Origin: a virus
Length of the DNA: 64,000 nt
IMG/VR virus record: IMGVR_UViG_3300002056_000074
Direction: 5' to 3' (one strand)
In this document: one piece after another, positions 1 through 64,000 of the stretch
Layout of the letters: each line of letters starts with the position of its first letter
Numbering within the stretch: position 1 is the stretch's first letter
The notes under the pieces: generated by a model
Database searches by the model: none
What the model saw: only the letters and a program-made list of their open reading frames with translations
Told to the model about the DNA's origin: nothing
Program-made: the position numbers and the translations under genes

Positions 1-78
1 AGTGTATTCACAATTATCATACAAATATCGATTATTATGAACTTCATTTGCCCGTGTTATAAACTCTTGAGTGTTCAT
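1..78 (-). CDS. 5' end (window-truncated) of a probable fifth Zn-finger/nuclease family gene
   Basis: ATG at 78 reads MNTQEFITRANEVHNNRYLYDNCEYT, matching family N-terminal repeats such as TTEEWIDKANKRHNNFYDYS; not in the ORF track. Confidence 0.7.
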   Translation of the reverse strand, partial: MNTQEFITRANEVHNNRYLYDNCEYT

Positions 79-107
79 TATGATCCATTTTCAAATTCAA
101 CATACAG

Positions 108-132
108 AAAAGGGTCCAAATGGACCCCTCTC
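108..132 (-). terminator. Intrinsic terminator after tail tube gene
   Basis: GGGTCCA/TGGACCC stem (112-127) followed by TTTT on the minus strand. Confidence 0.7.
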
Positions 133-175
133 TTTATATATTAAATCTATTATAACATAGATTTTATGGTTAATG

Positions 176-799
176 TTAACTATATCCACCCAAGGCAGAA
201 CCAGCACCAGAATACCCGCCTAAGTCTTGACGCCAGTGATCAATACTCAAAGTCACCGTAATTTGAACTGCTTCAGAACTAGAATAATCCATATCACCAT
301 ATTGAACATTCTCAAGGAAGCAACCTTCTAGTGTCATACGCTCAACAACCTCTGGCTCATTACCAGTACTTGTTTGATCAGTTGCTGGACCAAGACCGCG
401 ACCACCATCTAGAAGTTCTAAGCGACATGCAAACTTGTAATGACTACCCTCGGCAGCGGCCCCTAGAAATGGACCGGCTGAACCAGTAAGCCACTGTTGA
501 TACTGGAGCTGCTGCTGAAGAACACGAGATGCTGTACTATTAATATCATCTTCCAATGTAAAATCAACTGGCTCAATCATATGTTTACCAGCAACAAAAG
601 AACGCGAATTAAATCGATGCAATTCAATTTTATCGAAATTCAATGATGGGCGAGTGAACGTCACAAGCTGATGACTCAATGGTAGGGAGTTTACACCACC
701 TGCCATACCAACAAAAAATACGCGCCAGCGGTGCTGATGCTTCGGATGGAGAATTCCGTCTCCTACGCCGGGAATACCAAAATCATTCAATGTAGACAA
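176..799 (-). CDS. Tail tube protein (T4 gp19-like)
   Basis: PKHQHRWRV, RPSLNF..IELHRFNSRSFVAGKH, LEGCF..NVQYGDMDYSSSEAVQITVTLSID; TTG start with AGAGG RBS. Confidence 0.85.
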   Translation of the reverse strand: MSTLNDFGIPGVGDGILHPKHQHRWRVFFVGMAGGVNSLPLSHQLVTFTRPSLNFDKIELHRFNSRSFVAGKHMIEPVDFTLEDDINSTASRVLQQQLQYQQWLTGSAGPFLGAAAEGSHYKFACRLELLDGGRGLGPATDQTSTGNEPEVVERMTLEGCFLENVQYGDMDYSSSEAVQITVTLSIDHWRQDLGGYSGAGSALGGYS

Positions 800-842
800 A
801 ATTCTATCCTCTTAAACTAGACTGCTTAAATGCTTATAAAGA

Positions 843-848
843 TATTTA
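843..848 (-). promoter_or_regulatory. Late promoter box TAAATA for tube gene
   Basis: Same box precedes most structural genes; gp55 sigma is encoded in the window. Confidence 0.65.
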
Positions 849-876
849 TTAAATTGGTCTATTCTTGAAAGGTTTT

Positions 877-2340
877 TTACACTTTATCTCCGTAAATATA
901 TCTATTTTTCCCACAATCCCATAACCTATAAATCCCAAAATCTAAACAATTTTGGTATTCAGTCTTATCACTATCAAATGATTCCTGCATTATATTTTGT
1001 AACTGGCGTCTTCTAAAATTGAATTTATGATGCACTTTTCCCTTATAAAAATAACTATAATCTTCAGGCAATACGCGATCTAATTTCCAACCAGTTTGTT
1101 CATATAAATTACCATCACTCCATCGCAAATCAGCAAATGAAATCAACCGATCATACGTATAATTATGCTGTACATATTTTAACAATTTACTCAAACCACC
1201 AACTACCCGATGGCTCGTCGCATATCGATTAACAATAAAATCATTATCCTTTTTCTTTAATCCGACACATGCAACTAACTCATTGTCGTATTGTAGTCCA
1301 ATATTGATTGATGAATGTCCATCACCTTGAATATGATTATTATTGAAAAATATAGATTTTTCACCCCTATCAACTATAGTAATAGTTGTTTTGCGAGCAA
1401 ATACAGTATGTCGATTATCTACACCCACAACTGATCGCAATTTATTTTTAACCAACTCTTTAGAATCAACCCATTCATTAGAAAATATAGTAATTAGTCT
1501 AATTCCCCTATTATTACAATCTTCTAATTTATTTTTGTGATATTTCCGATCTCTTAAAAATTTTTCAGTATGCCAATACACTCCACAATACTCTATTGCC
1601 AGATTTAATTTAGGTAAATAAATATCAATTTGTTTTGGGGATATTATATCAAAACTCTGAGAAATGACTTTACCATCATATATACTTTTTATAAATTCCA
1701 AAACTTCATTCTCTTCATTAGAAAATGATTTTGAACATTTTGGGCAATTATGCTTATTTCTCAATAAATCATTAACTGCTGGATTAAAATACTCCCCACA
1801 TTTTTTACATCCAGTAGATGGCTTATCGAATGATCCTATAAACTCACTAGTCCATTTATCAAACATGAAAGTATTGGGTCTGTTCGTCTCAATATTTCTT
1901 ATAGTATCAATAGTAGATCTTCTAGACTTTGATACCACATTTTTTCTATTACAACTACAACCATGTCCCTTTTTATGATTTGATAGTAATTGAGTAAACC
2001 ATGTATTGCAGGCGTTGCATTTTATATCTACTTTACTGCCATCAGACACATCGTTGGATATCCTAGAATAATCATATCGAAATTTTCCATGTTTTTTAAC
2101 CGCAATATCGATGTGTTGTTTTCGCGTCTTCTTCTTTTTTTGAGTTCGATTATTTTCGGCGCAAGTAGGACAACCTCTACCTGATTTATGTGAATTTAAT
2201 TGTTGAGTAAAATTTCCATGTTCAGGACAAATATTTTTAACAAGATCTTTAGTTGTTAATTCCCTTGGCCATAAAGAATAATCATAAAAATTATTATGTT
2301 TTTTATGACAGTCTATCTTATGTTGTTCTGGAGTTTTCAT
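877..2340 (-). CDS. Free-standing homing-endonuclease-like protein: 3 Zn modules + PD-(D/E)xK nuclease + GNAT/Mom-like domain
   Basis: CPEHG..H..GCPTC repeats; IDIYLP..NLAIEYCGVYWH; NHIQGDG..NRYA..VVGGLSKLL..ISFADLRWSDGNLY..GW..WDCG. Confidence 0.8.
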   Translation of the reverse strand: MKTPEQHKIDCHKKHNNFYDYSLWPRELTTKDLVKNICPEHGNFTQQLNSHKSGRGCPTCAENNRTQKKKKTRKQHIDIAVKKHGKFRYDYSRISNDVSDGSKVDIKCNACNTWFTQLLSNHKKGHGCSCNRKNVVSKSRRSTIDTIRNIETNRPNTFMFDKWTSEFIGSFDKPSTGCKKCGEYFNPAVNDLLRNKHNCPKCSKSFSNEENEVLEFIKSIYDGKVISQSFDIISPKQIDIYLPKLNLAIEYCGVYWHTEKFLRDRKYHKNKLEDCNNRGIRLITIFSNEWVDSKELVKNKLRSVVGVDNRHTVFARKTTITIVDRGEKSIFFNNNHIQGDGHSSINIGLQYDNELVACVGLKKKDNDFIVNRYATSHRVVGGLSKLLKYVQHNYTYDRLISFADLRWSDGNLYEQTGWKLDRVLPEDYSYFYKGKVHHKFNFRRRQLQNIMQESFDSDKTEYQNCLDFGIYRLWDCGKNRYIYGDKV

Positions 2341-2361
2341 GCCCCTCGATTATAACACAAA

Positions 2362-2955
2362 TCAATCAGATTCTGGATTAACAACCTTTGGATCTTTTCC
2401 CTCAGCTGCAGTAGCCTCAGCCAATGCCTTTAATAAACTACTATGATTTACGATAATGTTGTTATTAGTAGTATTGTTATTTTTTTCCCGTGAAGCCTTT
2501 TTATCAGCCATCACAATTTTGTCCTTATTTGCTTTTTGATTACTACTATCCTTGGCACTATCCAATGCAATTCGTAAATATTGTGCAGCAACTTCTAAAT
2601 TTCTCGCCCTAAACCGACCCTCTACTAAGGCTGCCTCCTGCATTTGTGTTGAAAATGCCTGTAATCCCATATTGTAGATTTCTTGGAATTTTTCAGCATT
2701 TTTAGAGTCAATACTATCGTATATGGATTCGATATTAGGGGCGCGTTCCAAAACTCCAGACATAGTTTTCTCATTGATATATTCTTCATCACTCTCTTCC
2801 AAAACTTCAATTTCTTCATCTCGTATCAATACTCTACTATCACTATCATTATGTTGATCACCTTCCGCCACGATAAATGGATTGGCGGAAGGTGTAGATC
2901 CACGTTCAATATCTAACATATCTTCTAGTGGATGATTTTTAATTTGTTTTGTCAT
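2362..2955 (-). CDS. Probable terminase small subunit (gp16-like)
   Basis: Helical core plus C-terminal TTNNNIIVNHSSLLKAL resembling gp16 ends; TATAAATA at 2961-2968; morphogenesis context. Confidence 0.5.
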   Translation of the reverse strand: MTKQIKNHPLEDMLDIERGSTPSANPFIVAEGDQHNDSDSRVLIRDEEIEVLEESDEEYINEKTMSGVLERAPNIESIYDSIDSKNAEKFQEIYNMGLQAFSTQMQEAALVEGRFRARNLEVAAQYLRIALDSAKDSSNQKANKDKIVMADKKASREKNNNTTNNNIIVNHSSLLKALAEATAAEGKDPKVVNPESD

Positions 2956-2978
2956 ATATTTATTTATAACGAAACAAA

Positions 2979-3455
2979 TTATATAAAAATATCTTTTTCT
3001 GTAAGTAACCTAAATTCGATGCCTTTCTTATTACAAAACTCTTGAGCAGCGTGCCATTTATCCATATTTGTTTCATAAGTTGAATGCTCATAAAGAAAGG
3101 TAGATTCCTTTTTTCTCTTGGTTCTTTTAGGTTTTTTAGTTTGGTTGAAGGGTTTTACTTCCCATAACGATTCCCTAATTTTCCCTCTCACATCAACATA
3201 CTTAACATAGAAGTCAATATAGTATTTGTGCATCCTTCCAGTAGCCCGCTTAAAGTAAGGTATTGCTACAATTTCTGATCCCCAACGTAAAATCTTGGGA
3301 TTGGTGTCTAGAAATTTACAAACATCCAATTCCCAACTAGACATAAACCAAATTTCATTTATATTACCGATATATTTTTGAGGATTTTTTGGTTTGTATA
3401 ACCCTCTTGAAAATTTGGTAGTGTTTTTACCTGTGCGAGAACTATTTAAAGTCAT
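2979..3455 (-). CDS. Head completion nuclease (T4 gp4/TnsA-like)
   Basis: GLYKPKNPQKYIG, SSWE, WGSE..IPY, YYIDF, EVKP, KWHAA..C..F.LLTE. Confidence 0.9.
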   Translation of the reverse strand: MTLNSSRTGKNTTKFSRGLYKPKNPQKYIGNINEIWFMSSWELDVCKFLDTNPKILRWGSEIVAIPYFKRATGRMHKYYIDFYVKYVDVRGKIRESLWEVKPFNQTKKPKRTKRKKESTFLYEHSTYETNMDKWHAAQEFCNKKGIEFRLLTEKDIFI

Positions 3456-4897
3456 TCAGAAGATACAGGAGAAGGTTGGTTTATTCCCGGAAATGTCGTT
3501 GATGTTGTATCTCCAGCGGTCAATGCAGATTTTACTACCTCAGCTTTAGATACTGGTTTTTTACCATCAGGATCAATAAATCCAGATGATGTATATAATA
3601 TTGGATATTCAGCACCAACACCCTCACCCGAAAGCTCCAATAATCTATCAACTCCAAATTTAGCGATGGGTATCTCAGGATTAATATAAAAATAATCATA
3701 CTCAAAATCAAACGAGAACTCTTGGCCTGCACCGCTCTCTTCCATCGTTGCTTCAGACAACTCAAAATTAGTGATCTTAGGATTTATCATATTATATGCA
3801 GTAATTGTGTTTGAGTTTTTACCAAATTGGTATATGGATATCTCTCTAACAATTGTCTTCCTATTTGCCAATAGCGTTCCGATTGATGATGATCTTAATG
3901 GGAAGATATCAGTCCTACTTGCTATTAAAGCTTCTGTATCTGGACGAGGAAATTCCATTCCAAAATTTTCAAGATCATTGACCGCAGCAGCATTATCACC
4001 AGAAATATTTGTTATTGGACTCATTGCCCTGACATACATTGCATAGAATGTTGCTGCATTATTTTGTTGATCATCTATAAATCGCATGTTAATAGGATTA
4101 AATGTTGCCATGCGAATTGCTTTGGTTCGATAATTATAATAATTGGCATCTTCATAATCATAAGCTATTCCGGGACGATTTGTTGATTTAACCATGAACG
4201 CCAATTCTGTTGCCACATTATTTTTCAATTTTATTTCTTTTGTTGTCCCAGATACATTACTCGCAACTTCATCTCTAGTGGCACGATCAGTTAAATTTAT
4301 ACCAATCGAACTTGCATATTCAGCGTGTAATTTAATATCCACAATAAATTGAAAATTTTGTTTTGGTGCACGATCAATCAAATCTACTGCATAGGGAGAC
4401 GGGTTACATTGAAATTTTTCAAGTTCTCTCTCTGCAGAATTGCCTTCCACTGGATCACGAAATATTTTAGAGGCTATACTTTCTAAATTTTGAAAATCCT
4501 GTATCCTATTTGGTATATCAGCAAAAGTAAATCGGCCATTCTGTACATCACTAGCCAATACTTTTGCTGCGCCTACTGCACCATTAACTGCACCGGGATC
4601 AAATTGAGCAACAGAGTTTTGTACCTCTTGGTTTAATCCCATACTACTAAGTATATCATTGGCGGTATTACCTATAACAGTACCTCCTATACCAGAACTA
4701 CCGCCCGTGCGTAATGCATTAGATGAATCCGCTAGTGTTTGGAGCGTCTCTCTAATCTTTCCACCACCTCTACCGAAATCATTGAGAACTTCCAATTTTC
4801 CTACCGCACCAGCAGTGCCTAAGAGAGTACGTTTTCTGGTCTGAAGGGCGTTATTTCTTGCTGTTTCAGCGGGGCAATTGCATCTATAATCTGTCAT
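3452..4897 (-). CDS. Tube-fold baseplate/tail protein (gp19/gp48/gp54-like)
   Basis: APKQNFQF, VKSTNRPGI, NYYNYR, FNPINMRFIDD, INPKITNF, F.F.FEYDY; TAAATA at 4904-4909. Confidence 0.6.
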   Translation of the reverse strand: MTDYRCNCPAETARNNALQTRKRTLLGTAGAVGKLEVLNDFGRGGGKIRETLQTLADSSNALRTGGSSGIGGTVIGNTANDILSSMGLNQEVQNSVAQFDPGAVNGAVGAAKVLASDVQNGRFTFADIPNRIQDFQNLESIASKIFRDPVEGNSAERELEKFQCNPSPYAVDLIDRAPKQNFQFIVDIKLHAEYASSIGINLTDRATRDEVASNVSGTTKEIKLKNNVATELAFMVKSTNRPGIAYDYEDANYYNYRTKAIRMATFNPINMRFIDDQQNNAATFYAMYVRAMSPITNISGDNAAAVNDLENFGMEFPRPDTEALIASRTDIFPLRSSSIGTLLANRKTIVREISIYQFGKNSNTITAYNMINPKITNFELSEATMEESGAGQEFSFDFEYDYFYINPEIPIAKFGVDRLLELSGEGVGAEYPILYTSSGFIDPDGKKPVSKAEVVKSALTAGDTTSTTFPGINQPSPVSSE

Positions 4898-4911
4898 AGT
4901 AATTATTTATG

Positions 4912-6360
4912 TCAATTGTTATTAATTACGAAACGCAGTTTTCCACAATCCCAAATTCGATAGATGTTATTCCGTGAACAATTTTCTTGCTCAGATTCAT
5001 CTGGATTAAATGCTTCACCTAACATTACTGCAAGTGCCTTGCGCCTAAAATTAAATTTATGTTTTCGCTCACCACCATAGAAATAAAAATAATCTGGCCT
5101 AAGTTCACTTTCCAAATCCCAACCTGTTTTTTTATATAAATTACCATCACTCCATCGCAAATCAGCAAATGAAATAATTTGGTTCCACTCATGATTTCGC
5201 TGGAAATGTTTAAGTAAGCGACTACTTCCACCGGGAATTTGCTTAGAAGTTGCATATCGATTTAAATAATAATCATTATTCTTAATATGCTTAAATGTCA
5301 TACAGGCAATCAATTCATCTTCATAATATAGCCCATAAGAAAATTTTCCCTGACCATCACCCTGAATATGATTTTTATTTAAAAATGTCTTTCGGATTTT
5401 ATTATTAATTGGCTTAATTTTACATAATCTGGCATATATTTTATCCCTATCGTCAATTTTAAGAAGTGATTTGAGTTTTGATTTAACTTGGATGTTTCTA
5501 TCATCCCATTCATCTTCGAAAATAGTGATTAATTGAACACCTTGCTTCTTACACATCTCATACTTATTTTTATGATAATGCCTGTCCTTACCATACTGTT
5601 CGGTGTGCCAGTAATTACCACAAAATTCAATTGCCAAATTATGGTCTGGAATATAAACATCCAACTCGTATGGAGATATTAATAATCTATCAGATTCGAT
5701 TATACTAACATCGAAGGATTTAATAAAATTAACTAAATCCTTCTCTTTTTTTGATTTTTTATTCATACACTTAATACACCCAACACCAGATAAATGGGAA
5801 GATGCCCGCAATTTAAATATACCGTGGTTTGGGCAGGTAACACTAACAAATTCTCTTGAATTGATATATTCCGTTAAAGTATAATCATAAAAGTTATTAT
5901 GTTTAATGTTTGATGCCTTAACGAATGCCTGTGTGTTACTTTTTGGTATTCCTCTACCCAATTTAGTTCTTGCTATAATAGAACATTTATTACAACCATG
6001 ACCATCTCTGTGATCTCTGGGTATTTGTGTGAATCTCCCATGCTGTTTACATTTTATAATAACTGGTGTAATGGCATTCTTATACACTACTTCACTATAA
6101 TCATATACATCATTATGTACTTTTTTGGCCAATTCTATCCACTCTTCAGTAGTTAATTTTTTAACACCTGCACAGGCAGGACAAGTGGCTGTTAAATTTA
6201 TATGATTTTTTGCTAGTTGCCAAAAAGATCCATGTACTGGGCAAATAATCTCAATTTTTTCAGTTGATTTGGTATAAACCGATTTAGAGTAATCATAAAA
6301 GTTATTATGCCTTTTATTTGCCTTATCTATCCACTCCTCAGTAGTTAATTTCTTTGTCAT
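4912..6360 (-). CDS. Homing-endonuclease-like protein: 3 Zn modules + PD-(D/E)xK + GNAT/Mom-like domain
   Basis: CPVHG/CKQHG/CPNHG modules; ELDVYIP..LAIEFCGNYWH; NHIQGDG; ISFADLRWSDGNLY; RIWDCG. Confidence 0.8.
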   Translation of the reverse strand: MTKKLTTEEWIDKANKRHNNFYDYSKSVYTKSTEKIEIICPVHGSFWQLAKNHINLTATCPACAGVKKLTTEEWIELAKKVHNDVYDYSEVVYKNAITPVIIKCKQHGRFTQIPRDHRDGHGCNKCSIIARTKLGRGIPKSNTQAFVKASNIKHNNFYDYTLTEYINSREFVSVTCPNHGIFKLRASSHLSGVGCIKCMNKKSKKEKDLVNFIKSFDVSIIESDRLLISPYELDVYIPDHNLAIEFCGNYWHTEQYGKDRHYHKNKYEMCKKQGVQLITIFEDEWDDRNIQVKSKLKSLLKIDDRDKIYARLCKIKPINNKIRKTFLNKNHIQGDGQGKFSYGLYYEDELIACMTFKHIKNNDYYLNRYATSKQIPGGSSRLLKHFQRNHEWNQIISFADLRWSDGNLYKKTGWDLESELRPDYFYFYGGERKHKFNFRRKALAVMLGEAFNPDESEQENCSRNNIYRIWDCGKLRFVINNN

Positions 6361-6363
6361 TTA

Positions 6364-6430
6364 ATGAACTTCTCTTTTGAATATACCTATTCTAGCACCT
6401 ATTTAGACTATCTTCAAAAGAAAAGTTCAT
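6364..6430 (-). promoter_or_regulatory. 22-bp inverted repeat covering the RBS, with TAAATA late box (6400-6405) in the loop
   Basis: ATGAACTTCTCTTTTGAATATA (6364-6385) versus reverse complement of 6409-6430, 20/22 match. Confidence 0.65.
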
Positions 6431-6435
6431 AGAAA

Positions 6436-6472
6436 TTAAAAAGTCCCCTATTATAAAAATAATAGGGGACTT
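6436..6472 (-). terminator. Intrinsic terminator after sheath gene
   Basis: AAGTCCCCTATTAT/ATAATAGGGGACTT 14-bp stem with U-run on the minus strand. Confidence 0.8.
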
Positions 6473-6505
6473 CTCTCAAATACTACTTACGGCAATGACT
6501 TATAC

Positions 6506-8869
6506 TTAGAATGAAGCGTCTTGAGTCGTGATTCTGATTGGAATTGTGATAAATTCAACAGCCTTAGTAGGCTTAACCATAATATCAATAATTAATTCAG
6601 AACGCTCCACTACAATCGCTGGATTGTTGGAAGAATCACACACGGTTAAGAAGTCAGTAATGCCACGATTAGTCATAATATTAGATAAGAAATTATCAGC
6701 TAATGATTTAACATTATCACGGGTTCTCTGATCATTAGGCTCGAACAAGAATCCAACCATAGTTAATCGCAATTGACGCCTAATATGCATTACCAATCGA
6801 ACAACATTGATACGATTTAATGCAGTTGCCTCTGGTGATGAAGTCTTCTGACCCATAAGAGTAATTCCTCTACCGGGAGCAAATACGATTGGATTAATTC
6901 GTCCACTTGCATTGTCTTGATATAGCGCATCACGCTGTCCCTGATTTAGTGCAACTGGTGTGAATGAAGTCGCACCACCCAAAACTCCAGTTGCATAGCC
7001 AACATCAGTTACTCCAGTAACGAGACCACGAGTAGTTCCTGCTGGGGCAATCCAAAGAAAAGAGATGTCATCACTGAATGCAAATTGGCGAATGGCAACA
7101 CCTGAAGGAGCTGCTAACACATTAACACCATCCAAATTACTTGTTAGACACCAAGGGTAGTAATAGGCAACATTTTGATTGTTTTGTCGCTCAGAAGAAA
7201 TTGCCCAACCATTAGTTGGATTAGTGATTCCAGCAGGAGGTAGATTGGGCGGTGTATCACCAATTACAAATACCTCATTCTCCTGAGCATCTGATAATGC
7301 GAGTAGTTCATCAACAATTTCGGGATAACCGGGTGCTGCTACAACATTAAATTGAAAATTTTCAGCACGAACTCCCTCATTACTAACAATCTGTTCCTGT
7401 AATGCAGAAACAATACTTACTCGGCGGGCTGCATCATTTGCACCCAAAGATGTACGGATTAGGAAGATTTGGGTAAATTTAAACGTAGACGCAGTATCTA
7501 CAAATAATGCACCAGCATCTTCTGGGGTCCATGCAAAATCATCAATGATAGTTCCACTTGTAGCTGATGTTCCCAAATCAACATTTCCATCGAATCCCAA
7601 AAATTCCTCAGTTGATGCGGGCTGATCAAAACCATCAGGAAATACCGGAAGACCTTCACCTACGGGGCGGGCAGTGAAGAAGTCATCACCCGAATTTCTA
7701 AAAGAGTACGTTCCTAGTTCATCATCAAAAATAAATTGGGTTGCATCACGCATCAAATCTTTAAGTTCTTGTGCGTTGACAGTCTCTTTAAGCTCCTGAA
7801 GATTAGTAGTAGCTACTGTGACATCAAATGCTGTGCCAACGCCTGTAGATGACGCCTGAGCTACAATTTGACCATCAGAAACAAAGGTTCCAGTAGTCAA
7901 TAGGACAAATTCCGTTACAGCGCCTGTGCCATCTACTGCCAATACACGAACAGTAGCAGCGTTCATTAATGTAATAACCTCACCCTCTACGTATCCGGTT
8001 CCGGGAGTAAACGTGAAATCGCTAGTTGATTGAAGAAATGCCGGGACAACATTAGCAATACCCAAAGTTACTGAAGCTCCTATCCGTGCAGAAGTTACAT
8101 CATTCGATCCACTATCAACAACAGATACTTGATTTAATGTAGTTCCAATAACTGGTGCAGTTGCAGCAGTGGTAACTTCAAATTCAGTTATATCACCATC
8201 AACAACGGTATTAACAGTAATTACCATACCAGCATCTAGTGTGATCACATCTCCCACTTCATAATCACCAGTCAAGAGTGTTGCATTCCCACCAACAAAT
8301 GAACCATTGGGTGCGGTTCCATCAAATGCTACCTGTGTTTGGCCTGCGCCTGCAACTACTCCAGAAAATTTATTAGTTAGAACGGAAAATCCGGGTTGAG
8401 TGAGACCTGCAGCAGAGTTGATACCGTTTAAGTAATTTTGAACAATATTTGGTACGATAAGTGCTCCATCTTCAGTTCGTTCGTCCCACAAATTTTGAAT
8501 CGCATCAACACTATCATCCAAGTTGACATTCGCACGAACGACGAATGCACTACTACCAATTCCTAAATATTGATTGAGTGCCAATAGTCCATATTCATTT
8601 CTAGCATCACCGTGATGCTGATTGCCCAATCCATCATTTAAGAATCGTGGTTCACCATAAAAATTAATAGAATCTCGCAATGATGTTATGTTGCGAATAA
8701 CTGAATGCTCAAATGTATAATCTGCTGGTTGGCCATCATTTCTAAGTTTCTCATCTTTAGTAGCAATGAAAAAAAGTGGGACCAAAGATGCTGTACCTGC
8801 AGCAAATAATGAGTCATCAATAAGTTGTGTTTGTATTCCGGGCGATACTAAAGACATGTTATTCTCCAA
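6506..8869 (-). CDS. Tail sheath protein (gp18-like) with inserted decoration domains
   Basis: LVSPGI, NEYGLLAL..YLG, APGYPE, YYPW, W.APAG..RG, QRDALY..RINPI, GQKT, RINVVRL, FEPND..TR, VKPTKAVEFI.IP; probable start 8857; TAAATA at 8889-8894. Confidence 0.95.
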   Translation of the reverse strand: MENNMSLVSPGIQTQLIDDSLFAAGTASLVPLFFIATKDEKLRNDGQPADYTFEHSVIRNITSLRDSINFYGEPRFLNDGLGNQHHGDARNEYGLLALNQYLGIGSSAFVVRANVNLDDSVDAIQNLWDERTEDGALIVPNIVQNYLNGINSAAGLTQPGFSVLTNKFSGVVAGAGQTQVAFDGTAPNGSFVGGNATLLTGDYEVGDVITLDAGMVITVNTVVDGDITEFEVTTAATAPVIGTTLNQVSVVDSGSNDVTSARIGASVTLGIANVVPAFLQSTSDFTFTPGTGYVEGEVITLMNAATVRVLAVDGTGAVTEFVLLTTGTFVSDGQIVAQASSTGVGTAFDVTVATTNLQELKETVNAQELKDLMRDATQFIFDDELGTYSFRNSGDDFFTARPVGEGLPVFPDGFDQPASTEEFLGFDGNVDLGTSATSGTIIDDFAWTPEDAGALFVDTASTFKFTQIFLIRTSLGANDAARRVSIVSALQEQIVSNEGVRAENFQFNVVAAPGYPEIVDELLALSDAQENEVFVIGDTPPNLPPAGITNPTNGWAISSERQNNQNVAYYYPWCLTSNLDGVNVLAAPSGVAIRQFAFSDDISFLWIAPAGTTRGLVTGVTDVGYATGVLGGATSFTPVALNQGQRDALYQDNASGRINPIVFAPGRGITLMGQKTSSPEATALNRINVVRLVMHIRRQLRLTMVGFLFEPNDQRTRDNVKSLADNFLSNIMTNRGITDFLTVCDSSNNPAIVVERSELIIDIMVKPTKAVEFITIPIRITTQDASF

Positions 8870-8945
8870 ATAAATAATGTTATGAAACTATTTATCTACA
8901 TGGATAAAATAAGTATCTTTTTAATAGCGGACAACCACAAAAAAG

Positions 8946-9311
8946 ATGTTAACACCAATAACTAAGTTAAAATTAGAATTAAAATCTATAAAAGTAATTA
9001 TCTCTGATGGAGCTAAAATCAATCCACGATTTAAATATATACTTTTCAAACATCCTGAATATCTACAAAAAATAGTAGAAGCCACCTGTTTTCTGAAATA
9101 TGATGCTCCAATAAAAACTCGAATACAATGTATTATTAAAAATATCGATTATCAACCACTATGTAAATTATGTAATAGTCCATGTAAGATGATTACAAGT
9201 GGTAGCAAAAATAATAACCAATTTTCGAGTTATTGTAGTAGACGCTGTAGTGGGTTGGATTTATTGCCTACTAATATTAAGAAATCTGTAGATCCAAATT
9301 TGACAACTTAG
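8946..9311 (+). CDS. Small Zn-binding protein (stand-alone nuclease-associated-type DNA-binding domain)
   Basis: RIQCI....QPLCKLC...FSSYCSRRCS; similar to 22418..22753. Confidence 0.55.
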   Translation: MLTPITKLKLELKSIKVIISDGAKINPRFKYILFKHPEYLQKIVEATCFLKYDAPIKTRIQCIIKNIDYQPLCKLCNSPCKMITSGSKNNNQFSSYCSRRCSGLDLLPTNIKKSVDPNLTT

Positions 9312-10038
9312 CAATAGTGTCATATTCAACACCTTGTTGATCCAATTCCGATATTCCAGCTATGGGATCTAAATTAGTGACTGCACCAACACGCAATCGG
9401 ATCTCTGCGATATAATTATTTAATATTTGAGCTGGGGCTGAAATATATATTGGAGCCTTAAAATTTAAAGTGGTTTGAATGATTTTTCGATCAACGCCGG
9501 GTATATTATCATCACCAGAAATTCCAGTAAGCTCAATTTCTTTCATTCTCGTCCAATCAAATGGATCATCTGATGTTTGAATAGATAGTGTAGGATCGAA
9601 TATCATTAAAATTTGTTCCATTATTTCCCAATGTTGTTCTTGACTTGAACTAAAGATGTTTAAATCAAAAAACATCCAATAGGGTACTGGCATTACCTGT
9701 TGAACGGATCTTATATCATCTGGGAAAGTACCTCCTGATGGCATATATGATGTACTACGCTCAGTTAATGTACCCTTTCTCAAATCCGGAGCGAGTTCTA
9801 TTGCTTGAACATGTCCAGCAATCATTGGAAGTCTAATGACTTTATTTTGAGTGTTGTCAGCTTTAATTGCTGCAACCACCCGGCTTGAGCTTCCCGACTT
9901 CACCATTACATCAATGAACCGATTATCTAATTCATTAGTTTTTCCTGATGTTACCTTAATACTAGTAAATATCGCCAAGAATTGAACCAACAATCGCTTA
10001 AATTGGGCATCGTAATAATATTCTAAATCCTTTTTCAT
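9277..10038 (-). CDS. Tail sheath stabiliser/terminator (gp15-like)
   Basis: YYYDAQFKRLLVQF, MPVPY, EQILMIFDPTLSIQTSD..DWT. Confidence 0.8.
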   Translation of the reverse strand: MKKDLEYYYDAQFKRLLVQFLAIFTSIKVTSGKTNELDNRFIDVMVKSGSSSRVVAAIKADNTQNKVIRLPMIAGHVQAIELAPDLRKGTLTERSTSYMPSGGTFPDDIRSVQQVMPVPYWMFFDLNIFSSSQEQHWEIMEQILMIFDPTLSIQTSDDPFDWTRMKEIELTGISGDDNIPGVDRKIIQTTLNFKAPIYISAPAQILNNYIAEIRLRVGAVTNLDPIAGISELDQQGVEYDTIAKLSNLDLQIS

Positions 10039-11660
10039 GATTTGGTTACTTTTCTTATGCTAGTATTAGGATTATTTAGATATTCTTGCAATACACGCTT
10101 TTTTGAATTGAAGGATGCTCTAGTGTCAGCCTCAATAAACATCCACAATTTTTTAGCAAAACTATAGCGATGTAGTCTAACAGGCAAGTCATCTGATACC
10201 GCCTCATAAGTTAATCTATGATAATCACCATCACTGGGGTTATTGGGGAATTCATCTCCCTCAGTATAAGGTTCATTGTTTGGTGGTAATCCATCAGAAC
10301 GAAAATGGTTAAACGCTTCTCTACCTATTTTTTCTATATTATCAGCACCAACGTCCCTAGCTGCTGATAATTCATCATCCGTCCATTGTCTTATTCCAGA
10401 TAAATCAACGCCTTTTTCGGGTACGTCAGTTTTTGCAGTCGCCTTAATTTCATCAACTACATCACCATGATCTTGGTATACTGGATTTAAACCATCATCA
10501 CCACCCAACAATCCAAGTGCATCAATTTCTCGTTCATTACTAAGATCACCAAACACATTTTGAGTCTCTCTAGACGCGAATGCTGGCTGCAATACAACTC
10601 TCTGAAGGGTTGGTTGCCATTGTGGTGTAAATCCCTCAGAAGCCCACATAGTATCAACGACTTCCATATAACGCTCAATAGGTTCAAGTGTGGCTGAGTA
10701 TTGAGTCAATGACGGGATTTGTATAATATCTCCAATAATCATTGGTCTACCAAGCGCTGCAACTACTGCTGAAAAACTGACAGCAATAAATAATGTCTCC
10801 GCCGTCATCTGCAAACCAAAACGAGTTAAATCCGTTTGTGTTTCTTGCGAATCATAATAAATCTTAATAGGTAATGTGCTACTATCATATTCACGATCCC
10901 TATTTTCAAGCAAAATCTTATCTTGAATATTTGACTCATCAGTAACTAGATAATTATCTATTAATTGGAGTGCCTTAATTCCCCAACTATCTTTATCACC
11001 ACCATTAAAATTAAGAGGCCGTAGACGCCAAAATGCAGAGGCTGCAGAATCCCTTAATGCATAGCAATGTAATTCATCATCATCTGGTAGTGTTATAATT
11101 TGAACACCCTTCCATACCTTCCCACATAAAGATCTTTCAAGTCTAGCCTTAGTTACCCGCTCATTTGAGTTTCCCGATTGCTTAACACCAATTGCCTGAA
11201 TGCGTTTATAAATCCTTGCATCCTCAACTGAATATCTACGGCGTCCTCCCTCGTTTGTTTGAACGTATCCAAAATCATAACCAATATAAGCGGAGGCAAG
11301 AATTGCCTCTTCACCACGTTGGATTGATTTCCATATAGTTTCAAAAATGCTAAATGCGTTGGCAGCCGGAAAACTTCCTATATCACCATTGGAAATCGGT
11401 TTACCAAAGCCTGAAGCATCTACTAATTTCCCCTGCTCATGAACACCCAGCAATTTATAAACATTGGCATCAGCTGCTGCTATACCCAAACTTTCACTAA
11501 TAAAGGAATCTATTAGATGAGCATCAGCTGTTTGTTTCGTCAACTGCCAAGGTCTACAATTCGCACTCGAAAGTAAAGGGTTATCATTCGAATCACATCC
11601 GGGTACTAATGATCCATCATCTTCGTCTGAAAATTTAATGAATGTATCACAAGAAACCAT
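10035..11660 (-). CDS. Neck/head closure protein (gp14-like) with inserted domain
   Basis: VYKLLG, NIQDKILLENRDREYD, DLTRFGL, LGRPMIIGDIIQIP, WASEGFTPQW, FPNNPSDGDYHRL. Confidence 0.75.
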   Translation of the reverse strand: MVSCDTFIKFSDEDDGSLVPGCDSNDNPLLSSANCRPWQLTKQTADAHLIDSFISESLGIAAADANVYKLLGVHEQGKLVDASGFGKPISNGDIGSFPAANAFSIFETIWKSIQRGEEAILASAYIGYDFGYVQTNEGGRRRYSVEDARIYKRIQAIGVKQSGNSNERVTKARLERSLCGKVWKGVQIITLPDDDELHCYALRDSAASAFWRLRPLNFNGGDKDSWGIKALQLIDNYLVTDESNIQDKILLENRDREYDSSTLPIKIYYDSQETQTDLTRFGLQMTAETLFIAVSFSAVVAALGRPMIIGDIIQIPSLTQYSATLEPIERYMEVVDTMWASEGFTPQWQPTLQRVVLQPAFASRETQNVFGDLSNEREIDALGLLGGDDGLNPVYQDHGDVVDEIKATAKTDVPEKGVDLSGIRQWTDDELSAARDVGADNIEKIGREAFNHFRSDGLPPNNEPYTEGDEFPNNPSDGDYHRLTYEAVSDDLPVRLHRYSFAKKLWMFIEADTRASFNSKKRVLQEYLNNPNTSIRKVTKS

Positions 11661-11890
11661 TATTTTCGTACCTTCTTTAGTTTTCGTTGTGCTATTGCTC
11701 TTCGACCATAAATGTTTCCAGTATCAGAGGCTTTCATTAATGCATCACTAATTTCTACCTTATTGGACACACTACCATAGTCAAACTTTTCTCTGGTGTA
11801 TATGGGCAGGATCAATTCTTTATGCTTCTTACCGAAGTTTTTTGTAAAATCAATTGCTCTTTTTTCAGTAATTATTTCATTGAGAGTCAT
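11660..11890 (-). CDS. Small basic putative virion/internal head protein
   Basis: MTLNEIITE N-terminus; translationally coupled to the gp14-like gene. Confidence 0.45.
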   Translation of the reverse strand: MTLNEIITEKRAIDFTKNFGKKHKELILPIYTREKFDYGSVSNKVEISDALMKASDTGNIYGRRAIAQRKLKKVRK

Positions 11891-11915
11891 TAATAATCAA
11901 CATAATATAAGTATA

Positions 11916-13556
11916 TTATGTATTTATAATCACATACCGCTTTTTTCCACAATCCCATATTCTATAAATTTTATTTCGAAAACAATTTTCATATTCACTT
12001 TCTTCGGGATTAAAATCATCACTTAATAATTTTTCTAATTGCTTTCTCCTGAAGTTAAATTTATGCACTCTTCGCTTTCCTTGGATATATGAATAATCAG
12101 GATTGGAAGTATTATCCAGAGTCCATCCAGTTTTTTCATACAAATTACCATTGCTCCATCTAAGATCAGCAAAAGAAATAATTTTTTCCCATTTATTATG
12201 TTTCCTGAAATAACTGAGTAATTTGGAAAATCCACCAACAACTCTAGCAGATGATGCATACCTACTAAGTGTATATTCAAATTCAGAATTTTTAACAAAA
12301 GTCATTACGGCAATCATATTACCTTGTGTGTCGCTAAGTGCATATTCAATCGAGGTTTTACTATCGCCCTGTATATGATTGTTATCCAAAAACAATCTCT
12401 TACTTTTCTTATTAGGAATATATACTGTGGTGTTTCTGGCAAATATTGTATTTCGATTATCACAACCAAGAAGTGATTTTAATTTATTCTTAACTTGATT
12501 TGTCTTAAATTCCCACTCATCTTCAAAAATAGTGATCAATTGGATACCTTGCTCCATACAAGCATCATATTTTTCACGATGTTTATTTTTATTCATATCA
12601 AATTCTTCTGAGTGCCATTTCAATCCACAAAATTCAATCGCAATATTTTTGCTAGGAATTAGTATATCCAATTCTTTTCCATTTAAAACAACTCTATTTG
12701 ATTGCTCTGCATCATCAACAAATTTAGATACGAATTCAAATACTTCAATTTCAGGCTTGGATGGTCCTACACCGGCACATTTTTTACAGCCATTATGTTT
12801 ACCAACGATTGCCCACTCTGCCTTTTGTGTAAATCTTCCATGAATAGAACACTCGATTTCTATAAATTCATCCATATTGACATATTCAGTAGAAATTAGA
12901 GTATTGTTTTGTGAAATATCTTTAATAGCCTTTTCAATCACATCTAAATCTAGTTTCCCAGTAGGTGAACATTTGGGGCATGATCCGCAATCACTATTCA
13001 AATGATTTACCATATTAGTTTCAAATTCACCATGTCCATCTTTTTTGCAAATCAATTTGACTCTTTGGGACTTATTTTTATAGTCTTTTATCAGTGAATA
13101 ATCAAATTGATCACCATGTCTTTTCTTTGACTCTAAAATAACATCATCCATTGTATAATTATATTTTCCCGAACATTTAGAACATCCAGAGTTCATAAAA
13201 ATGTGGCTTTTTGCTAGAACTTTATGTTCTCCATGAACTGGGCACAAAATAGTAATCATTGATTTAGTAGATTTATATTCTGCGTGAATATACGGATATT
13301 CATATTGTCCATGAACAACGTTTGCCTTGGATAGAAAATCATCCACGGACATTTTCTTAGCGCCATTGCCATTGCATTTTGGGCACCCTTGGCCACACTT
13401 ATGTGCATTTGGTGTTTGGAAGAATTCGCCATGAATGCTACATATTATTTTTCCAAGCACTTTACTATTAACATATTTAAATTCTGATAGATCATATCGC
13501 CCATTATGGGCCTCTACCATTTCTTTGATATGTTCTTCTTTAGTCTTTCTAGCCAT
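11916..13556 (-). CDS. Homing-endonuclease-like protein: 4 Zn modules + PD-(D/E)xK + GNAT/Mom-like domain
   Basis: CSIHG/CPVHG repeats; ELDILIP..IAIEFCGLKWHSE; NHIQGD; ISFADLRWSNGNLY; RIWDCG. Confidence 0.8.
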   Translation of the reverse strand: MARKTKEEHIKEMVEAHNGRYDLSEFKYVNSKVLGKIICSIHGEFFQTPNAHKCGQGCPKCNGNGAKKMSVDDFLSKANVVHGQYEYPYIHAEYKSTKSMITILCPVHGEHKVLAKSHIFMNSGCSKCSGKYNYTMDDVILESKKRHGDQFDYSLIKDYKNKSQRVKLICKKDGHGEFETNMVNHLNSDCGSCPKCSPTGKLDLDVIEKAIKDISQNNTLISTEYVNMDEFIEIECSIHGRFTQKAEWAIVGKHNGCKKCAGVGPSKPEIEVFEFVSKFVDDAEQSNRVVLNGKELDILIPSKNIAIEFCGLKWHSEEFDMNKNKHREKYDACMEQGIQLITIFEDEWEFKTNQVKNKLKSLLGCDNRNTIFARNTTVYIPNKKSKRLFLDNNHIQGDSKTSIEYALSDTQGNMIAVMTFVKNSEFEYTLSRYASSARVVGGFSKLLSYFRKHNKWEKIISFADLRWSNGNLYEKTGWTLDNTSNPDYSYIQGKRRVHKFNFRRKQLEKLLSDDFNPEESEYENCFRNKIYRIWDCGKKRYVIINT

Positions 13557-13630
13557 TTTAGTATTAATTTTTTAATATAATAAAAATATTATATACTATA
13601 TAAATTACTAAAACCGTGAAGTGGTTAAAA

Positions 13631-16600
13631 TTACCCAATCACAAAATCATGAGCACCATACATTTCTGGTCTAGATGCAGTGAAGTTATCTAATTGAGAA
13701 TAACACTCAGCGAAGTCAGTAGCAGCCTGAGATGCCAATTCTGCAGCATTGAGTGAAACTCCTCCCCCACTTCCCGGAAGACTTGCGAATTTTCCTCTAA
13801 TTTCTGATAATGTCATTCTAGCGCCACCCAATGCAAATCGCTCAATCCATGATTTAACTAATCGATCCTTTAACAAATCTTGTTCAGTTCGTTCGCAATA
13901 TGCGTCCAACAAAATTCTTTCATGACGATGGAAATTCTGATGGAAATATATAGTTCGATCATTTTCAATAAAATGATAATTGATACGTGTTGCAAACATC
14001 AATTCCAATTGCTCAATATATTGTTGTGATAGATGCAATGTAGTCATATCAAATCCACCAGCAGTAGATGTTCCATATAATTGCTGTGCAAATAATTGAT
14101 CAAATATTGAGTTGCTACTAAAGCCACCCGAGAATGCTCCTGAGCGGCGGTGTGCACCCATAATTCCAACTATTGTATTGAATCCTGCCTTCTTATTAGT
14201 CAATTGATATTGTTGAACGCCTGCCCTCACATCCATAGTAAAAAAGCGGCGATCATAGGCAATATCACTTCTTTTCCGCAATGATTCAAAGGCACCTTGA
14301 ATAGCAGTATCAAGTTGCTCATCAGTAAGCTCAACCTCTACAACTGGCCAACCTAATTGAACTCGTATAGAGTGTGCTAATTCTCGGCGCTCATCTGGTG
14401 TTCCATCAGTTCCAACACCCAATTGATCATATGATGGTACTGATTCAAGACCATCAGTTCCTGCAATAGTTGCTTGAACTTGGGCACCTTCCAAGGCATT
14501 GAATAGAAAATTTTCTTCAGTTACATTAGAATTTATATATCGTGGCACCCGAAACGGATTATCTGTATAAACCTGCTTAAATCCTGCAACGTGGGCATGT
14601 AATGGGGAGCCAACTCTAGTTACTGCAGTGCCGTCATATACAGATGGATTATAATCTTGACCGGGTACAAGCATTAATAAACTGATGCATGTTCCAGTTT
14701 CTCTTGTTTGGAATAGTAAATTGCCACGTTCATCCATATTTGCTTGAACTTTCGGTGTAGCAGGTACATATTTCTTACCGTCCCACTCATTCAATTGATC
14801 ATTAACTAAGTCAAACCATAGTGTTCCAACATTATTAACAATAGGTGCAGTGGTATATGGCTGACTCAACCAGTTAATTCCACTACGCACCATCAATTCA
14901 TTGGTTGATTCATTGAACCATAATTTTCCAGTAGGCGGTTGACTTGGATCATCTACACTAAATGTAGGTTCAGACGGTAAATCATTCCATTTTGGTAATT
15001 GAATCAATCCAGATTCTGGATTATACCATGCAGGGGCAGCATCTCCATCCGCTATGATGGTAGGATCACTTGGAAAATCAATATAGTTTTCCGCCTCTTC
15101 ATAAAAACTTCCATTCCATGTTTTATAAACACTAGGTGTTGTTGAGGTATCCAACCATGTAGAAACGTTATCAATATCAGAGGCTCTTAATGGATCTTGT
15201 GAATCCTGTGTTAACTTAACGACCTCTACCCAACTATTGCGTATAGAACTTCTTTCAAATAATCTATCTGATACATCATCCCACCATAACTCACATGAAG
15301 TAACTAGAGTAGGATCTTCATTCCATTCAATAACATCGATTTCAATAAATTCATCACCGTTATATTTGTAAAAAGTATCTTCGGATTCTTTATACCATAT
15401 TAAATTTGGATAAATGATGGGAGTAACTTCGCCTATGACAAATCCAGTGATTGGTGGTAAGAGATTCCAATTACCAATAGTTGTGTTTGCGTTTTCATAA
15501 ACTACTCGCTCACGCATCATCCTATCATCTGGATTAAACCAATAAGTATCAGTGCCTAGTGCATCTGGCGCAACCTTCCATGTTAATGCTGATGTAGGCT
15601 CCCATACAGAATCACTGACGTTATATTTGAATAATTCAGATGTGTCCTCTTTGAACCAATATTCACCACAAATTCCCTGTGTAGGTAATGATGGATCATT
15701 ATCCTGAATAAATGATTGCACATCACACCATGCATTCCCACTCCAACTATAACTTTTTAATCCATCAAACCATAGCTCATCACAAGATGGATTAGATGGG
15801 TCAGATGTATGAATAATAGTATTAATCTCATCAAAATTTGTTCCATTCCAAATTTTTAAAATGGGAACACCACCTGATAGATCAACCCAATAAGGTTTGT
15901 TTGTTACATCAGTTGGGTCTGTATCTGAAAGGATGACATCATCAACACCCGAATAATTAGTACCATCATAAACTTGCAGAACCTTATTATTTGGATTCCA
16001 ATAATATGATCCACTATTGGGTGGTTCACTACTACGTGGTGGATTATCTACTAATGCCAACTGTTCATTGATAGCACCAATCATATCTTCATAGGTTTGG
16101 CCATCCTCACCATCAATTGAGACTGATACTCTATTACCTTCAAATGAATCATTTGGAAAATTTGTATTGAGATCAAAATCAAAAGAATATTCTTTTCCGA
16201 TTTCAAGGCCAGTTCCATCAGTTGGGGCTGCACCATCACCATCATTTAATACCACTGCAGCAATACTGGGGGTGTTTGGTTGAGCATCATCTCCGTAGGA
16301 ATCGGAGTATGTCCTAACGCCATCAGAATGATATTGTAATGAACAATCTACTGCATATACTGCTAGGTAATGTGGTCCTTCCCCAATATCATTGATGATG
16401 ACTGATGTGGTTAATTCCTCGCCTCTAGCTTTTTCATTGGGTTCATAAAAAGCACCAACTACTAATGCACCACCAATGCGATCACCGACATGCAAACTTG
16501 GATTGGCCGTGGGGTCTGCTTCATATTGAACACCATCTTCTGGTATATTATCTGGTCCCACAGGACTAGTGTGTAGTAATACAACCACACCACAATATGC

Positions 16601-16762
16601 ACTATTGATCGAAGATGCATTGTTGCAACCTGCCAATGGTGTTGGGATGTTCCACTCTATGGTTCCTTGGTTTTGTGTGGGTACTGTTGGCATCCAAACT
16701 GGAGAGATTTTTTGTCCCTCTATTTTAATTGCACCAGAAACATCAGCGATTCCATCAAACAT
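13631..16762 (-). CDS. Neck protein (gp13-like C-terminal domain) with ~780-aa Trp-repeat N-terminal extension
   Basis: IRVQLGWPVVEVELTDEQLD, WIERFALG..LSEIRGKFASLPGSGGGVSLNA, FVIG end; repeated P..G.LW(F/Y) units. Confidence 0.8.
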   Translation of the reverse strand: MFDGIADVSGAIKIEGQKISPVWMPTVPTQNQGTIEWNIPTPLAGCNNASSINSAYCGVVVLLHTSPVGPDNIPEDGVQYEADPTANPSLHVGDRIGGALVVGAFYEPNEKARGEELTTSVIINDIGEGPHYLAVYAVDCSLQYHSDGVRTYSDSYGDDAQPNTPSIAAVVLNDGDGAAPTDGTGLEIGKEYSFDFDLNTNFPNDSFEGNRVSVSIDGEDGQTYEDMIGAINEQLALVDNPPRSSEPPNSGSYYWNPNNKVLQVYDGTNYSGVDDVILSDTDPTDVTNKPYWVDLSGGVPILKIWNGTNFDEINTIIHTSDPSNPSCDELWFDGLKSYSWSGNAWCDVQSFIQDNDPSLPTQGICGEYWFKEDTSELFKYNVSDSVWEPTSALTWKVAPDALGTDTYWFNPDDRMMRERVVYENANTTIGNWNLLPPITGFVIGEVTPIIYPNLIWYKESEDTFYKYNGDEFIEIDVIEWNEDPTLVTSCELWWDDVSDRLFERSSIRNSWVEVVKLTQDSQDPLRASDIDNVSTWLDTSTTPSVYKTWNGSFYEEAENYIDFPSDPTIIADGDAAPAWYNPESGLIQLPKWNDLPSEPTFSVDDPSQPPTGKLWFNESTNELMVRSGINWLSQPYTTAPIVNNVGTLWFDLVNDQLNEWDGKKYVPATPKVQANMDERGNLLFQTRETGTCISLLMLVPGQDYNPSVYDGTAVTRVGSPLHAHVAGFKQVYTDNPFRVPRYINSNVTEENFLFNALEGAQVQATIAGTDGLESVPSYDQLGVGTDGTPDERRELAHSIRVQLGWPVVEVELTDEQLDTAIQGAFESLRKRSDIAYDRRFFTMDVRAGVQQYQLTNKKAGFNTIVGIMGAHRRSGAFSGGFSSNSIFDQLFAQQLYGTSTAGGFDMTTLHLSQQYIEQLELMFATRINYHFIENDRTIYFHQNFHRHERILLDAYCERTEQDLLKDRLVKSWIERFALGGARMTLSEIRGKFASLPGSGGGVSLNAAELASQAATDFAECYSQLDNFTASRPEMYGAHDFVIG

Positions 16763-16800
16763 GAAAATTACCTTTTAATCATTATTAATGGTATTTAGGT

Positions 16801-17133
16801 TTAATTACTTGATTTATTATCAGTATTGTTGACCAACCATTTTAATAATTTTTTATTATTCCACGAAGGAACTTCATTGATATCATCACCATCAATATCC
16901 TCAAATGTTATTTCAATGGCTCTTGGCTCACGATGTTCTTCACATAACCACTTAATAAATAATTTATTTCTCGGTTTCAGATTTATTTGATGTTTAGAAT
17001 CATCATATCCAACTGGGATCTTGCAATATTTTTTAACTTCATATTCCAATACAGTCTTTGGGATATCTTGTGCAGCGGCGCGCAAACAATCCTTAGATGT
17101 TAAATATTCTTTCAATGATAATTTTTTGGACAT
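16801..17133 (-). CDS. Hypothetical late protein
   Basis: Intact ORF with TAAATA at 17165-17170. Confidence 0.6.
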   Translation of the reverse strand: MSKKLSLKEYLTSKDCLRAAAQDIPKTVLEYEVKKYCKIPVGYDDSKHQINLKPRNKLFIKWLCEEHREPRAIEITFEDIDGDDINEVPSWNNKKLLKWLVNNTDNKSSN

Positions 17134-17267
17134 TCACACTAACTCAGAAATTGGTTGTGATATATATTTATTGATCAGCTGTGGATTAGTTCACATAAAA
17201 TTAATTCACTAAATGTTAATTATAATGTATAATACTGTTACTAAAACAATAAAACAGATTGATCCCA

Positions 17268-19010
17268 ATGCCTAAGAAATTAACACAAGAAGAATATATT
17301 CAGCGATGTGAAGAACTTTATGATAATGGAGAGTTTGATCATTCGTCAGTGGTTTATACAAAAGCTCAGGAATTTATATATCCTGTCTGCACTTCCTGTG
17401 GTAATAAACAAAAAAGAAAAGCATATAGTCACATTCAGAAAAAATTGAAATGTGGGGATTGTGCTGGTAATAAAAAATTAACAGTTGAAGACATAAAAAA
17501 GTCTGTCTTTGATATATATGACTCAAATATCACACTTAAATCCTTCACGTCTCATGGCAATAAAAGTAAATTTGTAGCAACGTGCAAAAAACATGGAGAT
17601 TTTAATACCCAATATGTTTTGCTTGTGGGTAGAGAGTCTGGCTGTCCGAAATGTCGTAAGGAAATTAAACATTCTATCAATGATGAAATTAAATTTCAAA
17701 ATGAATTAGAATTAGAAAAAATGAAAGAACAAGAGAGGAGTACTCAAAGAGTAGTCACTCAACGTAAAAACTTAGAAAAGTTTCTAATTAAAGCAAGGGC
17801 TACATATCCTGATCGTGATGATATTGAAGTATTGAATTATGTTAATATGAAAACAACCGCCACATTTGTTTGCCCCAATCACGGTGAATATCAACAAAAA
17901 CCTAACAATTATCTAAAACATCAAGGCTGTGCTAAATGCAGACCATTAACTAAGTCGCAAGTTCCGATGACTCTTAATGAATTTATCAGTCGATCTAAAA
18001 AAATGCACGGTGATCTATATGAATATGATAAAGCTGTTTATAAAGGATCAACAGAAGCAATAACATTATTTTGCAAAAAACATAAAGAATATTTTGATGT
18101 TAATGCGGGCAAACATATCGGAAATGGTACTAGAGCTGGGTGCCAAAAGTGTTCAAACATATCTCAGACATCAAATGGTGAACTTTCACTAGTCAAATGG
18201 TTAAAATCATTAGATATTAAGGTGATTACAAGTAACTATAATATTGTACCACCTAAAGAAATTGATATATTCCTACCTGATTATAATATAGCCATTGAAT
18301 TCAATGGGTTATATTGGCACAGTGAAATTAAAGGGAAGTATAGGTACTATCATAAGGAGAAATATGATGGTTGTAAGGCCCAAGATATACAATTGCTGAC
18401 TATATTTGAAGATGAATGGGAGACTAGACAAACTCAAGTTAAAAATAAGATTAGACATCTATTAAATAAATCAAAAAATGATAGCGTATATGGAAGAAAA
18501 TGTATTATTGATATAGTTGATAGTACATCTAAGAAATCATTTTTCGATGAACATCATATTCAGGGCGATGGTCCATCATCGATTAATATTGGTTTATATT
18601 TTGATGATAAGTTGGTGGCCTGCATGGGCTTTGTTGCCAATCCTAATAATTCATTTACATTAAATCGCTATGCTACATCAACATCAGTTGTTGGTGGGTT
18701 TAGTAAACTACTCAAGTATTTCAAACAAAATTATAATTGGACTGAAATAGTATCATTTGCTGATTGTAGATGGAGTGATGGTGGTTTATATGAGAATAAT
18801 GGATGGAAGCTAGATAAAATATTAGAGCCAGATTATTCATACCTCTATAGAAATAAAAGAATGCATAAATTTAATTTCAGAAGAAAGCAACTTGAAAATA
18901 TGTTGGGTGACGACTTCAATATAGAAGAAAGTGAATATGAAAATTGTACCAGAAATAAAATTTATCGTATTTGGGATTGTGGTAAACAACGATATATCAT
19001 TAACAAATAA
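17268..19010 (+). CDS. Homing-endonuclease-like protein: 4 Zn modules + PD-(D/E)xK + GNAT/Mom-like domain
   Basis: MPKKLTQEEYI start; CKKHG/CPNHG modules; EIDIFLP..IAIEFNGLYWHSE; HHIQGDG; VSFADCRWSDGGLY; RIWDCG; TATAAT at 17221 and 17228. Confidence 0.8.
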   Translation: MPKKLTQEEYIQRCEELYDNGEFDHSSVVYTKAQEFIYPVCTSCGNKQKRKAYSHIQKKLKCGDCAGNKKLTVEDIKKSVFDIYDSNITLKSFTSHGNKSKFVATCKKHGDFNTQYVLLVGRESGCPKCRKEIKHSINDEIKFQNELELEKMKEQERSTQRVVTQRKNLEKFLIKARATYPDRDDIEVLNYVNMKTTATFVCPNHGEYQQKPNNYLKHQGCAKCRPLTKSQVPMTLNEFISRSKKMHGDLYEYDKAVYKGSTEAITLFCKKHKEYFDVNAGKHIGNGTRAGCQKCSNISQTSNGELSLVKWLKSLDIKVITSNYNIVPPKEIDIFLPDYNIAIEFNGLYWHSEIKGKYRYYHKEKYDGCKAQDIQLLTIFEDEWETRQTQVKNKIRHLLNKSKNDSVYGRKCIIDIVDSTSKKSFFDEHHIQGDGPSSINIGLYFDDKLVACMGFVANPNNSFTLNRYATSTSVVGGFSKLLKYFKQNYNWTEIVSFADCRWSDGGLYENNGWKLDKILEPDYSYLYRNKRMHKFNFRRKQLENMLGDDFNIEESEYENCTRNKIYRIWDCGKQRYIINK

Positions 19011-19012
19011 AG

Positions 19013-19040
19013 AAGTGTAAATAAAAAAGTGTAAATAAAA
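19013..19040 (+). repeat. Perfect 14-bp tandem duplication AAGTGTAAATAAAA (two TAAATA boxes)
   Basis: 19013-19026 identical to 19027-19040. Confidence 0.85.
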
Positions 19041-19756
19041 TGTGTAATATTAAAAATCTTCTTGAAATAGAAAATAAAATTAAGATAGTGAGTGATTATA
19101 CGTCATCTAATAATCATCATGATATGTGCTGCATGATTTGTGCACATGAATGGCGGGCCACTCCAAAATCAAAACGCCAGACATACAAAAAATGGGGGGT
19201 TGGTGGGTGCCCTGAATGTAATAAAAATTCAAAAGAACTTAAAATTGTCAATAAGTTAATTAAACGGTTGAAACAAAGGAATATGGAATATATAGGAACT
19301 GTTAATTTTATAAAATCTGGAAATGAAAAAAAGCGATTGGTAAAAGTTAAAAATTTGTCATGTGGACATATTTTTGATACGAGATCAGATAATTTACTTA
19401 AACATAATATCAATTGTCCAATTTGTAACACTAAAAATAAGCGTAATAATTTTATTACGTGGCAGGAAGAACGAAGTGAGGAATATAAGAAAACAGCCAA
19501 TGAATGGGATTTATATAGGCATGAGGTCTATGCCAAAACTCGGCAAACATATAACCAATTTAAACATATAATAAATCCAGATAATCTTCCTAGAGGTTTG
19601 GCAGGAACAGAGGGAGCATATCAACTAGATCATATAAAATCTATTCGATTCTGTTTTGATAATAATATTTCAATTTCAGAATGTTCTTCATTGGATAATC
19701 TGCAAATGCTAACATGGGAAGAAAATCTATCTAACGGTAAAAAAGTTAAGAAATAA
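19040..19756 (+). CDS. Zn-ribbon + HNH-type endonuclease
   Basis: CMICAHEW..GCPEC, CGHIF..CPIC; YQLDHIKS..DNLQMLTWEENLSNG. Confidence 0.75.
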   Translation: MCNIKNLLEIENKIKIVSDYTSSNNHHDMCCMICAHEWRATPKSKRQTYKKWGVGGCPECNKNSKELKIVNKLIKRLKQRNMEYIGTVNFIKSGNEKKRLVKVKNLSCGHIFDTRSDNLLKHNINCPICNTKNKRNNFITWQEERSEEYKKTANEWDLYRHEVYAKTRQTYNQFKHIINPDNLPRGLAGTEGAYQLDHIKSIRFCFDNNISISECSSLDNLQMLTWEENLSNGKKVKK

Positions 19757-19785
19757 AAAAAGCCACCCCGAAGGATGGCTTTTTT
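19755..19785. terminator. Bidirectional intrinsic terminator between HNH and major capsid genes
   Basis: AAAAAAAGCCA.CC GAA GG.TGGCTTTTTT. Confidence 0.85.
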
Positions 19786-19809
19786 CTTACCATTACTTAT
19801 ATAATACTA

Positions 19810-21264
19810 TTACGCAAAATCAAGTGCAGTTACATTCACCTTACCATAATAATCGGCAGAGTTACCTAGTGAGGTTGCAGTACTAGTAAACACAGCCTTC
19901 GCATATCGTGTCATTACACTCATTACAGGCTGATGAGTCACAGAGTTGTAGACAGTACCACTTGACATCAATGGGATGTATGGGCAGTAGAAGTATCCAG
20001 CATCAGTCTCATTGTTTCCACCCTTATAACCGACAAGGATAGAATCGTTACCAGTTCCATCAACACCGTTATTTTGGATACCAGTTGCAGAAACTTGATT
20101 CCAAAGATAGCTGTAGACTTTAATCGTACCGTTAAGTGTACCAACTAACTGAGTATTGTTTGGTCCTTTAAAAGCACCAGCAACAGCAGGAGCAAATACT
20201 GACTTAGCAGCAGATTGTAATACAGATACAATCATTGGTGAGACAACGATAAAGTTAGCAGCACCACGTCGAGTCTTACGAGCGATTTCATTAGCAACGA
20301 AGTTGATGATAACACCAAGGTTAGCATAACGATCACCAACAAAGGCTGGGCGATAGTTACCAGTACCTGCTGAACCACCATAAGTACTAGTTCCTGCACC
20401 ATCATAAGTAGCAACAGTTCCAGCAAGACTTAGAAGATCACTGATGATCTCTTGGTCAATTTCCTGAACGATATCAGCAGATAGAGCCTTAGTCATTTCA
20501 TCTTCGATGTCAAGACCGTGCTGAGAGTTAGCATCCTGCATAGCCTCTAATGTCCAACCAGCCTGTAGCTTACGGGTCTGAGCTTCTACAACCTGTGATA
20601 GAACACGAAGACTTGCTTTACGACCACCAGTTCCCTCTAGAAAAGAACCAGAACCACCGCGCATGTTACCGAAGTGACCTGCGTGACCGGGGATTAGGGT
20701 TTCTGGGGTGTAATCATATCCAAAAGCATTTGGTGTAGTACCAGCATTAAATTCAGAGCCAGCAGCAGCAGCATCAGTTGGTTGAATTGCAGATCCATCC
20801 GTGCCAGCCTGACCTTCAGATCCCAGACCAAATGAACCAGCGGGAGCATCAACACGACCACCAGCATTAGAATAAAATGCACGTACTGGTGAGATGTTAC
20901 CAAACATTTCATCACCAGCAGCAATATCATCATCTAGACCGAATGCATTACCACCGGGATTAGTTACAGCTTCTTCGTATTGGTGACGAAGAGTAAAAAC
21001 CTGTGCGGCTGGACCAGACATAGCCTGAACACCAACAAGCTCAGTAGCAATGGTTCCGGGAATAACACGACGGATCATTGGGATTAGAGTTTTGCGTAGG
21101 TTTGCGATATTGTGTGCTTCAGTAGAACCGTCAGAAGCACTCTCTCCGATGAGATATTGCTTTTGGTTTTCCATTAGCGTGTTTACAATCTTAGTATTTG
21201 ATTGTGATAGACCGTCCAAAAGCGCACCTTTGGCTTGGTCCCAATTTTCAAGTAGTTCTTTCAT
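19810..21264 (-). CDS. Major capsid protein (gp23-like)
   Basis: IPMIRRVIPGTIATELVGVQAMSGP, VEAQTRKLQAGWTLEAMQD, EIDQEII, TRRGAANFIVVSP, YFYCPYIPL, MTRYA. Confidence 0.97.
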   Translation of the reverse strand: MKELLENWDQAKGALLDGLSQSNTKIVNTLMENQKQYLIGESASDGSTEAHNIANLRKTLIPMIRRVIPGTIATELVGVQAMSGPAAQVFTLRHQYEEAVTNPGGNAFGLDDDIAAGDEMFGNISPVRAFYSNAGGRVDAPAGSFGLGSEGQAGTDGSAIQPTDAAAAGSEFNAGTTPNAFGYDYTPETLIPGHAGHFGNMRGGSGSFLEGTGGRKASLRVLSQVVEAQTRKLQAGWTLEAMQDANSQHGLDIEDEMTKALSADIVQEIDQEIISDLLSLAGTVATYDGAGTSTYGGSAGTGNYRPAFVGDRYANLGVIINFVANEIARKTRRGAANFIVVSPMIVSVLQSAAKSVFAPAVAGAFKGPNNTQLVGTLNGTIKVYSYLWNQVSATGIQNNGVDGTGNDSILVGYKGGNNETDAGYFYCPYIPLMSSGTVYNSVTHQPVMSVMTRYAKAVFTSTATSLGNSADYYGKVNVTALDFA

Positions 21265-21312
21265 TAGAATTTCTCCAAGTTAAGTTAAGTTTAAAAAGTT
21301 AAAGTAGATCGC

Positions 21313-22260
21313 TTACTGCATTCCAGCTTGACGTAGCATCTTCTGTAGCTCTGCGTCAAACGCTTCAGTTAGTTCACCATCTGTTTGATCATCAATAACA
21401 TCCGATGGACGGTCGCCATTGATAAGATTCACACTTTCCAGTGTGATAGTTTCGTTAACTTCTTCAGCGCCTTCGGAAAGTACCGTGTCATCTTCCTTCT
21501 CCGATGTGTCGTCATTAGCATCACGAATTACTCTTGGTAGGAACTTTTTATAGCCCTCAACCAATCGTCCTGTTGGTACATTTTCTAGTACCGCTTCCAT
21601 TACTTCTCGCTGTTGACCCTCTAGTGGTGCGAGAACTTCATCAAGTTTTAGAATTCGCTCTAGTTCTGCATATCGAGTCTCAGCATCTTCAAGTGCTTCC
21701 TGACCTTCAGCAAGACGAGTTTCTAATTCAGCATAAGAAGCTTTGGCTTCGTCGCTATCATGATATTCATTTTGATATTCATCTTTAACTGCTTCGAAAA
21801 TCCTACGCCCAAGATCATTTTCACGAGCCTGTTTGATGTCTTCGCGTAGTTCATCCATCTCTTCAGTTAATTTAATTTCGAAAAACTTGTCCATCTTGTC
21901 AACAAGTACATTCATATCTTCTTGAAGTTCAACAGCCATTGCTGCTTTCGCTTCTACGAGTTTCTGTGCATAGGCTGCTTCTTGATCTTCATATGCTTCA
22001 ATACTTTCGCGAAGCTCAGAAAATTCCTCAGAAGCCATATCATTGATTTTTGCATCTAGTGCTTCGACCAAACGCTCTTTATCTTTAATGAAGGATTCTG
22101 TTAGTTCTGCTCGAACATCAGCTTCAGCAGCCTCACGAGCTTCTTCAGCTGCAGATGCTAATTCGCTGTTGAATGTTTCTGCAAGCGTATCACGAGTTTC
22201 TTGGGTTAATACTTCTGCTTCAAAAAGGCTTTGAAGCAACTCATTCATTGCTTCATTCAT
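21313..22260 (-). CDS. Prohead scaffold (gp22-like)
   Basis: Acidic coiled coil, ARENDLGRRIFEA, YKKFLPRV; lies between protease and capsid; TAAATA at 22320-22325; start estimated. Confidence 0.85.
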   Translation of the reverse strand: MNEAMNELLQSLFEAEVLTQETRDTLAETFNSELASAAEEAREAAEADVRAELTESFIKDKERLVEALDAKINDMASEEFSELRESIEAYEDQEAAYAQKLVEAKAAMAVELQEDMNVLVDKMDKFFEIKLTEEMDELREDIKQARENDLGRRIFEAVKDEYQNEYHDSDEAKASYAELETRLAEGQEALEDAETRYAELERILKLDEVLAPLEGQQREVMEAVLENVPTGRLVEGYKKFLPRVIRDANDDTSEKEDDTVLSEGAEEVNETITLESVNLINGDRPSDVIDDQTDGELTEAFDAELQKMLRQAGMQ

Positions 22261-22417
22261 TGTGTTATTGACTTCCATTATAGTAGGCTCCGGAAAATAA
22301 TGTGTTTTTTGGTTATAATTATTTAACACTTTTTAATTTTTTTATTAAAAAAATTATTTTTTATAACGGAAACCTTTATAAATCAACAACTTACAAAAAT
22401 AAAAAATTTGACTTTTT

Positions 22418-22753
22418 TTATATTTTTTCTTTTTTTCTTAACCAATACAAGGTGTTAGAGCATTTTTTTGAACAACATTCGTTATGTTTGTTCTTAATTC
22501 GATGCCAATTAACACGTTCGTTACATTCAGGCATTGCACATTCAGGAGACAGGTGTGTTTTATGATATAGATGCCAAAAACGTTGCTTAACAAATGCACC
22601 CGGAGATAAAAAATCAGTTCTTACAAGCAATTCTAAGTAATATTGGTAATGTGCATTATTGAATCCATTGATGCTAAAATTATTTTCAATAACATCAATG
22701 GCTAGCGTATCTAAAACAGTTTCTGGGTGTGAATGATCATATTCACCTTCCAT
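22418..22753 (-). CDS. Small Zn-binding protein inserted between protease and scaffold
   Basis: KQRFWHLY..PECAMPEC...CCSKKCS; similar to 8946..9311. Confidence 0.55.
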   Translation of the reverse strand: MEGEYDHSHPETVLDTLAIDVIENNFSINGFNNAHYQYYLELLVRTDFLSPGAFVKQRFWHLYHKTHLSPECAMPECNERVNWHRIKNKHNECCSKKCSNTLYWLRKKEKI

Positions 22754-22758
22754 AAAAG

Positions 22759-23382
22759 TTACCGATTAAAGGATTGTTTAATCCATCGCTCAAATTCTTT
22801 AGCAAAATATTTCTGAGCATTTGGATCTTTTTGCATAGCCTCAGATAATGTCTCAACTTTGCGACCAAGGTTATTATCAAGAGATTCGTAAATCGAGTGT
22901 GGTGTTGCTCCCTGAGCTGATGGTTGTGCCACGATATCGATAGTAACAACATTAAATGATGCAACCACACCTTCATTGACACTACCTGTTCCACGACTGG
23001 ATACACCAAGTTGTACACCTGACTTAATGAGTGATCGGGCAATGTTTCCCATTGGAGTGTCTAAGATAATTGCTCTACCAATTGCATTATTCCCTTCCAT
23101 TCGCATTTCCTTAATGACATGTGAAACACGATCTAAATTAAGAGAAATTGTAGATGGATGATCTAACTCACCCATGACACCATTAGTTTCAGAAATTTGT
23201 TTGTTTAAAGAATCAACAGCGGCTGATACTTCATGAATAGGATATACTCGCTTATTCCTATTTTGAACTTCAGCTTGCATAAACACACCATTTAACCACA
23301 ACTCTTTACCATCACTGGATGATTCAGTAATGATATTGGCTACGGATGGTTGTAATTCTTCAAAAAGTATTTCTTTTGACAT
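22759..23382 (-). CDS. Prohead protease (gp21-like)
   Basis: GVFMQAEVQNRNKRVYP, GELDHP, NLDRVSH, TPMGNI, LGVSSRGTGSV, DIVAQPSA. Confidence 0.95.
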   Translation of the reverse strand: MSKEILFEELQPSVANIITESSSDGKELWLNGVFMQAEVQNRNKRVYPIHEVSAAVDSLNKQISETNGVMGELDHPSTISLNLDRVSHVIKEMRMEGNNAIGRAIILDTPMGNIARSLIKSGVQLGVSSRGTGSVNEGVVASFNVVTIDIVAQPSAQGATPHSIYESLDNNLGRKVETLSEAMQKDPNAQKYFAKEFERWIKQSFNR

Positions 23383-23460
23383 GATGATTTACCTATTGTA
23401 ATAGGTTTTATTTATCACAATTAGGAATATTCAATAAGATTATTTGTTTCCAAAATAAGA

Positions 23461-23482
23461 AGGGAGCAAAAATGCTCCCCAC
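23461..23482 (-). terminator. Putative terminator hairpin
   Basis: GGGAGCA aaaa TGCTCCC followed by TTCTTATTTT on the minus strand. Confidence 0.55.
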
Positions 23483-23529
23483 TTTCACCACAACCAATGG
23501 TGCAAACTCATATTTAAGTGTTATATAAC

Positions 23530-23778
23530 TTATGAATTATCAGTGTCTAAATCTGGATCATCTAAATCCGAATCTGGATCTAAATCTGGATCTGAATCTG
23601 AATCTAAATCATCTACATCAAGATCATCAGTATTAGTCTCAATACCCATCATATCCCTAACCCTAGAGGTTAAGACTTTATGAAAATCCATCTCAATTTG
23701 CTCTTCATTTCCATCTACAAAAGAATCAATCATAGATCGAATATTTTCCTTACGTTCAGTTTCCGTATCATTTGGCAT
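23530..23778 (-). CDS. Small acidic prohead core-like protein (gp67/68 position)
   Basis: Between portal and protease; D/P/L/S low-complexity tail; TATAAATA at 23819-23826. Confidence 0.6.
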   Translation of the reverse strand: MPNDTETERKENIRSMIDSFVDGNEEQIEMDFHKVLTSRVRDMMGIETNTDDLDVDDLDSDSDPDLDPDSDLDDPDLDTDNS

Positions 23779-23848
23779 ATTATTGGCTCTCCAATCATTT
23801 TATACAATAAGTTATTACTATTTATAGTAAAAATAATAGAGCGAATGT

Positions 23849-25495
23849 TTAAGTGGTGTCACCCTCAGCAGCATCAGCCGTAGTATCTGTATCGGTATCA
23901 GCATCTGCAGTAGTATCATCGGTAGCTGCTAAATCTGGGGTATCACTAGTTGTATCAAATGATGATCCTCCCATTCCCCCATCTAAACCATCCATACTTT
24001 CCTCATCACCATAAATTTTAGCTAGGATAGCTGGAGAATTGTCATCCATTGGAAGTCCCCTTTCCTCTCTGAGCATTCGCTCATTCATAACAATGTCCTC
24101 ATCACTCAACTGTAGATAGCGAGATAATGAAAACCGTTTTGACAAATATCCAATACTATCTGCTGTTCCATATGTACCCAGTAACTGACCATCCATTTCT
24201 TGCTGTCTATACATACCAAAATTTGAAGGTGCAGGAAGTCGCAATCGATATAACATAGGATCAATATTAATTTTGGCCATGCGTAAGAATTTTTTAAACT
24301 CTTGATCTAAGACGTTTTCAATATTTTTCTGAAGTCTTCCGATAAATTGAGCAAAACGAAGTTCTTCTATGTAAGCAACACCGATCTTTCCATCCGAAAA
24401 TGATGTCCCACCACTTTCCTGTCCCATCATATAAGAGCGTGGGATATTTAATCCTTCCCATACCTTATCTCTAAAATATTCCAAATCATTAGTTTCACCA
24501 GTGGCAGCGCCACCGGGCAATGTTTCTATCCTAGAGCCCCTTCCATCTGGTTTGATTGCTAAGAAGAAATCTTCATTCATACTCTGTGGGTTATAAACAC
24601 TATCTACTTTCTGTTGACCACCACCAAACGAAGGAATTTTTTTCTGTTTAATTTCATTCTTGTATTGTTCCAAATGAGCCTTTGCTCGCATTGGTGGTAA
24701 TTTTCCAGTATCAATATAGAATACGCGGCGTTCTGGTGCCCTTTGTACTCGATAAATGATAATGGCATCTTCTAATAACTCTTTTTGTTTGTGTGCTTTA
24801 TAAACGGACTGAAGGACAGATTCCCCAAATGGAGCCGCATCAGACATTTCATCATTTAATGTAAATTGCACAATTTCACTAGCTGGAACCAACTCTGTTG
24901 TAAATTCTGTACCACCAACAGGTTTTAGAAGGGAGCTAGATGCACCCACCTTTTTGATATTAGTTCTAACCTGCCAAAATAAAATTCTAGTTGCATCAGT
25001 CTGATCAACTACAGCACTAACCACATTTTTGGGGTTAAGGTATTCCATCTTTCGATCAAATTTCTTTGGATCTTTGCGAAAGAATACATCACCATATTTG
25101 ATAGTATTACGACATACGGCAAACAACTTTGATTCCCAATCATGGATCATATTCCATCGTGATAATGCAGCCTTTAATGTAATAACTTCTGTACTATCAT
25201 ATTTTGTTTTATCGGTTGTCAATAACTCAATATTAATAGGCTCATGGTTCTTTGGATCGTTTCCGGTCATTTCTTCCGCAATAGTATTTAATGCTCTAGA
25301 AACTTCAACATCCTGATCCATTGAAGTAAATTGTAAATATTGTTGTTGTCTTGCGGGAGCACCCTTGACAATGTTTTGATACCAAGAACTATTCGAATAC
25401 AAGGCGGATGACGTAAATTCCTGATTAGAATCTACTTCAGCTGCAGCTGGTTGTGGTTGAATGATTTTATAATAAGTCTTGAAACCTGCCATCAT
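23849..25495 (-). CDS. Portal protein (gp20-like)
   Basis: KQKELLEDAIIIYRVQRAPERRVFYIDTG, YNPQSMNEDFF, GRGSRIETLPGG, AYIEELRF. Confidence 0.97.
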   Translation of the reverse strand: MMAGFKTYYKIIQPQPAAAEVDSNQEFTSSALYSNSSWYQNIVKGAPARQQQYLQFTSMDQDVEVSRALNTIAEEMTGNDPKNHEPINIELLTTDKTKYDSTEVITLKAALSRWNMIHDWESKLFAVCRNTIKYGDVFFRKDPKKFDRKMEYLNPKNVVSAVVDQTDATRILFWQVRTNIKKVGASSSLLKPVGGTEFTTELVPASEIVQFTLNDEMSDAAPFGESVLQSVYKAHKQKELLEDAIIIYRVQRAPERRVFYIDTGKLPPMRAKAHLEQYKNEIKQKKIPSFGGGQQKVDSVYNPQSMNEDFFLAIKPDGRGSRIETLPGGAATGETNDLEYFRDKVWEGLNIPRSYMMGQESGGTSFSDGKIGVAYIEELRFAQFIGRLQKNIENVLDQEFKKFLRMAKINIDPMLYRLRLPAPSNFGMYRQQEMDGQLLGTYGTADSIGYLSKRFSLSRYLQLSDEDIVMNERMLREERGLPMDDNSPAILAKIYGDEESMDGLDGGMGGSSFDTTSDTPDLAATDDTTADADTDTDTTADAAEGDTT

Positions 25496-25562
25496 GCCTT
25501 CTCGATTGATGCTATTATGCTAAGACTATTTATCATGATTCCCGCGTTTAGTTTTGATAACA

Positions 25563-28112
25563 TTAAAATCTATTGATTACACCACTGGAACTAACAGCAC
25601 TCACAACATCCTCTTGTTTCTCAATTTGTAACTCATTTTGCTCAACAATTAATTCATTGTGATTTATAGCGGCCTGATTTCCTGTCACGATTGCTTGTTT
25701 TAAACTTTCAAGAACAGCTATTTGATCTTTAGATGCTTGTAACTGAGCCTGCAATGTTTTAATTTCAGTATTTCGTATTTTAACATCACCTCTACCCATT
25801 GGACCCCTACTCATTCGTTCATCCAGTGCCTTGGTTATTTGTGCAGTTTTTGCAGTGGCAGTATCAAGTGATGCTACAATAGTACTGAGATCTCTTTCTG
25901 GTAGTGCAGATATTATATTTTCTCTAATTTCGGTTCCATTGCGAACCGGCCCGGTTGTATCCCCTCCAAAAACTCCACTAGCTGAATACTTAAGTGCATC
26001 TATACCTTGACTAATTCCACTAGTAAAATTACCGACTACTTCAGCAGCTTTTGGGAATTTTTCTGAAAATTTGTCTTTAATCGATTTCCCCCAATCACCA
26101 ATCATTCCAACAAACGATGGGCCAATTTTACCAAATTCCTGTGTTACATCATGAAATCCTGTTGCAGCATTATTCATAGCAGTATGCATTTTTTCGGTAT
26201 CACCCGTTAATGCGAAAAATCCAGCCTTTGCCGTTTCAATAGTGCCAGATATCGTACCTCCGATTACATTGGATACATTTTTCTTCCATTGATCTGGTGC
26301 AAGATGGTCAAATGCCTTATTTGCCAAAGTTCCTAACCCATAACTAATAGCACCTACAGTAGCTGCCATACCTAATGTAGTGGCACCTCCTAGCGCTGCT
26401 GCTGATTTCCCCGCTACTGCTGCCTTCCCACCTAATGCAACTATTCCACCAGTAGCCGATTTAAGTACTGGACCTAATTTACTTAATGCATTTTTCAATT
26501 TACCAAATATTCCACCCTTCCTTGATTTGGAATTATCTTGATTGGAACCATTAATGTCTACACCACCACCTATATTATTAATAGCTTTTAAGAACTTTCC
26601 TGCTAAGAAGAATGTGGCCATTGCTTTTAAGGGTTCATATAATTTACCCAAAACATCAGTAAGGCTCCCAAGTGCACCTAATATATGATCTATAATTCCG
26701 CCCGGAGGTGGTGCCTCTCCTTCGTTGCCAGATGCTAATTCTTGTTGACCGCCGACAGATTGTGCTCCCAATACTTTGGTATATTCATTTAAGTGATCTT
26801 GAACCATTTCAAGGCCAATACTTCCTTGTCCATTTGCAGCAGCAGCAGCATTTAACTCTTCTGCTAAAGCGGCAAATCTAGTGTTATCTTCAGCAGTAGC
26901 ACGACTTCCCAATCGCATAATATCTGCCATCTCTTTAGCTTGTGCACTCATTCCCATAGCACCACCCACTGCTTCTAGTTTGGCGGCTTCCGTCAATCGA
27001 TTTTTAGCAGTATCACCTTGCATAGATGCCATAGCTTCTATAGCATTTTGTGCAGCTTCATATGTCATACCTTGTTGAATCAACTCCTGTCTACGATTTG
27101 CAGCATCTAATACATAACCAGCTCGCTTAGATTTATCCATCTTGAATAATGTATTCTGAATACCTTCATTGGATAACATTTGTTTATTGAGTGCCATAAA
27201 TTGCTCAGCTGATGCGCCTGTAGATCTAGTAAATCTTTCAGACGCCTTCGCCATTTCATTAGAATATGTTTTGATACCACCAACATAATCACCACCAGAT
27301 CTTCTAAGAAGAACGAGTGAATCGGCATACAACTTGGAACCATCCGCAAGACTACCAGTGAAGTGGCGTGTTGCCCATGCACTTTTTATCATGGACAGTG
27401 AAAAATCAGTACTGCTCATGCCTGCTGCTCGCATTGATTGTCGTGCTTCCGCTTGTGTTTCAATCAATTCTGCTGTTGACATACCCAATGCTTTTGAAAA
27501 TGCCATCTGCAATAAGTTTGCATCTGCACCCGTTTTAGTTGTTGCATTAATAGTTGAAATTAGATCTTTCCCAACAATAGCCAACGCAGAATATATTTTT
27601 ATATGTCGTTCATAATGTTCAGAGGTACGCTCTACAATATCATTATATTCAAAAAGAGATCCAACCGCTTCATCAACGGCAGAGCGCAATTCTTTAAAAT
27701 TAGTACTCAAAGTGACCGATTCAAATCCTAGTTGCTTGACTTGAGCATTTAAATCTATCAATTCTTGGCGATGTGCAATTGTTCGTTTAGACGTATCCTT
27801 TTGTAATTCATCACGTATTTTAAAATATCTATTTTGCAATTCTTGGAATTTTTTCAAATTTTTCCTTGATGCTTTAGCTGCAAATTCTTCTGCATCACTG
27901 GCGGTTTTTACATTTTTGATCAATTCATTTACAAGATCACCAGATTTGCCAATAGATTTTTTCGTTTTTTCTACATCAGGATCATTTTTAGAGGATTTCG
28001 CACCACTCCCGCGTGCAGTATTATTATCATCACCCCTAAATGTTGATGATAATTTATCTACTGCGCGTGACAATTTTCGCAATTCTGTTAATAATTCAGC
28101 ACTATTATCCAT
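25563..28112 (-). CDS. Tape-measure-like / baseplate hub helical protein
   Basis: Long Ala/Gly-rich helical protein with hydrophobic segments; TAAATA at 28154-28159. Confidence 0.55.
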   Translation of the reverse strand: MDNSAELLTELRKLSRAVDKLSSTFRGDDNNTARGSGAKSSKNDPDVEKTKKSIGKSGDLVNELIKNVKTASDAEEFAAKASRKNLKKFQELQNRYFKIRDELQKDTSKRTIAHRQELIDLNAQVKQLGFESVTLSTNFKELRSAVDEAVGSLFEYNDIVERTSEHYERHIKIYSALAIVGKDLISTINATTKTGADANLLQMAFSKALGMSTAELIETQAEARQSMRAAGMSSTDFSLSMIKSAWATRHFTGSLADGSKLYADSLVLLRRSGGDYVGGIKTYSNEMAKASERFTRSTGASAEQFMALNKQMLSNEGIQNTLFKMDKSKRAGYVLDAANRRQELIQQGMTYEAAQNAIEAMASMQGDTAKNRLTEAAKLEAVGGAMGMSAQAKEMADIMRLGSRATAEDNTRFAALAEELNAAAAANGQGSIGLEMVQDHLNEYTKVLGAQSVGGQQELASGNEGEAPPPGGIIDHILGALGSLTDVLGKLYEPLKAMATFFLAGKFLKAINNIGGGVDINGSNQDNSKSRKGGIFGKLKNALSKLGPVLKSATGGIVALGGKAAVAGKSAAALGGATTLGMAATVGAISYGLGTLANKAFDHLAPDQWKKNVSNVIGGTISGTIETAKAGFFALTGDTEKMHTAMNNAATGFHDVTQEFGKIGPSFVGMIGDWGKSIKDKFSEKFPKAAEVVGNFTSGISQGIDALKYSASGVFGGDTTGPVRNGTEIRENIISALPERDLSTIVASLDTATAKTAQITKALDERMSRGPMGRGDVKIRNTEIKTLQAQLQASKDQIAVLESLKQAIVTGNQAAINHNELIVEQNELQIEKQEDVVSAVSSSGVINRF

Positions 28113-28172
28113 TAAAACTCACTTTTTTATTAATACTAAATAAATTTCATAACTATTTAGGATTTTTACAAA

Positions 28173-29144
28173 ATGACAGAATCTACTACTGAAGATAAGA
28201 TGGATCAAAATCAACCACCAACACAAAATAATCAAAATTCAATCGAGAATTTAGCTGAATTAAATTCAGAGATTAAAACTCCTATGGCACCAGAAAATGC
28301 TGTTACCATAAATCCACTATTGGAGCGAGTTAAAATGCCGGGAGAGACTCATCGGCTACCATCAAGAGGATTATTTTATACTAATGGTGAATTAAGTAGT
28401 GATGTAATTGATGGAGAAATTCATATCCATCCTATGGTTGCACAAGATGAAATTACATTATCATCTGCAGATAAACTATATTCTGGTGTTGCGATAGTAA
28501 ATGTAATTTCTAGGTGCATACCTCAAATACTAAAACCCGAATTATTACTATCCCAAGATGTAGATTTTATTCTTTTATGTCTAAGAAAGATATCTTATGG
28601 GGCTATTTTAAGCTTTACCAAACAACATATTGGTTGTCCTACCATTAAAAAGATAAATGATGAACGTGAAGAGGATATGGATGAAGTTCTAACTCCGACA
28701 CATACATATGATGTTAATGTTTCTAATCTCATTGCAGCGACTAAGGAGATTGATCCTACGACATTAAATGTAAAATTTCGCTACGAATTGGATAACGGGC
28801 AGATTGTTAAAATGAATCCATTAGTATTTCGGGATCAAGTTAAAATGATGCAATATACAACGACGGATGAAGAAAATTTTTCCGATATGACAGATGAAGA
28901 AAAGGCTAATAGTTTAATGCAACAATTAGTATTCTTAATTGCATCCGTGGATGGTATCACTGACAAAGATATGATCAAGGAGTGGTTAATCAATATTACA
29001 CCTAAGATGGTGAGAGATTTAACTAATGTAATTACCGATTTATCAGAATGGGGAACAAATACTCAAACTACTATTAAGTGTACGGATTGTGGAGGTGTTA
29101 TGGAGGTGGAAATTCCCACCAACCCTTTAGTACTTTTTTCATGA
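28173..29144 (+). CDS. Baseplate hub assembly protein (gp26-like)
   Basis: NPLL, RLPSRGLFY, PM..QDEI, DVDFILLCLRKISYG, C-terminal CTDC. Confidence 0.75.
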   Translation: MTESTTEDKMDQNQPPTQNNQNSIENLAELNSEIKTPMAPENAVTINPLLERVKMPGETHRLPSRGLFYTNGELSSDVIDGEIHIHPMVAQDEITLSSADKLYSGVAIVNVISRCIPQILKPELLLSQDVDFILLCLRKISYGAILSFTKQHIGCPTIKKINDEREEDMDEVLTPTHTYDVNVSNLIAATKEIDPTTLNVKFRYELDNGQIVKMNPLVFRDQVKMMQYTTTDEENFSDMTDEEKANSLMQQLVFLIASVDGITDKDMIKEWLINITPKMVRDLTNVITDLSEWGTNTQTTIKCTDCGGVMEVEIPTNPLVLFS

Positions 29145-29368
29145 TCTTAAGATCCAAGGATCATGATGCAATAAGAAAACATATAACAACATTGGGTGCA
29201 GAAGCTAGAAAAATTGTATACAACAATACCACCATCGCATATTATATGCGAGGTGGCATTTCTTATAATTCTTGTTTCGATTTAACTCCGGGTGAAAGGG
29301 ATGTAATTTTAGATTTCATAAAAAGGAGGTTAGATTCTCAGAAAGATTCAGCTTTCCCAGTATATTAA
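29141..29368 (+). CDS. Baseplate hub assembly catalyst (gp51-like)
   Basis: YYMRGGISY..LTPGER motif; ATGA overlap with the preceding stop. Confidence 0.65.
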   Translation: MILRSKDHDAIRKHITTLGAEARKIVYNNTTIAYYMRGGISYNSCFDLTPGERDVILDFIKRRLDSQKDSAFPVY

Positions 29369-29748
29369 TTCCAAACAATATCATATCTATCTAGCATATA
29401 TTCGGTAAAAGACTTATTTTCACCGACCGTACATCCATACCAACCTTCCTGTTCACCACCATGATTTCTACAATTAAACCTATAGTAAGTTTTTTTATCA
29501 GCTTCATATTCAGAACTACCAATAAATTCAGTCGTAAAATGTGACTCTAGTGAATTTCTAAGCTCTATATTACTTCGTCCAGTATGTTCGTATAATTTAT
29601 ATCCAACTATAATTGCACCAATTATTATGAATATAATGTACCATTTGAACATACTAAGCGCAGTAGCTATTAATAAATCTCCAGCACGATTAGCAGATAA
29701 CATAATTTTATATATTAATATCTCGAAAGAAGAATCTATTATACCCAC
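29365..29748 (-). CDS. Hypothetical membrane protein
   Basis: Hydrophobic WYIIFIIIGAIIVGY segment. Confidence 0.5.
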   Translation of the reverse strand: MGIIDSSFEILIYKIMLSANRAGDLLIATALSMFKWYIIFIIIGAIIVGYKLYEHTGRSNIELRNSLESHFTTEFIGSSEYEADKKTYYRFNCRNHGGEQEGWYGCTVGENKSFTEYMLDRYDIVWN

Positions 29749-29775
29749 CGAAATTAAAATTAACCGTTAACTACT

Positions 29776-31389
29776 TCACAATGTTTGATATCCATCCTTC
29801 CACCACTGAGGCATGATATCTTTATTTTGTGAATATAGGTATCCAAAAGATTCATCAAGTATATAGACTCTACCTTCATCATCATCAGCCCTGACAACTC
29901 GACCACCGCCCTGAATGATCTCAATGAGAGCTTGACGTTGATACCACTCAGGAGATAGTTCCATGCGCTTCTTGATCCATGCATCACCCATGTTTCCAAA
30001 AGGAACTTTACAGAAGATAGCAAATCGGCCAAGATCATACTTCAAATCAAGACCTTCTGTGCTTGATGGAGATATCAAAATAGCAGGTGTTGTTGATTCA
30101 TCCATAAATTCAGCGATTGCTTGATTTCGTGATACGCCTGATTCTGGGCCATGCTCAATAATTCTGTGACCTTTGCAGCTCAAATTGTCAACCAACCAAT
30201 CAGCGATTGCAAAATTTCCGGTATGAATAATACCATTTTCACCTTCATGCATTTCTGCCAAGGTCTCAATAGTTTTTAACATTTGAGTTTTTTGATTGTT
30301 ATCTCGCCACTTATAATTCATTTTCATTTGTGGCATATAAACTACCGGTCGATTATCAGGATCAAATTCAGATTCAATTGAGATATAAGCAGCCTCATTT
30401 GGATCAATACCTAAATCTGCGCACGTTGCTTCCTTGCCCAAAAACGTGGAAGACATAAAAAGAAATTGATCAGCCATTGGTTCAATAAGTCGCTTGAATG
30501 ATCTATGGGCACTGATTCGTTTGATTTGAATACCAAAATCGGAATCGATTAATACATAATCATCTATGACATCAGATATATCAATACGCAAAAATTCCTC
30601 ACAGATATTCAATTGACTTTCAACATGTTGAAGTTCACGCACCTTCTTTATTTCTTGGGCATTGTCAGATGGATTATGTTCTCTAGTTGATTCGATTTCG
30701 GTTAACAGAATATCATAGGCTTCTATTAGTGCTGGATTGTATACATCACGAATGAAATTAACAACAATTTCTAAATCACGTTGTTTAGGAAGTTCAATGT
30801 AATGATCAGAGCACCATTTCTTAGTAATATGAATCGAATCAAATCCACATAAAATAGAATCAAGTGAATGTGCCTCATCACAAGTCATTAAATTTCTTTT
30901 CAAGATGCGATCATCTTTTTTGAACATTGATGTATATGACCAAACAGATAATCCCAATGCATAGTTCATTACTGTGTTATTGGATTTCTTGGCTGTCTCT
31001 CTAGCATCTGCATAGGGGCATGATATACATCTTGGCTTTATGATAGAACCTGTTGCACAACTAACACCACCCTTGGATTGACATTTATAATGCGACTTAC
31101 CATAAAGTGATGATAGATTTATCTTCTTGTCTGATAAAAAATCATTTTCGTATTGTTTTTGGAGAATAGTCTGAGGTGTTAATATAAACGAGTTATTTCC
31201 CATATAACGAGAGAATGTCATAGACACAGCAGATTTTCCGCACCCAACGGGAGCTTCAACAAATAAGTATTTTTTGCGCTTATTCTTCTTCAAAAAATTC
31301 AACGCAATACATTGATTGATTCTGGGTTCATGTTGTCCTTCAAATGCCCAAAATTTTCTCATTTCTTTATCTAATTCAATATCAGACAT
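29776..31389 (-). CDS. DinG/Rad3-like SF2 helicase
   Basis: EAPVGCGKS, Cys cluster, CDEAH, MSST, SSTEGLD, KVPF, QGGGRVVR..DD.G.VYILD. Confidence 0.9.
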   Translation of the reverse strand: MSDIELDKEMRKFWAFEGQHEPRINQCIALNFLKKNKRKKYLFVEAPVGCGKSAVSMTFSRYMGNNSFILTPQTILQKQYENDFLSDKKINLSSLYGKSHYKCQSKGGVSCATGSIIKPRCISCPYADARETAKKSNNTVMNYALGLSVWSYTSMFKKDDRILKRNLMTCDEAHSLDSILCGFDSIHITKKWCSDHYIELPKQRDLEIVVNFIRDVYNPALIEAYDILLTEIESTREHNPSDNAQEIKKVRELQHVESQLNICEEFLRIDISDVIDDYVLIDSDFGIQIKRISAHRSFKRLIEPMADQFLFMSSTFLGKEATCADLGIDPNEAAYISIESEFDPDNRPVVYMPQMKMNYKWRDNNQKTQMLKTIETLAEMHEGENGIIHTGNFAIADWLVDNLSCKGHRIIEHGPESGVSRNQAIAEFMDESTTPAILISPSSTEGLDLKYDLGRFAIFCKVPFGNMGDAWIKKRMELSPEWYQRQALIEIIQGGGRVVRADDDEGRVYILDESFGYLYSQNKDIMPQWWKDGYQTL

Positions 31390-31417
31390 CTAAAAACTCC
31401 AACTAATTTGATATGTA

Positions 31418-31446
31418 ATTATACATGAAATAGAAAGATTGATCAA
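31418..31446 (-). promoter_or_regulatory. Sigma70-like promoter for the helicase
   Basis: TTGATC-17 nt-TATAAT on the minus strand; GGAG RBS. Confidence 0.6.
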
Positions 31447-31447
31447 T

Positions 31448-31496
31448 ACGGAACATGATATTAAAAACGGAACATGATATTAAAAACGGAACATGA
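31448..31496. repeat. 19-bp tandem repeat ACGGAACATGATATTAAAA x2.6
   Basis: Units start at 31448, 31467 and 31486. Confidence 0.9.
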
Positions 31497-31548
31497 CTTG
31501 CACCTGAAATTGTGATGTTGATGTTTCTTGTGAGTTTCACGAACAAGT

Positions 31549-31597
31549 ACATTGCTTTTATGAGTTGGACATATCAAACATTGCTTTTATGAGTTGG
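31549..31597. repeat. 20-bp direct repeat ACATTGCTTTTATGAGTTGG x2 with 9-nt spacer
   Basis: Copies at 31549-31568 and 31578-31597. Confidence 0.9.
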
Positions 31598-31669
31598 GCT
31601 GCGCTTGCAAATCTTTCAAAACGTCTAAAAATTGTATTTTTATAGTTTCTTTTGTAGTTTTAATAGTTT

Positions 31670-32040
31670 TGTCGCTACCTCCACCTCCGCGAAAATTTTT
31701 TATACACGCTACGCCGATCTGCATACCCGTCTTACGTGTTTTCATACCAACCTGAGTCTCCCGGTCTATACCCCACTTCGTAGCCACTTCGTGTCTCGGT
31801 ATCAATGCTTAGGTGTATCAATGTGTATAATTCTCTTCTATACTCAAGAACAACACGGAAACCTGCCAACAACTAGCCACGTATTGCTCAAAGCCCTCTG
31901 CCAGCTTTCGTGGGTGGGTTTCACTGCCTATTATCAGCCTCCGCAGCGGAGTTCAATTTTATGTCTGTTGGCTGAGGTATAATCGAACGTGACTTGATAT
32001 GGCATCACGCCTAACCCCAATTGATGTCGATTAAATCACA
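31670..32040 (-). ncRNA. Candidate structured non-coding RNA (unclassified)
   Basis: GC-rich island with no credible ORF and several nested complementary stems; strand inferred from flanking genes. Confidence 0.45.
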
Positions 32041-32054
32041 TAAAAATAATCATG

Positions 32055-32624
32055 TCAACACTTTTTTTCTATAATTTTCATATTTTCTACAAAATCGTTA
32101 ATGTCATGATCTTCACGACATACACAATCCTTGAGTTGTTCTATCCTCCACATAGCAATATGATAACTATCACAGAGGTCATATAAGCCCTTAGACTTGA
32201 GGTAGCCAGCAGCTAGGAACTGTTCGGCTATATCGTCTGGCACAGCCGCTAACATATCTTGTTTCTTTGCCTTGCCACTACCTGTAGCAAATTTTTTGAG
32301 TTGTGTGGGTGCAACTTTAACAATCCCATCAATACCATGTTTTTCTAATAGTTTGACTTCTAATGTGTATAAAAGACCACCCAGTAATCGTGTAGCATTT
32401 CCTATACTTCCAAAACTTAATGCCTCGCATACAATTTCATCACAACCATGTTGTTCAAATAACTCAATGATGCGGGTAGTCAATATAGACATTCTAACAA
32501 CTTCACTACCATCATGTTTTGATGTTTTAATACATTCAAAATGAATCATGGATGTATTTTCGACAATGACGATACCGGAACAAGTCATACTTTGGTCTAA
32601 ACATAATATTTTTTTTCTTCTCAT
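32055..32624 (-). CDS. RuvC-like Holliday junction resolvase
   Basis: ILCLDQSMTCSG, IVCEALSFG, VAPTQLKKFATGSGKAKKQDM, DLCDSYHIA; start moved to ATG 32624. Confidence 0.85.
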   Translation of the reverse strand: MRRKKILCLDQSMTCSGIVIVENTSMIHFECIKTSKHDGSEVVRMSILTTRIIELFEQHGCDEIVCEALSFGSIGNATRLLGGLLYTLEVKLLEKHGIDGIVKVAPTQLKKFATGSGKAKKQDMLAAVPDDIAEQFLAAGYLKSKGLYDLCDSYHIAMWRIEQLKDCVCREDHDINDFVENMKIIEKKC

Positions 32625-32655
32625 GTCTGTACTTATATGAGAAAAAAACAAGCAC

Positions 32656-32699
32656 GTTACACTAAGTAACACTAGTTTTTTAGTGTAACACTAGTGTTA
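32656..32699. promoter_or_regulatory. Palindromic operator-like cluster upstream of RuvC
   Basis: GTTACACTAA/TTAGTGTAAC inverted repeat plus palindrome TAACACTAGTGTTA. Confidence 0.45.
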
Positions 32700-34451
32700 A
32701 ATTTCTTCCAAGTCTTCAACCTCACCCACTATAGTAAAATCATCCACCATAGTAACGGTGATTGATCGAGTGAATTGACTTTTAATCTCAGCTTTATGTG
32801 AGATAACATAAAGACATATACCTTCTGCCATTCCTTTCTTTCTTACCATCTCGGTGGCTAGTAATGCACCTTCCTCATCCAATCCAGTATCTAATATCTC
32901 ATCGAGTAGACATATATTAATTTGTCCATACAAGTTCTGTAATAAATCTCTAAATGCAAATGACATAGCTAAATTGACTCGACTACGTTGCCCCGCTGAT
33001 AGATTACCAAAATCTAATGCCCTACCAAATTTACTAATGGTTGCTGTCATATCATGCTTAAATTCTATAATTTGTGTCAGACCGAGTTCATCTAGATAAT
33101 GATTTAATCTACCGTTTAAGAAAGGTATATTATTATTGATTAGACTTTTTCGCACAAAACTATCTTTTTTGGTCAACAACTTTAGAACCATGTCCTGATG
33201 TTTTAATAATGTATCAAGTTCATTTATTGATTCCATGTCAAAATCGGATATATCAACGGATAGGAGTTCATCCAATGTCTCACTATGTGGATTTTTACTT
33301 TGCATTAACGAATTTAGCTTGTCCTGATATCGTTCAATCCTAGAACTAATTTTGTATAGCGCCTCTACATTATTAACGGTGACTTCAGATTCCAATGTTG
33401 ATATTTTTTCATCAATGGTATTGATGAAAGACTCTAACTCATTAATTTGTCTATCTGCCTCTTGAATTGCTGTATTAGCAAGCTTTATAATTTTTTTTGT
33501 TGACGCAATACTTTTCTTAGCATCTGACATTGCTTGTTTGCAATAAGGACAGTTTCCATCTGACAAATGAACTAATTGATTTTCAGCCTCAGACTTTTTA
33601 GTGTTATTCTCTCGTAGAATAATTTTAAAATCTTTATATTGTGGTCTGAGTTCACGTAGCTCTTCTTTAAAGTTTTCTATCTCATCAAATATAGCAGCCT
33701 CGGCCTCAATATCTATTTCCGATAGAGTTTTTAGTTCATCTTGCAACTCAGAAATTGCTTCATCAGTATCAAGTTCCCATTGCTTTTTTCGTTTCTTAGT
33801 TGACTCCAATTGACTTTGATAACGCTCACGCTCATCTTCTAATGTAGTCAATTTTGTAGTTTGAAGTTCTTTGTTATGTTTAGTCTCTTTAATTTTTTCC
33901 TTTAATATATCTGCCTTTGTTGAAAGGGTTGTTAAGTCAAAAAGTTCTTCAATTATTGCTGTTTGACTAGCACCACTCTGCGCCTTAACCGGAAGATCCA
34001 AAAATGGTACACATGAAGCTGAAATAGCAGCAATTCGAATAAACAACTCATAGGGTATATTAATAATACTTTCAATCAACCTATTTCCATTGGCAATACT
34101 ATCCGGCGTAATATCCTTTCCATCTTTGGTGATGGTTACGTAATTATTGCCTTGGCCAGTTTTCATTTTTCTAGCCCGAAGAATTTCATATTCAATACCA
34201 CCACGTTCAAATGATAATGTAGTTACCATTTCCTTATTGTTGATATTATTAATTAAGTCATCCTTCCTTCCAATTCCATTCGATAATGGCTTATCATACA
34301 ATGTATATACCAATGCATTTATAATAGAAGTTTTTCCAACTCCATTATACCCATTAATTAATGTAGTTCCGGGTTGATCGAAATTAATGACAGTTGGAAT
34401 CGCACCAAAACCTAGAAAATTCTGTATTGTAAGCGTTTTAAACGTTATCAT
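32697..34451 (-). CDS. Recombination ATPase (gp46/SbcC/Rad50)
   Basis: GYNGVGKTS, CPYC hook, LSAGQ, LLDEILD, ISH. Confidence 0.95.
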   Translation of the reverse strand: MITFKTLTIQNFLGFGAIPTVINFDQPGTTLINGYNGVGKTSIINALVYTLYDKPLSNGIGRKDDLINNINNKEMVTTLSFERGGIEYEILRARKMKTGQGNNYVTITKDGKDITPDSIANGNRLIESIINIPYELFIRIAAISASCVPFLDLPVKAQSGASQTAIIEELFDLTTLSTKADILKEKIKETKHNKELQTTKLTTLEDERERYQSQLESTKKRKKQWELDTDEAISELQDELKTLSEIDIEAEAAIFDEIENFKEELRELRPQYKDFKIILRENNTKKSEAENQLVHLSDGNCPYCKQAMSDAKKSIASTKKIIKLANTAIQEADRQINELESFINTIDEKISTLESEVTVNNVEALYKISSRIERYQDKLNSLMQSKNPHSETLDELLSVDISDFDMESINELDTLLKHQDMVLKLLTKKDSFVRKSLINNNIPFLNGRLNHYLDELGLTQIIEFKHDMTATISKFGRALDFGNLSAGQRSRVNLAMSFAFRDLLQNLYGQINICLLDEILDTGLDEEGALLATEMVRKKGMAEGICLYVISHKAEIKSQFTRSITVTMVDDFTIVGEVEDLEEI

Positions 34452-35528
34452 TTAAGATACCAAATCATTGTATATGGAAACCAACATATCATTGTTAATA
34501 TGTTCACTATCAATTTTTTTGAACATATCAACTACTAAATTATCAACTGTATCAATATCTTCCGTTGATTTTTGTAATGGCGCTGTGGTAATTATTTCAT
34601 TTACTTCTGCTGATTCTCGTAGTTCAAATCTTCGTGGATTGTAAGTCGTCATTACATGGCGCTGCATATCAGCACTATCTTCATAATTCAACGGGATGTC
34701 AGCTACACATTTAACGTATGTCCTATCATCAATTTCAACTTCACCGTCAATAATGTCTGATATTGTGGTGTATATATACTTCGGCCCATCTTCCCAGTTA
34801 AAGAAGAAGAGTTCTTTTGTTGTAAAATCATAAGTAGCGTAACCACGATCAACATCCCCTTCATCTCCAAAACTGGTGGGAAATGGGTTTCCCATGTAGA
34901 CAATATTTTTATTCTTTCTTGTTTGGCGCTTATGAAAATGACCAGATACAATCAATTCTGGCTGTTGAAATAAATCGGGATCAGCACCACCAATCATTTC
35001 GGTGCCATGACCAGTGACAATATATCCATTGAATTCGAAATGACCAAACCAGACGGGCACTGAATTATATTGCACTAAATCGGCATATTCGTGATGCATA
35101 AGAAATGGACAGAATAGAACATTCTGTCCCCCTTTATATGAATTTTTCAACACTTCAGGATTTTCAATCAAGTGAACATTTTCAAATTGTTCAACCCAAT
35201 GAAGTGAGTGAATTTCCCTAGAGTTTCTTTTATATAAATCATGGTTGCCTAATATGACATATATGGGGAGTCCCAAATCGTTTAATTTTTTGAAGCCAAT
35301 ATATGCGTATCGCAATGTCTCTAAATTAATAGATGTTCTATTTTGGTTCCAATCACCCAAGAATCCAATTGAATCAATTTCGGGATCAGCCTTGACTTCC
35401 TTGATAAAAAAATCTATAAAATTATCACAGAAAGTATTGTGTATAATACTCTCTTCTTTTTTTGCATCCGCACAACCATAATGTATGTCTGTGAAGAATG
35501 CCATTTTTTTAGATTTGAATTTGGTCAT
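34452..35528 (-). CDS. Recombination nuclease (gp47/SbcD/Mre11)
   Basis: FTDIHYG, LGD, GNHD, GHFE, SGHFH, YMGNP; TGaTATAAT upstream. Confidence 0.95.
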   Translation of the reverse strand: MTKFKSKKMAFFTDIHYGCADAKKEESIIHNTFCDNFIDFFIKEVKADPEIDSIGFLGDWNQNRTSINLETLRYAYIGFKKLNDLGLPIYVILGNHDLYKRNSREIHSLHWVEQFENVHLIENPEVLKNSYKGGQNVLFCPFLMHHEYADLVQYNSVPVWFGHFEFNGYIVTGHGTEMIGGADPDLFQQPELIVSGHFHKRQTRKNKNIVYMGNPFPTSFGDEGDVDRGYATYDFTTKELFFFNWEDGPKYIYTTISDIIDGEVEIDDRTYVKCVADIPLNYEDSADMQRHVMTTYNPRRFELRESAEVNEIITTAPLQKSTEDIDTVDNLVVDMFKKIDSEHINNDMLVSIYNDLVS

Positions 35529-35561
35529 AGTGACAATTATATCACAAATTATTAAACCATA

Positions 35562-36185
35562 TCAATCAACTTCATTTTCGTTTATATGAACAACATCATC
35601 AGAATTTTTTTCTTTAATTTCTTCTGCTAAATTTGCTGCATATTCTTCCTGATACGCATAAGACGGTAATCTACCATTTTTAATGGTTATCTCATCTTTA
35701 ATATTTCTTTGACGCTTTTCCTGTTTAATAAATTGCACCATACTCCGAGAGATGCAAGTTGTGTAATAACTGAAGGGATTATCACTTTTTTCTGGATCAA
35801 AACGAATCCACGTACTCATTAAAGTGGTTAATGCATAACTTCGCATATCATCAATGTAAGTATAGCCACTAAAATTACTCTTTTGGCTAATGCGTTGTGT
35901 TAATAATAATAACATGTGTGCCAATTTATCTGACATTTTTCCCTGTTCTTTACTAAGCCTAAATTCCTTAAGCAACTCCTTATTCGACAGGTAATTAACA
36001 CGTTTTCTACGTTTCCCCTCCATCTCAGCCTCTTTTTCAGCAGTCAGTGGTTGCTGTTTAACAATTTCAATATCACTATATGGTCCCTCAGTCATCTTGG
36101 TGCTCAACAATTCTTTAGTCTCTGCATCATATTTGTGATATCTTGATAATGGTTTATCTAACCATTGAATTCGATTCTTCGCCAT
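35562..36185 (-). CDS. Late-transcription sigma factor (gp55-like)
   Basis: NYLSNKELL, NFSGYTYIDDM, FDPEKSDNPFSYYT, EKRQRNIKD. Confidence 0.9.
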   Translation of the reverse strand: MAKNRIQWLDKPLSRYHKYDAETKELLSTKMTEGPYSDIEIVKQQPLTAEKEAEMEGKRRKRVNYLSNKELLKEFRLSKEQGKMSDKLAHMLLLLTQRISQKSNFSGYTYIDDMRSYALTTLMSTWIRFDPEKSDNPFSYYTTCISRSMVQFIKQEKRQRNIKDEITIKNGRLPSYAYQEEYAANLAEEIKEKNSDDVVHINENEVD

Positions 36186-36294
36186 ATTAATATCCTCCGT
36201 TAATTAATTATATATTAATTATTAAAAAGTTGCAATTTTTTTTTAATTACAAAGAAAATAAATAGAATGAAGTCTCTGATTCTTTTAGGTAAAC

Positions 36295-36993
36295 ATGTCA
36301 ACCAATTTCAAGGTACGCTTAAATGCTGCCAATATCACAAACGTACAAGAACGTCGATTTCAAACAGTTTCGTTTGATGTATCACCTGATCTCAATGAAC
36401 AGAGAACCGTTACCTACGATTCTGTAGATCCTACTCACGCACCCGGACAGTTTATGATTTATAAAAAAACTGCTGCCCGTCGATTTCAATTAACTCAAGT
36501 ACGATTAATATCTAGAACTCGAAGAGAGGCATCTTTAAATCTTGCTATTCTATGGATATTAAGAGGTTGGACTATGCCAAATTTTGGCACTGAGACAGGA
36601 GGGGCACGAAATAATCCAGATATTAAAAAAGATAACTCTCCCTATAATAGTGATAAATTACGACAAATAATTGATTCGGTAAATGGTCGAAATAGAGCGA
36701 AGAGTTTTTTGGGTGCTCCACCAGCCGTATTAGAGCTTTCGGCATATTCAAGATTTGGTGCAAATGACGGTATTCATAGCTTAGGTCATATCAGAAGGGT
36801 TCCGGTTGTTATTGAATCATTGGGAATATTCTACCCATCAGATGTTGATTACGTACCAACAGAGGATGAATTTCCTACTCCAATGCCAACAGTAATGAAT
36901 ATTGATATTTCATTAACAGAGGCCCAATCACCATTAGATATGGCTAGATTTAGTTTGGACCAATATAGACGTGGTGAATTAACAGGATATTAA
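36295..36993 (+). CDS. Baseplate/tube-initiator protein
   Basis: LGAPPAVLELSAY, VPVVIESL..YPSDVDY, PTVMNIDISLTE; TAAATA at 36259-36264. Confidence 0.6.
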   Translation: MSTNFKVRLNAANITNVQERRFQTVSFDVSPDLNEQRTVTYDSVDPTHAPGQFMIYKKTAARRFQLTQVRLISRTRREASLNLAILWILRGWTMPNFGTETGGARNNPDIKKDNSPYNSDKLRQIIDSVNGRNRAKSFLGAPPAVLELSAYSRFGANDGIHSLGHIRRVPVVIESLGIFYPSDVDYVPTEDEFPTPMPTVMNIDISLTEAQSPLDMARFSLDQYRRGELTGY

Positions 36994-36995
36994 TT

Positions 36996-37361
36996 ATGCA
37001 ATTATCAGAATCCACATCACTCAATAATGTTATTAAGGGGACCAATAGATACACCCAAGGCGGCTTATCTGACTATTATGATGTTCGTGTGGGTTGGTGG
37101 GAACGTAATGTATTTGAGAGAGATGCTACCGATATTATTTTTTATGTTGATAACAATAACGAATTTCGTCCTGACCTTATTTCTTATGCTGTCTATAATT
37201 CACCAAGATATACTTGGCTTGTCTTACAGTACAATAATATCGTAGATATTAATGAGGAATTAGTTAATGGTACTCGTCTTTTACTACCTTCTACTGGAAG
37301 ACTAACTAATAGTATATTAACAAATCCAATCATTGGCAAAAAAATAGAAAGTAATGTCTAA
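36996..37361 (+). CDS. Baseplate wedge LysM-like protein (gp53-like)
   Basis: FRPDLISYAVY...WLVLQYNNI. Confidence 0.8.
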   Translation: MQLSESTSLNNVIKGTNRYTQGGLSDYYDVRVGWWERNVFERDATDIIFYVDNNNEFRPDLISYAVYNSPRYTWLVLQYNNIVDINEELVNGTRLLLPSTGRLTNSILTNPIIGKKIESNV

Positions 37362-39669
37362 CCCACAAAATCCACTCTCACAATTTAGATCGTATTCCGC
37401 CATTCAAGTTCTTATTATGGCTGATACACCAGAAACAGCTAATATTTTAGCTGAATCTAATTTCTCGTTTCAACGAGATACTACCGATCCTAGTCAAATT
37501 TATAATGTTAGGAATATTTTAGGTAGACCTAATAATAGATTTGTTTTTTTATATGATGGTAGATCAGATACCAATTTTTATATTGAGGATGTTGAATGGG
37601 AAACTATTTTAGCACCAAAATATGGAAAGCCGGGAGAACAGACTAGAACACAGACTATTGAAACTGAAGGTAATATGAAAATTATAGAACCTTTGGGAGT
37701 AAGTTTTCTTGAGACTATGGTGACATCAACTTCTAATTTAGGTGTTGATCCAAACAGTATAGTTTTTGTTTTAAAAACTATATTTGTTGGACATACATTG
37801 ACGGGTGAACAGACGGTTATCTCATATGTAAAACCATTTATTTTTAAACTCATTGATTTAAAAGCGGATATTAAATCATCACAATCAGAATATTCGATAA
37901 CCTTTTTTGGTCTTGCCAATGGGGTCACTTCATTACCACAAATTTCAAATATTTCGAATGGAATGTCTCTTCATTTGCAACGTGGTATGACGTTATCACA
38001 AGCACTTCAAGTTTTATTTGATCGGATTAATGACCGATATGAAGAAAATTTTGAAAAATTGAAAACTGAATCTGATTATGAAGGGTTTGAAGAAAAGTTT
38101 TCACGAGTTAAATATACTGTACAAACAGATCCAGAATATTCATCATCTGTATTTGAAGTTGGTAAGGATGTGCCACATGATCAATCAATTACATTAGAGG
38201 ATGGCTCAAAGGCCATACAAATTAAGATACGTGATCAGGCAAGTATTGAAACTGCGATGAAAACTATATTTAATTTGTGTCCCTATTTGTCAACTGATGC
38301 TACTCGCCCTTTAGATTTAGATAATGATAGGAGATATACTCCAAAAATAACATCGACTGTTAGACCATCAAATGATGGAACTTATAACGTTGAATTTTCT
38401 GTCCAGCGATTTGAAACGTTATTTCAACGACCCGGTGAACGATTTGAACCTCAACCGGGCGAATACATCGAATTTGATTATATGTTTACAGGAAAAAATA
38501 TTGATATTATTGATCTCGATATAAAAATGGATATGGGACTATCATTCTTTTATACTGGATTAGTAGCTTCTAATGAACCAAAATCACAAGGTGCAATGGA
38601 GGCTAAGTTAATTAATGAGCCAGCAGTTGTTTCGGTTAAAAGTTCAATTGAAGGTTCTGCTAATAGTGCAGCAGGGACTGATCGAATTCTTCCGGGGAGA
38701 AAGGCACCATTATTCTTGGGTTTGGATGTTAAAAATCGAGATGTGCAAAATACACTCAATCCAGTATCTGCAGCATCATTTGATCAGATGCTAGAACGTC
38801 AGGCAAGATTGGAGAGTGTACAGACAAATTTAACAATACACGGGAATCCAACAATTCTTAATGATCTTAATGTGACATATAATGAATTAATACCGGGAAA
38901 TAATACTCCAATTGATTCCGTTTCGGGTACGGGAACTCAAAACTTTTATAAAACACCATCAGTAGCAAAAGTGAATATAAAATATCCAACCAATAAAGAA
39001 TTAGATGCAGTTGAAGATTTTTGGTATAGAGGATTTTACACTATCTTATCTATAAAGAATGTATTTAAGGGTGGAAAGTTTACACAAGATTTGACGATGT
39101 TTAGTATCCCGCAGTCCGATGACACCGATTTATCATCTACTACAACATCTACACGTTCCACAACAACATCAAGATCAAATGTTGCATTTACTAAAACACC
39201 AGAATCGGTTGTCATTCCAAATTCAATCCCTGAAGATTTGGTATTGGATGTAGATTATGCGGTTAAAAAAGGTGTTAATATTGAAAACTTATCACCCAAA
39301 ATTGCTGCAGCAATTCCAGTAGTAGCCGCAGTGTGGCGAGAAGTAACTGATCCAGAGAATGGACCATCACCCACAGGGGGGAGGATTATTCCAGTAATAA
39401 CATCGGGTAATGATGGGGTACGTAATGAAAACTCCCTACATAATGATGATCTCGCTATTGACGTTCGGGGTAATAATGTTGACTTTGATGTTATTAATCA
39501 TCCAAATGGTTGGCGTATGGAAGGCATGTTAAAAAGTCGATTGGGATCAGATTTTGATGTTTTATTTGAAGTATTCAAAGATAATAGACCCAATACACAC
39601 TTCCATATAGAGTATGATCCTGATCCTACGACTCAGGGCATAGTAGAAGTAGAGGAGGATTCTGCATAA
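37354..39669 (+). CDS. Baseplate hub (gp27-like) with C-terminal M15/Hedgehog-type Zn peptidase domain
   Basis: NPLSQFRSY, EPLGVSF, FDYMFTGKNIDI, I.GNP, G.Y.I..F.GGKFTQ.L; ITSGNDG..SLH..LAIDVR..HFHIEYD. Confidence 0.7.
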   Translation: MSNPQNPLSQFRSYSAIQVLIMADTPETANILAESNFSFQRDTTDPSQIYNVRNILGRPNNRFVFLYDGRSDTNFYIEDVEWETILAPKYGKPGEQTRTQTIETEGNMKIIEPLGVSFLETMVTSTSNLGVDPNSIVFVLKTIFVGHTLTGEQTVISYVKPFIFKLIDLKADIKSSQSEYSITFFGLANGVTSLPQISNISNGMSLHLQRGMTLSQALQVLFDRINDRYEENFEKLKTESDYEGFEEKFSRVKYTVQTDPEYSSSVFEVGKDVPHDQSITLEDGSKAIQIKIRDQASIETAMKTIFNLCPYLSTDATRPLDLDNDRRYTPKITSTVRPSNDGTYNVEFSVQRFETLFQRPGERFEPQPGEYIEFDYMFTGKNIDIIDLDIKMDMGLSFFYTGLVASNEPKSQGAMEAKLINEPAVVSVKSSIEGSANSAAGTDRILPGRKAPLFLGLDVKNRDVQNTLNPVSAASFDQMLERQARLESVQTNLTIHGNPTILNDLNVTYNELIPGNNTPIDSVSGTGTQNFYKTPSVAKVNIKYPTNKELDAVEDFWYRGFYTILSIKNVFKGGKFTQDLTMFSIPQSDDTDLSSTTTSTRSTTTSRSNVAFTKTPESVVIPNSIPEDLVLDVDYAVKKGVNIENLSPKIAAAIPVVAAVWREVTDPENGPSPTGGRIIPVITSGNDGVRNENSLHNDDLAIDVRGNNVDFDVINHPNGWRMEGMLKSRLGSDFDVLFEVFKDNRPNTHFHIEYDPDPTTQGIVEVEEDSA

Positions 39670-39670
39670 T

Positions 39671-41509
39671 ATGGGAAACTTGATACGAGGGTTCATAGAA
39701 GATGCAGATCCACCACCACCATCATCTATAACGATTGGTGTTGTAGTTGGTATAGGAGATGGAAATCAACTGGGTAGGATTCAAGTAAGATGTGCATCAT
39801 GGGGTGATGCTAAATTACCAGATCACTTGGTGCCTTGGGCTAGATATTGCTCCTCATTTGCAGGTACTACAAATGATATTCCACGAGGTAGAGATGCTGA
39901 CAAATCGGTGGGAACTATAGCTTACGGTCAATGGATGATTCCCGAGGTTGGAAGTCGAGTAATTACCATCATATTAGATAATGATCCCAATCAACGATAT
40001 TGGATTGGCGCTGCCCATGACATTTATTATTCACATACCATGCCTCATGGTCGTTTTTTAGAAGATAAACTACCAAGAACTTCATCCGAGGAACTCATTC
40101 AACCACTCGCAAGGAACTTGGCCACCGCATTCAATTCTAAATTTGATAGTCCTGAATACGCAACCCGTGGAATGGATAGACAAGTTTCTGGAATTAAACA
40201 ACAAGATATTGGTGACGAAGCTACAGTCAGTAAACAATCCGATGAATTAGATCAAGTGATCGAAAGTTATGATGGGAGTACCATAAAACGTTCTCAGGGT
40301 TATTCTTCTGGAATTGTGTCTGCATTATATTCTCAAACAACTCCGGGATTCCATTCATTTTCAATGGATGATGACTTGGACCACTGTAGAATTAAATTAC
40401 GAACTACATCTGGTCATCAAATTATCATGGATGATACTAATGAGAGAATTTATATTAGTACTGCACAGGGAAAAACATGGATCGAGATTGATGAAAAGGG
40501 GACCATTGATATTTACGGATCTCAGGATATTTCATTAAAGGCAGATGGCGACTTAAACTTAAGTGCAAAGAAAACTATTAGAATGTCGGGTGGAGAAGGT
40601 GTACATATTGCATCTGCAACTGAATTGCGAATGCATTCGGGGACCGATACTCATATTCGAGCAGATGGTGATATAAAATCACATACAACAAATCTTAAAC
40701 TTTCTACTGATGAAAATATGGAATTTAAAGTTGGTCAGGAGTTTCAACATCTTGCCAATAGTATGATTATCAACTCAGAATCTTCATATGATTTGGATGT
40801 AGTTGATATTTATACAATGAAAAGCTCTGATTATGAATTTGATGGAACCAATGTAAATGTAAATTCAGGAAATGTTGTTATCGAGTCTGGAAACTTATCG
40901 GTAGGGTCAAATGCTAATATAAGTGGAGTTGCACGGGCATCAACCTTAGTGTCATCTGGAGTTGTTCAAGCCGCTTCTGCAGCTATAGCTGGTGGCGTAT
41001 CTGCTAGCGGTATATCTGCTAGTGGATCAATATCTTCATCAGGATCAATCGCTACAGCCGGAGATGTTATTGCTGGTGGTGTCTCACTGGGTTCACATAC
41101 TCATGTCTACATCGCTTCACAACAACCTATCGGTCCCGCAAATACAGCATCTGCCATTCCAACATCAGGGATTCCATCCCCTACACCATCCCCCGAAACT
41201 CCACTTTCACCCGAAACTCCAATACGAGCACCAGCCAATCCTGCAATATCAACAGCAGCTGCAGCTGCAGAGTTGCCTGCATATGCAGTATCTCGCGCAC
41301 CAACCAGAGAACCTTACACTAGAAGTTATCTTGATCGGGATAGAACTGATAAGGATGTGACTGGGGAATCTGCACTAGATGTCATTGAAGTATTAAAAAC
41401 TGATGATGTTGATTCTATTCTAGAATATGAATCTACTAACAAATTAGCGGGAACAGGTAGTAGTAAACGGGGTATTAGATTTAATAGAAACGCAAGATGG
41501 CGACGTTAA
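39671..41509 (+). CDS. Central spike (gp5/VgrG-like OB-fold + beta-helix)
   Basis: LGRIQV, PWARY, YGQWMIPEVG, RTTSGHQIIMDD, SLGSHTH apex motif. Confidence 0.85.
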   Translation: MGNLIRGFIEDADPPPPSSITIGVVVGIGDGNQLGRIQVRCASWGDAKLPDHLVPWARYCSSFAGTTNDIPRGRDADKSVGTIAYGQWMIPEVGSRVITIILDNDPNQRYWIGAAHDIYYSHTMPHGRFLEDKLPRTSSEELIQPLARNLATAFNSKFDSPEYATRGMDRQVSGIKQQDIGDEATVSKQSDELDQVIESYDGSTIKRSQGYSSGIVSALYSQTTPGFHSFSMDDDLDHCRIKLRTTSGHQIIMDDTNERIYISTAQGKTWIEIDEKGTIDIYGSQDISLKADGDLNLSAKKTIRMSGGEGVHIASATELRMHSGTDTHIRADGDIKSHTTNLKLSTDENMEFKVGQEFQHLANSMIINSESSYDLDVVDIYTMKSSDYEFDGTNVNVNSGNVVIESGNLSVGSNANISGVARASTLVSSGVVQAASAAIAGGVSASGISASGSISSSGSIATAGDVIAGGVSLGSHTHVYIASQQPIGPANTASAIPTSGIPSPTPSPETPLSPETPIRAPANPAISTAAAAAELPAYAVSRAPTREPYTRSYLDRDRTDKDVTGESALDVIEVLKTDDVDSILEYESTNKLAGTGSSKRGIRFNRNARWRR

Positions 41510-41543
41510 TAGTAAATACATATTCAACTATTGAGTTTTTAAG

Positions 41544-41912
41544 ATGACGATATACAAGGGTTTTAGTAGTCACCAATTCAAACAGAATAAACAATTCGGT
41601 CAGCGCGACTTGGAATTGGTTAAAACTGATTTAATCGCACACATTTTTACTCGCCGTGGCTCTCGGGTTATGCAACCAACATTTGGCACAGGTATTCCTG
41701 ATATTTTATTTGAGCCATTGGATGAAATTACTACCGAAATTATAGAGGATGATTTGCGAACGGTATTTAATTATGATCCAAGAGTTGAGTTGATCGATTT
41801 TGATTTGCAAGTTGATGCGGAAAATAGTTCTGTCAATGCAGCTGCTCAATTATTTTATGTAGAATTAAATTTAACAGATAGTCTTGAATTGAATATTCAA
41901 TTTGAGCAATAA
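41544..41912 (+). CDS. Baseplate wedge gp25-like
   Basis: DLELVKTDL..TRRGSRVMQPTFGT.I..LFEPL, YDPRV. Confidence 0.9.
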   Translation: MTIYKGFSSHQFKQNKQFGQRDLELVKTDLIAHIFTRRGSRVMQPTFGTGIPDILFEPLDEITTEIIEDDLRTVFNYDPRVELIDFDLQVDAENSSVNAAAQLFYVELNLTDSLELNIQFEQ

Positions 41913-41962
41913 TTAATGTTTACATCGGCAATAAATAATATGAATAAACTAGAGAGAATTGT

Positions 41963-44900
41963 ATGAGCCGCCAACTATCAACAGCCGAAACATTTGAAAC
42001 GGTGCACGCTGTATTCTCACAGATAAATTTCAATGCGTATGATTACACAACAGTAAAAAAATCTCTCCTAGATTATCTAAAAATATACTATGCAGAGGAT
42101 TTTAATGATTTTATTGAATCATCTGAATTAATTGCGATCATTGAATCATTTGCTTATATAGCAGAATTATTGTCATATCGATTAGACATGAATGCCCAAG
42201 AAAATTTTATGTCAACTGCCCAACGACGCGAATCTATTCTGCGCTTGGCAAAATTAATCTCATACAGACCTTTTAGAAACATTCCTCACCGTGGCTTGGT
42301 AAAGATTACATCAGTGACCACCACTGAACCTGTTATTGATATCGACGGTGTTAGTTTATCAAACACTAAAATTAACTGGAATGATAGTAATAATGTTAGA
42401 TGGAAAGATCAATTTCTACTTGTTATGAATCGAATATTGGAGCAGAATTTCGGAACCGTATCCGTAGATGGTAGGACTCAAGTTGATAATGTGTTATTTG
42501 AATTATATACATTAAACAACTCAAATCGTCAAAATTCTAGAGTATTGTCATACACCACAGCAGTTTCTGATACAACATTTAATATGGAATTGGTTCCAGT
42601 TGAATTAACTGAAGATGGTCCTCGCGAACGCCGCCCAGAAGATGTATCACCCTTTAGTATGCTTTATGCTTCAGACGGTCTAGGTGATGGTTCAGATACT
42701 ACTGGATTTTTAATGTTTACTAAACAGGGTGTTTTGCAAAAGAGAGAAGCATTTTTTGATGGGATAACACCAAACCTTTCACTTGATATACCTGTTAATA
42801 ACATTAACCACACTGATGTTTTTGTCAATAATGTTAATTCTGATACAAGGAAAATTTTTATAAATGACCCAACATCAACCGATTTTACAAATAATGATGT
42901 TAGGTTTGGTGAATGGACCGAAGTTGGTGATGAAAATTTTGAAAATGTTATCTTTAACACCAAGTCAAGTCGTAGAAAATATCAAGTCGAAACGCTGAAT
43001 AATGATCAAATTCGATTAATTTTTGGTGATGGTGAATTTTCAGATATACCTAATGGTTCGTTTGATGTATGGTTTAGAACTTCTGCCAATGACAGTCTAC
43101 CAATACCAAAATCGGCAATCAGTAATGAAACTGCGTCATTTGTGTACCTTGATCCTTTAGGTAGAACACAAACATTTACATTTACGTTTTCCTTAACAGC
43201 TGCACTTCAAAATGCAAGCGAGACTGAAAGTAATGAACATATTCGACGGGTAGCTCCTAATGTGTACTATACACAAGATAGAATGGTGAATGCGAGAGAC
43301 TATAATACCTATATGCTACAAGATCCGAGAATCCTCAGATTACAAGCAGTAAACCGGACATTCGCAGGTGATTCAAAATACATTGCATGGCATGATCCAA
43401 GTGATAGTTATGAAGATACTAAAGTATTCGGGAACGATTTGGCGATTTTTCGTAAACGAGAAGAACCCGTAAATGGACTTACCACATTAATTAATAATGC
43501 AGTATCTCCAACTGAAGTTTTAGACAATACACTTGAGCCATTACTGTCATCGGTAGATTATTTCCTGATTATCGTTTCGAGATTAGAAGCTGTTAGGTCA
43601 AATAATTTATCATATAGACAAACTTTTTCTGGTGATGCACTTAATGATGAACGAACATTAATCGAAACTGAGTTACAAAATTCGATTGATCAAACTAACC
43701 CCAATGGAACGATTGGAAATATTGTTAGTCTATATTTCTCTGTAGAAAATGACCAATGGACGGTTAATAATTCTACCCAAGAGAATATTTTAATTTTTCA
43801 AATTACTCCTATTTTTGAATCTGGTAATGTACATGTGGGTTGGAAAATAGATCAGGCAACCGATTCATTTGTAGCATATAGTGATACAACTCGTTTCTGG
43901 AATGACAACGCTTCTGACACACAACTTAATCTAAATTCACTGTTAGTAGAAAGAGATACCCTAACCGTTCTCGCCGCAAACACAACTGCAAATAATAAAT
44001 CTATCATTGGATCAGATGTTAAATTTAATGTATTGAAACGAGAATCACTCAGTGGCTCAGACCTTGATGTAATTCAGAGCTTAAATATTATACCTACTGA
44101 TATCAACAATGATGAAATCCCTGATAATCTACTTCAAACTAATATTTTTGGTGATTTTATTTTGTATTCAAAGGATGAAATTACGGATACTAATGATGTT
44201 AATTATGGAATTGATGTATTGCCATCAACAGGTGGATTCGCTAACACATTTGAATTGCCCAACAGTTATTTGCAATCATTTGAAGACGAGGATGTTGAAT
44301 TATATGTTACTCGTGCAACTGGAATAACAGAGAGATTATTTTTTGGTCAAGACTGGTCAACTCCACCACTAGGAAACCCCTCTAATTCAGACGCATCCAC
44401 TGTTATCAGAACATGGGTGCAAATACGAAATACATCAACACGTACAGGAGATATCTATAAAATTAGGGCTAAGCGTTATGTATATTTCGCCCGAACTTCA
44501 ACAAATGATACCTTTTCCGTGGTTGAAGATACTGAGAATGTAATATTAACTTTTTTCCAAGAAGAGACATCAGCAAATAATCAAAGACTTTATATTCGAT
44601 ATGAAGGTAGATATCCATTAAATTTCTCTTGGTTTCACTCAACACCTGACTTACATTTAATTGATCCCTCTCCTAGTAATATTATAGATATGTTTGTTAT
44701 TACAGAGGGATACTTCAGGAATTATAATTCATATATAAATGGTGATATTAGTTATTTGCCAAGCCAACCCTCTAGCTATGAATTATCTCAAACATTTTCT
44801 AACTTACTAACCAGTAAAATGATATCAGATACTGTCATAATGCACTCAGGCAATCTACGACCACTATTTGGAAAAAGGGCGAAAAATTCTGATCAAGCTA

Positions 44901-45223
44901 TAATTAAGTTAGTATTAACTCCACAGAATACGGCATCTCAGAATGATATCAAAAATAAAGTTATCGGCGTGGTTAGAGACTTCTTTGATATTAGTAATTG
45001 GAATTTTGGTGAAACTTTTTATTTTAGTGAACTGTCTGCTGCAATTCACTCACAACTAAGCTCAAGTGTTAGTTCGGTAGTGTTAGTACCCAATGCATCA
45101 AAATTTCAATTTGGTGATTTGTATCAAATAGAATCTTGTCAGAATGAAATTTTTGTTCCTGATATTTCAGTATCAGAAATTGACATAATCGATAATTTAA
45201 CCTCATTAAACTTGAATCAATAA
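41963..45223 (+). CDS. Baseplate wedge gp6-like
   Basis: EDFNDFIESSE, ENFMSTAQRRESILRLA, FGDGEFSDIP, APNVYYTQDRMVN..DY, NWNFGETFYFSEL. Confidence 0.9.
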   Translation: MSRQLSTAETFETVHAVFSQINFNAYDYTTVKKSLLDYLKIYYAEDFNDFIESSELIAIIESFAYIAELLSYRLDMNAQENFMSTAQRRESILRLAKLISYRPFRNIPHRGLVKITSVTTTEPVIDIDGVSLSNTKINWNDSNNVRWKDQFLLVMNRILEQNFGTVSVDGRTQVDNVLFELYTLNNSNRQNSRVLSYTTAVSDTTFNMELVPVELTEDGPRERRPEDVSPFSMLYASDGLGDGSDTTGFLMFTKQGVLQKREAFFDGITPNLSLDIPVNNINHTDVFVNNVNSDTRKIFINDPTSTDFTNNDVRFGEWTEVGDENFENVIFNTKSSRRKYQVETLNNDQIRLIFGDGEFSDIPNGSFDVWFRTSANDSLPIPKSAISNETASFVYLDPLGRTQTFTFTFSLTAALQNASETESNEHIRRVAPNVYYTQDRMVNARDYNTYMLQDPRILRLQAVNRTFAGDSKYIAWHDPSDSYEDTKVFGNDLAIFRKREEPVNGLTTLINNAVSPTEVLDNTLEPLLSSVDYFLIIVSRLEAVRSNNLSYRQTFSGDALNDERTLIETELQNSIDQTNPNGTIGNIVSLYFSVENDQWTVNNSTQENILIFQITPIFESGNVHVGWKIDQATDSFVAYSDTTRFWNDNASDTQLNLNSLLVERDTLTVLAANTTANNKSIIGSDVKFNVLKRESLSGSDLDVIQSLNIIPTDINNDEIPDNLLQTNIFGDFILYSKDEITDTNDVNYGIDVLPSTGGFANTFELPNSYLQSFEDEDVELYVTRATGITERLFFGQDWSTPPLGNPSNSDASTVIRTWVQIRNTSTRTGDIYKIRAKRYVYFARTSTNDTFSVVEDTENVILTFFQEETSANNQRLYIRYEGRYPLNFSWFHSTPDLHLIDPSPSNIIDMFVITEGYFRNYNSYINGDISYLPSQPSSYELSQTFSNLLTSKMISDTVIMHSGNLRPLFGKRAKNSDQAIIKLVLTPQNTASQNDIKNKVIGVVRDFFDISNWNFGETFYFSELSAAIHSQLSSSVSSVVLVPNASKFQFGDLYQIESCQNEIFVPDISVSEIDIIDNLTSLNLNQ

Positions 45224-45224
45224 T

Positions 45225-45569
45225 ATGAAACTTCTAAAAGAATTAAGTGAATTACAGTTCGAAGAAACGCTATTGGATGAAATGCCTGATATTTTAGAGG
45301 AGGCAGAATATCAAGGTAGGCAAGTTGAATTGAATAAGCCTATGCGAGATAGTGGGGGAAATAAAAAATTTAAAGTATATGTTAAAAATGATAAGGGGAA
45401 TGTAGTAATTGTTCGATTTGGCGACCCGGATTTATCGATAAAGCGAGATGACCCTAAAAGAAGAAAATCTTTTAGGGCTAGACATAACTGTGATAATCCC
45501 GGTCCAAAATGGAAAGCTAGATATTGGAGCTGCTATCAATGGAGAGCCAATTCTAAGGTTGAGGGTTGA
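45225..45569 (+). CDS. Conserved small basic phage protein
   Basis: EAEYQGRQVELNKP, KKFKVYVKN, FGDP, RRKSFRARHNC..KARYWSC. Confidence 0.7.
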   Translation: MKLLKELSELQFEETLLDEMPDILEEAEYQGRQVELNKPMRDSGGNKKFKVYVKNDKGNVVIVRFGDPDLSIKRDDPKRRKSFRARHNCDNPGPKWKARYWSCYQWRANSKVEG

Positions 45570-46050
45570 CGACCGTCAACCAATTAGGAATTTGCCTATT
45601 TTTATAAGCCATTAGGGGCAACTTTTCGGTCATATACAACTTTCGATACGCATCCAAAGATTTGTTAGACTTGCAATAATCTGGCATACATTGAGGTGGT
45701 TCGAAAAATTCACCAGCCTCTAATGTGGGTGGTGGGGTTTGTAATAAATCTATAATGCCTTTACGTTCTGTTAAATGTATTTTTTCATATCTATGTGTAT
45801 ACTCCAGCGCAGTTTCTTTTAGTAAATTAGCCAACCATAGATAATTATCACAATTCGCCCTCGCCCATATTGTACTTGGGTGATTTTTGTGTGTCATTTT
45901 ATACAATCGATCATCAGCACTTTCACCCAATATCACTCGATGAGCAGTGCTTAAAATTTGACTATATTCTAGAATCATTTTGACCACGTGCGTGTTATAC
46001 ATAGATTTCGCACAGTCAGAGGGATCAGTTTCTATATAAAAAATATTCAT
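45553..46050 (-). CDS. Pyrimidine-dimer glycosylase/DenV-superfamily-like protein
   Basis: MNIFY..DP..CA..HVVKMILE..Q.LSTAH, HKNHPSTIW, EYTHRY.K.H, PQCMPD; extended -10 TGgTATAAT at 46082-46090. Confidence 0.7.
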   Translation of the reverse strand: MNIFYIETDPSDCAKSMYNTHVVKMILEYSQILSTAHRVILGESADDRLYKMTHKNHPSTIWARANCDNYLWLANLLKETALEYTHRYEKIHLTERKGIIDLLQTPPPTLEAGEFFEPPQCMPDYCKSNKSLDAYRKLYMTEKLPLMAYKNRQIPNWLTVVNPQP

Positions 46051-46148
46051 AAAATAATTTAATTAATTTGACTTTGATGTTATTATACCATCAAATGGAG
46101 ATTGTAACACTAACCATAAATAACATCATAACAACGTAAGGTAGAACT

Positions 46149-49100
46149 GTGTCGAATAATTCCGATTACTCAAAAATACGAAGTCGAATAGATAAAATAA
46201 TTCCTGACGCCTATCAATCTGATATTGGCGAATCTTTTATGGAAAATACTATCAATCGATTTTTAACAAAAAAAGAGACTGAATATGTTGATGGTTTTGT
46301 TGGTGCTCCTAATACACACACAACCACATCCAGACAATTAAATGAGCCAGATATTATTAGTCAGGCAAATCAACTACAGCCAATTATTACCACTATATTA
46401 GGCACAGAAAAGCGATATATGTCATGGGCGGATGTTATTAGTGAATTGCGTCTACAGGGCGTTGATATATCACAATTGCCTATTTGGGGAGCAACTGACA
46501 AATATAATTGGGTTCCCCCGATTGATATAGACAAACTTATCTATTTTAGAGATTATTTTTGGGTTAGTGATGATATCAAATCAACTCCAGAATATATAAC
46601 AATCAAAAACTGTCAAACCACCGCACTATCACGAGTTAGACGAATTGAAAAAATGATTGAACGATATGGTAACAATTTTCCAATTGTTGAATTATTAGAA
46701 AAGAGTGGTAGTACATTTTCCATAGTTCGAATTGACCCTGACAATTCACTAGTTAGGGTTACTGGTAATGTATTAGATGTATTATCAATTGGTGAATGCA
46801 TCTCCATTCAAAATACTGCCACTAATAATAATGAATATGAAATTGCAGCATTGACATATAATACAGAAGATAATTGGACTATTATTGAAGTCACTGGTAA
46901 TACTTTAGTATCAGAAGAATTTGTTGGTCAAGTTCGATATACAGAATATAACGGAATTGTATTGAGTGGTCTGTTGGATAATTTATTTGAAAGCAACTTT
47001 ATGTTTGATGTCAACGATTCGATCAATTCAAAATTAAGTGGTGACACATTTATTACAGTTAATTCGGAATATAATAGTGAGGATAATACCACGACAATTT
47101 TTTTCGATGGTGCCATAACTTCTGGTGTGGTATCTGGCAATGTAACATTAAGCAATCAATTAACCATTGCAGAAAATAATGCAACTGAAGATTGTTTTTT
47201 ACTTACACCAGAATCTGAACATCAATGGTCAAAATCGAATAAATGGGTACATCGAAATGATGTTAGAAATTTTGCATCAGCGAAACAAGCTAACTATCCA
47301 GTCATAGAATTTGATTCTGGAATTGAATTAAATGAATACTTAGAAACTAAACATATATGGAAATATAGAAAATTTAATGGAGATTCATTTGAAGAAATAT
47401 CCACAACACCGAACTTCCTAGAGTTAAAGCCTGCAACGGTTGATTTTTTTACTGCTGGTAATACAGTTGCCGTATTGGATAAGGTGGTTGGAAATCTATC
47501 TAGTTTATTTGTTCCGGGATTCGAATTTTTAGATCAAAATAATCAACAGTATGTTGTCGCATCATCTACGTTTGAGTATGATGTAAATACACTCCAATAT
47601 AATACACGCATAACAATAACGACAATTTTTGATTCTGGTACAACTTCTTTTATACCAAAAGTAACTAGCTTGGGTGATGTCTGGATTGGCTACAATCAAC
47701 ATTGGATATATGCTGGAGTTGAGTCCGAATTACCCACTGCATCTCCACCCATGAATCCATTGGGAGTTATCAATGAATCAATAACATTTATCACCAATAA
47801 TGCGGATTATGATTACCGCGTAGGAGATACAGTACAGGAAGTTATTGTTAAAAATATTACTAATAAAGTTTTTGAATTTGAGTCTTCTGATTTAAAAAAT
47901 CAGGTATTATTGAGTTCTGGAGATTTTAGGGTATATGTAAATAACATTAGACGCTATGGAGATTTTAATGAAATAGAAGATCCTAACACTAACCAATTTG
48001 TTGTGGGTGTTGAATTTAATGATTCGGTATCATTTTCTGTTGGTGATATTATTCGTTTTGAAGTCGGTTCTATTTTATTATCTGATCATGGATTAACTAA
48101 TGTTGATGTTCGTGTAGAGCCAGATGACTTTATTTTTAATACTACACAAGTTACAGAATTAGTTAGTATTACTAGAATTCAAAAATTGGAGCAGTTGAAG
48201 AGTTCAAAAAATCAATATCCGAATTATAATTTGTATAATATTGACGGTACGTCGGCAAATGCCGCAGCACCATTAATGGAATATACAATCGATCAGAGTG
48301 CACCAGTAATTTCCGAACTTGCGAGGCGAATAAAAGTAGATAGATTAGAGGAAAACTATTCGTTTACACAAAATTTAATTAATGATACTTCTTTATTGGG
48401 ATATAAGGAAATGCCAACTACCACCTTCTGGATAGATGTTGGAAAGCAAACAATCTACAAAAATATAGATTGTGTGTGGAATAAAGAATTTATTCAAGGA
48501 AACGTATTCAACACTGCAAGTTTTGGTGCTGAGCCTAGTATAAAATTTGAAGGTTTGATTTGGTTTGATTCTAGTAATGAAGTCCTTTATGTTTATGAGT
48601 CGGGTTCTTTTGTTGAATCTACCTCTTATGTAATTACTAATAATGAAAACCCTTCACTGAAATCTATTTGGCGAAAAGCCAAAGAAAAGTATGTGCCGAT
48701 TATGCGCGATTGGAATGGTAGGTCAGAAAGTGAATATAATCAAGAGAAAGCTGCTTTTATTGCTTCATTGATTGAAAATTTACAATTTTCAGATAATACA
48801 TTATCTGATTCTGATGCTAATGAACAGGCAAATACGGTCTGGTTTGCACGCCAATCAAATGAATTGTCGCCAACTGGTGAATGGGTTGGTGATTGGACAT
48901 TGCCTGATTATTTTTACTATAATATAGAAAATGAGAATAGGGTGGAATTATCTTCTAAGCAGTTAATTGGTCATTTTGAAGATATTATCAATAGCCAAGA
49001 CAAGGTTCCGGGATTTTTAGGAACTCGACGTGCCCAGTTTCATACATTAGAAAAACATGAGGTAGATTTTGGAAAGGGTGGAAATATACGCCAATATAAT

Positions 49101-52100
49101 AACAATTTCTCAACATTCATCTCTTCTGTTTTTGTTGATAATATTATTATTCCATCACTAATAGAATTCGCCCAAAATCAATATCAAGTTACTCTTGATC
49201 GAGCTACCCGAATAGGCGAACGAAGCATTTCTGATATATTAAATGGTGATCCTATAATATTCAGAGACTTGTATCCACAATTACTCACAAAAAATCGTAG
49301 TAACCTATCCGCTAATTCAAATAGAGAATTAGTATATGGTGATAGCACGACATTTGATGCAGAGACTAATACTGGAATTCGTAATTGGATTGCAACATTA
49401 CCAAATTTAGGATTTTTATCAGCAGTAAAACCCTCAATCAATGTTGACTCTAATTTGGGTTTATATGAGTTGAGGCATCATGATGGACATCGAGCCGATT
49501 ATACACTTACACCATCTAGATTTACTGCTCTATTTAATGCGATTATAGAAAATAATACAAATGTTAGTAATAGTGTAATCGTTAATGATGTTGACTTACC
49601 AGAAACATATAATGAATTGTTAGCAATCACACCATCAAAAACATTTAGTGGTGGATTTTTATGGATTGATGCTACTAAAAAACAAATTTTTAACTTAAAT
49701 CTAGATTTTATACAGAATAACATTGACCCTCCAACTATTGATGGCTACTTGTGGTTAGATGATTCAACTCCCAATGGAACACTAAAAGTTTCAGATGGTG
49801 TCTCATGGACCACAACTTCTATAGATGATGATGGCAAGTTATTTAATGGCAATACAATAGAAACTTCCAGTACGTCGGCTTGGAGGCAGTTAGATTTAAA
49901 TGAAATAATTTTAGAACTTTTATTTGATATCGAAAATAGTTTATATGAAAAATCTATTGATCCGATTTATAATTTTGATATTTCGTCAGATTTACAATCT
50001 TCCTTTTCAACCTATGTAAAAGATATTGAAGAGGATCTTCCGTTTACAAACATTGAATATAATATAACAGACCCATTTTCATGGAATTATCGCCAATCTG
50101 CACCACTATCAAGATTTGAAATGAAAAGTATCGATTTAGCTAATAACTCTTTTATTGTTCAGCAGTTAGTTGCTTCTGCGTTACCAGATGGATCAACATT
50201 TTTTATTAAAAATTCAGGTGTTAATGATGGGACATGGACGGTAGAACATGCGGTTGAAGACCCACAAACACAAACAACTGAAGTTTTTGTAATTGAAAAA
50301 ATTAAAGAATTCTCATTGGGTCTTATGTATAAGGGGAAGTTACCAGCAACGACAAATGACGGAAGTGAAACTGCTGCGTACTGGAAAAGTTTATATACTC
50401 AATATTATGGCACACCGTACCCTCACTTAGAACCTTGGATTTTGCAGGGATATAACAGTGAACCAGATTGGTGGAATACCCAGTATAAAAATACTGATAA
50501 TTCTATAGTAGCACGAAGGTGGCTCCCTGAGATGTGGAATAATATTCGTGCAGGGTTTATTCCTTTGGGTTATGAGTTACCTGACGGTCAATTATCAAAC
50601 GGATTAAATGGTCAAGTTACTCAATACAATTATTTTAGTGTAAACATTTCATCAGATGTCATTTCATCGGACGGTGGAGTTACTAACTATCCACCTGATT
50701 CATTATTACCACCATTTTACAATCACACGATTTCACTTCCTACACAACCTGCAACGGTTAGAAGTATTTTTAGTAATTTTGTGTTGGAAATAACTAACCC
50801 TTCTGCTGATTATGAATTTGGACATAATTCAGAATTAGAATACACATGGAAAAATACATCTCAATTTTTATATGATAGATTCTCTAGAAACTTCATAGAA
50901 GATCCTATTAATTTCATAGTTAAGACATTTGGATACAACTATAATACTATAGATGGTTTATTGATTGACGTAGATACTCAGAATGTTCCCTCTAATAAAA
51001 ATTTATTGCTGCATGGAACAATTACTAATGATAATAGTATCGTTAAGGTGAAGGGATTGAATCAGTGGTATGTCAATTATAATAGATACACCGGCTCTGA
51101 TACGAATAATTCAAGTTTCCTATCTCTTTGGAAATTTTGGACTGCACCTTTAGCATATCAATTCAATTCATTTATCGATACTCGAACGTTAGACGTATCG
51201 AATAATAATGTGGATGTAGATAATAATGTAGATTATTCAGTGTTTGTAAAAAAGACTAATGGAATAGAAGAGCATTCAATATCTGGATTAATAGCCACAA
51301 TTTTAAATATTCCACCAAAAATGGTAAACTTCGACAATTCACATTTATGGAAGATTCAAGTATCTAATAATTCATCACGGGTTAATAAATTAACTGCATA
51401 TGATGTGATGAATTATCCCTTTTATGCTGACGTTGATACTAATATATGTACCCTCTATACTTATAAAATTGTTAATGTTGAGGAAGTACAACAAGTTATT
51501 GAAATTGATGGGGATATTAGTGATTTGGTTCCAGTAAATTCTGAAATAATTATTAATAAGGTTGATACCTTTACCGTATCGGGAGTTACATTTTCTGAAC
51601 TTGAAAGTAAAACTAAGATTGTTTTATTAGAACCAATCTCTTCGATATCATCTAATGATCTAATTACATTTAATACCAAAACAATTCCTTGGGAAACTGG
51701 GGACGCTATTTGGCTATCTACTGAAGCTCGTCTGCCATCACCACTTTTTGGTGATGTTCCTAATTTTGGTCCAATACAATATTTTATTATTCGACTATCA
51801 GATAGTGAATTTCAAATAGCAGAGACTGAGGCAGCAGCACTTGCACACTTGCCCATAGAATTATTGTCGAGTGGACAATCTATTCATTATGTTGGGCAAT
51901 TGGAAAATACATTTATTGCAAAAGAAGGAAAGTATACTTCTAATTTTTGGCGTCATTATAAACTTGATGAGCGTTATACTACTACCATAACTATGCCCGG
52001 CATCATCAATGGGATGCAAAACTTCATCAATTTCGTTGATGGGTATGTTGCGGTTAAAACTGGGGAGGGATTTGATTTTACGGACGAAACCCATGCGTGG

Positions 52101-55100
52101 CAAGATCAAATTGAATCATTCATTGATTATAGCTTCTTTGCTAGAAATAAAGTTAGAAATAGAACTATTGGGAACAGATATTCAGTTATACCTAATCAAA
52201 TTACGAATAGTTGGTCATTTGATGGTATCGCTACGACATTTGACACTGCTACAGCAGTGAATTTAGTATCTGTAACAGGGACTCTACCAACTCCACTCCT
52301 ACCGAAAGTTCCTTATTATATTGTTAATAATTCAGATGGAACGTTTAGCTTGGCATCAACACAAAATCGTGCCGCAATTGGTCAAACTATTAAATTATTA
52401 GATAACGGTTCTGTTTCAGGTATTGAAATTTATCCAGCGGTTGATAATTTAGCCAAATATCCGAGAATGGAAGTGAATTCATTTAGAAATCAAATATCAT
52501 TTAAACCATCCCGTGGTGTAGTGTCAGATATGGTAAACGGACCCTTCGATGATATTAATGTCGCCAACAATATCCTTAATCAATATGGAGATCCTTTGAC
52601 GATTAGTGATTATACTATCAATCGCTTGGATCAAAAAACTACCGTTTCATTAACCGATGTTCGGCGCATTGATGAAAATCAATCTATGGATGAGGTAGAT
52701 TTGTTGGGAAGTGAAGGTTACTTATATATTAGTTCTGCAACTTTTTTTATTGATACGTATGAACATGTTATTGAATTTAGCGATTATACTAATGATGGTG
52801 TATTATTGTATGATGGTTTCATTGGATTAAACCTTTCTAGATTTAATATTAATTATAATAGGCAGGCAGGTTCATCACAGCGTCCCAATATTGGTGGAAG
52901 TGTTATTATTAGAGATGATAATAGTAACTTGAGCACCATTGATAACATAGAGCGCCTAACTGATGATCTTCGTTATGCATATGGTGATGTTTCAAACAAC
53001 GAAAGTAATCGCTATGGTCCATTTGCTAGGCGGACATTAGGGTATGATATCGCCACGAGTGAAGATTATCTTAATAATATTAACATTAATGAAAATTCAC
53101 AATTTCTTTTTTGGCAAGGGTTGATTCAGACTAAAGGATCTACGGGATCAATCAACTCATTTATAAACTCACGAAGATTTGTAGATGCAAAGATTGATGA
53201 ATTTTGGGCATATCAAGTCGCAGAATTTGGATCTACTGAAGAACAGGAAGATCTACAACTATTCATTAACAAAAATGATGTTGTTAATGATAGTGTTAAG
53301 CTTGAATTTGTTGCCCCACCTGAAGTTAATATTACAGTTCCCGGATATTCAAATAGTGGATTTGATATTGGTGGTTATGATATTATAACAACCTCATCTG
53401 ATATACAACAAATTACAAGTGATGGATTTATATCAGTTTCGATTAATGATAACACTCGATGGTATAATCAACCAGATCAGAGAAAATTATTAGAAGATAA
53501 TGGTTTAATTTTTTATTTTGATAACACCGCAACTGATAGCTTAATTGTTCCTACTGCAGAGTTTGTTTCTGATGAAACTCCTACAATAGAACATAATTTT
53601 AATTCTGATGGCGTCACAATTACAATCGATCTGGGTTATACTGGAAGAGATGTATATACATCAAGTGATTTTAATGTTGGGGATAGTGAATTAATATTAT
53701 CTAAGCCATATATCCCTTATACAGACCAAATTATTGTTTTCAGAAATGGTATCCGCTTAGTAAGGGGAGTTGATTACGGAGAACCAAATGTAATTGACCA
53801 TACTGTGGTGTTTGGTAACATAATTAATTTTGCCACACCACTCAATAGTAATGACGAGATTGTCATAACCTATAAAGTGGCAACTCTATTAGAGGGAAGA
53901 CAATATACAGATATCAATTCTAAGATCGTTAGATTTTCATCTAATGTACTCTTCTCTGCCGATGCATCCATAACAATATGGAACAATCAACCAAACTTTG
54001 TTGCACATAATGCATCAAAGATAATCGATGTTGATAATAACCAAGTAGTTGCAAATGTTAATATGTTTGATCCCGCTAGAAATATGCCAAATCAAGCACT
54101 ATTGGTTGATATTGACATCATAAATCATATCAATCCTGCAACTTTTAATGTTGAGCCAAGTGATGAAGTACTTGACAGAGAATCTAGTGCGGACACGGTT
54201 ATAAAAACACCTTGGGGAGCCGCCGAAGTTGGAACTGTTTGGGCAGATACATCAGAATTAGAGTTTATCCCCTATTATGATGATAAAGTATTTCCCGATT
54301 TAAATGATAGACTTCAGTTATGGGGAAAACAGGCAGAATTTTCAAACTTTAAGGTGTATGAATGGATAGAGTCTGATGTACCACCTGAAGATTATGATGT
54401 ATTAGTAAGTTCAGAGCAGGGAAATTCTGATATACCTGAATATTTGCAGAAATCTGGAAATGCAAAATTAACAACATTTAAGATAATTCGTAATAGTACA
54501 GGTAACAGTCTCCGAGAAATTAAGAATATTATTCACACGGTTAATGTGTTAGATGTGGAACCCACAAGTCTTGGTGAATATACTTTTATATTACCACAAG
54601 ATTTTATTGATAGTGCGCCCTATAATTTTCAAAATTTAACCGTATATGTAAATGGAATTCGCAAATTTTCTTTAGGGCTGTCTTCTGATCCAATCATCCT
54701 TACCGATTTAAAAATTTCTGATACGGTGCAATTTGTTTTATTGAACCAACCAACTAATCAACAGTTACAAGATGCGATTGAAGATGGTAATGTGACACAG
54801 TTTTATGAACACACCAGAAAGACATTCTTTGATAATATCGGTCAAGAAATAACAAAGTATTATTTTTGGGTTGAAAATAAGGTTACTCGAAATCAAACAT
54901 CTTCAAATTCACCATCAGCGATTGAGCAGGGATGGTCAACTACTGATGAACCCTTTATGGTTTTACAAAAACCTGAACAATCTACTACGACCTTTACTAC
55001 GGAGCAGGAAGTGTACATGGTTGACTTCGATTACACGATTAGTAGTAAGGTCGCATCGACACCATTGCGTGCCCTACAAGCGCACACAGAAGCTTTTTAT

Positions 55101-56201
55101 ATGGGTGGTTTGGGTGGTTCATTCTCTTCCGGTAATAGTTATGAAGTGGGTGATATATTGGAAATGGATAGTGGTGTATTGGTTCAGATTGATGCAACAG
55201 ATATTGTTGATGGATCTGTATCCCAATTCAAAATTATATTCACGGGTGATGATAACATCCAACCAGATATTGAACTTCGTCAAGTACTAATTAATGGCGC
55301 AGTTGCAGGCACTTCTGATGGGGTGGGATTTTCAATAAAACCCACTATCGATAATTTTGGTGGATCATCACTTAAGTTATCAACTGTTATTAATGACACT
55401 TCTTCACTTATTATTAAAATTAATAATAAAGAAATTTTTGAAAAGAATGTAGATGATTTAACGAATGGATTTAAAATTGTTGATAACACACAAATTGATA
55501 TATTAAAATCAGTATCTGTTGATGATATTATTTCCGTGCAATATCAAGCTTCTAGGCCATTGAGAACATCAACGTTACCCAATCGCTATACACAGGCGAT
55601 TGTTCGTAATATTAGAAATTTTGTTGATGCCGATTTGAAATATACAATAAGGTTTAAGAAGGATCTTATTTTTGATAATGAAGTAACTCAACTGAATAAT
55701 AAAAATTTACATAAAGAGTGGGCACTGTTTAGGCAACATCAACAGACAAATATTCCAAATGTCTTGTGGGTTAAAGCAATAGAAAGTATGATTGGTCATA
55801 GTATTGATGATGATACAATCGAAGTTCCCAGTGTAAGTCGCCGCTTATATGATGCACAATTTGGTACAAATACACGATTTGGTTTAGATGAGGGTCAAAC
55901 ATTCGCGAATGGCTCCACATTAATAACTACATTATTAGCTGATTTAAATAATCCTGAGAATGATTTTAAGGGAATTGATGTTGCAAGTTTTCTAACATTG
56001 AATACGTTTGATAGTAGTGATGATATAATCAATTCGATGAACAATATATATAATTCGTTTGCAACCGAGGATGTTAATAGGATATTTTTTCTATTCTTAA
56101 ATGATGCACTGTCGGTTAAGGATGAATATGCAAAATTATTGAAGACTTCAATGATTTCTATATATGGAGTTCGGCTGCTTGATACACAGGAGGAATTTTG
56201 A
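46149..56201 (+). CDS. Giant (3350 aa) baseplate wedge/structural protein
   Basis: NQLQP, W.PPIDIDKL..F.DYFW, PHLEPW..GY..P.WW, FWQGLI..KG, IDEFWAY....FG, VYEW.ES..PP, YYFWV; TAAATA at 46117-46122. Confidence 0.75.
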   Translation: MSNNSDYSKIRSRIDKIIPDAYQSDIGESFMENTINRFLTKKETEYVDGFVGAPNTHTTTSRQLNEPDIISQANQLQPIITTILGTEKRYMSWADVISELRLQGVDISQLPIWGATDKYNWVPPIDIDKLIYFRDYFWVSDDIKSTPEYITIKNCQTTALSRVRRIEKMIERYGNNFPIVELLEKSGSTFSIVRIDPDNSLVRVTGNVLDVLSIGECISIQNTATNNNEYEIAALTYNTEDNWTIIEVTGNTLVSEEFVGQVRYTEYNGIVLSGLLDNLFESNFMFDVNDSINSKLSGDTFITVNSEYNSEDNTTTIFFDGAITSGVVSGNVTLSNQLTIAENNATEDCFLLTPESEHQWSKSNKWVHRNDVRNFASAKQANYPVIEFDSGIELNEYLETKHIWKYRKFNGDSFEEISTTPNFLELKPATVDFFTAGNTVAVLDKVVGNLSSLFVPGFEFLDQNNQQYVVASSTFEYDVNTLQYNTRITITTIFDSGTTSFIPKVTSLGDVWIGYNQHWIYAGVESELPTASPPMNPLGVINESITFITNNADYDYRVGDTVQEVIVKNITNKVFEFESSDLKNQVLLSSGDFRVYVNNIRRYGDFNEIEDPNTNQFVVGVEFNDSVSFSVGDIIRFEVGSILLSDHGLTNVDVRVEPDDFIFNTTQVTELVSITRIQKLEQLKSSKNQYPNYNLYNIDGTSANAAAPLMEYTIDQSAPVISELARRIKVDRLEENYSFTQNLINDTSLLGYKEMPTTTFWIDVGKQTIYKNIDCVWNKEFIQGNVFNTASFGAEPSIKFEGLIWFDSSNEVLYVYESGSFVESTSYVITNNENPSLKSIWRKAKEKYVPIMRDWNGRSESEYNQEKAAFIASLIENLQFSDNTLSDSDANEQANTVWFARQSNELSPTGEWVGDWTLPDYFYYNIENENRVELSSKQLIGHFEDIINSQDKVPGFLGTRRAQFHTLEKHEVDFGKGGNIRQYNNNFSTFISSVFVDNIIIPSLIEFAQNQYQVTLDRATRIGERSISDILNGDPIIFRDLYPQLLTKNRSNLSANSNRELVYGDSTTFDAETNTGIRNWIATLPNLGFLSAVKPSINVDSNLGLYELRHHDGHRADYTLTPSRFTALFNAIIENNTNVSNSVIVNDVDLPETYNELLAITPSKTFSGGFLWIDATKKQIFNLNLDFIQNNIDPPTIDGYLWLDDSTPNGTLKVSDGVSWTTTSIDDDGKLFNGNTIETSSTSAWRQLDLNEIILELLFDIENSLYEKSIDPIYNFDISSDLQSSFSTYVKDIEEDLPFTNIEYNITDPFSWNYRQSAPLSRFEMKSIDLANNSFIVQQLVASALPDGSTFFIKNSGVNDGTWTVEHAVEDPQTQTTEVFVIEKIKEFSLGLMYKGKLPATTNDGSETAAYWKSLYTQYYGTPYPHLEPWILQGYNSEPDWWNTQYKNTDNSIVARRWLPEMWNNIRAGFIPLGYELPDGQLSNGLNGQVTQYNYFSVNISSDVISSDGGVTNYPPDSLLPPFYNHTISLPTQPATVRSIFSNFVLEITNPSADYEFGHNSELEYTWKNTSQFLYDRFSRNFIEDPINFIVKTFGYNYNTIDGLLIDVDTQNVPSNKNLLLHGTITNDNSIVKVKGLNQWYVNYNRYTGSDTNNSSFLSLWKFWTAPLAYQFNSFIDTRTLDVSNNNVDVDNNVDYSVFVKKTNGIEEHSISGLIATILNIPPKMVNFDNSHLWKIQVSNNSSRVNKLTAYDVMNYPFYADVDTNICTLYTYKIVNVEEVQQVIEIDGDISDLVPVNSEIIINKVDTFTVSGVTFSELESKTKIVLLEPISSISSNDLITFNTKTIPWETGDAIWLSTEARLPSPLFGDVPNFGPIQYFIIRLSDSEFQIAETEAAALAHLPIELLSSGQSIHYVGQLENTFIAKEGKYTSNFWRHYKLDERYTTTITMPGIINGMQNFINFVDGYVAVKTGEGFDFTDETHAWQDQIESFIDYSFFARNKVRNRTIGNRYSVIPNQITNSWSFDGIATTFDTATAVNLVSVTGTLPTPLLPKVPYYIVNNSDGTFSLASTQNRAAIGQTIKLLDNGSVSGIEIYPAVDNLAKYPRMEVNSFRNQISFKPSRGVVSDMVNGPFDDINVANNILNQYGDPLTISDYTINRLDQKTTVSLTDVRRIDENQSMDEVDLLGSEGYLYISSATFFIDTYEHVIEFSDYTNDGVLLYDGFIGLNLSRFNINYNRQAGSSQRPNIGGSVIIRDDNSNLSTIDNIERLTDDLRYAYGDVSNNESNRYGPFARRTLGYDIATSEDYLNNININENSQFLFWQGLIQTKGSTGSINSFINSRRFVDAKIDEFWAYQVAEFGSTEEQEDLQLFINKNDVVNDSVKLEFVAPPEVNITVPGYSNSGFDIGGYDIITTSSDIQQITSDGFISVSINDNTRWYNQPDQRKLLEDNGLIFYFDNTATDSLIVPTAEFVSDETPTIEHNFNSDGVTITIDLGYTGRDVYTSSDFNVGDSELILSKPYIPYTDQIIVFRNGIRLVRGVDYGEPNVIDHTVVFGNIINFATPLNSNDEIVITYKVATLLEGRQYTDINSKIVRFSSNVLFSADASITIWNNQPNFVAHNASKIIDVDNNQVVANVNMFDPARNMPNQALLVDIDIINHINPATFNVEPSDEVLDRESSADTVIKTPWGAAEVGTVWADTSELEFIPYYDDKVFPDLNDRLQLWGKQAEFSNFKVYEWIESDVPPEDYDVLVSSEQGNSDIPEYLQKSGNAKLTTFKIIRNSTGNSLREIKNIIHTVNVLDVEPTSLGEYTFILPQDFIDSAPYNFQNLTVYVNGIRKFSLGLSSDPIILTDLKISDTVQFVLLNQPTNQQLQDAIEDGNVTQFYEHTRKTFFDNIGQEITKYYFWVENKVTRNQTSSNSPSAIEQGWSTTDEPFMVLQKPEQSTTTFTTEQEVYMVDFDYTISSKVASTPLRALQAHTEAFYMGGLGGSFSSGNSYEVGDILEMDSGVLVQIDATDIVDGSVSQFKIIFTGDDNIQPDIELRQVLINGAVAGTSDGVGFSIKPTIDNFGGSSLKLSTVINDTSSLIIKINNKEIFEKNVDDLTNGFKIVDNTQIDILKSVSVDDIISVQYQASRPLRTSTLPNRYTQAIVRNIRNFVDADLKYTIRFKKDLIFDNEVTQLNNKNLHKEWALFRQHQQTNIPNVLWVKAIESMIGHSIDDDTIEVPSVSRRLYDAQFGTNTRFGLDEGQTFANGSTLITTLLADLNNPENDFKGIDVASFLTLNTFDSSDDIINSMNNIYNSFATEDVNRIFFLFLNDALSVKDEYAKLLKTSMISIYGVRLLDTQEEF

Positions 56202-57523
56202 TGGTTGATAGAATAGATCCAATAAATTCACTCATTGAATATGTTAATGAAATCAAACCATTTCATTCAAAAATTATTGAAACATTAACTGAATATGTGT
56301 ACTCAGAGAATATAAATGTGACCATGACTGATTTGGCCAAATTTGATATTGGTGTCGTAGTCGAAGGAGTTGATATTATTGACATTAATTCAAATTTAAA
56401 TTCTAATGAAATTGGTGGTTCTTATGGTGTTGGTCCATATGATTCCTCACCTTCTCACCCAGTAATTGCAGTTAATATAACATTAACTCAAGGTGCATTT
56501 GACCCGATAGCACCGGGATTTGATGTGGATAATAATACTGTAGCAATTCCTGCTGATCAAACAGCATTATATAGACCGGGAAGAAATGTTGAAGTAATAT
56601 TATCCAAATTTAATACTACCACAGGATTAACAACTGAAATAACATCATTGATTTTTACAATATTGAGTTCTACATTTGAGGAAAATCAACAAACTAACGG
56701 TATTATAAACACACCACTGACCAGATTAGTATTATCTGGTCTTAATGCTACAACAGAAGTATTGAATGATGATGAACAGTTTGTAGCAACCGTCAACTTA
56801 GAACCTTCAACATTCAATTCAGTTGTCATTGGATATGGATCAGCGGCTCGCGTGTTCTATACACAAATTTCACCAACACCAACACCACAAGCATCTCAAA
56901 TGCAGATAGCAGATGAAGATTTTCTCAATGGAACCTATGCAAATTCTATAATTTTCGATGGTGATGTAGTTATTTCATATCCATTTAATTCAAAATTAAC
57001 AATAACGTTAGCATCTGGAGAACGCAATACGTTTAATGTGGTTAATAGTTTTTATGATAGCACCAATGATAAAACTGTTGTTAGATTATTAGAGGATTTG
57101 GACGGAGGAGTAGATTATGTAGGCGCTGAAATCATAGAATTGTTTACAGGCTATGATGATATTTTTATTCGATCAGTTGGTCAGAGACAATCACAAGATA
57201 CTACAGAGGGGTTAGCGCGAACACGAGTATTGGAAAATATTAATTTTGGGTGGGTAGATTCTGATGGAGAAGTATTAATAGGAAAACAGTATGTAATTAA
57301 GGAAATAAGAGATCAAAATACTATTTTGATTAATGGTGATGCATCTGATATAATAAGTAATGGTGATCAAGTGAAAATTATCAAATCGGAAGATGTATCA
57401 AATGATGGTACATATCAAGTTACAGATATAATAAGTACTGGTATTGAAACAATTGTTGAAGTATCAGGATCATTAACAAATTCGACCGGCTCAATTCATA
57501 GGGGTTGGTTAGAGACAACATAA
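56201..57523 (+). CDS. Baseplate-associated structural protein
   Basis: LIEYVNEIKPFHSKI motif; coupled to the giant gene. Confidence 0.6.
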   Translation: MVDRIDPINSLIEYVNEIKPFHSKIIETLTEYVYSENINVTMTDLAKFDIGVVVEGVDIIDINSNLNSNEIGGSYGVGPYDSSPSHPVIAVNITLTQGAFDPIAPGFDVDNNTVAIPADQTALYRPGRNVEVILSKFNTTTGLTTEITSLIFTILSSTFEENQQTNGIINTPLTRLVLSGLNATTEVLNDDEQFVATVNLEPSTFNSVVIGYGSAARVFYTQISPTPTPQASQMQIADEDFLNGTYANSIIFDGDVVISYPFNSKLTITLASGERNTFNVVNSFYDSTNDKTVVRLLEDLDGGVDYVGAEIIELFTGYDDIFIRSVGQRQSQDTTEGLARTRVLENINFGWVDSDGEVLIGKQYVIKEIRDQNTILINGDASDIISNGDQVKIIKSEDVSNDGTYQVTDIISTGIETIVEVSGSLTNSTGSIHRGWLETT

Positions 57524-58725
57524 AGAGATATAAAAAATTGACTACACCATTTAATGATGATATAGGATTCTCAGTCGCAGGAAAAGTAAAAATTACTGAT
57601 GACTTAGGTAATGTTTTATTGGATAAGAAGAATGCGATCCATCCAAGAAATATGGCGAGGATTTTTGCTCGTGCATTGGCAAATGAAGAAAATAGTAATA
57701 TTTTTCGCATTGCACTGGGCAACGGAGGAACATTAACAGATGCAAGTTTTAATGTAACATTCAATACACCTAATGATGGATTCTCCCCCGATGTCAATAC
57801 TTGGGACTCTAGATTGTATAAAGAAACATACTCTGAGGTTGTTGATAATACTAGCTCACTACTAGGTCAAGATGTTGGATCTGCTGATGCATCAGGTAGT
57901 AGGCCGGGTGGCGGCGCTGTGCCGGGGACTGAGGCAGGTACGGGCGTAGTTAGTAATGACTTGGGTAATACATCCGAAGTCATTATAACAGCCATTATCA
58001 ATGGCAATGAACCCATCAATCAAGCTGCACAAGGAATTGCATCTACCGTGGATGGTGAATTTTTATTCGATGAACTTGGTTTATATACATCTGGTGCTCC
58101 TGCTGCTGATTCTATTGGATATGCAAATTTAGATATAGGTGGGAAAAATTCAACGGACGTGGCGGGAGTTATAAAGGATTTTACCTATAATTTTAATATT
58201 GTAGTTGATGGTGGGAACTTAACTAATATAACATTCACCGTCCCGGATATTTCTGGTTCTGGTAATGCTGGAGAAATTTTATACGGTGATTTGGTAGAAG
58301 CGATTAATACAGGTGATGTAAATTGGAATTCTGCATGGGTAGGTTCCCCATTACCTTCCGGCTCTACCATTAAAATTTCTGATGATACCTCTCTATTCCC
58401 ATCAACTACGGGTTCTGAAACTTTCGGATTTTTACAATTTGAAAGTGGTAGTGCAGGAGATGGTTCCTCTGTAGTAATTACTCCGGGAACAACCGAAAAT
58501 GATATCGATGGAAATCCAATAAATGTAGATTTATTTCAACAACTGGGTGGAGTAATAGAACAACCTATTGATGGTGTTCCAGCCGGTGTAGAAAACAATA
58601 CGGTTGATTCGAAATTAGAAAGGGAGCGTTTATTAACACATTTAATCTTTCAACCTATTTTTAAAGCTGCTGGTCGCCAAATTACAATTTCATATACACT
58701 TACTATTGCATTGGCTAGAAACTAA
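57505..58725 (+). CDS. Baseplate structural protein (start uncertain)
   Basis: GKVKITD..LLDKKNAIHP.NM, LGNGG, FDELGL, LLTHLIFQPIFK..R.I.I.YTL. Confidence 0.65.
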   Translation: MVRDNIKRYKKLTTPFNDDIGFSVAGKVKITDDLGNVLLDKKNAIHPRNMARIFARALANEENSNIFRIALGNGGTLTDASFNVTFNTPNDGFSPDVNTWDSRLYKETYSEVVDNTSSLLGQDVGSADASGSRPGGGAVPGTEAGTGVVSNDLGNTSEVIITAIINGNEPINQAAQGIASTVDGEFLFDELGLYTSGAPAADSIGYANLDIGGKNSTDVAGVIKDFTYNFNIVVDGGNLTNITFTVPDISGSGNAGEILYGDLVEAINTGDVNWNSAWVGSPLPSGSTIKISDDTSLFPSTTGSETFGFLQFESGSAGDGSSVVITPGTTENDIDGNPINVDLFQQLGGVIEQPIDGVPAGVENNTVDSKLERERLLTHLIFQPIFKAAGRQITISYTLTIALARN

Positions 58726-58740
58726 AAAATCAAATTAAAC

Positions 58741-58771
58741 AAAAAGGGCCGCTAATGCGGCCCTTTTTGTT
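58741..58771. terminator. Bidirectional intrinsic terminator
   Basis: AAAAAGGGCCGC taat GCGGCCCTTTTT. Confidence 0.9.
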
Positions 58772-58786
58772 GACATATGTTAACTA

Positions 58787-59269
58787 TTAACTAGTCTTCT
58801 TTGGTCGTCCACGTCCATCTTTAGCTTTTGAGACAACCGCTTCGGCAGCAGCTAACTCGGCAGCAGCAGCATCTTCAACAGCCTTTACGTCAACCTTTTC
58901 CTGTTGTTGCCTTGCAATTTCCATAGTTTGGTTAATTGAATAACCACTAGAACCAGCCCTTGGTACATAAGGCTTACCTTCCTTAGTAATACCTTTAACT
59001 AATTGATGGAAATAATCAAGTGCATTAACATTATTTTTTAGTGTTGTTTGTGACATGATATCCCATAGTGGGAGACTTTTTACAAATCGATGTTTTAAAA
59101 TTTTACCAATTCGTTCACGATCAATTTGATCAAGATCTGCAATTTTTAGATACAAGATATTTCCAAAATTATCTCTCTGTACAATTGCACACTCATCAGC
59201 AAGACCATTCCCTTGCAAATCAATACGAAATACATGGGGAATTGATGTTTCGATAATATTTAAGGCCAT
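58787..59269 (-). CDS. Hypothetical late protein with C-terminal AT-hook-like motif
   Basis: LWDIMSQ..L.N..NALDYFHQLVK; ends GRGRPKKTS. Confidence 0.65.
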   Translation of the reverse strand: MALNIIETSIPHVFRIDLQGNGLADECAIVQRDNFGNILYLKIADLDQIDRERIGKILKHRFVKSLPLWDIMSQTTLKNNVNALDYFHQLVKGITKEGKPYVPRAGSSGYSINQTMEIARQQQEKVDVKAVEDAAAAELAAAEAVVSKAKDGRGRPKKTS

Positions 59270-59375
59270 AATAAACTCCAGTGTAATTTGTTATATAATA
59301 AATATTTATCTTTAAAAAAGAAGGGCAACTTTTAATAATCTCTTAAATAGTGTAATACTGAAGAGATTTTATATT

Positions 59376-59897
59376 ATGGCTGTTGATGACAATAAGCAAG
59401 ATACTATGACCGCATTAGATCGAAAAAGATTGCGATGGTTAACTTGTGCAGAATTGTTTGACGCTTGGCGCGTCGTTCCCAGAATGCTCTTAATTGGCTA
59501 TGGTTACGCATTTTGGGCAGTTATTGATTGGTATATGAATTTAAAACCGACATTATTGGAAAATTGTAATAAAGAATTATTAGCTGATTTTTGTATTTCC
59601 AATGCACCAACCACACAACATTCTATATTAGTTTCTGCGACGGTAGGTGCTGCAGCAGTCGTGTTTGGTTTATATACTAGCACAGGAAGAGAGTGGAATC
59701 GGAGCAAGTTTATTAAATGGGATGATAGCAATATGCAACGATCAAATGACTATATTAATAAGCAAAGACGCCGGGGCAACAATCGAGATTTTTATGAACA
59801 GAGTAATGATAGTTTTTGGGCTGATGTTTCAGATTCGGAATATCCTGATGAAGATATTTTTCCAAATAGACCACGAAATGGAGATGATTACTATTAA
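59376..59897 (+). CDS. Two-TM holin-like membrane protein
   Basis: FDAWRVVPRMLL..WY, VSATVGAAAVVFGLY; charged tail; TAAATA at 59344-59349. Confidence 0.5.
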   Translation: MAVDDNKQDTMTALDRKRLRWLTCAELFDAWRVVPRMLLIGYGYAFWAVIDWYMNLKPTLLENCNKELLADFCISNAPTTQHSILVSATVGAAAVVFGLYTSTGREWNRSKFIKWDDSNMQRSNDYINKQRRRGNNRDFYEQSNDSFWADVSDSEYPDEDIFPNRPRNGDDYY

Positions 59898-60817
59898 GAG
59901 CTTAACATTTTTATATAGTTATTAACACCTTCTTGAACTTTCACTAATCCAAATTTTTGACAAAATTTGATAAATTTGAAGTGGTTAAAATTGCCCGGAT
60001 TTGCTAATCCTCTCTGCACTTCATTAATAATTTGTTCCATGATTTCATCAGGCTGACTTTCTAGGTTCATTAATAAATCATTTTCTTTAAATAATTCACC
60101 AACTATAAATTTCTTCTTAGAAATTGGGTGTTTCCATTTAGTTTCCATTAAGTTTGTCCTAACAAATTCATCATTATAAGCTTCTACTATTTTTGTTTTT
60201 CTAATATTTGGCTTCGCAGATTGAACATTGTCGCCACCTTCACCCTCTCCTCGAATACACTTCTCAAACATGAAAAAATCTGCATCATTATTATAATCTT
60301 GAAGTGTTCGCTCATCACCAGTAGCCGGATCTACGAGATATACATTATCATATCGCAACAATTGCATAAAATCTTTATCCGCACTAATAATGATAACTTC
60401 ATTATCCTCTTCCAATGTCAATAGTTGAACACATCCAGAAATAAGATCATCCGCCTCTAAACCATCACTAGCGAGCGTGATTATTGATGTGTGGTCAGTA
60501 ACCATATTTTCAAAGTCTTTGATGTGCTCTTGAAATAATTTATATTTTTGTTTTTGTTTTTCTGTTTGATTTTTTCGTCTACCAGCCTTATATATTTTTC
60601 CACTGATGCACTTATCAGATTTAGTGTATTCCAATCTCCATGATGGCCTATCAAATGCTAAGATAATTTTATCTGGTTTATATAATTTGAAATATTTATT
60701 TAATGTTAGTAGTGCTGAATGTGTAGCCACTCCAGCCAATGTAATATCATCTTCTGATTGATTTGCATAAAAAGATTTGTGAATAATATTACTACTGTCA
60801 ATAACAAGATATCGCAT
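59894..60817 (-). CDS. RNase H / 5'-3' flap exonuclease (T4 rnh-like)
   Basis: VIDSSN, AFD..SWR, YKAGR, EADD, SADKDFMQL, KCIRG..DNV. Confidence 0.9.
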   Translation of the reverse strand: MRYLVIDSSNIIHKSFYANQSEDDITLAGVATHSALLTLNKYFKLYKPDKIILAFDRPSWRLEYTKSDKCISGKIYKAGRRKNQTEKQKQKYKLFQEHIKDFENMVTDHTSIITLASDGLEADDLISGCVQLLTLEEDNEVIIISADKDFMQLLRYDNVYLVDPATGDERTLQDYNNDADFFMFEKCIRGEGEGGDNVQSAKPNIRKTKIVEAYNDEFVRTNLMETKWKHPISKKKFIVGELFKENDLLMNLESQPDEIMEQIINEVQRGLANPGNFNHFKFIKFCQKFGLVKVQEGVNNYIKMLSS

Positions 60818-61243
60818 TTACGTATAATCCCCCACCTCGGGATTTTCAAGCTCTTCAGTTGCACCCATATCACGATAGACAGCATTAAGCCATGTTTGAA
60901 TAATCTCATCTTCGGTGATTCCGGGAACACCACTTTGCTTCAGATATTTAATCATGGCATCATTCCATTCCAACTCGATAGGGATTCCTTTATCTGCATC
61001 TGCTTCATCTGGGTTTCCACTTTCGATATTAATCCACGGTTGATTTGATGATTTCATCAATTTATTATAATCACGCTGCTTCTCAGTTCTTTCTCGCTCA
61101 AATGCTTCCTTTTCTGCCTTTAATTTATCTCTTTCAGACTTTAATGCATCAGCGATTCCTGCCTTAATCATTTCCTGAACTTCTTCTGCAGAATACCTAC
61201 CTTCTTTATTTTCTCCTACTGGAGTAGCATCTTCATGATTCAT
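60818..61243 (-). CDS. Hypothetical protein
   Basis: PWINI, ELEWNDAMIKYL..G..G.TEDEII..W; start moved to ATG 61243. Confidence 0.6.
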   Translation of the reverse strand: MNHEDATPVGENKEGRYSAEEVQEMIKAGIADALKSERDKLKAEKEAFERERTEKQRDYNKLMKSSNQPWINIESGNPDEADADKGIPIELEWNDAMIKYLKQSGVPGITEDEIIQTWLNAVYRDMGATEELENPEVGDYT

Positions 61244-61244
61244 A

Positions 61245-61976
61245 TTATACTCTGGGTGCAATAATTACGTTTAATTTATTTATATTCGCGGATAATGTGC
61301 CGAGTTCACCAACCAATAATGTATTATCAGTTGAATGTTTCATCACACTCAATAGAACTTTAGTAGGATAACGATTGGCAAATCCACAATTTTCATCATC
61401 CACTGGACTGACAAATCCCTCAATCTCGTACTTAAATTCACTTTGGTTTATATCTCGCATTTGTAGAAAAACAACATCTGAATCTAATTCTTTAACAAAT
61501 AAGACTTCATCGGCCTTCATGGTCATAGCACCACTTTTTATCATGTCAACAGCCTCTGGGGGCAATTCAAAGGCACAGTGATCAACATCTTTGGCCTTTT
61601 TTGGTGCGGTGATTCTTGTCCCCTTCATACATCTATAATCAATAGTTAATCCTTTTGATTTCATTGTGATGGTTTTGACACCATCACCATTATCCAAATC
61701 TATGCTTAGGTCATCACCATCATTATTTGTATGTAATTTGTATCGCTGTATGAATTGGGCGGCATCACCAATTGCTAACGAATCAAATGGAACCTCTAAA
61801 TCGAAAGTTTCTTCGAGAAGAATGATTTGCTTTTTTTCATCCATTCCCCGAATCCCCTCTTCATCAATAACAAAACTTTCAATGCCAACATCGTTAGCAG
61901 TTTTGGCAATATTGCAAATAAATTCTTCTACATCAGTTTCTAGTTTCATGTTTTTTATCTTATCATACACTATCAT
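61245..61976 (-). CDS. Probable sliding clamp (gp45/PCNA-like)
   Basis: Acidic ~235-aa protein with repeated alpha/beta pattern, near DNA polymerase; probable start 61949. Confidence 0.55.
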   Translation of the reverse strand: MIVYDKIKNMKLETDVEEFICNIAKTANDVGIESFVIDEEGIRGMDEKKQIILLEETFDLEVPFDSLAIGDAAQFIQRYKLHTNNDGDDLSIDLDNGDGVKTITMKSKGLTIDYRCMKGTRITAPKKAKDVDHCAFELPPEAVDMIKSGAMTMKADEVLFVKELDSDVVFLQMRDINQSEFKYEIEGFVSPVDDENCGFANRYPTKVLLSVMKHSTDNTLLVGELGTLSANINKLNVIIAPRV

Positions 61977-62002
61977 TGATTTAAAGGTTAATATTATCGT
62001 GA

Positions 62003-62347
62003 TTATTCAATCAGTGCCATCACATCAACATGATATTCATATTTCATTTCTGCAATTTCTTCAATAGTTCGTCCACCAAATTCATTATCTAATATTTCCT
62101 GAAGAAGATTATCGTCAATGTCACCATTAGAGTCAGTAACATAATAGTTACCCGTAAAGTAATCAATTATATAATCAAGTTTAATTTTTTTTATTGCATC
62201 TTTTACTTTTGGATGTTGATCTATTTTAGTTAAATTTGTAATTTCAGATTCTGGGATAATAAGCAAATGATTATGTGCGTAGAATACATTCCAATCTTCT
62301 CTAGCGCCAGTATCTTCATCAACAACAATGTTTATATAATAATTCAT
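62003..62347 (-). CDS. Hypothetical acidic protein
   Basis: Intact ORF with GAGAG RBS and TGaTATACT upstream. Confidence 0.55.
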   Translation of the reverse strand: MNYYINIVVDEDTGAREDWNVFYAHNHLLIIPESEITNLTKIDQHPKVKDAIKKIKLDYIIDYFTGNYYVTDSNGDIDDNLLQEILDNEFGGRTIEEIAEMKYEYHVDVMALIE

Positions 62348-62406
62348 TTTTATCTCTCGTCAATATAGTCATTTTCTAGTATATCATATATTTGATCGAA
62401 GTATCA

Positions 62407-63858
62407 TCAGAATTCGAATAAAGATTTAATTTTCATGCTTTGTTTGGTGGGTGCTTCTTCACCAATTGCTTTGATGACATTATTAATAGGTGCATCAACC
62501 AATTTTTCCATATGAAGATTTTTATCAATTTCAAACTCCCAGAACCATTCGGGAATATCAAAATTTTTCATATCAAAAGGTAATGATATTGTTTTAAATC
62601 TCCCGTTTGCTTTTTTAAGGAAGAACTTTCGTGTTTTCATACCAGATGATAATTCTGGTGATAATAAATCATTATACTCTGCCCGCATCAAATTGTAATG
62701 AATGCATGGTCCCACAGTTCCGGGAAGATATGTTGTTGGATCAATATCATAATTTTTGGTATATTCTTCTATTTTATTGACACCAGATGGTATACCAATA
62801 TCTAAGATATCATTAGAATTGAGTAATATATCTTTATAATCAACTACATCTTGTTCTATATCTTCCCACGATTCACCCTTGAGAAGTCGCTCAATGAAAT
62901 TTTCGATGTTTTTTGCAATGGGTTTGGGTATAGTTGCGCGCTTGGAATCCAAACCCATAATTTTCGACTTATCGACTTTATAACCATCTAGATCTACGAG
63001 GTGAAGCATATATTTCTTCTTTTTTACAAATATACCCCGATCAGCAACAATCTCTCGACCACACCGTATGATTTCAGCATTTTCTTTATCTACAAGAAAA
63101 TTGTTCATCATAAATGGAATGAATGATTTGTTAACTTCATCTGCTATTGCATCACCAACCTTTTTAGCTTCATTCGCATTATCTGTAAAAGTATGGAAGT
63201 ATGATGAATCCGTATTGTGTAGAAGAATATCATTACCATAAAATTTATGAGTATCAGCAACTTCGATATCATACACATACTCAGGACTTTTAATTTTTTC
63301 GATATTAGTTGGAACTTTAGGAATAAAACTTTTGTTTTTCACATGAAGGATATGTCTATGTTCCCTGTTGATGATATCAGTTGGTTTAACTTCTATGAGT
63401 GATTTATTGTTAAGAGGACTTAAACCAATCAATGAATGATCTTCAGTAATATCGATGTATCTAGTATTGTCATCAAACCATACTCTATACATTTGTTTAT
63501 CAACTGCGTGCCTGACGACATATTTTATATCTTTATACTGGTTACTGTAACTATCTTCGTCAAATGTTAATGATTTAATGTCACCACGATTACAATATTC
63601 TTTACCTTTTTCATTAACATCAACACTCACAAACAAATCTTCTATTTTTATATCGCCCTGATCAGTAGTTATCATGGTATCTCCTGCAACCGAATCACCA
63701 TATATAATAGCTTCACCAAACTCATCGTAAGAGTCATCAAGTAATTCATTTACTTTGCGGTGCTGGTGGGTCACTATGTGTCTTCCACACGCTGTAGTGC
63801 TTTCTCCGAGTGTTTTATCGGAAAAACGAAAGTAGGCATTCGAGATAGCTCCATATGT
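62407..63858 (-). CDS. Family B DNA polymerase, 3' exon (contains intein)
   Basis: (NS)TYGA..N.YFRF, STTACGR, YGD/TDS, KKKY, KIMGL; the ORF-track Met is the intron end. Confidence 0.92.
   Translation of the reverse strand, partial: TYGAISNAYFRFSDKTLGESTTACGRHIVTHQHRKVNELLDDSYDEFGEAIIYGDSVAGDTMITTDQGDIKIEDLFVSVDVNEKGKEYCNRGDIKSLTFDEDSYSNQYKDIKYVVRHAVDKQMYRVWFDDNTRYIDITEDHSLIGLSPLNNKSLIEVKPTDIINREHRHILHVKNKSFIPKVPTNIEKIKSPEYVYDIEVADTHKFYGNDILLHNTDSSYFHTFTDNANEAKKVGDAIADEVNKSFIPFMMNNFLVDKENAEIIRCGREIVADRGIFVKKKKYMLHLVDLDGYKVDKSKIMGLDSKRATIPKPIAKNIENFIERLLKGESWEDIEQDVVDYKDILLNSNDILDIGIPSGVNKIEEYTKNYDIDPTTYLPGTVGPCIHYNLMRAEYNDLLSPELSSGMKTRKFFLKKANGRFKTISLPFDMKNFDIPEWFWEFEIDKNLHMEKLVDAPINNVIKAIGEEAPTKQSMKIKSLFEF
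63214..63693 (-). mobile_element. Mini-intein (160 aa) in polymerase motif C
   Basis: YGD|SVAGDT ... ITEDHSL ... VYDIEVADTHKFYGNDILLHN|TDS; no LAGLIDADG domain. Confidence 0.92.
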
Positions 63859-64000
63859 CATATTGTTAATCTCCCATCACTGAGAGTGTCGGACTATATC
63901 ATAACCATATGTGATTATATTCACACTTAGGTTCCGGGCGCTGAATCTGGTATTTAAAGGGACTATACCCTGCCAGTAGTCTCTGCACCTTCTAGAAGTG
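63859..64000 (-). mobile_element. 3' part of a group I intron in polymerase motif B
   Basis: R element CAGAGACTAC (63976-63985), S element GATATAGTCC (63891-63900), P9 hairpin 63871-63886, terminal G at 63859 before ACA TAT GGA. Confidence 0.88.

Follow-up and report, generated by a model that had tools for sequence, protein, structure and literature searches.

Hef and Hef-like homing endonucleases are encoded by free-standing genes that lie between conserved genes, with several copies per genome; they are represented by PHROG 559 and 3339 and occur in PA5oct, AR9/PBS1, phiR1-37, Campylobacter phages and LIMEstone. The I-Bth0305I paper itself lists Hef in the EDxHD family (PMC3239194), whose members share a nuclease fold with Hef and have a modular N-terminal binding region, and, like Hef, carry hairpins over the ribosome-binding site and occur in introns and split inteins (PMC3239194, PMC2677866). 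A second relevant system is the Mom protein of phage Mu, for which it was found in 2026 that the donor is glycine from Gly-tRNA(Gly) and not an acyl-CoA (PMC13219725). The two activities meet in the Mom-REase fusions of group 2 jumbo phages, which Iyer et al. (2021) predicted to be protect-and-attack systems, citing PA5oct with five copies; the accessible part of that text treats them as a modification/restriction system and does not contain the word 'homing' (PMC7824862). The fusion and the cut-and-protect idea are already published as a prediction and are not new. Our literature search found no test of the function of the Mom-like half and, for these fusions, no demonstration of a link to homing, of a tRNA donor or of specificity set by a binding array.

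We analysed a 64,000-nucleotide stretch of DNA (the window) from an uncultured jumbo phage, which carries five selfish, putatively DNA-cutting genes of the Hef family, hef0 to hef4. The initial annotation had proposed four complete paralogues and a probable fifth, each inserted between late or virion genes. All four open reading frames are present, and the N-terminus of the fifth was confirmed at the window's edge, the whole gene (553 aa) being found on a longer ENA contig with identical neighbouring genes. The features are as follows.

1..78, minus strand: 5′ end of hef0, encoding the N-terminus; a tail-tube-like gene lies upstream
75..165, minus strand: hef0 leader, with an extended -10 box (157) and then a strong terminator-like hairpin (z -5.05)
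877..2340, minus strand: hef1, open reading frame of 487 aa with three zinc modules (zinc modules 1-~205, Vsr-like nuclease ~205-310, Mom-like GNAT ~310-487)
2341..2357, minus strand: extended -10 box (TGnTATAAT) of hef1, 17 nt upstream of the ATG
4912..6360, minus strand: hef2, open reading frame of 482 aa, with the tail sheath gene directly upstream
6356..6436, minus strand: hairpin over the hef2 ribosome-binding site (-24.8 kcal/mol, z -4.6)
8946..9311, plus strand: 121-aa zinc-domain gene between gp15 and sheath
11916..13556, minus strand: hef3, open reading frame of 546 aa with four zinc modules, downstream of gp13
17268..19010, plus strand: hef4, open reading frame of 580 aa counted from the ATG, with four zinc modules

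The flanking genes are of the T4-like virion type (sheath, gp13, gp15, gp4-like, terL and major capsid), and the placement among virion genes thus holds. Gene hef4, which has a TTG 9 nt upstream of its ATG, is antisense to the virion genes, with the major capsid gene on one side of it and a 110-aa gene on the other. The GC content of the hef copies is 28.5-32%, against 39% in the flanking genes. Leader hairpins of the type known from homing endonuclease genes (HEGs) are present at hef copies, that of hef2 holding a late TAAATA box (6405) and an extended -10 box (6397) in its loop, and sigma-70-type extended -10 boxes occur in three copies.

Judged by homology over both catalytic domains, the family is that of the Hef homing endonucleases. 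The C-terminal domain matches Hef of the T-even phage U5 with an E value of 8e-13 over 97%, both domains align colinearly, and the two share the nuclease residues (D, E, WH, HxxK) and a C-terminal domain ending in WDCG. U5 Hef differs in having another N-terminal domain and an Asn at the position of Mom D149, whereas in the window copies the arrays are of the DUF723 type and none of the six core Mom residues is missing. Homologues are found in PA5oct, hef2 is matched over at least 80% by 154 phage records, the Mom-like domain is matched by 404, and the nuclease is common to thousands of 50% clusters. Because the gene type is common and already annotated, the locus itself is ordinary.

How have these genes come to their sites? 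Most syntenic phages lack the genes at these sites; none of the five sites is occupied in every such phage, and the majority are empty in several: the hef1 interval is occupied in L092 and L094 and empty in L004, L091 and L096; the hef2 site is empty in L027, L094, L096 and L097; the hef3 site in L091, L094, L096 and L097; and the hef4 site in L094. Many syntenic phages have no copy in this region. Moreover, phage AR9 has one homologue, with all six Mom residues kept, within a group I intron, and a copy in L094 lies inside the split intein of terL, its insertion itself breaking the target. This sporadic occupancy and the intron and intein copies bear out the proposal that the genes behave as homing elements; around the window copies and 17 viral loci, Rfam detected no introns. 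The paralogues lie on deep branches of the tree and the sister of hef2 belongs to another phage, so that recent within-genome expansion is rejected; an AU test also rejects a single clade of paralogues (p=0.03), but largely owing to that one sister, and it adds little. The 'expanded family' of the initial annotation does have five paralogues, but they are old and divergent copies. P0010, which resembled a natural hef1/hef2 recombinant, was rejected as an assembly artefact because the genes next to it on its contig are fragmented. The 121-aa zinc-domain gene is kept at 58-59% in three related phages and resembles a 540-aa Hef at the same site and in the same orientation in L095 (34% over 80 aa, E 3e-12); from this similarity it is probably the relic N-terminus of a U5-type Hef. 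The best explanation is that the five are free-standing Hef homing endonuclease genes that were inserted independently and long ago, and homing as a whole is very probable. The window genes have the architecture of the Mom-REase fusions (PMC7824862), and the evidence for mobility connects those fusions with Hef.

The nuclease is Vsr-like (EDxHD type) and closest to I-Bth0305I (3R3P: HMM E 3e-8; Foldseek TM 0.79 by target, rmsd 2.6), and its pairwise identity among the five copies is 41-63%. The equivalents of E170, D196 and H213 are present in all four window copies and in 112, 118 and 118 of 119 sequences, respectively. The D222 position is an invariant His (119/119 and 135/135), as it is in the aligned U5 Hef; this is a Hef-clade variant of the EDxHD nuclease. 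The catalytic Lys of canonical PD-(D/E)xK enzymes is absent, with E-[FY]-[CN]-G-x-x-W-H in its place, so the earlier assignment to PD-(D/E)xK is right as to the superfamily fold, but the domain belongs to the His-dependent Vsr/EDxHD branch without the (D/E)xK lysine. Compared with I-Bth0305I, the window copies have His for D222, zinc arrays for NUMOD repeats, and an extra Mom-like domain.

That extra domain is indeed of the GNAT/Mom fold, as had been suggested from its motifs. In a structure model of hef2 residues 200-482 (pLDDT 97.5), it is a GNAT fold with an HTH-like insertion, placed identically in the Hef and Mom models, and its top Foldseek match is Mu Mom (8BV8; E 4.7e-8); by VIA the comparison with Mom gave Z 11.7 over 142 residues, level with generic GNATs. 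The domain is 47-64% identical between pairs of the five copies, and the motifs AIE, G..WH, HIQGD, RYA, GG.S.LL, SFAD.RWS.G.LY..GW and WDCG, quoted in the initial annotation, show little or no variation across the four window copies. Sequence likeness to Mom is weak (PHROG 1384, E 5e-4; hhalign, E 1e-3): a PDB sequence search did not reach Mom, an hhalign comparison with Mu Mom by itself gave no significant match, and Pfam PF25680 was not listed for the hef copies and matched one relative weakly. Of these searches, the one by structure alone gave a clear result. The domain shares with Mu Mom (8BV8; PMC13219725) the GNAT fold, the HTH-like insertion and six residue equivalents, but is ~12-17% identical, has neither the loop preceding the R111 strand nor a basic N-terminal tail, and is part of a fusion with a nuclease and a binding array; its enzymatic activity is putative.

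The equivalents of H58, R111, S124, D149, R151 and Y159 are intact in all five copies, as mapped by motif and secondary-structure register of two models rather than by superposition, S124 being the least certain, since hhalign put it elsewhere. Among 135 relatives picked by the nuclease alone, conservation is D 99%, H 95%, R 94%, R 91%, Y 91% and S/T 77%, so that the Mom catalytic positions rank among the most conserved columns, above nearly all structural positions; 93 of the 135 keep all six, and a full Mom domain is present in 128 of 150 relatives. Against an active enzyme, the Y59 position is Ile or Leu and the W181 position mostly Arg, and alanine mutants at either drastically reduce Mom activity. 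On balance we lean slightly towards the domain still being an enzyme, one that transfers an aminoacyl group, probably glycine from charged tRNA, onto DNA adenine. The proposed acetyl-CoA assay, and with it a missing CoA pocket as a refutation, is probably wrong in detail: because the Mu Mom donor is Gly-tRNA(Gly) (PMC13219725), the assay would probably give a false negative and the missing pocket would not refute the idea.

Do the zinc arrays set the target? There are three or four modules per protein in all five copies, as annotated, but the strict CxxHG..H..GCxxC pattern fits only 0-2 of them per protein, several being Cys4 or longer-spaced variants. The arrays are 27-39% identical between copies. 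In two same-site pairs (the relative of hef2 being P0002) each array is the other's best match out of 240, so that arrays follow the insertion site in these two pairs only. Between hef1 and its same-site relative, identity is 41% in the arrays and 46% in the C-terminal domain, which is 49-55% identical to that of paralogues; these values suggest module swapping, but an AU test did not reject the grouping of hef1 with this relative (p=0.166). In L094 the hef1 interval holds a third element, whose array is unrelated, and hence one interval is open to independent invasions.

Taking these features together, we propose that the zinc array would recognise an extended site that lies within or close to the conserved virion gene beside it, that the Vsr-like domain would cut the matching site in a co-infecting relative without the gene, and that recombinational repair would then copy the hef gene into the cut relative. 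The Mom-like domain would add an aminoacyl group, probably glycine from charged tRNA, to DNA adenine, its likeliest job being to label the target copy in the carrier's genome and so spare the carrier, like a single-chain type IIG enzyme. The architecture is compatible with one recognition module directing both a modification and a cleavage blocked by that modification. We give the whole chain, from homing through self-protection by modification, a probability of about 0.4. In its favour, the L094 split-intein copy, whose target is broken by its own insertion, has a decayed Mom pocket, with the H58, R111 and Y159 equivalents lost. U5 Hef reportedly (Sandegren et al., 2005) cuts the DNA of its own phage as well, and such a carrier would need protecting. 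Against it, Y59 and W181 are replaced and the Mom loop before the R111 strand is lost, the AR9 intron copy keeps the six residues although its target should be disrupted, U5 Hef has its Asn at D149, and ordinary free-standing HEGs rely on sequence divergence, not on modification, to leave their own genome uncut. In addition, a diffusible enzyme that cuts and modifies meets both genomes in a mixed infection, so that asymmetry needs pre-marked progeny DNA and fast maintenance of the mark during replication. The fuller version, a single-chain homing element whose target is self-protected by tRNA-dependent adenine glycylation and which is retargeted by zinc-array exchange, is doubtful, and equally tentative is its likening to a methyl-free analogue of type IIG restriction-modification enzymes.

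Alternatively, the Mom-like domain might aid cutting, by binding or flipping adenine or by first marking it, and protect nothing. In the published Mom model a flipped dA is surrounded by R111, D149 and R151, which are conserved here; Y59 and W181 have been replaced, the pocket of the AR9 intron copy is intact, and with few exceptions the domain comes joined to this nuclease clade. Yet I-Bth0305I, which has no domain of this kind, cleaves (PMC3239194), one or more of the six residues is missing from ~30% of relatives, and the L094 split-intein copy keeps its nuclease residues despite its decayed pocket. We regard this as possible but unlikely. Less probable still is that Mom is beneficial cargo, modifying adenine broadly against host restriction and so offsetting the cost of the element. 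Such shielding is what Mom does in Mu, the catalytic set is still in place here, and the genes are counted as momylating enzymes by Iyer et al. (PMC7824862); however, five to eleven copies per genome would be redundant, many syntenic phages have none in this region, and the tether to a site-specific array argues for local action. There is little probability that the domain has lost catalysis and serves as a structural or dimerisation scaffold: degenerate pockets do exist (U5 Hef, L094) and the sequence likeness to Mom is weak, but the catalytic positions exceed nearly all structural ones in conservation. A non-mobile restriction-modification set that degrades host or superinfecting DNA non-specifically, as PMC7824862 proposes and as the sigma-70-type boxes might suit, is very improbable given the sporadic insertion between conserved genes, the association with an intron and an intein, the hairpins, the low GC content and the arrays that track the site.

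The value of the locus is as test material: it offers five intact Mom pockets with different arrays and known relatives with empty sites, and the 2026 Gly-tRNA finding for Mom shows the right assay. Should the Mom-like domain prove active and protective, it would account for the way in which a free-standing homing nuclease leaves its own genome uncut, and would yield a site-directed adenine-modifying enzyme.

The initial annotation's four complete paralogues (hef1-hef4) were found, and the 26 codons that it took for the start of a fifth (hef0) belong to a complete 553-aa gene on the same phage's ENA contig. Each paralogue consists of an N-terminal zinc array, a Vsr-like nuclease and a C-terminal Mom-like GNAT domain.

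Paralogues and other genes discussed in the text
1-78, minus strand: 5′ end of hef0
877-2340, minus: hef1
4912-6360, minus: hef2
8946-9311, plus: 121-aa gene with a zinc domain, lying between gp15 and sheath
11916-13556, minus: hef3
17268-19010, plus: hef4
19040-19756, plus: 238-aa zinc-ribbon protein with HNH-like C-terminal motif (PHROG 5104), adjoining hef4
22418-22753, minus: 111-aa protein with a Cys pattern similar to that of the 121-aa gene, between prohead protease and scaffold genes
62407-63861, minus: C-terminal piece of family B DNA polymerase with mini-intein (PF14890, E 7.5e-9)

The window comes from an uncultured T4-like jumbo phage, of which it spans the virion and replication region; the major capsid protein shares 59% identity with its counterpart in Xanthomonas phage XacN1, and contigs carrying the proteins reach 280,865 bp. 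The copies in it are further members of the Hef family. Their C-terminal domain matched U5 hef (E 8e-13) in a search that returned 404 phage records, whose annotations read homing endonuclease, Hef-like or nuclease/acetyltransferase; all four complete copies matched PHROG 559 and 3339 (E < 1e-87), and hef2 homologues are present in PA5oct. The motifs that the annotation had quoted (such as HIQGD and WDCG) are invariant or nearly so in the four copies. Each copy has the reported three or four zinc modules (DUF723-like), but the strict pattern given for them fits only some. Any two copies share 27-39% identity across their arrays, 41-63% across the nuclease and 47-64% across the C-terminal domain.

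Because long branches separate the five copies and no supported clade was formed, we regard them as old, separate arrivals; a recent expansion within the genome is rejected on the same grounds. In hef1/hef2 and hef1/hef0, which are otherwise about 50% identical in protein, the motif equivalent to D149-Y159 (Mu Mom numbering) is covered by unbroken stretches of 14 and 13 identical codons (40-42 bp of DNA); the longest such stretch in 72 between-genome pairs is 8 codons. This comparison, devised after the data had been seen, suggests occasional gene conversion at this motif.

In related phages of the same gene order, Hef sites are mostly empty: the gp13 site in loci L091, L094, L096 and L097, the sheath site in L027, L094, L096 and L097, and the hef1 site in L004, L091 and L096 (it is occupied in L092 and L094). 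L094 also carries Hef copies at sites unoccupied in the window. At the sheath (hef2) site, L091 has a 325-aa gene (L091:8996-9973) that joins zinc arrays of the CapR/DUF4379 type to a DUF2726-like nuclease and lacks Mom. In AR9, the RNA polymerase gene has a group I intron that holds a Hef homologue, and at L094:18318-21238 terL is split by an intein, which a Hef whose Mom pocket has decayed interrupts in turn. This is the fractured-gene layout of PMC2677866, with the break near the intein N-terminus, as in the terminase case there. The GC content of the hef genes is 28.5-32%, versus 39% in flanking core genes.

The 121-aa gene is homologous to the N-terminus of a full-length 540-aa Hef that L095 carries at this site in the same orientation; it is 58-59% conserved in L091, L094 and L096, and may be a DNA-binding remnant of a Hef that has been domesticated. 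The 111-aa protein aligns with it weakly (20%). The 238-aa gene is probably a second mobile nuclease, at the capsid site. Between hef0 and terL, locus L001 has 163-aa and 65-aa genes (L001:17977-18667), the former with no match in a Pfam search; the syntenic slot in L091 and L092 is one ~200-aa gene.

Strong leader hairpins precede hef2 (z -4.6) and hef0 (z -5.05). The hef2 hairpin spans the ribosome-binding site and contains promoter boxes in its loop, matching the description of T4 homing endonucleases. Three of the 11 minus-strand extended -10 boxes lie no more than 80 nt 5′ of Hef starts (157, 2357 and 6397), a hint that these genes are expressed early or in the middle phase. Late TAAATA boxes at or just past the 3′ ends of hef1-hef4 would serve downstream genes; two also lie 5′ of the 238-aa gene.

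The nuclease had been called PD-(D/E)xK. Because the (D/E)xK lysine is absent from the window copies, we place it instead in the Vsr/EDxHD branch, in line with its match to the I-Bth0305I catalytic domain (profile E 3e-8; fold TM 0.79). The equivalents of E170, D196 and H213 (I-Bth0305I numbering) are conserved, and an invariant His occupies the D222 position, as in U5 Hef. Taylor et al. (PMC3239194) had already assigned Hef to the EDxHD family. Very probably, the zinc array would guide this nuclease, whose cleavage is predicted, and so bring about homing.

Do the arrays set the target? Same-site arrays could be compared for hef1 with the L092 element and for hef2 with the relative P0002, whose gene likewise lies downstream of a sheath gene. 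Both pairs are reciprocal best matches among 240 N-terminal regions, which fits site-specificity but does not demonstrate array exchange. Plain descent explains the hef2/P0002 match, because the catalytic halves also group together (support 100/98). Those of hef1 and the L092 element do not group in the tree, with grouping not rejected (AU p=0.166), and a third element at the hef1 interval, in L094, has an unrelated array.

The Mom-like assignment was borne out when hef2 residues 200-482 were modelled with AlphaFold2 (pLDDT 97.5): the best Foldseek match of the model is Mu Mom (E 4.7e-8), followed by GNAT acetyltransferases; similarity by sequence alone is weak. VIA-align against Mom gave Z 11.7 over 142 residues, with generic GNATs scoring level, and the model shares the HTH-like insertion of Mom. 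Six residues important in Mom (Silva et al. 2026, PMC13219725) match in register: H58 follows the first helix, R111 is the sixth residue of its strand, S124 is the third of a helix, D149 and R151 lie where a strand ends, and Y159 is the third residue of a short helix. This mapping uses secondary-structure register against a modelled Mom relative (93% identical), not superposition, and is least certain for S124. Two further residues that matter in Mom, Y59 and W181, are replaced in the Hef copies. Among 150 relatives picked by nuclease alone, and so not selected for Mom residues, 128 have a full Mom domain; in 135 aligned relatives, conservation of the D149, H58, R111, R151 and Y159 equivalents is 91-99%, which ranks them with the top columns, and all six residues are retained in 93.

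What might this domain do? Our leading reading, to which we give a probability of roughly 0.4, is that it would modify DNA and thereby protect its carrier. We place it first because the pocket is decayed in the split-intein copy and because U5 Hef reportedly cuts its own phage's DNA. Points that speak against this reading are that the AR9 copy in the intron retains the pocket, that D149 is missing from U5 Hef, and that a diffusible enzyme would need pre-marked DNA to separate self from rival. A somewhat less probable alternative is that the domain binds or flips adenine for cleavage; that it is broad anti-restriction cargo seems unlikely. A dead scaffold is more improbable still, because the pocket is under purifying selection.

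Self-protection by such a cut-and-protect element is already in print as a prediction, in Iyer et al. 2021 (PMC7824862). The Mom donor is Gly-tRNA(Gly), not acyl-CoA (PMC13219725), and therefore the assay with acetyl-CoA proposed in the initial annotation needs changing. The five Hef copies are good material for testing the activity of the Mom-like domain.

Follow-up and report, generated by a model that had tools for sequence, protein, structure and literature searches.

What fills a 665-nt space that separates a RuvC-type resolvase gene from a DinG-type helicase gene in the genome of an uncultured jumbo phage? The question is raised by IMG/VR record IMGVR_UViG_3300002056_000074, of which a 64,000-nt stretch of DNA, here called the window, was analysed. 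An original prediction had placed an unclassified phage RNA in this gap, and that is still the best reading: on balance, the minus strand of the gap probably encodes, in its GC-rich two-thirds, a structured non-coding RNA peculiar to the lineage. The grounds for it differ from those first given, however, in that the helices listed at the outset are at chance level and no family model matches, whereas relatives of the phage carry co-varying RNAs and the window lies among them in a tree of DinG proteins. The main support for an RNA is comparative, and consists in the occupation of the corresponding slot by co-varying RNAs in those relatives.

The RuvC-DinG gap and its neighbourhood

The gap runs from 31390 to 32054 and is the largest space in the window between ORFs of at least 120 aa, the runner-up measuring 496 nt; it had rightly been called the largest non-coding gap. 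The description of the stretch as markedly GC-rich also holds, with a G+C content of 0.474 for 31670-32030 against a window mean of 0.351, a value that falls at the 99.3rd percentile among 360-nt windows. The genes that define the locus are as follows:

34452-35528, minus strand: gp47-like phosphoesterase gene (ORF with Pfam/PHROG assignment)
32697-34451, minus strand: gp46/SbcC-like ATPase gene (ORF with Pfam/PHROG assignment)
32055-32672, minus strand: RuvC-like resolvase gene, upstream of the gap (Pfam RuvC and PHROG 159)
29776-31389, minus strand: DinG/XPD-type helicase gene, downstream of the gap (Pfam Helicase_C_2, DEAD_2 and ResIII)

The order gp47, gp46, RuvC, gap and DinG, all on the minus strand, had been correctly recognized, as ORFs, Pfam and PHROG assignments agree. 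The best matches of the helicase are in Xanthomonas phages XacN1 and Xoo-sp13 and Stenotrophomonas phages RAS14 and CM1 (44% identity to the XacN1 helicase), and its closeness to these phages identifies the window as part of an uncultured XacN1-like jumbo phage. Elsewhere in the window, 4.5 kb from the flagged GC-rich stretch, the minima of the cumulative G-C and A-T skews coincide with a divergent gene junction (36185-36295).

Signals along the gap

Read along the minus strand, the gap presents a series of predicted signals, together with one open frame that competes with them:

32030-32058, minus strand: P1, a promoter-like site with TTGACA, a 17-nt spacer and a TG-extended TGnTTTAAT (pattern search and sequence)
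31672-32023, minus strand: GC-rich body of about 350 nt, the candidate non-coding RNA, within which all helices of the original prediction lie (composition)
31587-31805, minus strand: ORF72, the rival open frame of 72 codons, 52 of them from the first ATG at 31745 (ORF list)
31674-31703, minus strand: A/U run (31692-31703) and then the purine-rich CGCGGAGGUGGAGGUAGC (31691-31674), the presumed 3′ end of the RNA (sequence)
31643-31669, unstranded: three TAGTTT boxes, which read AAACTA on the minus strand, within an A-rich tract just past the purine tract (sequence)
31549-31597, unstranded: perfect 20-nt direct repeat in two copies, 29 nt from start to start (repeat search)
31445-31501, unstranded: 19-nt tandem repeat in three copies, operator- or iteron-like, immediately next to the −35 box for dinG (repeat search)
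31418-31446, minus strand: dinG promoter-like site with TTGATC, a 17-nt spacer and TATAAT (promoter search)

The −35 box of P1 overlaps the RuvC stop codon, and the start that it predicts lies near 32023. P1 is the sole match to TTGACA-N16-18-TWTAAT in 64 kb, and because 0.46 such matches would be expected by chance, it is not significant when taken alone. In the arrangement that we propose, the RNA would be transcribed from this σ70-type promoter of its own, from about 32023 down to 31672, and would end near the A-run and the purine-rich tract; the short direct repeats would come next, followed by a separate promoter for dinG. The assignment of the body to the minus strand is drawn from the relatives and from P1. 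A search of the gap region for intrinsic terminators on this strand found none. As for the purine tract, its candidate pairing partners are only 5-6 bp long (UACCUC with GAGGUA, CUCCGC and CCACC), and they go unused in the minus-strand minimum-energy fold.

The 20-nt repeat is absent elsewhere in the window, with 0.01 occurrences expected by chance, and near-identical metagenome copies show indel differences at it. The dinG promoter-like site ends 28 nt ahead of the helicase ATG. ORF72 overlaps the 3′ end of the candidate RNA, the purine tract and the TAGTTT boxes.

Folding and known-RNA tests

The arms of the proposed helices were readily located: AATCGA at 31981 with TCGATT at 32027, CGTGA at 31988 with TCACG at 32005, TCAGCC at 31934 with GGCTGA at 31970, CTCCGCaGCGGAG at 31939-31951, GAAACC at 31858 with GGTTTC at 31917, and ACACG with CGTGT. 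The nested pairings therefore stand insofar as every arm is where it was said to be, but they do no better than chance when fold energies are set against dinucleotide shuffles. The short direct repeats CCACTTCGT and GTATCAATG, each claimed in two copies, were both found in the sequence.

For the whole stretch, comparison with dinucleotide shuffles gave z = -0.40 on the plus strand and z = +1.10 and +0.83 on the minus strand, none of them significant. Five sub-domains containing the listed helices were no more remarkable, ranging from -0.87 to +1.05 on the minus strand and from -1.92 to +0.06 on the plus strand, again with no significant value. Of course, this kind of test is a weak one, since the clearly conserved gap of family B, described below, fails it as well (z = +0.5).

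Known RNA families do not account for the stretch. The Rfam search that had been suggested yielded no covariance-model match over the whole window at the gathering threshold, and a search of the gap against Rfam 15 at E values up to 10 returned only three chance-level matches, all of them beyond the GC-rich part or on its margin. Among the Rfam 15 families tested, tRNA, tmRNA, RNase P, group I and II introns, GOLLD, ROOL and riboswitches were none of them reached. ARAGORN agreed with the earlier statement that the stretch holds no tRNA or tmRNA. At the nucleotide level, searches with the gap found no meaningful similarity in INPHARED phages, in related loci or in five whole viral records; comparison with every related gap, including that of the closest accessible relative (L018/L069), likewise showed no nucleotide similarity.

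Structured RNAs in the same slot of relatives

Relatives of the window have a gap of 650-820 nt that immediately precedes a co-oriented gene for the DinG-type helicase. It is 684-820 nt long and unannotated in XacN1, Xoo-sp13 and RAS14, and a like gap precedes the helicase gene in contigs L001 and L003 and in many of 49 IMG/VR loci that were recovered with the helicase alignment. At least four families (A-D), which cannot be aligned with one another, can be told apart among these gaps; B, C and D are made up of IMG/VR and metagenome contigs. Examination of the syntenic gaps for covariation, a course that had been proposed at the outset, revealed a co-varying RNA in each relative lineage represented by at least two sequences.

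Family A comprises XacN1, Xoo-sp13 and RAS14, and CM1 matches it too. Between XacN1 and Xoo-sp13, identity reaches 83% in its core, against 69% for the flanking genes, and 22 of the 86 pairs in its consensus fold show compensatory double changes. A long-range closing helix joins a C-run to a G-run about 450 nt away, and the minimum free energy of the XacN1 copy has a z of -3.1. The order in this family is promoter, RNA, second promoter and helicase gene, and a TTGACt-17-TATAaT site stands in the same place as the dinG promoter of the window. The XacN1 genome paper mentions neither an RNA nor an origin at this locus, nor even the helicase (PMC5852040). In the XacN1 annotation, “predicted ORF313” (L002:5784-5945; record 189691-189852) lies opposite to the helicase strand and covers the promoter of the helicase gene as well as the 3′ part of the co-varying family A RNA; this ORF is probably an annotation error.

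Family B (L001/L017, L003 and L059) is about 79% identical over the whole gap when L001 and L003 are compared, and indels break every reading frame. L021 and L023 have one hairpin in common with this family. In families B and D, the RNA is closely preceded by an ORF of about 81 aa with a CxxC...CxxC zinc ribbon, FmdB-like by eye (L001:3264-3509; also in L003, L019-L023, L020 and L058), with third-position variation; the window has RuvC in its place.

In family C, which numbers 15 distinct IMG/VR loci, a promoter-like site stands at the head, an H-type pseudoknot is present, and the 3′ end carries a G-tract, with direct repeats beyond it. All 15 pairs of its middle domain are compensatory, and 92% of cells are paired against 32-43% with slid partners, in an alignment that was fitted to the model and so favours structure. 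The pseudoknot (for example in L048:2220-2260, L041, L030 and L029) is conserved and is formed by pairing of 4-5 hairpin-loop bases with the bases just before an invariant GGUUUGG, and nearly every member shows compensatory changes in it. In L050 and L054, GACTAT/AACTAT boxes occur past the G-tract with a spacing like that of the TAGTTT boxes in the window. Loci of this family also have U-tailed hairpins between the RNA and the helicase promoter, which suggests a separate transcription unit and not a leader of the helicase mRNA.

Family D (L020, L022, L049 and L058) has compensatory changes in 16 of 52 pairs; the proportion of paired cells is 95%, whereas controls with slid partners reach 32-47%. 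Its RNAs have a G+C content of 0.43-0.46 in loci of 0.35-0.39.

Several traits run through these families. A G-run is found at the 3′ end of the RNA in A, C and D, its pairing partner in A and D being a C-run that lies upstream. The RNAs of all four families lie on the helicase strand, as fixed by their G-U pairs. None of the four has a match in Rfam, and a full-text literature search found no description of RNAs upstream of DinG.

Position of the window among its relatives

The gap of the window lies directly upstream of a DinG-type helicase gene in a phage of the XacN1-like clade, the very slot that these RNAs occupy. In the DinG tree, the window and L018 together are sister to family B, and the clade that encloses them also holds L021/L023 and family D; most of the remainder consists of families C and A, while distant outgroups that have no gap (RsoM2USA and L060-L062) fall outside. 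Since the window is nested among RNA-bearing lineages and the gap-less outgroups lie beyond them, the RNA slot looks ancestral to the clade.

The layout points the same way. On the minus strand, the window shows P1, the GC-rich body, the A-run and purine tract, the TAGTTT boxes, two 20-mers, three 19-mers and the dinG promoter, and in families A and C a promoter-like site stands at the position of P1. Like the RNAs upstream of DinG in families A-D, the candidate of the window has its slot, its DinG clade, a promoter-like site at its head, G+C enrichment and no Rfam match, and also a 3′ purine or G tract, beyond which come direct repeats and then a distinct promoter for the helicase gene. It differs from A-D in having no sequence or structure similarity that could be detected by nhmmer or three covariance models, and from A, B and D in its upstream neighbour, which is RuvC and not one of the other genes. 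For the window, the argument is built on slot, layout and tree, and helix covariation is known from families A-D.

The model searches covered each family. With nhmmer, the family A and C profiles found no match in the window gap, and neither did covariance models R1 (family D, full length), R2 (family C, middle domain) and R3 (family B, 5′ domain). These three models do not detect one another’s families either, so their negative outcome excludes the window from A-D as defined and not from deeper common descent. Scanning a family A 16-mer against IMG/VR returned chance matches only (L007-L016), and the window shows nothing that corresponds to the family C helix, in which the RGG ahead of UUUGG pairs with a CCY further downstream. 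Motif likenesses to families B, C and D can be picked out by eye (GCUACGAAGU; AGGUUGG; CGAAAGCU...UUGAG...GGCUAG; an A-run and then a G-tract), and because they were noticed after the fact they have not been counted towards homology.

The closest accessible relative, L018/L069, is 61% identical to the window in DinG and 50% in RuvC. DinG searches of viral, metagenome and genome contigs and a RuvC search of viral contigs produced nothing closer than this 61%, and DinG relatives at 57-71% identity are present in a large protein collection. All known copies of the window’s own gap sequence are near-identical. Considering the slot, the tree and the layout together, the candidate RNA of the window would be the positional counterpart, and probably a diverged descendant, of the RNAs upstream of DinG in XacN1-like phages.

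Some details of the L069 gap may be recorded here. A TTAGACAAATAATAGACA-type repeat, present in four to five copies, opens this gap (L069:9980-10145), which further on carries the family-B-like motifs UAUAAAUGCG...CGUUAAAG and CUGGGGAG, and is separated from the helicase gene by a 136-aa ORF. A 13-nt exact match links the plus strand of the window (31774-31786) to the helicase-sense strand of L069 (10652-10664; BLAST E = 0.23); in L069 it forms a hairpin with a UUCG loop, and its orientation is opposite to what homology would lead one to expect.

Alternative explanations

The first alternative, which we consider unlikely, is that nothing more than common regulatory or intercistronic DNA fills the gap, with promoters and repeat operators for dinG and a GC-rich part that is either neutral or the decayed relic of an ancestral RNA or gene, and whose structure would serve no function today. 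Fold energies that equal those of shuffles and the failure of every family model to match the window gap would suit such a view, and the repeats and the two promoter-like sites are of the sort that regulatory DNA usually contains. Against it, some 350 nt at the 99th percentile of G+C would be unexpected of neutral sequence in a phage with 35% G+C, all relatives that could be tested have kept a functional RNA in the slot, and no relic of the neighbouring genes was found.

Another means of explaining the gap would be translation of a small protein from the minus-strand frame at 31587-31805, a possibility that we regard as improbable. The frame of ORF72 is open on the gene-sense strand, gene callers have picked it out on four contigs, it resembles RuvC in codon score (0.14 against 0.11), and one variant loses three residues with the frame kept. 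Against this, a word-index search of 5.8 billion proteins recovered near-identical copies only, on four metagenome contigs, and HMMER, run in full over 1.8 billion representatives, added nothing beyond two giant repetitive proteins that match its Lys/Thr-rich stretch. The C-termini of the near-identical copies differ, the Shine-Dalgarno sequence is weak, and the ORF leaves all but the 3′ third of the GC-rich stretch uncovered. As 23% of demonstrably spurious ORFs equal or beat its codon score, that score neither supports nor excludes translation.

The original prediction had itself singled out this frame and a second one, 31632-31982 on the plus strand, as possible conserved proteins, and neither proved to be one: the former has only near-identical copies and low-complexity matches, the latter no homologue at all. 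Neither matches Pfam or PHROGs. The plus-strand frame (ORF116) has a poor codon score of -0.30 in addition to its want of homologues and was rejected as a gene. A decayed copy of the genes that flank the gap in relatives was likewise considered and rejected, there being no tblastn match to the FmdB-like ORF, ORF136, ORF224 or XacN1 ORF314.

It is also conceivable, although doubtful, that the function of the locus resides in the DNA itself, with the repeats and the A-rich tract serving as a replication origin or protein-binding site and any transcript being incidental. The three 19-nt copies, the two 20-nt copies and the three TAGTTT boxes in an A/T-rich tract beside replication and recombination genes would make an inviting arrangement of this kind, and the L069 gap carries TAGACA-type repeats. 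On the other hand, the repeats lie outside the flagged GC-rich stretch, the cumulative GC-skew minimum is found at about 36-37 kb and so away from the gap, and what the relatives conserve is covariation of the RNA type, with G-U pairs, on one strand.

Lastly, an RNA from the plus strand, antisense to the RuvC-DinG unit and running from about 31670 to a hairpin with a U-tail at 31939-31961, is very improbable: the region’s only terminator-like site is on that strand, a weak TTGTAT-17-TAGTTT site lies ahead of 31670, the 3′-most sub-domain folds slightly better there (z = -1.9) and the 13 nt that recur exactly on the sense strand in the L069 gap (E = 0.23) sit there too, but all four families of relatives use the helicase strand, as fixed by G-U pairs, the minus strand has a much better promoter match, and the terminator count is at chance (1 against 0.8 expected).

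Possible roles and comparison with known systems

If the minus-strand RNA is real, several roles can be envisaged for it. One possibility is that it would act at a replication start site, as a pre-primer or by forming an R-loop, an option suggested by the purine tract, the A-rich tract and the repeats downstream and by the adjoining gene for a helicase capable of acting on R-loops. Equally, it might act in trans, as a partner or regulator of the helicase and recombination module. Regulation of dinG in cis seems a less likely role, and the same may be said of some other role altogether.

Known RNA-primed or R-loop origins include that of ColE1, with its RNA II pre-primer, and T4 oriF (uvsY) and oriG. 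The DinG protein of E. coli belongs to a helicase family known to unwind R-loops. By analogy with these systems, the gap and its counterparts in XacN1-like jumbo phages might form an RNA-primed replication start of the ColE1/T4-origin kind beside its own helicase gene, although as a complete scheme this is improbable. The P1 transcript would fold into a lineage-specific pre-primer; its purine- or G-rich 3′ tract would form a persistent R-loop over the adjoining A-rich repeat DNA and prime synthesis; and the adjoining DinG-type helicase would set or reset firing. The likeness to the ColE1 and T4 origins lies in a promoter, a potentially structured RNA of a few hundred nt, a G or purine tract, and an A/T-rich tract with repeats, all of which are predicted signals in the window, and in a helicase of the R-loop (DinG) type that the window encodes next door. 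The differences are that no skew switch occurs at the gap, that the G-run of the relatives in families A and D is base-paired inside the RNA and not free, and that ColE1 RNA II has no homology to the gap. An origin placed by GC skew was considered separately and rejected: the cumulative minimum falls at about 36-37 kb, at a flip in gene orientation, and the skew runs straight through the gap.

A second comparison is offered by GOLLD and ROOL, large ornate RNAs of phages and prophages whose structures have been studied by cryo-EM (PMC12286853). The RNAs considered here, among them the candidate of the window, resemble them in being large (300-600 nt), phage-borne and intricately folded, and in having come to light through comparative genomics as GC-rich, gene-free stretches. 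They differ in that neither the window nor families A-D have a match in Rfam. GOLLD and ROOL usually occur near tRNA genes and not beside a helicase gene.

Should the RNA of the window be real, it would join a clade-wide set of large, pseudoknotted and fast-diverging RNAs that have stayed beside a DinG-type helicase gene while their sequences drifted past mutual recognition. Such a set would constitute a new class among the few large orphan RNAs of phages, and it could bear on how giant phages start and control DNA replication and recombination. As the cultured phages XacN1, Xoo-sp13 and RAS14 carry an RNA of this set, its transcription, structure, R-loops and link to the helicase can be tested at the bench.

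The helicases that accompany these RNAs have four invariant Cys residues in their family alignment. Several members of the clade are 830-880 aa long and contain intein or homing-endonuclease domains (PF05203, PF05204 and PF14528) in the N-terminal Walker-A region, examples being L018:1328-3976, L053:1475-3958 and proteins P0011, P0021, P0046 and P0106.
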